Assembly: GCA_010909165.1 (NCBI GenBank)
Contig: MU008206.1
Location: 248,001 to 312,000 of the forward strand
Reading direction: 5' to 3'
From: Anthoceros angustus
Taxonomy: Eukaryota > Plantae > Anthocerotophyta
DNA length: 64,000 bases
Made by a program: the position numbers and the translations under genes
Notes under the pieces: model-generated
The model's input: only the letters and a program-made list of their open reading frames with translations
What the model was told of the DNA's origin: nothing
The model's database searches: none
Shown: positions 1 to 64,000 of the stretch, one piece after another
Position numbering within the stretch: the first letter of the stretch is position 1
How the letters are laid out: each line of letters begins with the position of its first letter

Positions 1-438
1 GGAACCATTTTACAGGGAAAAGAAGGCAAGGCGTAGTGCCCCAGTCAGGCGAAAGACTTTGTTTTATTTCCCAAGCTGAACGCATCATCATGGATGTTCC
101 GTTGTCCCAAGCTTGCAAAAAACCCGACATGGTTTACTAGGCACCGTAGTGTGAATGGTGACACTGGGCGATTCCGGCATGGGCCCGTTTGGACGAGGTT
201 GATAACTTCGGCTTGGAGGACAGGCACATTCGCTTCTCCATCTCGACTGACGGTTTCAATCCCAGCGGTCACCGTTCAAGTGCATATTCCATATGGCCAG
301 TTATGCTGGTTATTAATAATCTTCCGCCATGGTTGGCCACAAAGAAAGAGAGCGTCCTCCTGCCGCTGATAATCCCAGGTCCCACACAACCTGCCAACAT
401 GGACGTTTATCTGGAGCCCTTACTGGATGAGCTCGTAA
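1..438 (+). pseudogene. CACTA transposase (Tnp2/Transposase_21 domain), piece 1
   Basis: RHIRFSISTDGFNP...YSIWPVMLVINNLPPW...LIIPGPTQP.NMDVYLEPLLDELV are the standard Tnp2 motifs. There are frameshifts upstream of 189. Confidence 0.93.
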
Positions 439-629
439 CCCTACTAGAAAAGGGCACCCCATGTTACAGTCGATGTTGCAATTTTTTGTTACACTTCCAC
501 ATTGCAACATGTTTTGGAGGCTTGGTATTAAGTTTGTTAGTTACATCCCCGTTTAGTGCGACCATCTTAACACGAACACGGCACTCTCTCTTCCCACCTC
601 ACCCTTCCGGGTACACCTCTCTCACAAGC

Positions 630-3600
630 TATGGCGCGACTTTTGCTGACGGCCAGCCGGGCGCGCACAATCCCGTGTCGTTGTAGGAAGGAGTCCGTTC
701 CCAAGGGAATGATAGGCTCCGTTTGCCGCGTTTCAGACGATTCTCACTTCACTTTGCGTCCATTCAGTCTCAACGCACATTCATCAGTTCGCATCTAACT
801 ACTCGCAACGTTCACCGCACAGGCCCGGTGTGGCCAAACGTTTAAGGACCTGTCGTCTTCGCTCACACGTCACTCGCACCTCTAGTCCGTTCCTCTCCAC
901 TCACACTACACTTATCGGTCTTAGGGAAAGACGGGTTACAGCCCGACCTCCTCCTTCTTGCTCGGCCTTCCGTCCGGGCTCTACGCCCTCCGAGTCCCTC
1001 CGGCCACACGCCCGTCCGCTCGGCGCCGGGCCGCGCTCGACGAGCACGGGTCCCCAGTCACCCTTCCCTGCACACACCACAACACGTTAGGTCCGTCACG
1101 GAACCTTGATCAATCTCTCCGGAGCTGTCGTGCCTGTTCAGTGACTCAGGACTCACGTTAGCAAGAAGACACACAAAGTGCAGAGCGGCATCAACACCAA
1201 GAAAGATGATTTATTGAGCTGACCCTCTTATACTACGCCCAAGTCGGCGCCTTTATTACACCCCCTATTCTGAGCTGATGGCCAGCTCAGTATACCCTAA
1301 TCGGCCGCCTACCATCCTATTTCCTCCTATCTCCTTCGTCGGCGGTGGGGCTGGGAAGGTCCCGGGTTCCGCCTTGGGATTGGTGGTCCAATCTCCCGTC
1401 TGATTCGGCGCGCAATCGGATGATCCGCGAGGCGGACCTCCTTCTCCCGAACTCCGCCAGTTACACGGCGGCGGTCGACGACCGCCACTACACAACGCCC
1501 TCCCCTCGGCCTCCCGTGGGTCCCCTCGGTGGGGCCACGCTATCTGCTCCCCTAGCGTAAGTCGAAGGGGCTCCTCCTCATCGCCGAGTCCCGACCTCGA
1601 GGTCCGGTCTCGACTCCGGAGTCTGAACTCCAGGAGTCCGTCTTATTTCCTGAGTCCGGTCGGCTGGGTCGGCCTCGTCTGAGGTTCGGACCTCGAGGTC
1701 CCACACACCACGTTAGGTCCGGTCCCCAAGCTCCGGACCCCTTATCTGTGGACCTCGTACTGCTAGGTCCTCATCCCTACCCCCCGACCCTTGTCTTGGG
1801 TCGGGTTGGCTCCTCGCCCCTTTGGGCCGCCTCCCTTCTCCCGGCGGGTTGCGGTGAACTTACCCCCGAGGTTCAAGGCCTCGCCTCCTTGAGGCTCTTC
1901 TCCCCATTGCCGTCGTCTCCAAACAGGGCCACTAGAGTCCCCGTGCTGTCCCCATGCCCTTCTTCCCCTCTGAGCCTTCCAGGGTCCGCCTATTTTACCG
2001 AGAGGCTTCATCGCTTTCAGAGCTCGTGGTAATAGGCAAAGTCCGAATCCACTTGTTGAATTGCTCTTCCACGTGTGCCCGAGCACCCGATACTCCCTTC
2101 GCCATAGGTGCTCCGGAGCCGAGCGTGCCTTGTTGGACCACCTCCCCGCCAGTTTGATAGCCGGAGCCGCCGCACGCGAGGCGCAAGGGGCCGCCTCCAC
2201 AGCCTCCCGCCGCCTCCCGCCGCCTCCTGCTGCGCTACCCCTCTCACTGCGAGGTCCTCGGCCTCCCGTTTCCCTTCCTCAATTCGGCCGAGCTTGGCCT
2301 TCCTCCTTGCCTCTTCCGCCTCCGCCCATTCGGGCCGTTAACTCCGCCATCTCCCTCTCAGACGGTCGGGCAACTGCATCGCGGGCTTCGCCTGTGTCCT
2401 TCTCCATTTCGGCGGCGTCCTGCTCCTGTTCCATCGCCGTCTCCTCCGTCCAGCAGTGGGGCGCTCTCTATTTCGTGATCGCGACCGCCTGCGAGACTAC
2501 CATTCCTCTCAATGGTAGTTTGAGCCGCAGCCCAAGGTCTCCTTGCGGTCTTCCATCTCCTTCTTGCTCCACCTCACGCAGCCGAGTCCGAGATCCTCCA
2601 TCTCCTTGTCGCGAGCTTCCTTGGCTGGGGTCCGCTTGCTCGCCTCTGCTCCATCTTGAGGCTGGGCGCTCTATCACTCGAGTCTTGGACTCTCTCGTTG
2701 AGAACCCCTTGCTCCTTGGCCCTTTTGGCGAGCTCCTTCTCCGCCTCCCTCTACCTCCTGCTGCGCCACAGGGTCCCGATTTCCGGTCTTGGCCTCCGGT
2801 TTCCACACGGCTCGTCGTGCTTGCTCTTCTTGCTCGGCTTGATTGGCGGCTACGCCTCCCTCCACGGCTGATCACTGAGCCGGCCTACTGCTGGCTTCCG
2901 CCTCGGCCACCTTCACAGGCTTCTCGGCTTGGCTGGTCTGGTCGGGCCGCCTCCGCCGAGTCAGAGCCCTCTCCGCTTGCGCCCGGGCCTCTTAGCCTCT
3001 GCTGCGCTACCCCTCTCACTGCGAGGTCCTCGGCCGCGCTTGGGCCTCCTTCGCCTCCTGCTCCTCCGGTGAAGGAATTTAGTCCGGTCCTTGCGAATGG
3101 ACGGACTTCCCTCTCGGCCTCCGGCGTTTCCCTTCCTCAATTCGGCCGAGCTTGGCCTTCCTCCTTGCCTCCACAGGCCCCTCAAGCTGCTCACGGAGGA
3201 GTACCATCGCGCCGGTGGCTTCTACCTCCGGGTCTTCTCGGCCATCCATGAGACCCCAAAGCATACCGTCCATGACGTAGCTGTGACCCCGTGTTTCTTC
3301 CACGGCCGCCGTGAGGCTCCCACAAAGTCCGTAGTGGGGCGGGCATTTCATGTCCGCCAGGACCTCCATACCGCAGCCGAGTAAGTCGGTGGGTTCTCGG
3401 ACCTAATCGGGACCCTTAGGTCTGAGTCTTGGCTTCGAGCTTCACCCTCCTTGGCCCTTTTGGCGAGCTCCTTCTCCGCCCTTTTTCTCACGGGGCTCGG
3501 AGGAGGTGAGGGGTCCGGAGCAAGCCTTTTGCCTCTTCGCCGGAGGCAGGACCCGGCTCGAGTGCAGTGCTGCGGTGACCTCCACTCCAGGCGTCCCTTC

Positions 3601-5285
3601 GCCCTCCTTCGCCTCTTCTTGCCACTCAGGTAGGCGGGGTAAGAACTTGGCACCGTCGAGGTCTTTGCGTTGTAAACCATCTTGCGTCTCTTGGTTCCCT
3701 TGGTCCGTGAGGCTCGGCGGTTGTGGTGGTGGTGGGCTATTGAGTCTGGCCGCCTCGCAGACCGGGCCGCTGGGCACTGGGAGGAGGGAAGGGATTTCTC
3801 CCATACTTCCACAGGTGGTGAGGGGTCCGTTCGGACGTATGGAGTCGAATTCCCTCGATCGTCCTCCTCCGGGTCCGTTTGGCCTTGAGGTCGGCCCCCA
3901 CCTCGGGCGCCCTTGCGCTCCACTTGGCGGGGCCTCCTGCTCCTTGGCCCTTTTGGCGAGCTCCTTCTCCGCCTCCTTGAGGAGCTCGAAATGTCCCCAT
4001 ACATGGAATCGTGCATGACCTGATGGCGAGGCTTCGCCTTAGCTTGCGGCCTCGACTAACCGGCGAAGATAATCCTTCCCCCGCCTCTTCCTCAACAGAG
4101 CGCATGCGAGAATACCAGGTTATCACCAAGGTGATCCACCTTGGTGAGTGTTCCAATGGACAATGATCCGGGCTACCGCTCTTACCACCGGGCCCAAGAG
4201 CTCTGATATCAACCAGCCGTTGGTTGTCCTCTGCCTGTGCCTCAAAGATCGCCACTGCTGTCGCCCTATCTTCCTTCGCCTTGAGGGGCCCGCACCACAC
4301 CCCTTCTTCCTCCTTTGGGCGGTTGTAGGCCGCCTCGGGACCTCAAGGTCCATCGCCTCGGGTCCTCCGGAGGTTCTTGATCAACCTCCTTGTTGGCCGC
4401 CAACATCTTCGGCGAACTCCCGACTGTGAGAGTACGCCGAACGTCTGCATCCCTGAACACATCCGGTGCCACTCCTCGACTAATTCCCGCTTCCTCGGCC
4501 GGGGCCCAAAGTCCGGATAGCGCGGGTCACAATGTTGCGCTCTCACGAGGTTCCATGGCTCCCAAACCTCCGCGAGCTTTTGGGTGCCATCGCTTCCCCT
4601 TGTCGAGCCGCCGACCGAGTTCACTGGCACGATCGCCCTCCTCGCCGCCGCTCCAACCCGGCGGTGAACCACGCCGAAGGTGCTTGGGCGCTCAAAGAGA
4701 TAGCGCGAGAGGGGTTGCGGGCGCAAGAGATCGAGAATTGTCTCGAGGCTGCGCAGCGAAATGACCTTCCCCTTCGGCCGCGCCTTTGGGAGTAACATGG
4801 AAGGCGCCTCGTCAGAATCGCCAGAGGTCTGCATGGCTTATTCTGACCTTACGCCTCCGCTTACTCTGGCCTTACGCCGCCGCGTACTGCGGCCTTACGC
4901 TGCACCGCGTGAATACCGCTATAACCCCTGCAAGGCTACGGCCCGCCGCATGCCCGACCTCCACTCGGGGCCGTCACGTGGCGCTTAGTCCGTCCCTCAC
5001 GACTCAACTTCTAAGTTACTTTCCTGGCGTACTTATCCTGTTTGACCGGAGTGGGGTCCGGACTTATCCTGTTTGACCGGGTGGGGTCGGACTTATCCGT
5101 TACCCCAGCGTCGGTGACGCCATAGTGGGTCGAGTGCGTTGCCACTCCGAGTCCGAGTATACTCCGAGTGCCCGAGTGCTATCCATGCTTATTCCTCCTT
5201 TTCCGCCTTATTTTATCCTCCAATCCTACGAAAAAAACAAAACCCTACTTATTTCTTAACCCCCAAGGGAAGTCCGTAGCCCACA
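630..5285 (-). mobile_element. Giant solo-LTR-like unit, copy 1 (4656 bp; probably Ty3/gypsy-derived)
   Basis: 5-bp TSD CAAGC at 625-629 and 5286-5290. Termini are T(A)TGG...CCACA. It is homologous end to end, in inverted orientation, to 52941-57312. TATAAGA and AATAAA lie on the minus strand at about 1232-1210. There are no gag/pol motifs and no terminal direct repeats. Confidence 0.85.
1870..4834 (-). pseudogene. Frameshifted long ORF of unknown function inside solo-LTR copy 1
   Basis: Peptide blocks shared with copy 2: RAQHCDPRYPDFGP, KMLAANKEV, MDLEVPR, PLKAKEDR, AKRAKEGEA..SDLR.PIRSENP, AIQQVDSDFAYYH. Boundaries are approximate. Confidence 0.65.
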
Positions 5286-6417
5286 CAAGCATTATTAATA
5301 ATTTCCCACCTGCCCTTGTTACAGTCGTGTTGCAATTTTATGTAACACTTCCAACTTGCAACATGTTTTGATGGCTTGGTGTTAAGTTGGTCCATTTTTT
5401 CTCTTCCTTCTCCCACCATCCTAACACAATGCTTGGTCTCTCACTTCATGTACCACTTCAAAATTGCAACACTCTTTGGTGGCTTGGTGTTCAAGGTGTC
5501 AATTTCTTATCCACCTTCTCACCCCATCTTAACACAATGCTTGGTCTCTCCTCTCACCTCACCTGCTAGTTATATTGCCCCCTTATCACACCCTTTTATA
5601 CTCTTTCACTTCTCCTCCTCCATCATGACCGTGAGAAGGACCTCCCCTATCACAACCATTTTATACTCTTCCTCTTCCTCTTGCAACATGATTGTAACAA
5701 GGACCTCTCTCTCCCCCAGGGGGCTGTCCTTCCCTTCCTATTTTACCTCCTTTGTATATCCTTTGTATACATATATATGTATATAGGCTTCAAGACATAA
5801 GTATGTGTAAGTATGTGTACATATATATGTACACATCCATCTGTTATACTTATATTATATTAGTGTACTTATATATGCCTCCTTTGTATACGTATATACG
5901 TATGTATATAGGCGTCAAGACTTGTTTATATAGTAATATGTATGTGCTAACCCTTACGTCACTCTCATACCTTGCATATATAAGTGTTTGATTTTATTGA
6001 CAAATTAATTGGAATTTTTGGACAGTTCAAGCGTCCTCTATCCCTTTCGCATCGGTGGCTTTGTTGCCACCGATGCAATTGGCTTTATCTACAAACATGT
6101 ACGTCTTCCAAGTGATATGGCCATATGCCTCTGACGCCACTTGGTGACTCTTCGACCAACACCATTGTTTTCGTGGTTCCTCCACAACTTCCTAGACCTA
6201 TCCGGCCTCAATCACCACTTTCACGGCGAAGGACCCTGTAAATGCTAGGCTATAAAGGTGGGAATACCAATTCCATCTGTTTGTCGATTGACCATCACCG
6301 GTCCACCCACGTCTTGGCGACTCCGGCAAGAAAATGGCTCAACATTCACATTCCTCCACAAACGGCCCACCGCCACGGTTGTTTTCCAGTTGCATTCGGC
6401 ATGCGCTCGCATTCTCT

Positions 6418-6508
6418 CATCCGTGTTCCCCACCATCTCTCGGTTCTCTCCACATCCGTGTTCCCCACCATCTCTCCAGCCCCTCACATCCGTGTTCCCC
6501 ACCATCTA
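6418..6508 (+). repeat. Short tandem repeat, 3 copies of CATCCGTGTTCCCCACCATCT (period about 35 bp)
   Basis: Direct reading of the sequence. Confidence 0.85.
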
Positions 6509-9500
6509 CGTTGCCTCCAGATCACTTGACGGTGACGCTTGCCACCTTTCCTCCATCTTCCTTCTCTCCACTAGTATCATGCCTTCCTTCCCGACATGGC
6601 CTTCACCTTCCACCGCTTTCCTTCCCTTCTTCCCTGCAGTCATGCACACACATCACTTAGAGCTCACGTCCTACATATCACCACGCACCAACCATCAACT
6701 CCTCATTCTCCACCCAACCTCCATCGCATAACCGCTCACGCCATGTACACTCCACCACGCCCATCGCACAACACGGCAATGACGCTAGTGGCTTACCAAC
6801 CGCCCATCAATTCTCCAATTTGTAGTGGCAATGTAGTCGGTATGTCGTCTCCACCTCATCATCCGCCATCTCCACATCCGCCTCCTCTTGCGCTTTCCCC
6901 ATCATTGCCGCCACCGTGTCCTTCTCCTCACCGCCCTCCGACCATCATATGCACGCGTTCCTTGGCCCGCCTCCGCAACCGCCTCCTCCAAGAGAGTCTC
7001 CACTCCCAGCGGTTCCTCCCTCCACAGGCATCCTCCTCCCACGTTGTTGGGGTTATCCATCGCCACCGAATGGAAGGTCCACAAGACCAATGGCCTCTCT
7101 CGCCACCACACGGTCGGCCTCTTGGGCACCACCATGCTCCTCCCGATCACCACAGTCCTCTTTCTCCTGACTCACGCCAATTCCTCCTCCTCCCGATGTC
7201 ACGGCCTGGCGATTCCTCCTCGAAAGTTTTGGATTCTCTCCTGCAGCAAGCAGCTCCAGCGTTAGCTCCCCACCTATTAGAGACACCCACTCCCCTTGCG
7301 GCCGCTTTCTCTCAGCATCGTCCTCCTCTTTGGCAGCAGACTCCACTGCTGTTGGAAGTTGCTCCCCTCCAGCACCCGACACCTCTCTCGCCGCCTCCTG
7401 CTCCACGCGATGATCATCCACCCTCTCCACTTCAGTTGAATCCGCATTCTCCACAGGCGTGCCCACCTCACTTGCCGCGCTAGGACCATCCTTCGCCGTG
7501 CTTCCATCCAAGAAGGGGGACTACGTGGCATGCCATGCCAGTCTTGCCATGCCACCTTCCTCACGCTACTTCATGTTTGTGCACACAAACACGAAACCTT
7601 CCTTGTCCACGTATGCCATTCCTCCATGCATGCCATATATAGTCCCCGCTTTTTATGACCATTTCGTGACCAAGGACAAGTGTTTGCAATGCGATTTCGA
7701 GTGGCCGATGACCAAGGAAGTGCCATGCCATGACAAGGTCATGGCCATCTTACAACCCGCCATGAACCAAGGACAATGGTTCCCTTTCTCTCAAATAAAA
7801 TTCTCCCTCCACCATGGTCCAAGGAAGGTGGGTGCAAGCCATTAGAATAATTGAAAACTCATGGCATGGAAGAAAACATGCCACGTCAAGGTCGCTTTGA
7901 AGCAGTTTCCAATCGCTTTTGAATAATCTATATCAACATCTACACCATTGTGCAAGGACGGTGGGTGGCACGTGAGAGCCATTCAAGCAAACTAAATGCC
8001 CCTTTCATTATGCCATGAATGAAGGACCGTCCGTATGTGAATTTGCCATATATATGCCAATTCCGTTCTCCTAGATAATGATGTCCATCGTTCGAGACTC
8101 CCATTCGCTCTCCACCAATCATGCGCACACATGGCGTAACGATAATGTATTCACGCCTCGGCACCATGCTAGGGTGACGGCTCGACGTCACTATGGCGCC
8201 GCCCGCAAAGGATTTCCAGCCCTTAGGAGACATGAAAACAAACTTCGCATTCCGCTCCTTTATGGCCGTGGCGCACACACTCATTGCATTTACCAGAACC
8301 GTCATCATATGGTCGACCACCATCAAAGCTCGCCATGTTTGGTTTGTCACATGTAAGGAACAGTTGAAATTCAAGATCCTCTCATCCGCAACCCGATGTG
8401 GCACAGGGCACAAGAGGGCTGAAGGTGGTGGTCCGCTTTAAATGTCACCACCTTGCCCTCGCTCACGCTACTACCTTTCTCTTGGTCATCCTCGCGGCGA
8501 GCCTGTCTTCGTGAAACATGCACGCGCCTCCTGCTACCTTATGCCATGTATGACGGACATGTTGACGTATGCGGAGCTAGCTTCCGTCGGAAACCTAAAT
8601 GGGCGTGAGTGGTAGTTCGCACCACGAGGCGTGTGTTCATGTCTCCATCTTGGTGCACAACTAGACTGCTGATGGCCATCAAGGATCCTTTGCAAAGGTT
8701 GGAGGCGGTGTCACCGCCTCATGGCGTGGAGCGTCTCGTGGCTATCCCTCGTGGGGACTTGCGTTCGGTGGCGAGGTGGTTCCTTCCACATGGTGCGGGC
8801 ATGGTGTTCGTGACCACACACGGTATGGCTGGGGGTTGTGAGGCCGGATGTGAACACTTTTTGGCCCTATTCGCCTACCTACAAGTCCATGCTGCAGCTA
8901 AAGTGTTTGTGGAATCCGCATAAGTCAAAACCGCCTTCCTCACCGACTGTGGTCTGTGGATCATTGCGGTGTGTGCACATTATTGTTGCACAGTGGTGGA
9001 AACCGACGATGGCCATTAAGGACAAGGGCTGCAATTCCAATGACGATGGCCATCGAGGATGATGGATGGGAGGTTGCTCTCCCTCGCCTACCATCAAGGA
9101 CTGGTATGGAGGCCGTCCCTTGGCTCTTGCCGCCTCGGGCACGCTGAGCAGGACGGTTTATACCTCACAATGTGGGGACATATGCTTACCGTAATTAAAC
9201 ATTGGGATGGGAAAGTCCTTCATCCTTGATCACTACTTGTACTTCCCATGCTGTCACGCAATAAAACTCGATGACCTGTCTTGTCTGCTTGGCGGAATGG
9301 ATGGGTATGGTTTGGTGCCCGTCCATACCGTTGACCAGACATGACAAGTCACCCTTTGCGCACGTCACTTCTGAGTCACGCGTGCTGAAAGTGGAATAAA
9401 TCATGTATGGTGATTGGTTTGCACAGTGCTATAGTCTATTGTCTCCTCCCTCCTGGATGCACAAGGCAATCTTTGGTCAGTGGAAGACGATGATTAATGG

Positions 9501-12259
9501 TAAAATGCAGTAATGGGCGCATTGAGAGCGGTGCGCCATGTGGGCAATATAATACATCATGAGTAACGTACAGCATAACCAATGGGACATGAAACTTGCT
9601 CCCAAGTCTGTCAAGGTTGTGGTCGAAAATTGTTCGATTATGGGCAAGTAGCATGTGCACAATCGCTCCCGCCAAGAGGAGTAAATGACAACCACCGGGC
9701 CTTTGCAAACAAAGCTTTTCAAAATAGCAGCCTTGAATTCGGTACCGGGACTCATGGCCCGCACCTTTCACGAGAGGAAGCCATTGCCTTGATGGCACGA
9801 AGGTGGTGGACAACCGGTTCGCAGGATGGGGAGTATGGCGAGGTGAAGCTTGCTAGGGGAGTCACGTCTGAAGCTGCGAACACCATAGTGGACGCCGCCG
9901 AGGCTGCACGTGATCCGGGTGGGGAGGATGAGGGGCCAAATGGCCTCGGGCTATCTCGCTCATCCACCGCACCCGGCGGTCTCCATTCGACATCGGCGAT
10001 GTGAAGAAGCGGCCTCCTCGTCAAGACTCGGCCAGAGAGGTAAGAGGCGACATGGCTGCCGAGCCCACTTGATTTTGACGACTTTGAGACGTGGAACCTC
10101 CCCCCATGACGGAGTTGGAGCACACGGGGAAGTGAAGGAAATAGATGAAGAGCTATTTCGCTGGATGAGGTGGGTTTTCGCAGACTAATGGCAAGTGACG
10201 GCAAAGTGTGCACACGCTCAAGTTTGCAGCGGATGAGTGGGCATGGTGGACAAACGGTAACACATGTGCACTGCATGCCGGCAGTGCTCAAGCTTGGAGA
10301 CAAGGGAGGCAACCTTCGAGGACGGTGGCATGCTAGAAGGGAAAGGGTGGAAATCGTGAAAGGCGATAGTGGGGTTCTGCCCGAGTTCCTTCAGTAAGAT
10401 AGGGAGTGTATGAAAAGATCCTAGAGGTTCGGCTATTGCAAGGAGAACAAGGAAATGACCATTTTGCTTAACGACATTGAATTGAAGATGGATCCGATAT
10501 GGTGGCCTTTCCGAGACGACGGAAGGAAGGGGTGGGGAGGCAACGATGGTGCACGAGGTGGTGACATGGACGACGAGAGGCTATCAAGGAATGCATGGAA
10601 GGGGCTTGGGAGGAAGGAGGCCGAGGGGCGAGGACAACGGACTTTGAATGGGGAAAGGCAGATGAACAAGGAGCGGGAAGTGGAGAGGTGAGGCTCTTGA
10701 GGAAGCATGCAGGAGGAGGAGGGGGAACCGAGTGGCAGTGTGGACGATATTGTGGTGCCGCGACACCACGATTGCCTAGGATGGTGGAAGCCGCATGCCC
10801 GGATTGGGGTCAATGGAGGCAGGCAACGAGGGTGTCGGTGGGCAGCAAGCAAATAATGGAAAAGAGGTGGAGGGTGCCCGACCGCGGTGTGACCATGTAT
10901 GGGGAGGGTGGAGGCCGAAGAGGAGGAGGAGGAGGAGGAGGGAGGCGGTGGCGGAGGGGGGAACAAGGTGTGTGGAGGCGGAGTCGGGTGGTGGAGCACG
11001 GAGGGGCAATCAACTGTGAAGAAACACACTTGTGTGCACTATGGACAGCCAAAAATCGCAGGGGACTAGGAGGAGGCGGGTGGCGGAGGACGACAAGAGT
11101 GGATCACCCAGCAGCCATGGTCAGGGCAAAAGGCATGCGAACATGAGGCGATGTCGAGGGGAGAGAGAATGAAGGAGGACTAAGAGGGCAACATGCGTGC
11201 TTGATATCGGCAAAAGGCCAATGCAGATGGAGGCCGGGGGGGGACGTGGGGGGCTGCAGAGAACATGGACGCAGCAGAGGAGGCAGGCAAGAGGACGATG
11301 TGCCTAATTTCGTGCAGACACATACCTTGCAGCCTCGGATCTCGAGAGCATGGACTGCATAGTGGAGCCCAGTTGAGGCAATGCCACTGTGATAAAGGGT
11401 GGAGGCCGAAGAGGAAAACGGGAGGAGGAGTAGAGGAGGCAATGGGCAAGTGACAAGGGCACGGCTGCGGCGGGGAAGAAGGAGGACGGAAGAGGAAAAT
11501 GTCCAGCAAGAAGGCGTAAGAAAAGAGGAGGAGGCGGAGGGAAGGTAAGGCAAATGGACGCTTCGTGGAAACCCATTAACTGGATAACTCATGACGGCCA
11601 TGCTGGTTTGTATGTGCAATGTGCCGCAGAAGGCGAGGAAGCGGAGGAAGTGGCAAAGCTTGCCTCACCAAACGCAAGTGGAGGGAAGAAGAAAATTGCG
11701 AATCGAACGGAGGCGGAAGTTTCCTAGAGCATATGACGAGTAGGAAGTGCCTTACATGGAGGCGAAAAGCATAAGCCGCATACCAAATCTCCTCCGCACA
11801 ACACAATCTTGTAGGGGCATAACCTCACAGTGATGCGTCACAATAAGGTGATAGGTGGGGACAATATCTTCTTGGGCGCCATGGCAGGAAGCCGATGGCT
11901 ATTGTTGACGTAGGAAGGACAAACCGCAAGCTAGCATGCTATAAAGTAGGGGTATAAAGGGCCGTCGCTATTTACACGTATAGTAAATACAAAGTATCGT
12001 ACCATGAATATATATGTATCAAAGGTACGATGTAATATGTAATATACAAACTTATTTTATATGAAATTGAATACGCCAGATAGCACTTAGAATAATACAT
12101 TACATTTATCACCGTAGACTACATGCATATAGTACAAGGATGTATTGATACGTATTTGTATATGGTCGTATTGAAGGGCGTGGTGGTAACTACCAAGTAA
12201 AACGTGGTATTTCAAAGGGCAAAAGTAAAAGGGCAATGGTGGATGGGGAGGAGGTTCGG

Positions 12260-12538
12260 TGCAAGCCTCCAAAAGTGTTACAAGACCTCTCTTGTAACAC
12301 TTTAGATGTTGCAATCATGTTGCAATTTTGAGAGGGCAAAACCACCTCTCACTTCATCTTAACATAATTGCAACACCATTGCAACATGATTGCAACAACC
12401 GTGGTATGGTTTCCAAGCCAAAGTGTAACAAGGGGCCCAAAAAGTGTTACATGACCCCAAAATTGTAACATGAGTGTTACATCCAGGGGTCCAAATCTTA
12501 ACATAAAGTGTAACATAGGGTGCCCATTTCTAGTAGGG
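12260..12538 (-). repeat. Right subterminal repeats and TIR of the CCCTA element
   Basis: Clustered TGTTAC/TGTAAC/TTGCAA and CCAAAA.TGT.ACA motifs are inverted relative to the left block (AAGCCTCCAAAA versus TTTTGGAGGCTT). Confidence 0.8.
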
Positions 12539-12541
12539 TAA

Positions 12542-13094
12542 GTTTGTGGGACGGTGTCACTACTGTGGATCATTCCACCCTGCCAGAAGATCCAAAGAGG
12601 ACGTTCCACCTGCGCGCAGCACTGATTCAAGCCACTTGCGACTATCCTGGTTTAGGCAACTTATTTGGGCTGCAAGTCAAGGGTTATCGGGCATGCTTTG
12701 ATTGTGGTGATGAACTGATGGTCGGCGGCCGCTTTGACAAAATTTTGTATGTCACATCACGGTGGAGCCTCACACTCAAGACGCAAGGCCAGGCAAAACC
12801 GCGTGAGGCATTCAACAATGCTCCAGGCCGCCTCCCGCGGTGGATGTGGCCAGTGGCACGAGATGGCACGGTGGGAGGTGTCGAGCAAGAAGACTCGGGC
12901 CATGCCCAAGCAAGTATAGGAGACAATCAATGTTCTTCATAAAGGCCATAAGCAGGTATAATGCTTAACAACGGCTTTATCTCAGGCCGATTACCCAGGC
13001 ATCTCCTCATGGAAGCAATGCACTATGCTGGAGAGTACATGGCCGTCAAGCATCCTGCTTTGCAAGGGATTTTACAAGCAAGCCCAACAAATGA
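12542..13094 (+). pseudogene. CACTA transposase piece 2 (end of Tnp2 domain joined to a DUF4218-like remnant; internally deleted)
   Basis: LWDGVTTVD...FHLRAALIQATCDYPGLGNLFGLQVKGYRACFDC, followed shortly by WMWPV.R (the WMYP.ER-type motif). Confidence 0.85.
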
Positions 13095-13277
13095 TGACAG
13101 AAACTGCTAGGGAGAGACAGCAAACTTGATAACAACAATAATTATTAAATAAGTTTACAAAGAGGTGTCCTTATATACTAAACTCAAAGATTACTACACA
13201 ACCCTTCATTATATATATAACCTAATCTAGGTAGCTAGGTAACTAGTGCCCGTTACTAATAACCCTCGGGTTTAACA
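13095..13277 (-). repeat. 3' LTR of copia A
   Basis: Direct repeat of 39080-39268. Confidence 0.93.
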
Positions 13278-13685
13278 CACCTTAACTATTTAACGTCAAG
13301 TTATCCAACCCGAGACCGAGGATCGAGATGCTAAACACCGGCCAAGGAGGAATTGCACTCGCGACGATGCGGTCGACTGCACTGGTGCATTGAAAGGCGA
13401 ACCAGCGCGTATTTAAAAATCACCGCGAAAGACGTGATGAAGAAAGCGGCGCTAAGCGCGGCTGCAGCAACGAATCGAGATGGCGTCAGCAAACTCACAG
13501 GCGCGTGGCGGTGAGACGATGAAGAAGCAAGCCTGCGTCCCGGAGGATCAGATGAGGCAGCTGAAAGACCAGCTGGAGAAGGCTGCCAAAGTCCCATTGC
13601 CAAAATAGATTGCGCTGGGTGCCAAACGATTAGATAGGCAAAGGAGCTTCATCCGTCTAGCACCTGGAGCATTCACCTGCGGATG

Positions 13686-15187
13686 TCAAGGCAAGTAAGA
13701 AGAGTACTCTACCAGGCCCAGTGCCTCCATATGAAAAACATGCTTGCTTGTCGGTAAGCTCTTTGTAAGCACGTCAGTTGTATTCAGCTCCGTTGATATG
13801 TGCTGGATTTTGATCACCTTGCGCTCCACGGAATGTCTGACGTAGTGATGGTGAATTTCTATGTGCTTAGTGCGCGCATGAAAACGCGGATTCCCGACCA
13901 AAGCGATAGTAGACATGTTGTCGCAGAAGATGGTTGTGGGAATCGACTGCGGAAAGCCCAAGCCGGCTAGAAAAGTGCGCTCCCATTCACCTCCTTGGCT
14001 GAGTCCGTAAGTGCTTTGTATTCGGCCTCCGTGGATGAGCTATGGATGCCTGTTTCTTAGAACTCCAGTTGACAGCTGCACCAGATAGCATGAAACAATA
14101 CGCGGAGATGCTCTTGCGTTGATCTGGGTCAGTGGCCCAGTCAGCATCTGCGTATCCCTCAAGAGTGATGGCATTGTCAGTGCCTTGGAAACATAATCCG
14201 AAAGTAGATGTGCCTTTAAGGTATCGGAGGATCCTTTTAACTGCCATCCAGTGTTCGGGGCCTGGATTCTCAAGATATTGAGAAACTGCACTAACGGAGT
14301 GCTGGATGTCGGGCCTTGTCCAGCAGCTAATGTAGTTGAGACAACCCACAGCGTGCCGATAAGGAATCTGGCTCATAGCTTCACGTTCATAGTCGTCTTA
14401 TGGACTCTGTTGAGCAGAGAGTTTAACCCCAACGCTTCCTGGTGTGCTTACAGGCTTAGCATCCTGCAGATTGAAACATCGAAGAGTTTCGTCAATGTAC
14501 TTGGTCTGGTGCAGGACAAGTGCTCTGTTGGGTCTATCTCTCAGCAGCTGAACGCCAAGGACAAAGGTAAGTTGTCCAATGTCTTTCATGTCGTACTGCT
14601 TGTGCAACATACCCTTTACCCAATCCAGTAGCTCTTTGTTGTTGGATGCCAGTATAGCATCACAACATAAAGTGCTAGGATGACCAAGTAACCTCCTTTG
14701 GAATATATGTATACGTTGGCATCAGCTGAGTTCTGGATGAAGCCTATCGACTTGAGGTACTTGTCTATACACTTGTACCATTCACGAGCACTTTGCTTCA
14801 AGCCGTATAGAGTTTTCTTGAGCCTGCAAACCCAATCTGGATGTTCAGGATCCACGAAACCTGTCGATCCATGTATATGTCTTCTTCAAGCTCTCCATAC
14901 AGAAAGGCGGTTGAAACGTCCATTTGTTCAAGATCCCAGTCTCGGGCAGCTGCTAGAGCTAACATCATTCTGATTGACTGTGTCTTGACAACAGGGCTGA
15001 ACGTCTCGTTGAAGTCTACACCTGCAACTTGGGAGAAACCCCGAGCAACCAAACGTGACTTATATCGTGCTATTTCTCCCTGGGCATTCAGCTTGTGTTT
15101 AAATACCCACTTGCAGCTAACCGTCCTCCTCCCAGCAGGTAAAGGACAAAGCTCCCATGTCCCATTCTTTATAAGCGAATTGTATTC
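13686..15187 (-). pseudogene. Copia A pol: reverse transcriptase and RNase H (frameshifted)
   Basis: EYNSLIKNGTWEL...CKWVFK...YKSRLVARGFSQ...QMDVSTAFLYG, LYGLKQSAREW, LALYV, TRPDI, GYADADWA, CDN...HARTKHIEI. Confidence 0.95.
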
Positions 15188-16040
15188 GGGTGTCCGCACG
15201 CTTTGGTGGCACGCAGCATAGAAAAACTGGTTGTGTCATTTGGTCACATGGACCAGCCTCACGGTCACCGAATTCAAAATTACACACGGAAGGAACCTCA
15301 TGGAACATAAAAATGTGTGCTCCGCGTGTTTTCGCTCTTGTGAAGACCGGAACCGATCGTGCATAACCAAACGCTTGGACTTCGCCCATTGTCCGCTATC
15401 CCGTTGATGTCACCGTGGACACGGTGGGTCTTGCTTTGGGATGCATTCATGGCATATGTTCTTTGAATTGATGTGAAAAGCTTCGCTCCGCAGACGTACA
15501 TGCATTTGCACCGTGCAAATGCCTCGGAGAGGAGGCGTGGCGGGCGCGCTGCGCGTGGCAAGGTTTCCGGCATGGATTGTGCGGTGTATCGCCGATTGTG
15601 CAAGAATAGCCGACTTGTGATGGAAGTTTCTCAAGCTCGATTGGGGTGGTTACGCCCATGATGGCCCGCTCTCCTTGTAGTCAACGACGGTATTGGCTGA
15701 GAGGAAGCGTCTGCGGAGAGGCGAGCTTTGGCGTGTCGCGAGAAGCGCAAACAGGAATGAACCGGTGGACATAGTAGGCATCGGTGCGAAGAACATCGAC
15801 CTCCACCTCCACAAGCCGAAAGGCAGTGCGCTGCGCGCGATGCAACGCGTTATTTCAAGGTCGTTGGGGTTGATACTGCACAATCTCGCTACCGCCGTAA
15901 ACTAGCAAGGAGCTTGAGAGCAATTCTTGCGGATGACAAGTGAGTTCTCGCAATGTCGCCGTGAGATCTATAGTACTTTGAAGAGCTTCCTCTGAAGGAC
16001 TTTCGACTCCCTGCAATCGATCGAAAGATGAAGAGTTGTT

Positions 16041-16309
16041 TGATGAGAATCAATAGCTCTTAGATAGAAGAGAAACAATGGAATGAATTGATTAATGAGT
16101 AAAGTACAAGCCTTTAAATAGGCTGGGTGGTTGGTGGTTACAACAATATGTTGTTGTAACCATAAGTAGTTGCAACCATAAGTTGTTGCAACTATAAGTT
16201 GTTGTAACTAGTTGTTGTAACAACTAACTACCTAAAGCCCTAGCTCTAAATTAATGTTTAAGTAATGAGGCCCTAATGAATAGTGCCCTAAGCTAGACCT
16301 ATTTCATCA
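16041..16309 (-). repeat. 3' LTR of copia B
   Basis: By eye it differs from 23488-23758 only by two 1-bp indels. Confidence 0.95.
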
Positions 16310-16734
16310 CTCCCACTCACTATGAATGTAGGGGTGAATTCTAGCTTCAAAATGAGGTCTAAATCATAGATAGACTCCACTTAATCAAAAGTTATAAGCC
16401 TAAGAAAATGCACAACTTAAGCTGCTTGATGAATAAATAAGCCTGAAATAGAAAACTTAATATGTCCACCAAAATATTCACCGAATAAGGTTGAAAAATA
16501 ATAGCCTAAAATAGCTCCGAAATAGGCTTAAAAGAGGCCTAAAATAAAATAAATCAGGGGCCCGAAAATAAAAAGGCCCTTAAAAATACTTTAAATGGAT
16601 AAGCCAATACGGCTTATCCTAAATCGCCGCCCCGCCACGATTAATGGGCACAGGGGCAGACGGCGTTAAGGCCTTCCGCACCGCCGCGCACACGAGGCGG
16701 TGTCGGAGGATAGCCGTCATTGTCGGCTCTCCTC

Positions 16735-16865
16735 CTCCCGCGCATCGCGCCCGCTCGCGCCGCGCCTCGCCGCCGCATCGCGCCCGCTCGCCGCCGCCGC
16801 CGCCGCATCCGGCTCGTGGAGATCGCTCGCCGCCGCATCGCGCCCGCCGCGCATCGCGCCGCGCT
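16735..16865. repeat. GC-rich tandem repeats (CGCCGCCGCATCGCGCCCGCTCG-like) in the copia B 3' region
   Basis: About 5 degenerate copies of C(C/G)GCATC(G/C)-containing units. Confidence 0.75.
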
Positions 16866-17050
16866 TGGTGCTCCCTTTTGCCTGGTTTGTCCACATCTAA
16901 GCGCATAGCACTCGTGTGATATGCATGATGGCAGTGTCCTTGATGGAAAGTCTGAAAATTGCTGGCTTATTATATGTCCATAGTGTGTGCCACAAAGTTG
17001 GAGTGGAGACTATCTCGTGTTAATATATACGCTTGATAGTAGGTGAGTTC

Positions 17051-17122
17051 CATTTTGCATATTCTTCCATTTTCCTGTTTTCCATTTTCCATTTTCCATT
17101 TTCCATATCTTCCATTTTCCAT
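17051..17122. repeat. (CCATTTT)n heptamer microsatellite
   Basis: Degenerate run of TTTTCCA units. Confidence 0.8.
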
Positions 17123-18260
17123 GTCTTGGTCTCTAAGAAAAAAGGCCTAATGTGGTGGCAGGTCCTCTGCGGAGGAAGGCTCCCCCCATGCTCCAAAGGA
17201 CGAGGCCATAAAGAAAATGAAGAGAGCAAACCGAGTAGCAAGAAGAGAAGAAAACTTGCCGCACGTGGAGAAAAGGAAAAATTGAGCGGAAGCCTGCGCA
17301 TCTTGTGGTATAGAGATGCACTTGCACGGGTGAAGAGATCCCGATGTCGGGCCCGGCCGTAATATAGGAAATGATATGGAAGATCCTAATTTCGTGAATT
17401 CGCAAGCATGTGCCGAGGTGGCTAAACAGTGGAGAAAAGCCGATGGAGAAGATGACGCCTTGGTGGTACAAGCACCGGAAAAACCGATGTTGTCATCAAA
17501 GAAGTCGAGGGGCTGGTAAGCCAATAAAAATGCAAAATAAATTGCAATAAATAATTTGATTGCATAAAAATACTAATGATTGTTGATGTAGATAATCCAA
17601 CTACCGAGGGGCTGGAGCAGTATCCTCTGAGTGTCCCGGGTATGACGACTTCAACATAGAAGAAGAGTCGGAGGTCGGGGACTCCATAAACAGACGAGGC
17701 CCCAGTCAGATGTGAGGGCAGCCCAAGTGGAGAGCATATGCTAGCCGACATAGGAGAAGTAGGGGCTAGGGAAAAGAAAAGTGAGTAGGTGTAAAACCTA
17801 TAGTTAGGGGCTAGTAACTAGTGTAACCTATGCTAATAATAAGCTAATCTACATCTATTTTGCAGATGTGGAGAAAGGGTAGGCACAAGCCATGTGAGGT
17901 TTGCCCTACCTCTACAACCTATAACAAAACAAAAGGAAAATACCAAACTCCTATTTGCCACTGAAACCTATGCGAGCAACATACATGGTGCTTCCGGAGG
18001 AAAGGACGACCAGAAGTCCCCATGGAATATGTATGTGAGAAAAAGGGATAAAAATGATGTGGTTAGGTGCATATCCATGTGAAGAGTACGAAGGACACAC
18101 CAAGCACTTGTATAGTAAGTGACCTAACTTCGAATGACTAACTCAACACCATTTTTCTTCCCGTAACCCATGGAGTGTTTTGTAGGGTCCTTTTGGGCAT
18201 TAGAGAGAGAAGAGAAGGAGTACAGATGATTACTTGGAAATAGAAGAGGAAATAAACATG

Positions 18261-21200
18261 CTAGATAAACTTTGTGGATTGTAAAATTGGAAAATACCCA
18301 CTAGCTAGTGGCTTAACCTCTTGTACTCCTAACATTTTCATGTGTTTTAAATGCAAATCTCTTCCTAATGACTTGGTTAAAAGGTCAGCTGGGTTGTTTT
18401 GAGTTGGTATATAATTGATATCTATTGTTTTATTTTCTAACATTTCGTATGTAATGATACTCATCGCTATATGTTTAGTTCGAGTGGAAAAGGGGTTCCT
18501 AGCTAAGGCAATAGCCCCCTCATCAGAGAGAGGTGTAGGTCCATCTTGGGGATAATTCAACTCTCTCAATGCTAACCTACTCCGACTATATCCTTGGAGA
18601 CGAGGTGAGGACCCTATACTCGACTCATCGACAAAGCAATGGTTGGTTGTTTCTTACTTGACCATGAAATGGGTGCACCTCCTAGCGAATGCATAGCCGG
18701 ATCTGATTTGCGGCTATCGGGATCTCCAAGATAGTCGGCATCGATAAGTCGTTAATTGTAACTTAGATATGCCGGAACATGTTTATACATCAATCCTGTG
18801 CATAGTCCCTTTTAAATACCTGAATATTCTCTTGACACATTGCCAATGTTGTCGCCCGTGATTCTCAAAAATTGTGAGATCGCACTAACTTCAAAAGATA
18901 TATCGGGTCTTGTGAAGTTACTTAAATATATTAAGGTGCCAACAGATGTATGGTACACGACATTCGCTTTCTGCATCCGTTTTAGGGCTCATATCTCGTA
19001 AGCCTTGTGCCACTTGGAAATGGTGTGGCCGGCTTAGCATCTTCTAGTCCAAACTTCTTTAAGCTTTCTTTTATATATTTTGTTTGAACCAAGGAAATGG
19101 ATTTATTACCTCTATTTCTTATAATGTTAACGCCAAGGGCATAACTAAGGTCTCCTGTGTCATCATTTCATAATGACTTCTCAACCATGCTTTAATTTCA
19201 GCTAGATGGGAGAGTGAAGATGAAGCTAAAAATAAGTCATCCACATATAGTAAGAGGTAAATTGTGTACTGTTTAGTCTTCAGGATATACATGCTAGCAT
19301 CTGCTTTGCTTTGAACAAAACCATATTTTGTAAGCTTGTCATGTATATCATTATTCCATTCCTTGCCTGATTGCTTAAGGCCATAAATGCCTTTAATGAG
19401 CCTGCATACATGGTCTTCTTTACCTTTGACTTCATAGCCTTGTTGTCTCATGTATATTTCTTCTTGGATTCGCCATGCAGATAGGCGCTTTGACGTCCAT
19501 CATGTGAAGATGTAAGTCATGTTGAGCGGACAAGGCTATTATAATTCGAGGAGGCAAACTTTGCTCGGTGCATAGGTAGCCTGGTATGTAATCTAAACCC
19601 GGTATCTGGTAAACCCTCCGCTACCTTGCCTTATATCGCTCAATAGAACCATCACCCTTACGTTTGATTTTAAAGACCCATTTACTTCCCACTATTTTTC
19701 TCCCTTTGGGTGGTTTAACTAATTCCCATGTGGAGTTTTCTACTAAAGAGTTGTACTCAATCATCGCTACCTTCCATGTGTCTTTCTCGGAGAGGAAAAT
19801 GCTTGTTTCAAGGTTAGCGGTTCCTCTGGATCAACTGGCTTTGTAAACTTGATAATAAGGTGTGAGAGGAGAAATGGGGTCATCAAGTGACAAGATATCC
19901 CAAAGGTGGTTCCTTCCATCCAGCAGTCCTGCAATGGGGTCTAGTCCTAAGATTGTACCTTGGTGCGGGTTGTTGAATGTGTTCTTCAATGTCGACCACT
20001 TGTTGAGTGGTTCGTGTAACGCAGCTCTTGTTCGCTCGTCGTCGAATTCATCCACTTGCTCGCCGACGGCTCATCCTCAAAGGAATACGATCCTCCTCAC
20101 GAATTTCAACATCATAGTCGATTTCATCATCGGTTAAATGTTGAGGTTCTTCTAAATCGGGATCCGGAGTAGTTGGTCGTCTTGGAATATATTCTAACTC
20201 CTCCTCCTCCTCCGCAATGAGGTTCATCCATAGGAGCTTCTGCGGAGGGAGTGAATGAATGATGACAAAATCATCGTCATCAAAGTGGAAGGCTCGGATG
20301 CGCAGAGGAAGGAGCATCGGGAGTAATGGGAGCGATGCCCCCATAATAGGAGAAAGAATATGAGATTCATGAAAGGTCACGCTCCTAGCATAAATGAGCT
20401 TTCGGGTAGATGGGTCAAATAACTTGTAACCCTTAATGCCTTCGTGTAGCCAATAAAGGTATATTTGGCTGCCTTGGGATCCGACTTCTTGCGTTGTACT
20501 TTGGGGATGAACACATAGCGGGGATCCAAGATTCGTAAATGATCAATGAAGGTTTTCTCCGAAAAGCTTCATATGGAGTCATGCCTTGATCGGAAGTTGG
20601 CGGTCTATTAAGGAGATATGTTGTCAATATAGCTTCAATAACTTTTAGATAATGTAGCTTGGGTGAGCAAACACTGTGATCTCCGGAGGCGTAAATTTTG
20701 TTTTCGCTACATTTCTTTGAGGTGTGTACCACACTAAGTTGTTGCGCTATACCTTGGCAAATTCAGCAAATTCATTGAAGTGAACTCTCCTCCATTATCG
20801 GAGCGAAGAGTTTTAAGCTTCCGGTAAGTCTCTCGCCCACATCATATATTCTTTGAAGAAAGAAAAGGCGACTCTTATGGCGGAGGATGTAGGTGAGGAC
20901 AACCGGAATAATCATCGATGAAGGTTAAAAATATCTACAACCACTAAATGAAGGTGCGGATATCGGACCACAAATGTCTGTGAACCAACTCTAAGGGTGC
21001 CTAGCCCTCCGAGGGATGGATTGTGGAATGGAGCTTGATGACGTTTGGTTATGACGCAAGCTTCACACGAGAGAGGTTCAAGTTTAGGAATACAGGAGTT
21101 CTATCGTTTCCTTAGACATTTGGATAAGCTTTTGGCTATTCGGATGACCTAATCGACAGTGCCAAAGCATGGTGCTTGAAGAGTGGAATGGGAGGCTACA

Positions 21201-22907
21201 TTGATGAGGTGTAACGGACCCACTTGACCGAGAGTTTATAGAGTCCATCTTCTAGTGTGCAGGCAGTTGTGTGATACTTATTAGTATGATAGTAAAGGAG
21301 ACACAAATCGGCTTCAAGGATAATTTGCATGTTATGTTCTTGACATAAACTAGCGGTGACACTAGATTCTTGCACATGGAGGGTACATAAAGGACATGGG
21401 AGAGAGTAAGAACCTGCCCGGTGGAGCACTTTAATGCCACGGAACCTACACCAAATATGGTGAGGTTATGGTCGTCGCCTAGGAGCACTGTTTGTTGTCC
21501 TTTTGATGGCGAATACGACTCAAAAAAGTTAAGGTCGTGACATATATGAGATGTTGCACCACTGTCTAAATACCAATTTTGGTTTGATGGCTTGGAACTT
21601 GCCAAGCAGACAGTGAGTGCTGATGGAGTTGCCGTGGAGGGCTTCTTCTTAACGGCAACATGTGCTCCTGTGGTGACCTCCTTCTTTGGCTCACCATTTT
21701 TCTTCTTCCAACAATCCTTCTCCATATGGTTGGTCATCTTGCACCAATTGCAGGTAACTCCAGCCTTCTTCATGCCTTTTGAAGGTTTAAATGAAGAAGT
21801 GGATGGTCCTTGAAAATTTTGAGTAGGAGTCGGTCTAGGAGTGAAGTTTCCGCCTCGGCCACGTCCTCTTCCTCCGCCCCGTACATTACTTGCGCGGGCT
21901 GATCGGGATTTTCATTTCGACGGCTTGCGTCCTCCTCAATAAGTGCTCCAATTAATTCACTTACCGATATCCGGTTGTGGAGCCGTTAATTTCTTCTTTT
22001 GTGCAGCTCTAAGGACCGCATTTTGCGTTGTCACAAAGGGCCTATAGGAGGGCAAGTGGCGAGGAGAGCAATAAAAGTTTGTTTCTCCGTAAGTTTTCTT
22101 GAGGATGCATTGAAAATTATTCTTGCACACGGAAGTTGCTCAAGTGTTGTTGTAAGGAATCGCCTCCTTCATCCTTATAGTATATAAGTGACGTGTGGCG
22201 TCAATAAGCTCATTCCATCTTTGGAGGCATAAGTCGAGCTAACTTCTCCCACATCTCTACCGGTGTTTGCGTCGCAACTTGGAGTACCATCGCTCGTAAG
22301 TCCGTTCATTAAAACGCGTCTGCCTCCGATCTTTGGCTTCCCATTCATCTATAGCATCGAGTCCCAAGTGGAACATTCTTCCGCACTGCTGACAATATTC
22401 CATAAGTCGCGTCACAGACACCTTGGGCACGTGTTGCCATACACGTACCCTTGCCGTTGAATCTATCTTTGTCTTTAAAGTTGTCACCTTGAATCACTTG
22501 AGGCTTGGATTCATTACGCTTTTTAGCTTTCTCCTTTTCTTCCCTTTTAAATTGCTCCCATTCATCTCGCCATATAGATTGTTGTTCTTCAAGCCATTTG
22601 GTCTTTTGGGCGGCCAAAAATTTTGCTCTGGCTGCGCCGAAGTCATCAATATCCACGTCGAGATCGTCCGACCCCACCATTGCAAGTAATTTTAATGATG
22701 CAGGTTATGCCGTGGTTGACACGCCGTCTTCTTGCATTGTTTTGCAGGAAAGAGGCGCGAGCAGGCACAACATTTCTTCAAATTATGAATTTCTGCATCA
22801 TAATCAGAATCTGCAGACTTACAATCAAGTGAGAAGAGACCTTGTGAAAGGTCTCGGTCAACAAGTCTATCAGTGATAATATTGATTTGTTGTGTATTGT
22901 AAGTCAA
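18261..22907 (-). pseudogene. Copia B gag-pol (frameshifted as assembled)
   Basis: KDKDRFNG, zinc knuckle CNWCKMTNHMEKDC, protease WYLDSGATSHIC, YLLNRPPT..TPYE, IYGLKQSGKEW, LLYVDDL, RTKHI...NPADLLTKSL. Confidence 0.93.
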
Positions 22908-23475
22908 TTTCTCATTGATAGCAGAGTGATTTATTCTAAGTTCTGCTCTAATGGAATCAAGAGATTGCTGCAGATGATCCGGATTAGGAGCGAAGATACT
23001 AGCCTTATTTTTATGTACTTAGAGATGGCGGACTCTATAGCACTATATTGATAAAGGCTAAATGTAGAAAGGAGAGCTTTACGAGCATAAATGATATCTT
23101 GTACTCTATCTCGACTTAGACAAAGGGCTTCAATGAGACAACATACTTGTGCCTCTAAAACATCAATCGAGGAGAATTGAGGTCAAACTCCTCGAATGTA
23201 AGAAGATTTGATTTGATGTTGTTTCTTCTTCTTGGAAGCCTTGATCTTCCTCCTAAATTCTTGTCTGCTAGGATTAAAGGAATCCATGGAGGGCAGACAA
23301 GAAATTGATGCACAATGTGTGCATCATTGTGCGCTGGTCACCAGATGATTGCTGCTAAAGGCGAAATCTCCACGCTGCATTATCTTCATTTGAAGTACTA
23401 CAAACGCAAAAGCATTGGAGAGTAAATTGCCTAGAGCATAAGGAAGCAGAGGTGCTCAAGCACAAAGAGCTATAT

Positions 23476-23487
23476 GCTCTGATACCA
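23476..23487 (-). promoter_or_regulatory. Primer-binding site (tRNA-iMet) of copia B
   Basis: Minus-strand TGGTATCAGAGC directly follows the 5' LTR. Confidence 0.95.
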
Positions 23488-23758
23488 TGATGAGAATCAA
23501 TAGCTCTTAGATAGAAGAGAAACAATGGAATGAATTGATTAATGAGTAAAGTACAAGCCTTTAAATAGGCTGGGTGGTTGGGTGGTTACAACAATATGTT
23601 GTTGTAACCATAAGTAGTTGCAACCATAAGTTGTTGCAACTATAAGTTGTTGTAACTATGTTGTTGTAACAACTAACTACCTAAAGCCCTAGCTCTAAAT
23701 TAATGTTTAAGTAATGAGGCCCTAATGAATAGTGCCCTAAGCTAGACCTATTTCATCA
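23488..23758 (-). repeat. 5' LTR of copia B
   Basis: Direct repeat of 16041-16309, adjacent to the PBS. Confidence 0.95.
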
Positions 23759-24339
23759 TCATCGCTTCTCATGAGGAATATGAGCACAAAGATGTAAGAA
23801 TTTGAAGGATGTTCAGTCGATCACCGCGAGCCGTAAATACGCCTGAATATCATTTTGTCGCCTCTGGATGACCATCCGATTCCCACATCGCCAAGCACAT
23901 TGGTGTGAGTCGAGCATCCGATCTGCAGCGAAATTGCGGTGGGAAGGATTGTCGGGGCCAAGGTATGTGGTGCGGTCCGGAAGGAAGCTTAGGTCCGATG
24001 TGATCTCGGATGATGTGAAAGCCGGCGTACGCAGTGCAGGAGCTCGCCTCGACCTTCCTCCAACACAAGGACACCAAGCGCCTACGTCGGACCAAACACT
24101 TTTGACCAGCACATCATCCACTTCTTGGATACTTCACGGTGAGATGAATATCTTTGGATTCCATGCTTGTGTTGTGAGTGCGAACCTTCATCCGTGCCCT
24201 CACCTTCCATGCTTGTTTGTACTTCACGCATGCGTTATATGTTAGCACTACCTTCCAAATTCGTGTTTGACTCTTGGGCATGATGGTATTGGGGTCGAAG
24301 GGTGTTCACGTAGGCTTCTCGTATGCATACCGGTGTTGT

Positions 24340-24670
24340 GATTTAGGGACCGGTGATATGGGGTGGATGATTGGTGTTGAGCGAAGGGCTATGTGATGCC
24401 TGTATGGCCTTGTGATGGTTTGGGCTGATTGGTGATGTTGATTCCGCACTGGTTATGTTTTGGGCAAGGCGGGTTCCCAGTTTGGTGTGGGGAGGACGGT
24501 GTTGTGATTTAGGGACCGGTGATATGGGGTGGATGATTGGTGTTGAGCGAAGGGCTATGTGATGCCTGTATGGCCTTGTGATGGTTTGGGCTGATTGGTG
24601 ATGTTGATTCCTGACTGGTTATGTTTTGGGCAAGGCGGGTTCCCAGTTTGGTGTGGGGAGGACGGGGTGT
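24340..24670. repeat. Tandem duplication of about 168 bp in the transposase intron
   Basis: GATTTAGGGACCGGTGATATGGGG...GTGTGGGGAGGACGG occurs twice. Confidence 0.85.
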
Positions 24671-25356
24671 TGTGGTTGCCGCTTGCGTATTGGGGTGGTC
24701 GCCCGGTGATTTTAGTGGACGTGGATGATGTGGACACCGGTGATGTGGTGGTCCGCTATCTTGTTGATTGATGCGTTGGTGATGTGGATGATGGCATGGT
24801 GATAAGGTGGACGGATTGGTGATGTCATGGAGTAGGTGGAGCTGCTTTGCAGCCCTTAGTGATGTGGTGGATGTGTTGGTGTTGTGGATGATGGAATGGT
24901 GATCACACGGTTTGGTGATGTTTTGGAGTTGTTCCATTTTAGTTGGCATCACTTGGTGACCTCGTGTCCGTCGTTGGAAGTGTGTTGCACGTTTTGATAT
25001 TGGCCATCCCATCGGTGATACCACCACTCGCAGGAGTGTATGTAATGAAATCGCTCGTGATGTGTGCGATGCAATTCTACTGCGGTTCGCGAAGAGCATC
25101 CCGACATTTCAATTGGGCAGCGAACTTTTGAGAAATTGAAGCCGTATTTTGTGAAGAGCTGCAGAACGGAACTTGTCTTTATTCTTGGTATCATGTGGAA
25201 ATGGCCTTTCTCAAGGACGCTTTCAATGCTATGCGCGTTGTCTTTCAAGTGTGCATCGGAGGTCAATGTCGCTGTCCATGTGACATATGTGCTCCCCAAG
25301 AAGGTGACGGGCTTGTTCAAGAGTGTAGTGCAACACATGTGTTGTATCCGTCAGGA

Positions 25357-27890
25357 TGTTGCGAAATTGCTTTGTGCGGCGAAAAATGGATGGCACAACC
25401 TCGCATGTTTGCGGTGGCACTTGTGGCGGCGTGGGTGGGGCAAATTGGCTTCATCCGCCGAGTCATCGAATGATAAGCTTCCTCGGTCCGTCCTCGGTGG
25501 CGCGTTTTCAATACCAAGTCGTTGGTTCGACCAAGATGGGCATGAGAAGAAGCGGATCAAACTTGTTTTCATGGAGACTCATCCAAATGATTTTTGTCAT
25601 GTACTTGAAAGAAAAATTGAAAGAGTTCATCCCGCACGATTTTGTGCGATGGCAAGGTTGGAATTTTCGCTTGGAGTGGTTCCGATCGATGTTGTCGTCT
25701 GTCATGGACTTGATCGAACTATGCGTTTGGTGTTCAAAACGAAATTCAATCTATGCATTGGCATAATGACCAGTTTCGATTTTTGTCTTGGTGTTCTATA
25801 GGAGGACGGGTCCAATTGATGCAGGAACCGGCTGCTAACATCGACAAATACTATCACTTCTACATCGTGATGATATGGTCCACGATACCTGTTGTACAAA
25901 GACCGCCTCATGTTGCATTGGCGTGGATGCGTGATTCGGGTTTCAGTGCCGGGAACATTGGTGTTGGTCGGATGGGGCAGCTAGTCAATTTAAAGCATGT
26001 AGGCCTTCTTACTTTGTTGCCCGGTACCCTAGCTTGACTGGTGGTTGCAAGATGCTATGGTCGTTCTTTGGCAGTGGGCATGGCAAAGGCGAACATGACG
26101 GAGCAGGTGCAATCTTGAAAAGGGCATTGCGGGCTGCAGAGTCCTCTCCGAATGCTCCTCGACTGCAGTCTGCCTCTGATGTTGTCACCTACTTAAGAGA
26201 GAACATCTCAGCCGGTGCAACAACGTCGTACAGAAGTGGAGAGCATGCTGTCCATAGGAGCTTCTGGCTGATTGGGAAAACTGAGGTGAACAGGAGGAAC
26301 AAGTTTAATTGTGACCCAATACCTGGGTCGAAAAAAATGCATAGCATATATGGTTTCAGCGTTACAGACCCAACTCAACTGAAAATGCGCATGTTGGCAG
26401 CTCAGGCCGACTGCCTTCAAGTCGATTCTGAAACTGCCGGTGGATCCGAGACTCGTATCCATTAGGCCACATGGACAACCCACGGAAGGAGCCCGTACTC
26501 GGAGAAGAGGCCGGGATGTCGAGTCTGGATACCTTCGCCGCTTGCTACTCGGGAGGAACAAGGAGCTTTGGAAACTACCGTTGATGGCCTTGACGATGAT
26601 GCTATGGAGGATGTGGACATGGCCGACCTCCTAGAAGTTGGTGATACGTTTGTTGTGCGAAATTGCTTTGTGTGCGAAACCGGATGGCACAACCTCGCAT
26701 GTTTGCGGGGCACTTGTGGCGTGGGCAAATTTCTGTCCCGAGTCATCGAATGATAAGCTTCCTCGGTCCAGTCCTCGGTGGCGCCGTTTTCAATACCAAG
26801 TCGTTGGTTCGACCAAGATGGGCATGAGAAGAAGCGGATCAAACTTGTTTTCATGGAGACTCATCCAAATGATTTTTGTCATGTACTTGAAAGAAAAATT
26901 GAAAGAGTTCATCCCGCACGATTTTGTGCGATGGCAAGGGTTGGAATTTTCGCTGTTGCTTGGAGTGGTTCCCGATCGATGTTGTCGTCATGGACTTGGA
27001 CTTTAACTATGCGTTTGGTGTTCAAAACGAAATTCAATCTATGCATTGGCATAATGAGTGTTTCGATTTTTGTCTTGGTGTTCTATAGGAGGACGGGTCC
27101 AATTGATGCACAGGAACCCGCTAACATCGACAAATACTATCACTTCTACATCGATGATATGGTCCACGATACGTTTGTACAAAGACCGCCTCATGTTGCA
27201 TTGGCGTGGATGCGTGATTCGGGTTTCAGTGCCGGGAACATTGGTGTTGGTCCGATGGGGCAGCTAGTCAATTTAAAGCATGTAGGCCTTCTTACTTTGT
27301 TGCGGTACCCTAGCTTGACTGGTGGTTGCAAGATGCTATGGTCGTTGGGGCATGGCAAAGGCGAACATGACGAGCAGTGCAATCTTGAAAAGGGCATTGC
27401 TGCAGAGTCCTCTCCGAATGCTCCTCGATCCCCGATGTTGTCACCTACTTAAGAGAGAACATCGGTGCAACAACGTCGCATAAGTGGAGAGCATGTCCAT
27501 AGGAGCTCTGATTGGGAAAAGCGAGGTGAGCAGGAGGAACAAGTTTAATTGTGACCCAACAGGTCAAAAAATGCATAGCATATATGGTTTCGGCCATGAC
27601 CCAACTCAATCGAAAATGCGCATGTTGGTGCCGTCGTCAAGTGATTCTCTATGTGAAACTGTCGCCCATGCAGGGATCTGGAGACTCGTATCCGTTAGGC
27701 CACATGGACAACCCACGGGAGGAGCCCGTACTCGGAGAAGAGGCCGGGATGTCGAGTCGTGATACCGCTTGCTACTCAGGAGGAACAAGGAGCTTTGGAA
27801 AATACCGTTGATGGCCTTGACGATGATGCTGTGGAGGATGTGTCGGACATGGCCGACCTCCTAGAAGTTGGTGATACGTTTGTTGTGCAC
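25357..27890 (+). repeat. Tandem duplication of about 1.25-1.3 kb of the transposase core
   Basis: The block from GCGAAATTGCTTTGTG to CTAGAAGTTGGTGATACGTTTGTTGTGC occurs twice (about 25357-26659 and 26655-27888). Confidence 0.88.
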
Positions 27891-29299
27891 GACATCAAGA
27901 CGAGGGGCAATTGTTTTACCTTGTGCACACGCTTGAAGCAAACCCTCTGTAACAAGTGGTGCCCTTGGAGCAACTCAACATTCCGAGTGGGAGAAGTGGT
28001 TGTCTCGTGGCGATTACACACTCCACACGACGGCGCGGCCCTGTACACATTGAAGAGAATGAGGAGTGCACCCTTCATGCCGATCGTGTCCTAAGTTGCA
28101 AGATTGAATTGCGGGTGTACGATAGTGAAGGTGTGGAGTGCTATTCTTTAGAGGGGAAGCTCTCGTGAGTGACCACCTTGGTAAGAGAAAGCAACTCGAG
28201 CCTTGTGCTAGAAAGCACATGTGCGTAATGATTGGTCTCCCTCTATTGTACGAGGCCCACGTTTGGCAAACATAACCACGCGACCACCAAGCTGGTCACT
28301 AACTATTTGCTCACTAACCGTTGTCACTAACTGTGGCGCCAGTGCACGAAGTTATTTTGCAAATGGGTCTTGTCCATGTTAACACGTTGATACATGGCTT
28401 CTTTAGGGGTCTGAAGGTCCAAGCGGGATGCACATAGATATGCCGCTTGCATTCATGCAAAACACTTATTCCGTGGAATTTGCTTACAAGGGCATTTGCA
28501 TTAAAAGTTGAGTTCTGGTCTCGGGACACATGATTATCCGCCACACGTCAAGCCCACTTTCGCCAATTGACCCCCACGTGGTGTCCAGGCCTTGTCCTTG
28601 GTGGCACATAGTCTGGCTTTAAATGGCGTGATACCACAACTGGGGTCAGTCACATCCGCCTCTACACAGGGAATGCAATGGCCGCCATGTGCTCTAACTT
28701 GGGTCTTGTGATTTGTCGAACCCTGCCGCAGCTCCTCTGGTTCCGCCCTTGATCTGGGAGAAGCCATGGGCAGCCGAGGCAAGGAGCTTGATGGAAGCGA
28801 AGGTTTTGGCCGCAATGCGGTTCCAAGATCGACGGCGCGGCGGCGGGTCATCGGGCTTCGAAGAGGGAGCGTGGATGCGCCATATGCCGGAAGACCTCAA
28901 GTCGCTCGAATTGCGAGGAAGGGATGTCGACCGTGTTGTTGAGGATGATTGTGACATGGCGTGTTATAGACAATGAATCAAGGATGGCGGTGGAAAGTGG
29001 CGACTCTTGATGGCGCGGGTTTGCCACGCAATGGAAGCATGCTGTTAGCTACGGTCTTGTGATTGGGGCCGTCTTCCACATTGCTGGATAGCCTGGACAT
29101 GGCGCGTGCATGTTGTTGTGCCGAAGCCCTTGTAGGCGGCAGCGTGCTTGGATGTAGTTGTTACCCAAGTCTCGTAACTTGATCCCTCCCCAGGCTGTGT
29201 ACCAGAGTTGGAAAGGATGTTGTGTGGCATGTGCTAATGCAAGACGGGGTGAAGGCATGTTTCGTTAATGTCAAGTGCAGAGGTAAATCTTGTTGCCTC

Positions 29300-32200
29300 A
29301 TGTCGGCAAGTTTATCAGTGACCATTGTATGTGGATCAACCAAAAAGAAAACGGGCCTCCTTAACAACCCTACATTTAGGCATGGGTGCCTAGAAACTCA
29401 AAACCACGCACAGGTGCCGACCATACCAGCCAAGACAATCACTTGACCTCAAGTCCCTCCTTGTCATGCTCCCTCTTAGCCACCCAGTATATTTGGCGAT
29501 TGTGGGGGGCTCACCAATACACTGGATGTCTTGGGTAGCCTTCGGGATGGCATCATCAAGTTTGTTGCCAAAACCATGTCCTCCTCTATTGCGGTGACCA
29601 TTGTATGTGGATCAACCAAAAAGCGGGCCTCCTTAACAACCCTACATTTAGGCATGGGTGCCTAGAAACTCAAAACCACGCCGCAGACGATTACCCGACC
29701 ATACCAAGACAATCACTTGACCGTAAGTCCCTCCTTGTCATGCTCCCTCTTAGCCACCCGGTCAGATATTTGGCGATTGTGGGGCTCACACTGGATGTCT
29801 TGGGTAGCCTTGGGATGGCGATCACTGAAGTTTGTCGCCAAAACCATGTCCTCCTCAATTGCAGTGGGGTGACCACGGACACCTGAGTTTAGGAGCTGGT
29901 ACACCCCCTCTGAATTTGGCTCCTGCTCGTAATAATAAGCCATGATCACCCTACTGCCAATAGGAAACACCTTGCCGCTTTGCCATGCTTTGTCAGCAAA
30001 CGGCTTGGCTAGGTGGCAGACCGCGTCGATACACTGTAGCACATAGAACTCCACATGCTCTACATTTCCCTTGGGAGCCAGCACCATAAAGTTACTACCT
30101 GCACGGACTGTGTCCGCTCCTATCATAAGACCTTGAGGCATGGGTGGGGCAGGCACTTCATCCACATTCTCTACAGCTGACCACTGAGCACCCTTGTGCT
30201 TCCCACGGATGTTTCTTTTGGGGGCCTGTTTCCCATTCTTCCTTTTCGCCTCCGGCTTCCGAACTTGACGCCGAGGAGGTCTGCCTCCTACCACTACTGC
30301 GCATCGCTCTCCTTTCCTTCATTGGTTTTTCTCGATTCGCCCACGGTGCGCGCGAACTCGTCAACCATTTCAAAAGTCACCATTTCATTCGCAGGCCCAC
30401 CTTCTTCATTGGGCATGATGGGCCCACCACCACTTGCAAGAACACCGTCACGTCGACTGCGGTGAAGAGCACCGACATTGATTCGGGTTGCAAGTATGTT
30501 CCAGATCGATGTGCACCCGCCTCCACATCGCCGGATGCTCCAAAAGTTTTTGATGTTCGCTGATTGAGGCGTCATCCGCAACAACCCTATCTCGCTATAA
30601 CTTGATTGGCACCAATCATCACGGTATCCACGCCACCCTCATGATCTCCACCGCCACCACACCGCTACCAAGCTGGACATCACCGGTTGTCGTCAATGCC
30701 AAATGGACACTTTGGTCCGGCCGTCACTTGCCACATGATCCAAGATATTGGTCACGGTAGAACACCACCGACTCGCCGTCATTACATTTATCAACACATT
30801 CAATTGCGCCACCTCCAAGTTATCACTTGATTCACAAGACTACGGACACCACAACCATTTCATCACCTACATCCACACCTCCACTCGAATACCGGTGGGA
30901 AGGCACCGTTGCATGCAATAAGAGACCGCATACACACCCGTGACCAACGAGAGCGAGGCGCGCCACCGTTGTAGCTTGTCCGTGGCTGGTCATCTGCAGA
31001 ACGGACAAACATGTACTCAAAGTGTAGACAATATCTAGTTTCAACAAAGCAATGCCCTCACAAACCCACACCGATGTCCTTCGAGGAACACGCACATGCC
31101 AACTTGCCGTGCATTCCTCACCAACTTCAACCCTGTGGGGACCTTGTGTCTGGCGGCCTTGGTGGAGTAGGAGCTATGTCCAGAACGGAGGGTCGCTGTG
31201 GTCACCTGTGGGGACAACGTCATCTTCAATTTGTGAGTCTAGCACCATGCACGAGTAATCGCTGCCCAAACATGCGCGAACAACACGAGGCTTTTCCTCC
31301 GGGCATTGGGGTCTGCGAAGGAATTCACGTAGGCTTCATGTGCCTCCTTCGGCCTTGCAAGCAGCAAATTCATCAGCTACACGTGGAGAAATACGTTGAC
31401 ATCGGCCAGTTGGCATAATTGCACCTGGACCAGTTCGATGTCAGATGACAAAGAAAATTTAGTCAGACTTCCAACAAATGAAAATGGACAAGACAACAAA
31501 CACTGGAGAACTGGAACATACATATTGGAGACTCCAAGATTTTTTCTTGGGTGTGGCCAACCAATTCTTCTTGGTGATTGTGACTCAATGTCTTTCCATC
31601 GTGTCATGGTCGCCGGGTCTCCAATGCACTCGAGGAACTCTTTCTCCCAAGTGTCTCGCTGGTCCTGTTCCCATGGAAGGAGCTTCTCCTCTGGTGCTTT
31701 GATCAGCCAACCCTTCGCTCTCAACCATGATGCAGGCACATCAGCATTGCACCCTGGACGTGGGCAGCAACAATGTTTGTCAAGTGCCTGATACAGGCAG
31801 ATATCGTGGAAGCAGTGGCCACATGGAGTGAAGACCATCTCGTTACAGGCGTACCACCTGCCATGACACACATTACACTTTAGGACACACCAGAAGCTTG
31901 CAGCTTTGAAGGAAAACCACTGGTTGCGTGAGAAAGGAATCACCTTGGCCTTGGCACCACATGACTAGGTGGTGCCAAGGCCACCTCCTGTCCGCCAACC
32001 CACCACTACATCACCAAGTCCAAGAACCCATCCACGAAACCATGACATCACCGGCCACCACCGCCACCAACCTACCACTACATCACGAATGCCACCACTG
32101 CCCACCGACCTACCCCTACGACGAAGGCCATAACTGCACACAAGCCATGCACTACATCACCAAGGCCACCAAAAGCTCACGGGACACCCGATATGAACAC

Positions 32201-33400
32201 CAACCAATTCCTCACCATCCCGTCCAAGTGATCACCCACCCTTCCACGGAGAACACATGAGTCACCACCCCTTGAGCACCCCTACCACCACCTCACCATC
32301 CCGTGAACGTCACCAGAGCACCCAACCTGCAGACATCACCATAAGGAAAACATCATGGACACCTCGTCCGTGTGCAAGAAGAATCCACACTTACACAGAC
32401 AAACACTACACGCCGTACACGGGGCATGACTTGGCGGGAGAGGGAGCCGACACCCACGCAGTGATCCATGTTCGCCCATGTTGAACGCTACTGGAGAACA
32501 TCCTCATGTTTTCAAGAGAAGCCGGTGTCCGAGCTTGTTCCTCATGCTTTTTTTTCTCCTTCAACTGTCGAAACACCCTCGGAATATTTAGTTTTGTCAA
32601 GCACGAATTTGAATGTCTGAGTCTCGAATACTCGTCGTCAAGCCCTCCACTATTCATGACCATGTCAAGCTGGACCTTGGTGTTGCCCAAATCCAAGAGT
32701 GCCTCCTCCCCATCTTTTGACAAAACAGCCTCCTCCGCAAAGACAAGCTTCCAACTCGCACTAATTTTTCCAGACCTCATCCATGACAACCTTTGGTGCC
32801 CATGGCTCAAGACACGTAGCTGGCCAGTGTCACTTTTCTCCGCCACTGCAATCAATTGGAGACTCCTCGTCTCCCTTCTTGCCGGCCTCCTCTTCTACAT
32901 TCTTTGCGGAGGTCCGTCCTTCTTCATGGCCTTCGTGCTTCCTCTTCCAACTCGAGAGCTCCGAGATTGCTGGGAGGATCGCCGTGGTCGTTCTCCGGCT
33001 CACCGAGTGGAACACTCTTCCACATCAACCTCCGCCTCCTGCATCATCACCGCCACCACAGTTGTGAAGAATCGTTGTATTCTCTGCAGATGGGACTTCC
33101 ACACTGTGATTTCTTCTCCATCGCATCCGCCTTATCCTCTTCTCAGCCTAAATAGTACTCAAACCAATTCACACGCTTGCCAAGCTTCTTCTCGATTAGG
33201 AACCCAAGTGCCACAAACCGTGGCACCCTTTGCGATGCAGCCGTGGAGCCCGCCCATACTGACTTCTCAACAAGACTATCAACATCGTCCACTCTATGTC
33301 GACAAGAGGTCTGTGATCCCCAAGAGGTATCCATCGTTCCCATTAGTGACATCCCCAAAATGCCTCTTGATCTCATCTTCACCTCCAATAGCCTCCTTTA
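29300..33400 (-). pseudogene. Accessory gene of Sola2-like copy 1: helical N-terminal region, coiled coil, RING-H2 finger, basic patch, C-terminal beta-rich domain
   Basis: RVDDVDSLVEK..VPRFVALGFLIEK (about 33290-33185), coiled-coil-like exon 32406-32855, RING CNVC..CGHCFHDIC..CPRPGC (about 31880-31745), KPEAKRKNGK, VRAGSNFMV..EFYVLQC..IMAYYY (about 30110-29900). The N-terminal block, RING and last domain have sequence counterparts in copy 2; the coiled coil and basic patch match in position only. Exon limits are approximate. Confidence 0.75.
29318..29862. repeat. Tandem duplication of about 277 bp
   Basis: GTGACCATTGTATGTGGATCAACC...GCCAAAACCATGTCCTCCTC occurs twice. Confidence 0.85.
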
Positions 33401-33689
33401 GTCCAACTGTAGTTCAAAGACATCTCACATTCACACCGTAGTTGACAATTCCATATCACCGTAGTGCCAACACCAATGCCCCCCGAATTTTTCAGAATGT
33501 CGTGTCCTTGCAGCCGCAGACACCTTTGCGCTCTATCCAACCTAGCCTTCACCGCGCCTAGCGCCTCGCCCATCTTGCTTGCACAGAGGCGCTTGACACA
33601 CCACCGGGTATCGCGACCGCTCCGCCACACGCCGAGCCTTCACCCTACTCGTTGCTAGTGACATGGTGTCCTTCACCTCACGGCTGCGC

Positions 33690-34160
33690 CTTGTCCGCAC
33701 CCACTCCCGCTTGGCACACACGCGCTCCTCGTTCGAAGGCGGATCGCCGCACGGCGAACCCAAACGCCTTCCGCACAAACCCACCGCCTATTGCCCGCAC
33801 CACCGAGCTCCCAACCGTAGAAACTTTACGACTCCAAGCGGGTTCTGCGACGCCACCGCCACACCTACTATTCGCGCGAGAGCTCTAGCGAAGACATATA
33901 GGGACTCACCGGGAAAACCTCGGTGGCTGCCTCGAGTTCGCCGCACCACTCCCGCTTGGCCGCACCACAACGCCCACGCTCCACGAAAAGGCCGCTGCAC
34001 GACGGACCCAAACGCCCGCAGCCACCGCCCGCCGCACCACCGAGCTACCAACCGGCTGAAGAACGGTTCACCCCCAAGCGACCTGCGCACAATCACCGTC
34101 ACACACCACCTATTGCCCGACGACATAGCTCTAGCAAAACCCATGTAGGGACTCCACATG
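33690..34160. repeat. Diverged tandem duplication of about 245 bp upstream of the accessory gene
   Basis: CCACTCCCGCTTGGC, CGCACCACCGAGCT, GCTCTAGC and TAGGGACTC each recur at about 240-247 bp spacing. Confidence 0.7.
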
Positions 34161-34572
34161 GTGACAATCCTCACTGCCGTCAAGGTTGAGCTCATTCGTG
34201 ATGCATGCACAAATCCAATGCTTGTGAGTCTCAACATTAGGAGCACGGTGATGGAAGTGGATAACCTCATTATCACCCTTAAAAGTCAACGAGCATCCCG
34301 CTGCTTCCGCCTCCGCCTCACACTTACGAGTTTGTATAATAAATTGTCCCTAGCATATATAGCAAGACTTAAACCAATAATATATCAAATAAATCAATTT
34401 TCCAAATAAAAAATTAAATATATCTATGAAGTTAAAACGAATAGCCCTAAAAATATCGGTCAAAATGGGCATAATTTCAATTGTTAAAAAATCTGAACGT
34501 AATGCAAAACACCACTTAGAGACGGTTTCGCCCGTTTCCGAAATTAGTGGTCACCTAACCATGCTCACACCC

Positions 34573-37400
34573 ATTCATCCTGAATTGAAGGAAGCCAGTG
34601 GTGTTTATCCTGACCAGTTATTGCCTCCTGATATGTGCGAGGTTCTGCTGGGTGGATGCTGCTGGTGGAGAGAACTTCACAAAACCGAGCAGATCGAGGA
34701 ATCCTGAAATCCTCAGATTCATAGGGCCTTGTGTTCCAATTTTCCCTTGATGGACGAGATCTGCTGGAATGCCTGCGCTCTTCAACAAGCTGGTTCGAGT
34801 TAAGGTTGGTTCCTCGTGAGTTCCTACGGCAGTTGCACAACAAAATCTTGATTTGGTGTATACGCATGGTATCCTCGAGCTCATGTTCCACAGGGAGTGG
34901 AGAGTGGACCACGGCAGCGTCAGGTATAGGGAATGCAGAAACATCAACCTGGTCCATAACATCCGCTGGTATAAGCCAGTCTTTGCGAGCAGCGGTTGTG
35001 GTTGGTGTCTGAGCCAGGCGGGTGTCTTGATGAGGCTGCATTTCACCCCCAGACGGTGCTGTTGATCAAAACGAGGAGCAGGAGGCGGTTCATATGCAGC
35101 ATCTTGAGGATATTCAGAGGGGAATTCATCAAAATCATCAGGGTCCAAGGGAGAGGCTGCTGAAGTGGTAGTCAAAGAAGGAGGAGCCTGCAGTTCCTTG
35201 AAGGTGACACTACGGGCAAATATAGAAGACCTGGAGTGAGGATCATAGAGCTTATAGGCTTTTGTCTCCTCACCATAACCAACAAACACGAGAGGTCGAG
35301 CCCTATCCTCAAGCTTCCTGCGCTGTTCTTCATGGATGTAAGCATAGGCAGGTGAACCGAATACTCGAAGGTGAAGCAAACTAGGTTTGCGCTTCCAGAT
35401 CATCTCGAAGGGAGTCCGGTCAGGGACTGCAGAAGTGAGTAGCCGATTGAGAATATAGGTGGCAGTGACAACTGCCTCTGCCCAGTAAGCTTTACTGAGC
35501 CCCGAGCCAACATACTCCGGGTCATACTGAGGAGAGTCTGATTGCGGCGTTACGCTCGCCCCATTACATTCTTGAGTATATGGAATCGAGGCGGGCGGCT
35601 GCACGGTGCAAGATACTCATCGAACGATTTACGAACTCTGTGCTTGCTCGATCTTAAGCGTGAGGTGAGTCCCAGTCTGTCTCTGTATCATTGTGAGCCA
35701 CTCTTGGAATAGCAGGAAAGTATCTGATTTTTGCTTGAGTGGGTATGTCCAAGAATACCGACTAAAATCATCGGTAAGTGTGAGGTAGTAAAGAGAACCT
35801 CCCAAGGACTGCACACGAATCTTCCCAGAGATGTCTGCATGTACTAGGTCCAGTATAGCAGAAGACCTATGAGCCAGAGTAGCAGGAAAAGGTAACTCTT
35901 TTTGCTTGGCCACTATGCATGCATCACAAAGAGGAAGGTCTTGGAAGCATTTGGGAAGAGGCTCCCGATAACATTCCAGGTTGGACATCTTAACCAACTT
36001 ATCCTTGTTAGCATGACCAAGACGGGCATGCCAGAGTTGTGCTAAAGCAGCCTGAGACCGAGCGACGAGATGGACACTTTTAACAGGGAGACACTGCATG
36101 TCTAGCCTGTATAGATCCTGCACAAGTAAGCCCTGGGCAACAACAGAGGAGAATCTAGACTCGCTAAGTGTCCATCCAGTAGCAGTGAATTTAAGCTCTA
36201 AATTCTTGAGCTGCATCAACTGGCTAACAGAGAGTAGGTGCTTTGCCATGTCAGGTACAAAGAGGACATGGTCAACTGGAAGATCTGGCCATTCGACTGC
36301 CGGAAAGAGCAAGAGCCACGACCAAGAATTTTTAGACCTGTCCTGGTGAGTTCATCTCCCAGAAGGATTCTTTCAGCTGTATGAAGAGGTGTGAAATTTC
36401 GCATCAATTTTCTATTATGGCAAACGTGTGCTGTTGCTCCTGAATCGAGATACCAGGCATCATCAAGCCTGGAAGCTGCAGACAGGCAAACAGTCAGTAC
36501 CACGGGTTGTTTGCTAGTGGAAGAAGCCTTTGTCGGCTTGTCCTTGGAAACCGCATGAGCCTCAAACGTTCGGTTAGCTTTCTCGGCCTTTTTGGGTTCT
36601 CCAGACTTCTTTTTTCTACACTCTCGTTCCCAGTGACCGAGAGAACCACACCAGTTGCAGGAGCCTTGCCTTTTGATCTGTCCTGGCCTTGAATCTTTCG
36701 AAGACCCAGCTACAGACAAGTTTTTGCCTCTGCCTTGTGGTTTGAATTTGGTTGTATAAAGTACTTTGTCAGTTTTGATGCGACCAGAGTTGGAATGGAG
36801 TTGACGGGACTGCTCTTCCTGAAAGAGGGCGCCAACAACATCTGCAAAGTTGATCATGATCTGTGTCAGAGCAGCCTTGCCCCTCGAGTGTGGCACCATA
36901 GCGGTGACAAAGGACCTGTAGTCAAGGGTGAAGGCTTGTTAGAAGTCAGATACAATCGCATCAAGTTCGGGCATGGGAAAGCCAAGAGAGATCAGGTTGG
37001 CTCGAAGTTGTCTGAACTTCATCACGAAAGCAGCAACCTTTTCCCCTTCACGCATGCGCAGAGTGAAGAGTTCGCCCCGACAAAGATGCAGGGTAAGCAC
37101 GTTCTTCACGTCAGACGTCATTAATTGTGTCGGATGTCTTCAGCTTTAGTGAGGAAAGCCACATCAGGTACTAACACCTCGCCGTGCCACTTATTGAGTG
37201 CGGCGTGCGCTGGCATTCTCCCATCCGCCCGGTCGTGGAGGAGAAGTAAAGCTGGTTGTTGAATCGCCTCACAACGCTCCACACATGCCGAGCATCAAGG
37301 GCTGCACGCATGCGGACGCTCCACACAGGGTATTTAGTTCCATTGAACCTGTCACGTTCCTTGAACTCTATTGTGTATGTTGGCTGGTATGTGGAGAAGG
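34573..37400 (-). pseudogene. Copia A gag, protease, integrase and start of RT
   Basis: FKERDRFNGTKYPVWSVRM, CNWCGSLGHWEREC, WYLDSGATAHVC, LWHARLGH, LVHADISG..LTDDFSRYSWTY, YWAEAVVTATYILNR, EPRTYQEA. Confidence 0.95.
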
Positions 37401-39068
37401 GTGGCATCAAGGCAGCCTGCTGTGCCAACGATGTGTTTGGCAGAGATGGTAGTGGAAGTCCTTGCCCAGCCAGAGGTCCTTGTCCAAGCCCTGTTCCTTG
37501 CCCACTCACGGGATTTCCATACCCGACTCCATATCCGACTCCATATCCGGGGATTGGCGAATCCGACTCCATATCCCGGCAGGGGATTGGCGAATCCAGC
37601 TCCTGATGTAGGCAAAGGATTCCCATATCCCGCTCCGAGGGATGGCAGGGGGTTGAAATACCGTGCAGCGGAGAAACTTGGGTAGGAAAAGGCACCAGGT
37701 GCATGGACGGAGGAAGGCTGCTCCGCATCGAAGTACGGTGTCAGAGCAAAGTTCGTAAATGCAGGATTACTCGACCTATGGTGCCTACGGAATTGCTGGA
37801 GTTGTTGTTGGTTCCTGAGTTTCCTGCCGTGTTTGCTACAGGCATGAAGGTTCCCAACGCTCCATTTGTTGGAGAGCCCGGTATAAAAGCGCCATGCCAG
37901 ATGTGTTGCGCGCCAAGGCGCTGGGCCGCGGAGGCGCCTTCACCCGGCATCGCCGCAAAGAACTCGATCTCGAGAGCCCAAGATCATCGCATCGGCCGTG
38001 TCTCCGAATTTTCAGCCATGTTTTTGGTGCAAAGTCAAAAGTGGTTCCTTCCGATTGTGTTTCCGGCGAGACGGATTCGACGATGTCGATGGTGGCGGTT
38101 GAAGGACGAACCGGCAAAGTTGGTGCCGCTTGAGTCCTGCCTGCTTGCCGCTTGGAGAGCCCGTCTTTAGACTGATGCTCACGTTGCCGTCCCTTCGCAG
38201 ATGCAGAAAGAAACCCTACTCGCGATGCTTCGGATCTCCCTTTGCTTTGTTGCAGATTTTGCAAAGCAAAGGATCGGGCGATGCCCGCTCAGGTCACAGG
38301 ATGGTGCGCCGATAGCCGTCGGCTATGGGGCCATCGCTAATCTCAAAATCCTCACTGAATCTCTTAACCAAGGCACTCAATTGTTCCTTAATCTCGTTGA
38401 TTTCCAGGAAAATTTGCCCTGTAAGATATTGTGTTCGCGTCGTATGCCTGTACAGCATCACTTGGAGGTCTCCTAAGTTAGCAACTGGTTCATCAGGCAC
38501 CTCACTAAGCAAGTGAAGCCGGGAGGCTTCCACTGCGAGGTTGTGCCTAGATGCGTGTTCACGACTGTTTTGTGGGTGTCGTCTGTCCTGTTGCGGTATC
38601 CTTAATCTGACTTCTATGTCAGGATAATTTGGAGCACTCGACAGCCTTTGACGCCTGGGGGCCTGGGCTCGTGAAGTTCTGGTCACTTGAGAATTTGTGG
38701 GAATTTGTGTTGAACGCCTCTGGCGATCCCTTTCCCTAAAGTTGAAGAAACTTCGCGTGCCAGGCTCCCTATTTCTATTCCGACGAGACATTTTGCACCA
38801 AAGATATATTCTGCATATCTCTCTCAGCATTGCAGCGGAAACGTTTTTGTGTGCCAATGGAAAATTAAGAAATTCCCCATCTGTGGAATTGGCACTAAAA
38901 ACTAATTTGCTATTTTGATGAAGGAAAGAAACTACTGAGAAATGTAGGGCGATAATGCGTAAGATCTATATATGGTAGACATATTAGATTATGCACATTG
39001 TCGCATCCTGCACTTCTTAATAGTGATACCTTTCATGAAAATCTATGCAAATATAAAATATCGACGAT

Positions 39069-39079
39069 GCTCGATACCA
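39069..39079 (-). promoter_or_regulatory. Primer-binding site (tRNA-iMet) of copia A
   Basis: Minus-strand TGGTATCGAGC (one base short of TGGTATCAGAGC) adjoins the 5' LTR. Confidence 0.88.
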
Positions 39080-39268
39080 TGATGTAAACGCTAGGGAGAG
39101 ACAGCAAACTTGATAACAACAATAATTATTAAATAAGTTTACAAAGAGGTGTCCTTATATACTAAACCCTGAAAGATTACTACACAACCCTTCATTATAT
39201 ATATAACCCTAATCTAGGTAGCTAGGTAACTAGTGCCCGTGGTTACTAATAACCCTCGGGGTTTAACA
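39080..39268 (-). repeat. 5' LTR of copia A
   Basis: Direct repeat of 13095-13277. Confidence 0.93.
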
Positions 39269-39273
39269 AATGA

Positions 39274-39963
39274 CGCCACAATTGAGCGGCCAATTAGAAA
39301 ACCCCGGGAGATAAAACTTGGGCCTGATGATCACAGAAGACTGCATTGGTTCTTGTTACTCCATTCTGGAACTTTGGGCCCTCAACGAGAACAGTACGCA
39401 GCGGAGGGATAGACACGACCCAACTTCATGGACTGGTTACAAGCCGGCATTGCACTTGGAAAGTGGGTCAATGACCCAGAGTATGAAGATATTGAGGCCT
39501 TGGCTCGGGGACCCCGTTTATATGGCAAGGCATATCGAGGTCTTGACACAAGGGGTTACCATTTTGACCGTAGAGGCCGGAAAGCAGGGCAACACAGACA
39601 GCTTGGGTTCATGGCGCTTCGTTAGAAAGTTGTGGAGGGGAGCGGGAATATTTCGGTCGAATCAAGGACATCTTAGAGGCTGAATTCGACGGCGACCCAC
39701 TAAGCGTGTTTGTATTCAACGTGGAACGGTTTGAGTGTGATCCCAACAAGCGGCCACCGTCTTTGGAGGTGGATGACTTCGGTTTCATGGCAGTTGACAC
39801 AAGAAGGCCGTTTAGGTATGGGCGGCAACACCAGTCCGGCCCGTGGGAGTTTCCGCTACACCTGCGTCAAGTGTTGACACATCCCGATCCAGGCCGTCCT
39901 GGATGGGCGATTTGCACACCAATTCCGTCACGGTTCGAATGGATGGAACAATTGTTGGAGTGA
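39274..39963 (+). pseudogene. CACTA transposase piece 3 (DUF4216-like C-terminal domain)
   Basis: ALARGP..KAYRGLDTRGYHF, EYFGRIKDILE, VF.VE.FE..VDDFGFMAVD..PWEFP..RQV..DP..PGWAI fit the CACTA transposase C-terminal pattern. Confidence 0.8.
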
Positions 39964-41010
39964 TGTTGGCCGTAGCTTGGCTTGTAATCATAACCCTAAT
40001 CCACTTGTGTGTGTCGTGAGCACCTGAACTTGGCGGCACGAGTAATTCATCTGTTCTTCAGTGCAAATTGACTCACGCTCCATGACTTCAGGTTATTGCG
40101 CTTGTGTCGGGTGATGGAGGTGCAGGACCGGAGGAAGCGCCCTTTTTTTATGGCTTCGCGGGACCCAAGCAGTGAGGAGGCAACCTTTGCGTGGCCAACG
40201 CAAGATGCAACAAGCACAGAAATTGTGAGTGCAGCTTGCGATGAGAGCTTCTTGTCATCCCAGCTTGGTGAAGTTTCGCCTCAGCCCTATGGCCTACCAA
40301 TTGGAAAAGACATGGCAATGTGTTGGGAGGAATCATATGCAGATGTGGACAGCTTGAGACTAGACAGAGACCTGGATGTATGGTTTGAGTGTGATCCCAA
40401 CAAGCGTACCGTCTTTGGAGGTGGATGACTTCGGTTTCATGGCAGTTGACACAAGAAGGCCGTTTAGGTATGGGCGGCAACACCAGTCCGGCCCGTGGGA
40501 GTTTCCGCTACAACTGCGTCAAGTGTTGACACATCCCGATCCAGGCCGTCCTGGATGGGCGATTTGCACACCAATTCCGTCACGGTTCGAATGGATGGAA
40601 CAATTGTTGGAGTGATGTTGGCCGTAGCTTGGCTTGTAATCATAACCCTAATCCACTTGTGTGTGTCGTGAGCACCGAACTTGGCGTCACAGTAATTCAT
40701 CATTCTTGATTGCAAATTGACTCACGCTCCATGACTTGCGGTCATTGCGCTTGTCGGGTGATGGAGGTCTTGGGAAGGAGGCGTCCTTTTTGTGGACCCA
40801 AGCGGTGAGGAGGCAACTGCGTATGCTTAAATGCAACAAACACGAAATTGTGAATGCGACTTGCGATGAGCTTCTTGTCATCCCAGCTTGGTGAAGTTTC
40901 GCCTCAGCCCTATGGCCTACCAATTGGAAAAGACATGGCAATGTGTTGGGAGGAATCATATGCGGATGTGGACGACTTGAGACTAGACAGAGACACGGAT
41001 GTATGGTTTG
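39729..41010 (+). repeat. Tandem duplication of about 630-650 bp in the CACTA element
   Basis: GGTTTGAGTGTGATCCCAACAAGCG...GGATGTATGGTTT occurs twice (about 39729-40386 and 40382-41009). Confidence 0.88.
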
Positions 41011-41449
41011 GGCGCTTGCGATCTTTGGGAAGTGCCTTACGGACAACTTGTCATCGGAGTTTGCCGATTCGATACAATGTTGTGCCCAACACACTTTCAC
41101 CAAGGCTGCAAACGGAGCAATCGAACCTGAGGACTTGAACACGACTATCATCGGGCGGTGGAACCACAAGCGGAACTTGCGGGTAGCGTAACCGGTTCTG
41201 TGTAGAGACCACTTTGTGTAGCCAGATGTAGAGATTGTGGTGCCCAGATTTGTGTGACGATTTCTCATTGTCCTCTGCCCAGGCAATGTATTCCACTAGG
41301 CATGTAATGCAATCAAATTGTATTTCGGCAATCATGAGCAAAAGGCTATTGCACAGTTTGAATGCAATGGCCTCTGAAGAGTTCAAATTGAATGTGGAGC
41401 GTAAAGGAGTGAGAGGAAGTATGGTGGGAGCGGCGAAGGCCGTAGCTAT

Positions 41450-42780
41450 TTGTATGCCGGCGGGAAGACGGCCCGAGAGAACGCTTGTCATGGGAACACC
41501 CGGCTTGGCGCACGCCTGCATCTGAATTTCCCGCTCGCTCACCTCGCTCGCGTGCCCGGGGTCCCATTAGCAGCAGAGGAGCTCTCATCGTACCATGACG
41601 CCATCCTGGAAAGAACTGTGGGGCCTCATGCAGTGGACAGACATGGAGGAGGGTGCAGAGGGTGGCCACCCGGCTTGAGTAGTGAGCATTGAAGCCGCAT
41701 CCTTAGCCGATGATGAAGTCCAAGAGGCAGTGTGTGAGGGGTCTGAGCATCCGGAGCAGGCCGCCGTCATTGCTCCACTTGCAGCTGGGAATGCAGAGGA
41801 GGGCCGTTACCGTGCAGAGTGGAGGGCTCGATTTGCAGGGGGCGGCCCAGCTTGTGTGCTCCCGCATTGATGCCGTGATGCACCGCTCCTAGGTGTGGCT
41901 TTGGAGGCCGTGGCCAATGCACTTCTGAAGCTGCATGGCCGCGAAGCTATGGCCGACGTTATGTCCAAGCTGGCCGATGGTGTCGACATAGATCATGTGC
42001 ACGAAGAAGCTGAATGCTTCGGAGGCCTGGCTCCTTCCATGCGATAAGGCTTTGAGCGACGACTATCAGAACTTGTGCAAACCAGGCTGACTGTGATGAA
42101 GCCATGGACGAAACACTCCGCTGAGCTACGTAGAGAGCTGATAGAGAGGATGCAAGCAGATTTCCCCATGGTCACGAACACGGACTGGATCAAGGCCCGC
42201 ATTGCACAACGATCAAGAACGCGTAAAGTGGCACAATTGCGAGCGAAGGGGAAGTATGACGGCGCATTGCGCCTAGCCAACATCACAGCAGAAACATGGG
42301 AAACAGCACAACACAGCGTAGAGCTGCTAGCATCAAACGGGGGAGTGTGGCCGCAACCACAGCAGATGGCTGCGACAGAGGCAAGGCTGGCCAAGCTAAA
42401 GGGAGCAGGGAGCAATCCGTATGGCCATGGTGGGGGGACTGCAGTGCGGCGTGCCTTTTACATTCGCTGGAAGCGAATGCCCACCCTTGCAGAGGCAGAG
42501 TGGGCATCGGACCACAGGGCGGAAAGGATGCCCGACCTGGAGGTCCCAGAGCGCCGTCTGATTGTTTCTGCTCACCTGGCCTGCGGGGCCTTACCGCAAA
42601 GTTGTGTGCGTGGAGCGAGGCGATCGAAGGGGAAGGAAGCGGGTCGAAGTGGGTGAAGCTAATGCAGAACCAATGGAGGAGGTTGCACGATTGGGAGGAA
42701 CCCTTCCTCTCAGGTACGCCGTGGCAAACATGACAACCTTGGAACTATCGCTAGCGGATGAAAAGCCATGACACCACAAT
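41450..42780 (+). pseudogene. Probable second CACTA gene (TnpA/Ptta-like), degraded
   Basis: It lies downstream of the transposase on the same strand. ORF 42075-42656 has W....RRELIERM..F, W.KARI..R..RK, I...W and PYGHGGG, a pattern loosely like Ptta/En/Spm proteins. The family call is an inference. Confidence 0.45.
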
Positions 42781-44289
42781 CGCCAGAGCATCAACCGGTG
42801 AGGAGAGAAACATGGGTTGGCACTCGGCCTACAGTAAGTGGATTTTGCGGCCCGGTGAATTTTCATGGCTTGTGCCTCCTGGTTAAAACGAGTCCACGTC
42901 CATGCTGCAGAGTGACCCAGGGATGGACGCCCTCCATGGTCGTGCAAGAGCTAGGAATGCGTCACCATGGAGTCTGGAGGTGGACAGATCAGAGGGCGGG
43001 GTGAATCAGGTATGGTATAAGCTAGGCTCTTGCAGTTAGCTATAGGTGCTCGCAGCTATGGGAGTTGATTCCAGACTGCTAAGCATGAAATTGCCAATTT
43101 CACAAGTGGAAGATCCAACCCCAACCGGGCGGAGGCCGAGGCCATCCAATTATCTCTGTGCCGACCGGGAGACGCAGGAAGGGATCCGCGTCGGATGGTC
43201 GGAAGGGGAAGCGAGTATGCTTGACAGAGGATTGAGAGAGTTGTGATGGATGCAGTATGCATGAAGTTTCCAATTTGGCCTGATGCCAAGACGGCCATAT
43301 CCGTCAAGGTTATATCAGACAATCATGATTATGCCAGTATATAAATTGACCAGTGAAGTCTGGAATCTAAAACATGATTAGCGTAATATGAACCTACCGA
43401 ATCAAAAAGAGGCGTTGGGGGATTGACCTACGGTGGGAAATTGCAAACCACTATTATTGGGATTTCATTGTGGTGAATCCTAAGTGCGATTTATTATTGT
43501 AATTCTGGTCAAATGTTCTTTGCAGTCAAGGCGTGAACACACGTGGTCGACAACCACATGGTGTGCTGTGGGCTGACTAGTCAGAACCACCACTGTCTCG
43601 CAGGAAGCAGGGCCAACACGTGGCTCTTCATAATTTGCGGGGTCTGGGGCATGCTGGTTGCATGCGACATACGGCAAGACACACAATTGTGCCCGCGCGC
43701 AGGGTGCTGACATGATCCCCGGGTGCATCTGTTCCTGACATGTCCATGCGCACAGTGTGCATGACCAGTTGCCCGCCAATCGGAACTGGCACCGGCAACC
43801 GGCGTTAAACAGGGAACCGGCAGTCATACTCGCGCACGACATATAAGGGGATCCGCTGACGAAATGACAATGTCGATGGGAATTACGAAAATCTTGCCCA
43901 TTGCTGTGTCATGTATCCTGCAGAACTGTAATATTATTGCCCGCAAGTGTAGTAAAAGTTGTAATAAACCTGCAGCCATTGTTATAGTGATTGCTGATGT
44001 TTGTTCGGGTGAACAGCCATACGGGTCCCGAGGGTTCTTTCATAGTGTGAGCTCTTGGTGAGAGGGAGAGTGAGGGGTTTTTGTCGAGCTTCAGGCAAGA
44101 ACGATTTTTCTGTTGGCGGTTTTGACTTGGTATGTTTGTGGTTTTAACTTGGTGATGAGGCTTATCACAGTAAGGGTTGTGTGTGAGTTGTCCTGGAAAT
44201 CCTTGAACGCTACAACATGTCATGAGCGCTATGCAGCCATGGCGCAACACGTTCTTATGCTTATAGTAAAGGTTAGAAGACTTCCCATA

Positions 44290-44930
44290 GAAGCAACGGA
44301 CAAAAGGGATAAGGCTCCCAAGATACACCCAACGTCCTTGAGCTCCTCGAAGATGATGCTCCTGGAAATGGTATTGAAAGCGTTCTCAATATCCACCCGT
44401 AAGACCACCCACTCCGAGCGGGTATCGAGGCATGCCCGCACCTCGAGCACCACATACTCGCAACCCCCTGAAGTGGCCATGCCAAATTGAAGGGGGTTGG
44501 GGTGCTGCTGAAGGAGGGAGCGACACTGGAGGGCAATAATACGGTTGAGGAGCTGCATGAAGGCTTCCCCAACCGCGAGTGGGTGCATGCTAGAGGCCGA
44601 GGCAGGCTTGTCCATAGCGACTAGCCTGCTAGCCGCAAGGACTTGAGAGATCCGGAGAGGCGTCTTGCCCCCGAGCCATAGCCGCAGCCAAGGAGAAGAG
44701 CTCGGGGAAGCTACTAGATAGGTCTTCCGGGAGAAAAAGGTCCCTGAGGTGTTCAAACACCATTCCAGACAGCCCGGCAGAAGAAAGATGTGGGGCCGTA
44801 GAGAGAGCCAGAGCAAAGGACGCAGGGTCTCAGGAGAAGGATGCAGGTCTCGGGAAGCTACTAGATAGGTCTTCCGGGAGAAAAAGGTCCCTGAGGTGTT
44901 CAAACACCATTCCGCATGTACCCGCGTGAG
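44290..44930 (-). pseudogene. Non-LTR retrotransposon reverse transcriptase fragment, CRE-clade-like
   Basis: GMVFEHLRDLF, RLVAMDKP, HPLAVGEAFMQL, QFGMATSGGCE, WVVLRVDIENAFNTISR. It is truncated on both sides and has a 147-bp tandem duplication at its 5' edge. Confidence 0.75.
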
Positions 44931-45523
44931 GAAGAAGAAAGATGTAGAGAGAGCCAGAGCAAAGGACGCAGGGTCTCAGGAGAAGGATGCAGGGTCTCAG
45001 GAGAAGGACGCACGGTCGTTTTAGAGGAGGTAGGTATGTGAATATAGGTATATATCCTTTAATAGTAGAGTACTTGAAAGGTTTATTGCTCCCATTACAG
45101 CAATTGACTTGAACGATTGTTGGGATACCAGTCGTGAAAAATCAGCTGACCAAGCTCTCCAGCAACTACACTAACATCACTCACATATTTCTCTACATGA
45201 GCATTGCGGAAACCATCCAACAGCATGCTAGCCAACTTAACCCACCTGTCTAGCAACATAGCACTAACGCTGCAATCTCATGCATGCTTCATGACAAGAA
45301 GGAAAACTAAGTCTTCATCCCTACGATGCCACACGCAGCCTCACAAAACGTAGCAAAGCTGAATTGCTAACAGGTTGAGAGTTCATGGCCACACAACATA
45401 CATGCTGCAACAGCATTTAGAATCCAAAAAATGTATAGTATTTAATAGCTCTAATTGCTCTTCAAAATTCCAGCATACATCGCGGCTGCCATAGCCGATG
45501 CTATGTGTGAAGACTCTCACAAC

Positions 45524-45551
<28 letters not shown>
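45524..45551. repeat. (CT)14 microsatellite
   Basis: Direct reading. Confidence 0.95.
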
Positions 45552-45556
<5 letters not shown>

Positions 45557-45679
45557 GTTGACGCCAAATAGGAAATCCTACCATGCTCCATTTCTTGATG
45601 AACATCATCACTCCTCGCCTATGCACCAAGACGGCCGTTGCCCCATATCCGCCCACCGCCCCCACCCCCACCCCTCTCG

Positions 45680-48238
45680 CCATGTAACTGGTGTGGCATT
45701 CATGGTCATTGGGCCAGAGAATGCAAGAAGAAGAAGGCTGGAGAGCATCAGCGGGCTCCCAGAAGCTCTGCTATCTTAGCCATGAAGGACAAGCAATTAG
45801 AGGAGCCTACTGTCAAGATCTTAACAGTCAGCGTTGCTTACTCCTTATAGGACAGGATGGTTGGTATCTTGATTCTGGTGCTAGCTACTTCACATATCTG
45901 TAACAGGCAACGATAATTTTATACATTAGAGCTACATACCACAGTTGCTAAGGTACTCTTAGGTGGTGAGAAAAAGAAGACAAGTTTGACAATCGAAGGC
46001 CATGGCTGTTGTAAGTTTACCTTACATGATGGTTCAATTCTCACACTTTGAGGATGTTCTATATGTCCCAACAATGGCTAAGAATCTCATGTCCCTAAGT
46101 CGTCTTATGCACTTGGGAGAGTTTCATATGAAGACTATGAATGATCAATGTCTCTTTTACCAGAACAATGATCCAAGCTTCTGTATTTTCAAGGGTCTCC
46201 TTGATCACGATCTCTACAAGATTGATGTATATATAAATAAGCAATTTGTCAGTGCTGTCTCTCTGAACTCTCAAAAACAAGCTATCTTATGGCATGCACG
46301 CTTAGGACATGTGAACCAAACCAAGATGATTGATATGTCTTTACAAGACTGTCACTTGGAACCATTACCTCGCTGTGTAAAGGATCTGCCTTCCTGTGAA
46401 GCATGCATTCTTGCCAAGCAAAAGCAACAACCTTTTCTGTCTTCAACAACATATCGAGCCACACAACCTCTTGAATTGGTTCATGCTGATATTCGGTTAG
46501 ATTCATGTTCCCTCTCTTGGTGGTGCTCGCTATTATCTCTGCATTACGAATGATTACTCCAGATACACTTGGACCTATAGCATGCACCACAAGAATGAGG
46601 CTTTTGAGCCATTTAGAGACTGGCTACTAACTATATAGCGTCAAACTGGTTACCTGCTCAAGATATTGCGTACTGATAATGGCACAGAGGTTGTGAATAA
46701 CATCTTTGATCTCTTTCTGCAAGAGCAAGGGATTCAACGTCAACTTACAGTCCCTTATACTCTGTAATAGAATGGTGAACATTGCAGAAAGGAAGAATCA
46801 AACGTTATTCTCTATGACTCGTAGCATGCTCATTTGGGCTGGCCTACCTCAAATCTTCTGGGCTGAGGCAATTGTTTGTGCCACATATATCTTGAATCGA
46901 CTATTCACCAGTTCAGTTCCATGAAGGACTCCTTATGAGGCCCTTTGGCAGAGGAAACCTAGTCTTCTCCATTTCCGCGTCTTTGGCTCCCGTGCCTATG
47001 CACATGTTCCTGATTCCAAACGATGGAAATTAGACCTTAGGGCTTCCTCACTTATTTTTGTAGGATACAGCGAACTGTCTAAAGCTTACAAACTTTATGG
47101 TACCCCATCATCAACCAAGCTATTCTCGCTCGGTCGGTTACTTTCTTGGAACCTACCATGTCTGCAAACTCAAACCCTTTGCAAACAGAGGGGGAAAATT
47201 TACCTTCAGAGGGAGTCGGAAATGAACCCGAGTCCTCTGACTATCAGTTTCCAAATGATTTGCCTGCAGACACGTATACCCTGATCCTGATGAGGATAAT
47301 CTTGATCCCCCACATGTTGGTCACCCTATACTTATGGTAGTACCAGATGAACCAGCACTTGTTCCAGAGCCCACTAATGAGCTGGCCTCGATCGTAATCA
47401 ATTCCTCAACCCCGCTCCCGACCGCTGATGAACTCGCCTCATAACTGCTCATTCAATCTGGCCATTGACCACCACCTACATCATGGGCAAAACCTCGTTA
47501 TAAATCAATTGATTTTCGAACAGCCTGTGCTGAACAAGTCAACTCTGCATCTATGACAACACATCTCGAACCCCAGTCACTTACTGCAACCTTTACAGGA
47601 CTAGAAAGTGAAAAATGCAGCTGTTGACGACGAGTATAACTCACTTTTTAAGAACGAAACTTGGGAGCTTGTTGGACCTCCTCTGGGATGAAAACCAATA
47701 TCCTGTAAATGGGTATTCAAACTTAAACTTAATGCTCAAGGTGAAATTGCACGATACAAGGCACACTTAGTTGCCAGAGGGTTTACCCAGGTCGAGGGGC
47801 TGGATCATCAAGAAACGTTCTCCCCTGTTGTTAGAGCCCAATCCATTCGAATGATATGGGCAGATCTTGATCTTGAGCTCCAACAAATGGAGGTTTGTAC
47901 CGCATTCTTATATGGATCTTTGGATGAAGACCTATACATGTATCAGCCAAAAAGATATGAAGACAAGAAAAAACCAAAGTGTGCAAGTTACTTAAAACAA
48001 TTTATGGCTTGAAACAGAGTGGCCGAGTTTGGTACCATAATATACATATATATCTGTTGAGTTGCTCCTTTGTGCAAAGTGCAGCGGATAGTTATGTATA
48101 TAGGCTGCCACAAGGTTAAAACTTCGTGATTTTGGCTCTGTATGTCGACGACGTTATCCTAGCCACAAATGACAGCACTCTGTTAGCTGATGTAAAGAAG
48201 ATACTAAGTGACAAGTGTGAGATGAAGGATATATAGGA
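45680..48238 (+). pseudogene. Copia C gag knuckle, protease, integrase and N-terminal RT (stops and frameshifts)
   Basis: WYLDSGAS, LWHARLGH, ELVHADI, AERKNQTL..FWAEAIVCATYILNRL, CKWVFKLK..LVARGFTQ, YGLKQSGRVW, ALYVDDVIL. Confidence 0.93.
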
Positions 48239-49408
48239 GGGTCCAAGCACGGTTAGGTAGACCACATTATGTGGGGACGGACGCAACGTGTAAATATGTC
48301 CACATGTGGACATATTTACCTTGCAAAAACTCTTCTCGCTAGAATAATGATCGAAGTGATTCAAGTTTTTTCCCCAAAACTAAGAGCATGGCAACAAGTC
48401 CACATTAAAATGCCCAGAGTTTAAGGATATGATTTGTGCATTTGGTATTTAATTATTTGATCATGGATGGACAAGTGAGCTTTGGATACAAAAAGTGAGC
48501 ATAAGACACACAACCCAAGCTCATTTGAATTTCAAACGCAAACCGTCAAGTGAACATGTAACACTAAAAGTGAGTCTTTGTCACAATCAAGTTGGAACTT
48601 GTTCAAATTTCAAAGTTGGAATAAGCGGAATTTCAAAGTTGGACCATGGCAATTTCAAGAGCAATCACAAGTGAACATGGAACACGAAAGTGAAGCATGG
48701 TCACAAACAAGTGTAAACTTGTTTGTATTCAAAGTTTTGTCTAAGCGGATTTTCAAAAGATGGTGCACCCAAGTTGAAAAGACATCTCCAATGAGAGCAT
48801 AACCGCCATCTTCACGCCTGCGAGACCTTTCACTAGCTCGCTGCGCTTAAGGCGCCTGATGTCTGTGTGTGAACCATGTGCGGAGCTGAGAGGAGGAGAG
48901 GAAGGGAGCCCCGTCGGAGCAGTTAGAATTGAATGGCTCCAGCGCCTCCCTCCGGGTGCACTTAGGAGAGCAAAACACGCACTGAAGCGTGGAGGAAAAG
49001 CAAATTCGAGTTGCATCTTTGCGTGTGGAAGATGGAGCATCTTTGTGCGTAGCGGATGTTAGGCAAGAGGGAGCAACAAGGTGGAGGAGGATTGTCACGG
49101 TGATAATCATACGGCGGAGGGTGGGTGGGAGGCCCAGGATCCAAGAACCCTTCAATGAGTGAGGAGGGAACTAGTCTACGAGGGCAACAAGACCAGTCCT
49201 CTTTCATCCACAGAGCACAAGGCGCCTGCATGGAAAAGGGGGCGGATCTCACCCAGTCGATGGGGCCGTGATGCACAATGTGGGCGTATTGCTCGAGAAC
49301 TTGGCTACGCTGCATGTAGAACTGCCCACTTCAATTCGATAGCAAGGCTAAGGTGTTAGATGCTTTTTCCAGCTCGCGGGGCCTCAAGGAATTCTTCCTG
49401 CTGCAGGG

Positions 49409-51500
49409 GTGAAGGCTCATAAGCCACATCCTCGCTTTCCAAACATCGTATGCCATGAAAAGCGGAGTGTACAAGCGTCTGATCACTTGAAGGCAAGACA
49501 AACCTTCATGAATATTGTGCTAATTGACGACGTGAGGCAAGCAGCTGGAGCAGCTGCCTTGGGCCGAGTCCTTGGGGTCAGCAGGCGAGTTGTGGCACGC
49601 CATCTTCAAACCCGCGGCGATTTGCAAAGTGCACCAGAGGAGGCGCGCTGGTGTGGGTGGGGACGGAAGGCTCGTTCCGATTGTTTGCCCCAAGGGGTTA
49701 AGGAAGCTGTTTTGCAATTTTGGGAGTCGGCGTCAAGGCCTTCCTCCAACTCCAAGGATGCGAGGCGGCAGCGGGTGGCTCCTCTTGTCTTCCGCACGCA
49801 CATCATCCATTTCCTAGATACCTCTCAAGTGATTCAGTTCACGCAATTTCTTTGCCGCCACCGGCGGCGCATACGCCACCGGTGGTGAGCGCCCTGCCTG
49901 CAAAGGTGCTAGTCTATGCTTGCAATGAACACTGCCACTAACCCTTTAACTTGTTTCAGCAAGCCGTCGGGATCATCACTATATGTGATAGCCTGTAGTG
50001 TGCCCTGCTACACTGTCACGCTCCATGTTCAGAGTTTCCTCCTGTGTGGCTGCTCGTCGCTTGACCTGCTTCACTGTCTCTTTGCTTGCGCCATGCTTGC
50101 CCTGGCTCTTGTTTAGTTGCTCTTGCTCCTGGTCATTTGCCCGGGTCCAAAGATAGCAAGCCCTGGAGTTTCGGAAGTGCATTGATTGGTTTCCTGAGGA
50201 TGTGATAGTTTCTGTTATGGACTTTTCGCAAAACTATGCTTTTCAAGTTCAGAATGAGATACAATCAATGCACTGGCATAGTGATCAAGTTACTATTCTA
50301 GTTCATGTTACATATATGTAGATGGGGCCAGTGGTGGAGGAGGACCCCTGCTGTAATGTTCAGAAGTTTTACCACTTTTACATTAGTGATGACATGCGAT
50401 GACACTCTCTTTGTCCAAAGATGCCCTTATGCTACATTGGGATCAAGCACAAATGGATACAAGAGTCCACGAGCATTGGATGTGGTGGATGGTGCTTTTA
50501 ACGCTTGCAGACCAAGCTATTTTGTGGCGAGGTACCCAAGCCTAACTGGAGGATGCAGAATGCTGTGGAGCTATTTTGGGTTAGGCCACGGAAAGGGGGA
50601 ACACGACGGGGCAGGTGCCATATTAAAGAGGGCACTACGTGCCGCAGAGCTGTCACCTTCATCGACAAGGCTGCAGAGTGCCGCGGATGTTGTCAACTTC
50701 CTGCGGTCCAGTATATCCAATGGGGCTGCATCCTCCTACGCAAGTGGAGAAAGGCAGGTGCAAAGGGTTTTTTGGTTGGTGGGAAAGAATGAAGTCAACC
50801 GCAGCGGTGGGTGTGCACCAATCCGGGTTCTATTCGCACAAAGATATATGGTGACTCAAAGGATGCAACCAACCCTCGGCTCAAGATGCGGCATCTTGCG
50901 TGTTTTGTCTTTGTGTGCATGGACAAAGGACCATGGAGCATGGGAGATAAAGGCTTCTATTAGTGCATATGGCATTCTGCCACTCGAGGCGACAAGAGGG
51001 AGGATGTTGGTCGAATTCAGACCCAGCGAAGCACTGCACCATTGTCGCTACATGCGGTTGGACCAGATGGGCCGCCTGATCCTGCTGCTAATGGTGTTGC
51101 TAGTGAAGATGTCTCAAATTGCACCTCTTGGAGCTTGGAGACAACTTTGTGGTGCGTGCATCCTGTGGACCAAGGTTCAACTTTTTATTTGGCAAAGTGC
51201 ATCACATGGCATGTGACCACGGAGCACATTACCCGCCCCTGGAGCGATGAATTTCCTCCTGTGGGATAAGGTGGTTGTGGGCCAAGATTACCCGGGTTGA
51301 GCCGGATGGTTGTGTGTACACTTTGGATCATGAGGTCATGGAGGTCACCCTTCTTTCATCCCACGTGGAGACTGCAAGTTCCCACTTTTGGAACGAGTGG
51401 AAGGAGGCCGACTAGTGTATGTGCTTGACTCGGACACGGTCGAGTCCTTTAAGGAGCTTGTGAGGGAGGGAAACCAGAACCCATTTGTGTTTTCGTAGTC
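49409..51500 (+). pseudogene. Sola2-like DDD transposase of copy 2 (Cys-rich middle region missing)
   Basis: RKARSDCLPQGVKEAVLQFWE..HIIHFLDTSQ, VMDFSQNYAFQVQNEIQSMHWHSDQVTILVH, ISDD, YFVARYPSLTGGCRMLWSYFGLGHGKGEHDGAGAILKRALR. Confidence 0.87.
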
Positions 51501-52940
51501 TGACTCTAAGGCCTCAATTGTACATATGCCAAACCTGAAATTGAAATGACCTTGATGAACTTGTAAATACCATGGTTTGGTTGCACAAGATGTGGCCATA
51601 TTCACACGCTGTGATGTCCCGCTCCACTCCGCTTGGGATCTGGAGCACTTTGATTGACTTGCGACCTTGCGGGTGACAATGTCCAACTTAAGCGCCTTTT
51701 TAAAACCCCATCTCGTGGAAGACCTTGGAAGAGCCCAAGATTGATGCAAGTGAGCCATGGCCACGACGCCAAAAGTGGTGTCGGCCGCAGGCCGGTGTTG
51801 CCGCTAATGGTGTTGCTGGCGGCGCGGGGCGGGTGTCGGTGCGATGGCGGTAGCGGTGTCGGCAATGGCGGATGCAGAGGGTAGGCGGAGACCATTCATG
51901 GCTCGGGCAGCCTACTGGGCAAGTGTCCGGGAAGACTTGCGTAGTCGTTTGGTGGTGATGCGGCAACCGCAGATCCGGGAGGCGCAACTGATGCCGGAAA
52001 GGGTCGCCACGGCCAGCGAGGCGTCGGTGATCACGTGCGTCGGTGGCCCACCAGACGATGAGGCTGAGGATACACAATCAGTGAAGTCAAGCTAGTCTCT
52101 AAGAAGGGACCAAGAAAAGGGCCATCTAGTGTTTGGGAGAAGTTCGTTATTTCCTAGCCCATGTTTGTTCTTGCGTGTTTAGGCGTGGTGTGTGTTGGAA
52201 GGAAGGCTCTCCTGTACATGCGGAGGCGCTATTGTTTCAATTGAAGCACTTCAAAATTGTCCAAAGATTCTATCAAGTATGTCAAGCTGTGTCTTTCTAG
52301 TCTCTCCATTGTCCTATTGTCTAGCCACCTATAGTTCAGCGTTTGACATGTGCCTCTAGGGCTTCCTCTAGCGTGGCCTGATCAGAGGGCTTACCCAATA
52401 CTTGGGCTTGTCCTTCTTGTTGTGGGGATCCAAATGTCCCGCCCAAAGATCTCGACTTTGGCCTGAAGACGCAACGCACGTTAGGGCAGGCCCAAGCTTC
52501 CCTTATTCGTGGTTGCATAGCCCGGCCCTACTTCCACATAATAATTACCTTCAACAACCTCGCCTTTGCGAATTGGGCGACCTTCCAAAACTTGTCTCAT
52601 GCCGTTCTCGAGCCTCAACACCTCGACACACCTGAGGAGGTAGAATTTAACGTTCTCTGCATTGCCTGGCTCCACACGTACCATATAGTTGTCTCCAGGC
52701 TCCAACTCTCGCACTCTCGGGGACAAGTGACTAGTCTTCGGTCTTGATGAATGCTTCAGTTTGGTCATCTTTGGAGCCTTCCGCTTCATGCCCCTACTCC
52801 CAGAGCGGGTCCCCATCCCCTCAGCAGCCTCACTATTATCATGTTGCACCAAACCTGTGCCCACCCCACTCACATTTCCAGCCTCAGACAGTTCAGGCGA
52901 CACCTCCACCCTAGCCTGCTCCACCTGACATGTGTCCTAG

Positions 52941-55900
52941 TGTGGGCTACGGACTTCCCTTGGGGGTTAGGAAATAAGTGGGGTTTTGTTTTTTTCGTAG
53001 GTCCGAAGAATAAAATAAGGCGGAAAAGGAGGAATAAGCGGACGGTGCTCGGAGTATACTCCGACCGTGAGGGTAACGACCGCACCACTACGACAAGCTA
53101 CGACCGCGACCGGTATCGGATAAGTCCGGACCCCACCCGGTCAAAACAGATAAGTACGCCTGTGAAAGTAATTTAGAAGTTGAGTCGTGAGGATGCATCG
53201 AGCGCGCCACGTGGACGGCCCCGAGTGGAGGTCGGCATGCAGCAGACCGAGGCTTGGGGGCCGTTATAAGGTATTCACGCCCCGATCGCGCGCGCAAGGC
53301 TGCAGTACGCGCGTAAGGTCGAGTAAGCCATGCACCGCGCTACGGATGTGAAGAGGCACCTCCCGCCGCCGTTACCCCGCGGCCGACGAGGAGGGTCATT
53401 TCTCCGGCGACCGAGACACCGCAGCCTCGCGCCCGCAACCCGCCTCCGCGCTATCTTCGAACGCCAGCATCTGCTGCTCACCGCTGGGGTTGGAGCAACA
53501 AGAGGGCGATCGTGCCGATCTCGCACCGCCCGGCCAAGAAAGGAGAAGAAGGCGATGGGACCAAGAAGGTCATGGAGGTATGGGAGCCATGGAACCCGGT
53601 AGAGCGCAACATTGTAACCCGCGCTATCCGGACTTTGGGCCATGGAGGAGGCGGAGGATTAGTCAAGAGTGGCACTTAGACGTGTTCCAGTCAGTTCGAC
53701 GCTTGACGTTGTCACCGTCCGGAGTTCGCCGGAAGATGTTGGCGGCCAACAAGGAGGTTCGTCCAAGAACCTCCGGAGGATCCTGTGAGATGGACCTTGA
53801 GGTCCCGAGGGCGGCTTACAACCGCCCAACGGAGGAGGTTGGGGCGAGTCCCGAGCCCCTCAAGGCGAGGGAAAGATAGAGGCGCAAGGCGCGGCGTCAA
53901 GCTAACGCAGACAACCAACTACCGGTTGATGCCTGACCGCCGGATGTAAGGGTGAGGGCGAGTCGGATCATTGTCCATCGAACTTGCTCACCAAGGTGGA
54001 TCACCTTGGTGATAATTTGTTGGTGTTCTGCATGCGTTGCGGCGGGCAAGAGGGCGACTGGGAAGGATCATCTTCGCCAGTTCACCAGAGGCCCAAGCCG
54101 AGGAGCGAGAAGCCACTGCTGACTATCCCCATACCGATCCATGTATGGGGACACACGACCTCAAGGATGGGGAGGTAGAGCGGCGCCCGGAAAGGGTTGG
54201 CGGCCCTACTGAAGGTGAGGCAAGGCGCCTGAGGTAGAGGCCCGACCCCTAGGGCCAAACGGGTCCGGAGGAGGACGATCGAAGGGATACTGACTCCATA
54301 CGTCTGAACGGACCCCTCACCACCTAGGGAAGTGTGGAAGATATCCCCGCTTCCTCCTCTGGTGCCTCGAGCACCAAGGCAGCAGAGACGGCCCGACCCA
54401 ACACCCACCACCACAACGGCAGGAGCCCCGACGAACTCGCCGGGCAATCAAGAGGCGAAGACGGTGCCACCCGCCAACGCAGCACTGGGTGCTCAGGTTT
54501 TGCCCCGCCCACGGAGTGGCAAGAGGTCAAGAGGCGTGAGAAGGGCGTAAAGGGACGCCAAGGAGCAGGAGGTCACCGCAAGAACCCCACTGAGCCGGTC
54601 CTGTCGCCGACCGGGAGAGGCAAGGGGCCGCCTCGAACCCCCTCACCCTCCGAGCCCTGTGACGAAGAGGCGAATAAGGAATCATGCCAAGAGGGCCAAG
54701 GAGGGTGAAGCTCCTGACTCGCAATCAGACCTAAGGGACCCGATTAGGTCCGAGAACCCCACCGACTCCCGATCAGATGGAGGTCCTGGCGACCGTGAGA
54801 TGCCCGCCTCCCACTACGGACTTTTGGGGCCTCACTGGCGGCCGTGGAAGAGACACGGCGGTCCTGCCACCGCCATGGATTCAGATGCTGGGGTCTCTGG
54901 GACAGAGAAGACCTGTGAAGTGGAAGCCACAAGGAGGCGATGGTGCTCCTCCGAGGGAGCAATTGGAGGCGCCCAGAGGCGAGGAGGAAGGCGAAGCTCT
55001 CGGCCGCATCAAGAAGGGAAACGGGAGGCCGAAGGGAAGTCCGTCCATTCGACAGACGACTAAATTCCTTCACCGGGTGAGCACAAGCAGCATGGAGGCC
55101 CAAGCGCTGGTCAAGACCTGCAGTGGAGAGGGGTAGCGCAGAGAGGAGGAGGCCGCAGCAGAAGGCTCGCGACTGGCCGAGGCACCGACCAGACTAAGTC
55201 GGGCCTGTGAAGGCGGCGAGGAGGCGAGGAGGCGTCAAGACCGACCGCGATCACTATCGGCGTGATCGAACCGGTGGAGGGAGACAGGATAGGCTAACTC
55301 AAGACGGAGCAGGAGGCGAGCAAAGGGCCACCATGCCGAGGAGAAGGAAGCCCGCGACAAGGAGATGGAGGATCTCCTGACTCGCCAGAGGTGGAGCAAT
55401 GCAGGAGATGGAAGACCGCAAGAGACTCGAGCCGCAGCCCAAGTTACCATTGAGGAATGGTATCTGCAGGCGTGATCACGATCACGAACGAGATAGAGCG
55501 GCTCCACTGCTGGGACGGAGGAGGTAAGGCGATGGAACAAGGAGCGTGACGCCGAAATGGAGAAGGACTCGACGGCAAACGGGCAGAGTTGCCCGACCGT
55601 CTGAGAGGGAGATGGCGAGCTAAAGGCCGTGATGAACGGGAGCGAGAGCACCGGACGCAAAAGAAGCCGGTCCGCTAAGGAAGGCGGAAGGGAGCGCCGC
55701 GCTATGGCGGTAAGCCAGCAGAGCGAAACGACGGAGCCGGAGCAAAGTGAGCAACAACAGTGTGAGGTGACCGAGGCCCTTGTGGCCTCGCGAGATTCGG
55801 CCCGCCCACCACGAACTGGCAGGAGATGGTCCAAGAAGCCGGACAAGACGCCTCCGAGCACCAATGGCGAAGGAGTATCGGTGCTCCGGCACATGTGGAA

Positions 55901-57312
55901 GAGGCAATCCAAAGAATTGACTCGGATTTTGCCTACTACCACGCCGAGCTCCTTAAGGCATTGAAGCCTCTCCGCCATAAATGGACGGACCCCAAGGCTC
56001 AAGGGATGAAGGGCATGGGGACAAGACGGACCCTAGTGGCCTGCTTGGAGACGACGGCAATGGGGAGAAGAGCCTCAGAGGAGCAGGACGCGCCAATACA
56101 ACGGACCTCGTGGTAAGTCCACCGCAACCCGCCGGGAGGATAGAGGCGGGGCCCCGAAGGCTGGAAGGAAGCCAACCCACCCAAGACAAGGGCCTGGGTA
56201 GGGATGAGGGCCTAGCAAGAAGAGGTCCGAGATAAGGGGTCCGAGCTTGGGGACCGGACCGAGAATAACCGACCGAGGTCCGAACCCTGAGATGAGACCG
56301 ACTCGACTCAGAAATAAGGCACTCAAGTTCAGACTCGGAGTCGAGACCGACCCCGAGGTCCGACTCGAAGCAAGGAGGAGTCCCTCCGACTTACGCCGGG
56401 GAGCAGCCACTGGTCTACCGGGAGGGACCCACCGGGGCTGGGGAAGACGTTGTGGTAACGGCCGCCGCCGCCAGCCCAACCCGATGTGATTCCGGAAGAG
56501 GAAGGGTCCGCCTCGCGGATCATCCGATTGCGCGCCGCAATGCCGTGACGGAGATTGGACCACCAATACCGAGACGGAACCTGTGACCTTCCCAGCCCAC
56601 CGACGAAGGAGATAGGAGGAGGAATAGGATGGTAGGCGGCCGACATGCATCGAAATGGCCACCACCGTAATAGGGTGTAATAAAGACGCCGACTTGGGCG
56701 TAGTATAAGAGGGCCGAGGCTCAATAAATCATCTTCTCTTGGTGTTGATCTGCGTTTCTTGCAGACCTTGTGTGTCTTCATGCTAACGTGAGTCCCGAGT
56801 CATCGAAAGGTGCACGGCTACCCGAGAGATCGATCAAGGTCCCGTGACGGACCCTAGCGTGTGGTGGTGTGCAGGAGAGCGATCGGGGACCGTGTTCGCC
56901 GCAGAGCAGCCGCCCAAGATCGAGCGGACTGAACGAGCCGGAGGAACTCCGGAGGCAGAGTCGGACGAGAGGCCCGCTGAGCAACGGAGGAGGTCCGGAC
57001 GTAGCCACTATGCTCTTTTCCAAGGTTGATGAGCGAGGAGAGTGATGAGAGGAACGGACTAAAGGAACGAGTGACGTATGGAACGATACGACGCAAACGG
57101 GTCTTAAACGCTTGGCCACACCGGCCTCGTGAACGTTATGAGTAGTTAGACGAAACGACGATTGCGTGTGTTAAAGTTGAGCTGGACGCAAAGTAAGGTG
57201 AGAATCCGAAACGCGGCAAACGGAGCTTATCATTCTCTCGGGAACGGACTCCTTACTACAACGACACGGGATTGTGCGCGCCCGGCTGGCCGTCAGCGAA
57301 AGTCGCGCCACA
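52941..57312 (+). mobile_element. Giant solo-LTR-like unit, copy 2 (4372 bp)
   Basis: 5-bp TSD CCTAG at 52936-52940 and 57313-57317. Termini are TGTGG...CCACA. TATAAGA is at 56704-56710 and AATAAA at 56723-56728. It is homologous to 630-5285. Confidence 0.87.
53330..56116 (+). pseudogene. Frameshifted long ORF inside solo-LTR copy 2
   Basis: RAQHCNPRYPDFGP, KMLAANKEV, MDLEVPRAAYNRP, AKRAKEGEAPDSQSDLRDPIRSENP, HVEEAIQRIDSDFAYYHAELLKALKPL. Confidence 0.65.
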
Positions 57313-57317
57313 CCTAG

Positions 57318-57715
57318 TCCACTTCAGGTCCATCATGCTTCGCCTCATGAGATGTGTCCTCATTCTCCACCTCATGTGTGTCCCTGTCCACCTCAAGTGG
57401 GGCCTTCTCAACCTCAAGTGTGTCATTCTCCACCTCATGTGTGGCCTTTGTTTGGTTAGGTGTGGCCTTCTCTACCTGATGCCCCTCCATGTCCACCTCA
57501 AGCGTGTCCTTGTCCACCTCTAGTGTGGCCTTCTCAACTTGAGCTATGTCATTCTCCACCTCATGTGTGGCACTTTTCTGCCTAGGTGTGGCCTTCACCT
57601 CAGGTAGCTCCCTGTCCACCTCAAGTGTGTCCTTGTCCACCTCAAATGTGGCATTCTCCACTATAAGTGTGGCCTTTTCCCGCTCAGGTGTGGCCTCCTT
57701 CACCTCAAATGTGGC
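57318..57715 (-). repeat. Coding 21-bp minisatellite (7-aa acidic repeat EVEKATL/EVDKDTL)
   Basis: CCACCTCAAGTGTG(T/G)CCTT-type units. ORF 57314-57703 translates them in frame. Confidence 0.85.
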
Positions 57716-58760
57716 GGCTCATTCTCCACCTCCTCATTGGGCGTCGCTTCCTCAAGTGTGGGCGTTGTTGCAAAGTTGTCCAAAACTTCTGCATCAGGTA
57801 AAAAGTCATCAAGTGCTTGGGATTGGATGTCATCCACTAAGCCGCCAACCACGTCATCACCTCCATGAACCTCCTGATCTGCCTCCCCCCACACTGCACC
57901 TCGTTCCACAGCCACTGGGTCTTCCTTTGATCCGGCTCCTGTGTGGGTGTCATCAACCTGCAGCAATTCCATTGTTGCAACCTTCTCGAGGCCTACACCA
58001 GATTGACCCCCTTGCATTGGAGCCGTTTTTTCCACCGAGGGCGGGGTCCAAGCACCCCCCTCTGTGCCCTGACTCGGCACGCCAAAAACTGAGCTGTAAG
58101 AGCCGCCGCCAAGGGTGGCAAACAGAGTGGCCGTGTTCCGAATGGGAACACGGCGACTAGCACTTGTCACCGACGGCAGCTTTTCATAGCAAGCTGCAGA
58201 AAAAACATGATGATAGCATTAGACTTGGAGGGAAAGCAACACAGGTGCAAAGGGAGAACCCTATTCCTCGGCACACACCCCTCTGCACACACTTGGAGAT
58301 GCTGCTGCCCGCATGTCCTGGCGGTGGCTACGGCGGATCTTCTCAAGGCGGGAGAGCAATGCATTCGGATCCTTTACACCATCAAGGTACTCGATTTCCA
58401 CTCCTTGAGGTACCGCGCCTCGGTATTGTTCCTGGAAGGTCCCAACCTTTTGCGACATACCACCGGGTGTCCACATCCATGCTGCAGTCTTCCAGGGCAC
58501 ATGTCTTGTTGGTCTGCAAATGGGAAAAAAGGAAAAATTCATGGTACATATGCCCGCACGAGAGCAAAACCTGCTCATTGCAGCCAAACCACCTGCAATG
58601 ACACGCACTCAATGAGAAACAAGGTAGACACTAGTTCCAGACAAGAAAACAGATCCGCACAGTACACCGAAAGAATACCTTGCGCATATAGGGCAAGCAT
58701 TCACAGCAATTGTTGGCCCGGTCGTCCGCTCCAATGGCGCTGGAAGGAAGTTGGTGCGAC

Positions 58761-59400
58761 TGATCAAATACATTAGGGTTAGGGCACTATTCATTAGGGC
58801 ACCATTCATGGGGCACCATAACTTAAACATTATTATCTACCTAGGGCATTGCGTAGTTAGTAGTTAGTAGTTAGTAGTTAGTAGTTAGTAGTTAGTAGTT
58901 AGTAGTTAGTAGTTAGTAGTTAGTAGTTAGTAGTTAGTAGTTAGTAGTTAGTAGTTAGTAGTTAGTAGTTAGTAGTTAGTAGTTAGTAGTTAGTAGTTGG
59001 TAGTTAGTAGTTAGTAGTTAGTGGTTAGTAGTTGGTAGTTAGTGGTTAGTAGTTAGTAGTTGGTAGTTAGTAGTTAGTAGTTAGTGGTTAGTAGTGAGTA
59101 GTTAGTAGTTAGTAGTTAGTAGTTAGTAGTTAGTAGTTAGTAGTTAGTAGTTAGTAGTTAGTAGTTAGTAGTTAGTAGTTAGTAGTTAGTAGTTAGTAGT
59201 TATAGGAGTTATAACTACTTAGCGGTTATCTGGCTTATAGTTGTAACCGCCTAACCTCCTAACCATCTCGCCTATAAATAGGCTTTGTACTTTGTATTAT
59301 ATTCATTACATACAACTCTTTTGTGCAAAAGCTTTTCTACTATTTGCTTGCTATGTTTTGCTACCTAGAGCAGCTATGATTCTCATCATGGTATCAAAGC
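58761..59400 (+). mobile_element. Lone copia LTR (58761-59388) plus PBS (59389-59400), related to the copia B LTR
   Basis: TGATCA...TCATCA ends. It shares TAGGGCACTATTCATTAGGGC, ACTTAAACATTA, TTGTACTTT and GATTCTCATCA with the reverse complement of LTR B. TATAAATA is at 59273, and the LTR is followed by TGGTATCAAAGC. Confidence 0.88.
58853..59202. repeat. (GTAGTTA)n heptamer array, about 50 copies, inside the LTR U3
   Basis: 350 bp of near-perfect 7-mers with a few A>G variants. Confidence 0.97.
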
Positions 59401-59899
59401 ACCCTTCCACTTCAACATCCATGAGGATGTTGAACATCCGCTCCTTCCGGTTGACAACGCAAGCCTGCTGCTGAAGCTCATGTTGAGCGCGGCAGTCCTC
59501 TGTCGCTAACTCCTCAACCCGAAGGTACAGGCTTTTCTCCAGAGTGTACAAGGCTTGAAGCTCGCCCGAAAGGTGGCTGATCAGGGATCTGTGCCCTTGA
59601 ATGTCGTCAAAAGTCTTATCCTCATCAATGCTCTTCTGCACCATCTCCATTTCTTGAGAACACTTGCGGATGTCGAACGCCACCTGCCCAAGTCTCTGTT
59701 TTTCACCAGTCAATGCTTGCTTCATCTCCTTTGCAGTGGCATCCACCTTGTCAAGTTGCAGATTCACATCTGTCAACTCCCCAGCGATACGGATCAAGTG
59801 GTCACTGAGGATGGTAGCCACCTTGCTCTTCCTTCGCGTGCTGCCCTCACCTGATCATTACCAGTAAGTTACCCATTCACCCTTCCAGTGGAACATTAT

Positions 59900-60220
59900 T
59901 GCATGCAAAGTGGCATTGTGCCTCCAGGTAGAACCAATATGCAGGAAAAGTGGCCTTGGGCATGTGGAAGTGGAAGATGCATACGAGTAAATGACCAGGG
60001 TGCAACGCACATGTGGCAGAGTGGACCAGAATTGTAGGCAAAGTGGCATTGTGCACACAGGTGGAACAAATGTGCAGGAAAAATGACATTGGGCACAGGA
60101 AGTTGAAGATGCATACGAGCAAATGACGGTGCGGCACATGTGGCAGAGTGGACCAGAATTGCAGGCAAAGTGGCCTTGTACACACAGGTGGAACAAACTG
60201 CAGATAAATTGACATTGGGC
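59900..60220. repeat. Tandem duplication of about 130 bp in a probable intron of the accessory gene
   Basis: GAAGATGCATACGAG..CACATGTGGCAGAGTGGACCAGAATTG..AAAGTGGC recurs at about 127-132 bp spacing. Confidence 0.8.
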
Positions 60221-62201
60221 ACACCAAGCGGATGAGAAACAAACAGCACATGACTAGGGTGCGACGCACATGTCGCTCAACAACCAGGCCTGAGTTACTT
60301 ACCAAGATAAGCTAGTGCATGGTGCACTTCACATGAGCCTACACTATGTCAAAATAGGTTGACTGACAAGGAGGGCCATCCTGGGTGCTCCTTAGAGGAT
60401 ACTAGGTAGTCTAGAGGGACTTAGCGACCAGGCATGCGAAACAGAAGATAAATCAGGCATGTTAGACAACCTTGGAGAGACAAAATAAAAACAAGCACAT
60501 CCTACCATGAGGTGTCTGCTGCTCATGTCTGTGGGCTTCCCTACAATGAGTAGGGGCTCTTCCTCCTTGATTCTGAGCCTCCACCGCCTCGCTTTCCCTC
60601 AGATTTCGCTTTTTTATTCCTTCCGGATTGGGTCTTCTCGTGAAACACCCTCCGCTTCACCTCGACACGACAAGTTTCTCCAACAGAATCCCAAGGGCCA
60701 TAAGCCTAGGGACCGCTTCTCCCCAAGATGGGCCTCAACTCGTACATGCCATAAACAAGAACATCAATTTCCTCCATTCTTCTTATTTGAGGCAGCAATA
60801 CCCGCCAACCATGCCCTCGTTAAACTGGGGCCAAAAGCTTCTCCACCTCCTCATTCCCCAACATTTCCCTCGGTCCATTTGCAAGCCCCAAGTCTTTGAC
60901 ATCCACCCCAACACACGCCATCAGTAGCCTTCCATGTCCATCTTGCCATGGGCTCTTTCGCTTCTGCCCATATTCCCTCCAGAAGCGCTCTCTTTGCTGC
61001 TGCTCGGCACTCCTTCCCTTTCCGGCTCCGCTTTTCCGCTGCCCTACTTTTGGATTCCAAGGATCTACCACTTCGGTGCTTGGGCACCTCAGGTGAGGTC
61101 ACTTCCACCTCACCTCCAGTCTCGTCACTGTCACCAGATGAGTGCCCAGAGCTCCCCTCCTGAGTGTGGTCTTCCACATCTCTGTCCTTAGATGAATTCC
61201 CTCTGCACACACAATTCAAAGGAAGGACCACTGTTAAGTTAAATGGAAAGCATGGTTAGGCAGACAGCGAGCACCATCCACATCTACAGCATGAAAAGCA
61301 CTCTGAGCACTGCCTCGAGCTGGCCAGGTTGGTTAGTAAGGTCCGTGAGAGTGACTAGAATCAGGTTTGCCTCTCGCCTCGGCGCAACTAAAAGCAGGCT
61401 CAGATAAATGCCAAGCATCTGGGGGCATGCCAAGATCAAGTCCCCATCGCGACGGCTGCCCCTTGTCCTCCGCCATCCAGCTCTCTGTCAGGGCGAGGCC
61501 CATGTCCAGCCCCAAACCACAACTGGGCTCAAGGAGGGCTCCATGCCGGGTCTCGGGACATGAGCTTAGAGGTGCCTCCACCTTGGGCGTAAGAGGCCTT
61601 GCACTTGACGATCACCACCTCACCCAATCGCACCCTTAACTTTCCAAACATGCAATCATACACGGGGCCGTGGCATCACGGCTCAGCTCCTAGGTGGGCA
61701 TTTCTCTGGGCACAATCTTTGTCGAGGCGGTCATGGCGGCAAGCAAGCCCCGAACCCCGGCAATTGCAGCTCAGCGACTCGCACTCGCAGTTGGTGGCTC
61801 GAACTTGGCTGTCCTCCCGGCCTGGCCCGATCTCCCTTCCGCGCTGCTCCTCTAGCAAGTAGGGACCTCATTGTGGTTGAGTGGGCACCCTCCTCCCCTT
61901 CCTCCTGAACACTCCAAATGGCGATGGTGTCAAGCAGCGCCTCAGAGCTCCCGCGTCGGCTTCGCCCACACCTTCACGCCCGAGCCGCAGTTTCGGCCCC
62001 AAGTTCACATGACATGTTCACGCTCGAGCCCAGATTTTCCTGGTTCAAGTTCGTATTGTACGACATGTTCACGTTCCAAATTTGACTTAACTTCAAACTA
62101 TATAAATATTGGATAACCGAAACTCGCCGTATATGCAGCACATAGTGCACATTTGCATATGTCACAAAATGTGCTATACCTAACCGTGCCTACACCCAGG
62201 A

Positions 62202-63112
62202 GAGCTGAGGTTCTGTCTAGAAATTCAGCTTATTCGGGATAGATCTGAAGAACTGCTAGTTATACAACAATATCAATACATCCACGACCTTCTGCTAAAG
62301 TTTAAACTCGACAAGGCTCGCCCTGCAACTACACCCTCCACAATAGGAGTTAAATTGACGAGCCTATTGAGTCCACAAACTGAGGAAGAGAAAAAGGAAA
62401 TGGAAACTGTACCTTACAGGCATGCTGTTGGAAGCCTCCTGTTTATCGCCAATTGGACACGTCAAGATATCCAGTATTCAGTTAGCACACTTTCTTAGTT
62501 TCTTGAAAACCCTGGACGTGCCCATTGGGTGGCAACTAAAAGAGTCTTCAGATACCTAAAAGGCACAGCTCATCTTAGACTGTTCTACACGAGTTCAAGA
62601 CAACGAAAGCTTATGTTAGAAGGGTATACTTATGCAGATTGGGCATCAGACGGTGACTTTAGGCGAAGCATTTCCATTATTGCTTCATTTTGGCATCTGC
62701 GGTTGTAAACTAGAGCTGTAAAAAGCAGATGTCAATAGCCTTATCTTCCACAGAGGTTGAATACAAAAGTCTTACTAATGCATCCAAGGAGGCGGAATGA
62801 GAACTCACTTTTTTGTCTGATCTCGGGCAGCCTCAACTGGAATCTACTCCGCTGCTCTGGGACAACATGTCAGCGTTAGCACTTGTATCAAATCCGCGTT
62901 TCCATGCCAGGACAAAACACATTAAAATACAGCATCATTACATATGAGACATAGTGGAGCGGAAAGTTGTCAAGATGAAATATGTTGGAACAGATGAGAA
63001 CACAGCCGATATTCTAACTAAGGCCTTGCCAAAGCATCGCCACTATTTGCACATGGAAGGAGTAGGACTGGGGGATTTCTCACCATATGCCATAGACAAC
63101 AAACAGGCTTAG
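62202..63112 (+). pseudogene. Copia C RT C-terminus and RNase H
   Basis: VPYRHAVGSL..WTRQDI, HWVATKRVFRYLKGT, GYTYADW, IALSSTEVEY, RFHARTKHIKIQHH, NTADILTKAL. Confidence 0.93.
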
Positions 63113-63862
63113 GACTTATCTGGGGGGGCGGGGGGCAGGGGAGTGAAAGCGATTGCTTTCAATTATTGATGTGATAGGCCATGCCCCTCCTCTGGACAGT
63201 AACCTGCAAGTTTTGAAATAGGCCTGGAAGTCTGAAAGTAACAAGGACAGATACCATCAAGCAGATGAAGCTCAACGCTTACTTAATCGTTTGATGCTTA
63301 TGTGTCTCCTCTTAGTCTCGGTTTCTCCAAGAGTGGACTGACCCGGAGGTTTGAGGAGAGTAGTTTCAGTTCCCACTTCCCTCTCAACCTCTAGCTCCAG
63401 ATTTGCGTCTGAATCCTCCATCCTATCATGAGGGCTGCTCCAGCAAAGGTTGATGTTTAGACCAATTCTATAGCCCCTCAGGCACACATAGGCGCCCATG
63501 CGGTGTCGCTCCTCCCAATCTTCCGGACGAGGAGAGCACTTCCTAATTCTAGGCCTGGATTGCCTCACCGTCTGCTTTACAGAGCTGGATTGTCTGGGCA
63601 CGTCACCCACAGCCCCATATGAGAGTCCGCTTCTTGTCTTCATCGCGAGAATCGACAAATTCAGAATGATGAAGAACCCGAGCTGAGCGTAGGCCACATA
63701 TGCAGGGAGGAGCTCCATGGCATGTACGGAGATGGCGGCAGTTGGGCGTGATCGAGGCGAAGAGTGGGCGTAAAGGCTTACGTTGTGGCGGAGTTCATGA
63801 GGGCGGTACCATCAACGCTTTGACCACGTAATCATAACCAAGTGATTGCAGTTAAGAGGGAG

Positions 63863-64000
63863 TGTTACGAATAATGATGGTTATTCGATATGTATAGTCT
63901 ACATGCAATTAAGTTATAGTGATAGTATGGAAAGGCATAACAAAACGTTGTGGTTTAGTAGTATATAAACAATTTTTGTAATGGTCATATTTTACTTTAT
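63863..64000 (+). repeat. Probable start of the copia C 3' LTR (runs off the window)
   Basis: TG start right after a purine tract, and AT-rich with TATATAA. There is no partner LTR in the window to confirm it. Confidence 0.6.

Follow-up and report, generated by a model that had tools for sequence, protein, structure and literature searches.

The window, a 64,000-nucleotide stretch of the Anthoceros angustus contig MU008206.1, harbors two diverged, inactive copies of what we consider, with a probability of roughly 0.7, to be a Sola2-type cut-and-paste transposon with two convergent genes, the second of which encodes a probable E3-like partner. Sola and Sola2 elements have already been catalogued in plants, and Sola2 elements with Fanzor as a second gene have been reported; of the RING gene, we found no description. 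The first gene would encode a DDD transposase whose N-terminus is rich in Cys, whose core is RNase-H-like and whose C-terminal domain is a beta-barrel. The second, located on the opposite strand, would start near the other terminus; its predicted product begins with a helical N-domain, which is followed by a long coiled coil, the RING-H2 finger and a charged linker with repeats, and ends in a C-terminal module.

Element 1 extends over positions 15188-34572 and is flanked on both sides by the target site duplication (TSD) ATTC (15184-15187 and 34573-34576), while element 2 extends over 48239-62197 between two copies of AGGA (48235-48238 and 62198-62201). The sequence between them (34573-48238) is unrelated and of copia type. 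Without their nested insertions, the elements measure about 9.5-10.5 kb each. Including the TSDs, the inverted termini of element 1 lie at 15184-15214 (plus strand, terminus from 15188) and 34546-34576 (minus strand, terminus ending at 34572) and those of element 2 at 48235-48265 (plus strand, terminus from 48239) and 62171-62201 (minus strand, terminus ending at 62197). They take the form GGGT....GCAYGGTTAGGT, with GGGTGTCCGCACGCTTTGGTGG starting at 15188, GGGTGTGAGCATGGTTAGGTGACC at 34572 when reverse-complemented, GGGTCCAAGCACGGTTAGGTAGACC starting at 48239 and GGGTGTAGGCACGGTTAGGTATAGC at the other end of element 2 (62197). All four ends were recovered by the pattern GGGTNNNNGCANGGTTAGGT with 0-2 mismatches; in a shuffle control, 1.46 matches with ≤3 mismatches were obtained on average, and 7 were not reached in any of 100 shuffles. 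GGG is the start of every terminus in the window elements and at two loci of other assemblies, L001 and L006. Reading of the ends thus agrees with an earlier note on this DNA, which had claimed GGG-starting inverted repeats and exact 4-bp TSDs.

The protein blocks of both elements are collinear and located on the same strands, and similarity of the elements at the DNA level is almost nil. This bears out the proposals that each element contains a minus-strand gene with a shared order of modules and that these accessory genes resemble each other as proteins only. In element 1, the accessory gene retains an N-terminal block (VPRFVALGFLIEKKLGKRVNW, 33146-33397), a RING-H2 finger with all eight ligands followed by W..AKGW (31707-31874) and a C-terminal beta-barrel domain (29716-30318), all on the minus strand. 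The minus-strand counterparts in element 2 are an N-terminal block ended early by a stop codon (EAVPRLMALGILLEK, 60660-60734), a probable coiled coil assigned by composition only (59354-59854), a RING-H2 remnant (58442-58609), an acidic/basic linker (57317-58218) with 21-nt coding repeats at 57337-57740 and a C-terminal beta-barrel, BAH-like domain (52484-52936, profile E 8e-8). Between the two elements, the block VPR..ALG.L.EK matches with E 0.002, the RING with 41% identity over 56 aa (E 3e-16) and the beta-rich domain with 32% over 78 aa (E 7e-6). Two modules had been claimed for both copies and hold up in one of them: the RING-H2 finger is complete in element 1, and two of its eight ligands are lost in element 2; the coiled coil is plausible by composition in element 2, where alignment to the L001-type profile yielded no signal in sequence, and is not recognisable in element 1.

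The ligand pattern C-x2-C-x11-16-C-x-H-x2-H-x2-C-x10-C-x4-C is present in element 1, at the loci L001, L006 and L007 and in database homologues. Its C3H2C3 ligands are kept across lineages, with losses in element 2 and L005, and the C-x4-C spacing of the last pair departs from the canonical one. On the accessory RINGs, every Pfam RING model stays under its curated cut-off, including zf-RING_2 on element 1 (E 0.0015; hhalign E 0.004); the remnant in element 2 was detected with a profile E of 0.026 and an hhalign E of 0.0016. In the PDB, the accessory profile matched RLIM (E 9.6e-5), RNF165, RNF38, Arkadia and many further RING-H2 E3 ligases with E<0.01. In an AF2 model of the accessory protein, the N-domain is helical, the coiled coil forms a helical stretch of 130 residues, and the RING superimposes on that of RNF12 with a target-normalised TM of 0.63 and an rmsd of 2.0 (Foldseek) and on that of HRD1 with a target-normalised TM of 0.70. 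These comparisons point to a RING-H2 affinity of the predicted finger. RLIM/RNF12, RNF165/Arkadia and RNF38, in which the RING-H2 is also C-terminal, provide its best matches in sequence and fold, but the likeness is confined to the finger of ~50 residues, the last ligand pair of these ligases is spaced C-x2-C rather than C-x4-C, and the N-domain and coiled coil of the accessory protein are without counterpart in them.

The beta-rich end of the accessory protein was traced to the transposase. A profile built from transposase C-termini only, with no window rows, matches the accessory gene of element 1 with E 7e-16 and that of element 2 with E 8e-8, and the barrel of element 1 matches the transposase C-terminus of L001 in tblastn (E 3e-11). 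By sequence homology, the accessory C-terminal domain of the window lineage is a paralogue of the transposase C-terminal domain. The barrel was modelled with a pLDDT of 93, and its best Foldseek matches are the BAH domains of AIPP3, polybromo, EBS, SHL, MET1 and DNMT1; these matches are weak (probability 0.9-0.99, E 0.07-0.5, TM 0.36-0.43), and Plus3, KOW-like and SH3 barrels also appear among them. Neither Pfam BAH (no match) nor a sequence search of the PDB (none at E≤1) recognized the domain. The modelled fold comes closest, by a weak match, to that of BAH chromatin readers.

We infer that the accessory protein may have E3 ligase activity and a role in anti-silencing or in transposase turnover. 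It would be a dimeric, element-encoded E3 ubiquitin ligase, recruited by its BAH-like, transposase-like domain to the chromatin or the partner of the transposase. Its substrate there might be a histone, the transposase itself or a host factor of chromatin or silencing, and the modification would favour expression or transposition. Since sister lineages carry NIF/FCP1-like and SET modules at the same position, host chromatin or transcription appears a more plausible target than transposase turnover. Alternatively, the second gene could encode a non-catalytic partner of the transposase, its RING being a zinc-stabilised interaction module without a ligase role and its N-domain or beta-barrel binding the element ends or the transposase. 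In two-gene DNA transposons such as PIF/Harbinger and CACTA, the second protein usually serves in DNA binding or nuclear import. The shared barrel could likewise mediate heterotypic assembly with the transposase, and the C-x4-C spacing and sub-threshold Pfam scores mark the RING as atypical. However, the top matches of the profile are genuine RING-H2 E3 ligases, the fold agrees with the RINGs of RNF12 and HRD1 and the C3H2C3 ligands have been conserved between lineages, and we regard a purely structural role of the RING as unlikely.

The E3-like protein would accompany a transposase encoded on the plus strand. In element 1, this gene retains an N-terminal conserved block (..HIIHFLDTS.., 23957-24166), a frameshifted catalytic core (25360-27888) and a decayed C-terminal beta-barrel, BAH-like domain (27699-28091; transposase C-terminus profile, E 0.018). 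The core has undergone a 1.28-kb tandem duplication, the duplicates (25360-26658 and 26656-27888) being 87% identical; the first Asp motif is found at 25717-25785 and 26948-27058, and WSDGAASQFK and GHGKGEHDG lie within 25935-26462. The remnants in element 2 (49352-51213, plus strand) comprise an N-terminal block (49727-49828), VMDFSQNYAF (50169-50300), a degenerate second Asp segment with GHGKGEHDG (50488-50823) and the start of the C-terminal domain (LLELGDNFVV, 51125-51157). Common to both elements are the blocks VMDFSQNYAF.VQNEIQSMHWH (E 1e-17), KFYHFYI.DD and DGA..F.ACRPSYFVARYPSLTGGC.MLWS.FG.GHGKGEHDGAGA, the last with 73% identity over 117 aa (E 1e-55). A transposase with three Asp motifs had been claimed for each element, and the motif blocks were found in both.

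Sola2 termini typically start with G-R-G. The transposases of the window, P0007 and L001 share VMDF[SA][QE]NY, ~81-83 aa, WSDGAASQFK, ~41-42 aa and GHGKGEHDG. The published Sola2_DFa-2, whose terminus begins with GAG, has LMDFKEN, ~84 residues, WSDGAKHFK, ~43 residues and YHGKSDVD, and Sola2_PPa-1 has LCDFKEN, WCDNARHFK and YHGKSECD (PMC3627910). A 4-bp TSD is stated for Sola2 (PMC3627910) and for Sola (PMC10741241). Compared by eye, context and spacing of the DDD motifs, the TSD and the termini agree with published Sola2 elements, which supports a Sola2-type transposase as previously suggested. With E≤1e-3, 662 relatives were found, among them sequences from Adiantum, Klebsormidium, Cryptomeria, a nemertean and molluscs; in a tree, all RING-bearing lineages fall inside one streptophyte clade of 57 rows. 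Sola2 is annotated in molluscs and conifers (PMC10294476; 10.64898/2026.07.23.736688) and exceeds all other DNA-transposon superfamilies of Cupressus in abundance (10.64898/2026.07.23.736688); listings of Sola exist for a moss, Physcomitrella (PMC10741241), as well as for Ceratopteris (PMC6890710). The view of the earlier note that Sola2 occurs mainly outside plants is hence outdated, since such elements are catalogued in moss, fern and conifer genomes. Since no Pfam model covers the transposase and the Sola2 match was made by eye, the protein could belong to another or an undescribed DDD/E superfamily sharing short motifs. This is very unlikely, given that the three motifs are matched in their order, and nearly so in their spacing, by those of two published Sola2 transposases, that the TSD and the G-R-G ends fit, and that molluscs and conifers, both with annotated Sola2, contain relatives.

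A transposase gene with a convergent gene for N-terminal block, coiled coil and RING-H2 finger is also present at L001, L005, L006 and L007, which derive from three other assemblies. The element at L001 is complete and 12.4 kb long; its 22-bp inverted repeats are perfect and share the consensus of the window termini, and its TSD reads TCCA/TTCA (3/4 identical). At L006, a terminus precedes the accessory gene by 220 bp; at L003, of a Klebsormidium-like lineage, no RING gene was found within 10 kb downstream. Of 14 homologues of the accessory protein, four are gene models of Adiantum nelumboides, and all three for which DNA was available adjoin a transposase; no host-type homologue was found. 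Accessory proteins of the window type and of the L001 type resemble each other only marginally (E 0.002-0.03), in the RING and in a block of 20 residues, so that their common origin is argued partly from position and order; the hhalign matches are collinear (E 0.002-0.008), and the N-terminal block of element 1 aligns with its positional counterpart in the L001-type profile (E 0.008). For intact accessory ORFs, dN/dS, which the earlier note had proposed for the RING gene, was below 1 (0.24-0.28), and for the transposase it was 0.05-0.18. The layout at four more loci, the repeats of L001 and a dN/dS of ~0.25 support the accessory gene as a long-standing component under purifying selection rather than a chance neighbour or, as already contended, a recent capture. 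In place of the barrel, sister lineages have a NIF/FCP1-like domain or a SET gene on that strand. Pfam NIF scores 38.2 bits in related loci (cut-off 21.8), but its DxDx(T/V) motif reads D-M-N-G-V in L001, L006 and L007 and D-I-N-G-V in the Adiantum models, the second Asp being replaced; judged by this motif, the NIF-like cargo does not qualify as a NIF/FCP1 phosphatase. Plant DNA transposons often capture host gene fragments and the variable NIF/SET cargo shows that capture occurs in this group, but that the RING gene is a transduplicated host fragment (Pack-type capture), functionless for the element and shared via one ancestor, is the least probable reading of all, given its constant place and orientation across lineages with no more than 40-48% identity between their transposases, its full-length intact ORFs with dN/dS of about 0.25, and the three of three homologues adjoining a transposase with none of host type.

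The closest known systems are Sola2 elements of Dictyostelium fasciculatum and Polysphondylium pallidum, which share [MC]DF.[EQ]N, W[SC]D[GN]A..FK and HGK...D in the same order, 4-bp TSDs, short imperfect G-R-G inverted repeats, a size of ~10-15 kb and, in some, a second gene (PMC3627910). This gene encodes Fanzor1 (TnpB-like) instead of a coiled-coil RING-H2 protein, a two-gene arrangement that is already known (PMC3627910). Dictyostelid target sites are AT-rich, unlike those of the window elements, and here the transposase has a C-terminal beta-barrel of which the accessory protein bears a duplicate. In PIF/Harbinger (Myb-like ORF), CACTA/En-Spm (TnpD and TnpA) and MuDR (MURA and MURB, also convergent), a second protein is co-inherited inside the inverted repeats; these are unrelated superfamilies with other termini and TSDs, and no RING finger is known among their second proteins. 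A candidate functional analogue is VANC of the Arabidopsis VANDAL Mutator-like elements, an anti-silencing protein that acts on the element's own chromatin state, but VANC, a hypomethylation factor that binds DNA in a sequence-specific manner, lacks a RING and is unrelated in sequence to the accessory protein. Chromatin readers or modifiers occur in further transposable elements, such as chromodomain chromoviruses and PHD, SNF2 and SET fusions (10.1101/2021.11.30.470311). Similarly, a BAH-like barrel and a SET gene are here linked with the machinery of transposition, and a plausible purpose of such modules is targeting or the countering of silencing. In those other elements, the module usually forms a fusion with the integrase or transposase, whereas here a paralogous copy also resides on a separate RING protein, at a position where alternative modules (NIF-like, SET) occur.

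Both copies in the window are defunct: stops and frameshifts interrupt both transposase and both accessory genes, the core of element 1 is duplicated and retrotransposons are nested in the elements. Since both are pseudogenes, activity is not demonstrable from the window. Element 1 contains a nested copia element (16041-23758, minus strand; RVT_2 at 19122-19499, minus strand) with 99% identical LTRs (16041-16309 and 23488-23758), and the accessory gene of element 2 is divided by a 4.37-kb LTR-like insertion (52941-57312) with TG..CA ends and the 5-bp TSD CCTAG; neither is part of the family. An inverted copy of the latter insertion, 73-75% identical, is located at 624-5289 of the window.

The two transposon copies lie at 15188–34572 (element 1) and 48239–62197 (element 2), and the boundaries that the earlier note had proposed were borne out at all four termini. 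Element 1 starts with GGGTGTCCGCACGCTTTGGTGG at its left end, its right end reads GGGTGTGAGCATGGTTAGGTGACC when reverse-complemented, and ATTC flanks the element on each side as a 4-bp target duplication; element 2 starts with GGGTCCAAGCACGGTTAGGTAGACC, has GGGTGTAGGCACGGTTAGGTATAGC at its other end and is flanked on each side by an AGGA target duplication. The termini of the family follow the consensus GGGT....GCAYGGTTAGGT. Allowing 0–2 mismatches, the shared-core pattern recovers precisely the four element ends in the window, and at up to 3 mismatches 7 occurrences were observed against a mean of 1.46 in shuffles, none of which reached 7. On the DNA level similarity between both elements is almost nil, whereas on the protein level collinear blocks appear on the same strand. 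The plus strand carries three transposase blocks, the best of which shows 73% identity over 117 residues (E 1e-55). On the minus strand, the shared blocks are a short N-terminal one (E 0.002), the RING (E 3e-16) and the C-terminal domain (E 7e-6). The accessory genes are alike as protein only, as had been claimed; the structural reading of the note is correct and its finding real.

Searched against 1.8 billion representative proteins, the best preserved piece of the transposase core (25935–26462) yielded 662 relatives with E ≤ 1e-3. Named transposase relatives are few and come from the fern Adiantum nelumboides, the charophyte Klebsormidium, the conifer Cryptomeria, a nemertean and molluscs. 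No Pfam family covers the transposase and its relatives, and the Pfam search of the window pieces gave no match at the curated cut-off. The supplement of a published study (PMC3627910) contains two transposases classed as Sola2 by its authors, with the motifs LMDFKEN / WSDGAKHFK / YHGKSDVD and LCDFKEN / WCDNARHFK / YHGKSECD at a spacing of about 84 and 43 residues; the same study gives 4-bp target duplications for Sola2 and a DFa-2 element that starts with GAG. The transposase described here has VMDFSQNY / WSDGAASQFK / GHGKGEHDG at a spacing of about 81 and 41 residues. Compared by eye, the order of the motifs is the same and their spacing nearly so, and together with the 4-bp duplication the three Asp motifs lend good but not formal support to the proposed reading of the element as Sola2-like.

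Both window copies are dead. All four genes of the two elements contain stops and frameshifts, and two ligands are missing from the RING of element 2. Searches were run piece by piece on the gene pieces as they stand. When nested insertions are subtracted, the elements measure about 9.6 and 10.4 kb. Element 1 harbors a young copia element at 16041–23758 on the minus strand (RVT_2, integrase SH3), whose LTRs of about 270 bp (16041–16309 and 23488–23758) are 99% identical; a matching 5-bp target duplication was looked for at both of its ends and not found. The catalytic core of the element 1 transposase underwent a 1.28-kb tandem duplication (25360–27888, 87% identity), and a second small tandem duplication (29318–29596 and 29594–29866) adjoins the barrel domain of the accessory gene where this domain is truncated. 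In element 2, an insertion of 4372 bp (52941–57312) with TG..CA ends and a 5-bp duplication, CCTAG, interrupts the accessory gene. Once this insertion is set aside, the charged-repeat and C-terminal domain pieces share one frame with a single TAG between them. An inverted relative of the insertion, 73–75% identical, is located at 624–5289. We considered this stretch as a third accessory copy and rejected it, since its match to 52937–57318 is DNA-level and extends over all frames at 73–75%; this match, the TG..CA ends and the 5-bp duplication identify an LTR-like insertion rather than a gene. Both stretches represent a 4.4–4.7-kb GC-rich repeat without coding signal, probably a solo LTR or a non-autonomous LTR element.

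Elements 1 and 2 are both located within copia pol genes, and gag-pre-integrase, rve and SH3_retrovirus matches are present beside each of them (34621–36938 on the minus strand and 45990–47281 on the plus strand). This copia-rich context and the nearest named relatives suggest that the DNA comes from a fern or some other non-flowering plant. A pair of 180-bp direct repeats (13101–13277 and 39086–39268, 95% identical) brackets element 1 and may represent the LTRs of the host copia. Element 2 further contains an array of about 25 tandem 14-nt units (58769–59286) between the coiled-coil and RING pieces, which is possibly intronic, and 21-nt repeats (57337–57740) that encode the acidic/basic linker of the accessory gene.

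Genomic loci in public assemblies were examined starting from transposase relatives and then from accessory-protein relatives. The locus L001 (ENA assembly ERZ26858887) holds a complete element of 12.4 kb with perfect 22-bp inverted repeats, GGGTATATGCATGAATAGGTGG, and the flanks TCCA/TTCA. This element encodes an intact 568-aa transposase and, convergent with it, an ORF of 547 aa whose product combines a conserved N-terminal domain and a coiled coil with a RING-H2 at the C-terminus. The same layout is seen in L006, from the same assembly, and in L007, from a different one; in L006, a terminus that follows the family consensus also lies 220 bp upstream of the accessory gene. A third lineage is represented by L005, in which N-block/coiled-coil and RING pieces are likewise convergent with the transposase; a search for its termini with the terminal pattern found none. 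This convergent layout in L001, L005, L006 and L007 supports the view that the accessory gene belongs to the element. No RING gene was found within 10 kb in L003, which groups with Klebsormidium, and two loci are uninformative on layout, as the sequence of L004 stops too early and that of L002 stops 7 kb downstream with a weak RING-like match only. With the intact L001 accessory protein as query, 14 homologues were obtained, four of which are Adiantum gene models; these relatives surfaced only with this query, while a word-index protein search with the element 1 RING ORF gave no matches.

Among the three intact elements, Nei–Gojobori dN/dS amounts to 0.05–0.18 for the transposase and 0.24–0.28 for the accessory gene, with dS saturated in most pairs. 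Rates are discordant between the genes of one element, as noted for L001 versus L007 and L006: the transposases of L001 and L007 are 81% identical, the accessory proteins 46% and the NIF proteins, which are considered below, 47%. This discordance is due either to a rapidly evolving accessory strand or to recombination among lineages.

The tie between the window accessory gene and the L001-type gene is weaker than one would expect from the layout. An L001-type profile, from which window and L005 rows had been left out, was searched against 5344 six-frame pieces and matched the RING of element 2 at only E 0.026 and that of L005 at E 0.0013. In hhalign, the N-block and RINGs of the window aligned collinearly with the matching positions of the L001-type profile at E 0.002–0.008, with reversed-sequence controls at 0.05 or higher, and the coiled-coil region gave zero sequence signal between lineages by profile or hhalign. 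Window and L001 types do share the block V..[RK]..A.GFL.E...G..VNW, a C-x4-C last ligand pair, position and orientation, and these shared peculiarities support the inference of a common origin of both accessory genes.

In a quick tree of 93 transposase core segments, animals and streptophytes form separate clades (SH-aLRT 98). Both window copies group as sisters (99) and fall together with the L001 group and L005 within one 57-row clade (95), outside of which the Klebsormidium/L003 and Cryptomeria clades are placed. On thin sampling, this topology fits a single early acquisition of the accessory gene. The animal clade also contains P0106, a 982-aa transposase relative from a Logan contig with an OTU-like cysteine protease fused to its C-terminus (Pfam E 4e-5); the OTU-like domain has a deubiquitinase fold, which further ties this family of transposases to the ubiquitin system.

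The AlphaFold model of the L001 accessory protein (mean pLDDT 77; N-domain and helices >90, RING about 78) predicts a helical N-domain, long paired helices of ~130 residues and a small RING. Foldseek with this model returned coiled-coil arms and the RING domains of RNF12 and HRD1 (target-normalised TM 0.63–0.70, rmsd 2.0–2.4). On the sequence level, the accessory profile matched RLIM among solved structures (E 9.6e-5), followed by RNF165, RNF38, Arkadia, RNF13 and synoviolin, all RING-H2 E3 ligases, while Pfam RING models gave matches below cut-offs only.

The most informative new result concerns the C-terminal domain of the window accessory protein, which the earlier note had described as beta-rich. 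The domain is present in both copies and, beyond that description, profile comparison identifies it as homologous to the transposases' own C-terminal domain. A profile built from transposase C-termini only detects the accessory pieces of element 1 (E 7e-16) and element 2 (E 8e-8), and detects the decayed C-terminus of the element 1 transposase at E 0.018. The domain is modeled as a beta-barrel with flanking helices (pLDDT 93). No PDB sequence matched it, and its best Foldseek hits in the PDB are BAH domains (AIPP3, polybromo, EBS, SHL, MET1/DNMT1) with a probability of 0.9–0.99, but an E of only 0.07–0.5 and a TM of about 0.4, so that we tentatively regard the barrel as BAH-like.

Sister lineages carry other modules. 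L001, L006 and L007 contain a NIF/FCP1-like domain on the strand of the RING gene and downstream of it (L001 11901–13133, minus; L006 12253–13617, plus; L007 3329–4555, plus). The Adiantum proteins P0281 and P0282 carry the domain as well, and in Adiantum gene models it is joined to the RING gene. Its catalytic motif reads D-M-N-G-V instead of DxDx(T/V) in all three loci and D-I-N-G-V in Adiantum, and this alteration is conserved between copies that are about 40% identical, which suggests a pseudo-phosphatase or an altered mechanism. In L005, a Pre-SET/SET gene of the SUV39 type (11784–12890, minus strand) is located between transposase and RING gene and would lie inside the element; it has NHGY in place of the NHSC motif, and the region appears partly decayed. 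With NIF in the L001 lineage and SET in L005, the slot occupied by the barrel in the window would hold other chromatin- or transcription-related modules elsewhere.

The element is Sola2-like, and its two genes are conserved and convergent; one encodes a finger of the RING-H2 type, and both proteins have one domain in common. The accessory protein is probably a dimeric E3 ligase that the shared domain would bring to the chromatin or the partner of the transposase. Its substrate would be a component of host chromatin or of host silencing, or else the transposase itself. The SET and NIF-like alternatives, together with the rapid evolution of the accessory protein, let us lean towards a host-directed role. 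The main rival explanation is a non-catalytic partner protein such as those of PIF/Harbinger or CACTA. A bolder reading sees a widespread Sola2 lineage of ferns and their relatives with its own modular E3, in which a fixed N-domain/coiled-coil/RING-H2 platform is combined with interchangeable C-terminal chromatin or transcription modules (a copy of the BAH-like reader of the transposase, a NIF/FCP1-like pseudo-phosphatase or a SET methyltransferase) and serves counter-silencing or targeting in an arms race with the host. We give this reading a chance of roughly one in four; an arms race would fit an accessory protein that evolves ~4 times faster than the transposase. To our knowledge, very few DNA transposons encode a protein aimed at the protein-modification or chromatin machinery of the host, and VANC of the VANDAL elements is the main plant example. 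If true, a conserved and selected RING-H2 gene in Sola2 would represent a new type of transposon accessory function and offer a handle on the persistence of DNA transposons in fern and gymnosperm genomes, which are very large and heavily silenced.

A published list of plant transposons includes Sola with 4-bp duplications and cites the moss Physcomitrella as its example (PMC10741241), a repeat table of Ceratopteris includes "Sola" (PMC6890710), and in Cupressus no DNA-transposon superfamily is more abundant than Sola2 (10.64898/2026.07.23.736688). Dictyostelid Sola2 elements also carry a second gene, which in contrast to the RING-H2 gene found here is Fanzor1 (PMC3627910), and transposons in general are known to capture chromatin domains (10.1101/2021.11.30.470311). 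Our literature search, with Repbase outside its scope, found no RING-H2 accessory gene or duplicated barrel described in Sola2, and no description of this layout in the literature on Sola2 with RING and on transposases with a BAH domain. The Adiantum nelumboides proteins MCO5581382.1 (P0065), P0273, P0279, P0281 and P0282 are annotated as "hypothetical proteins". These models are chimeras of exons of the Sola2-like transposase or of the accessory gene, some spanning 14–111 kb of the genome, and as transposon genes they should be masked.
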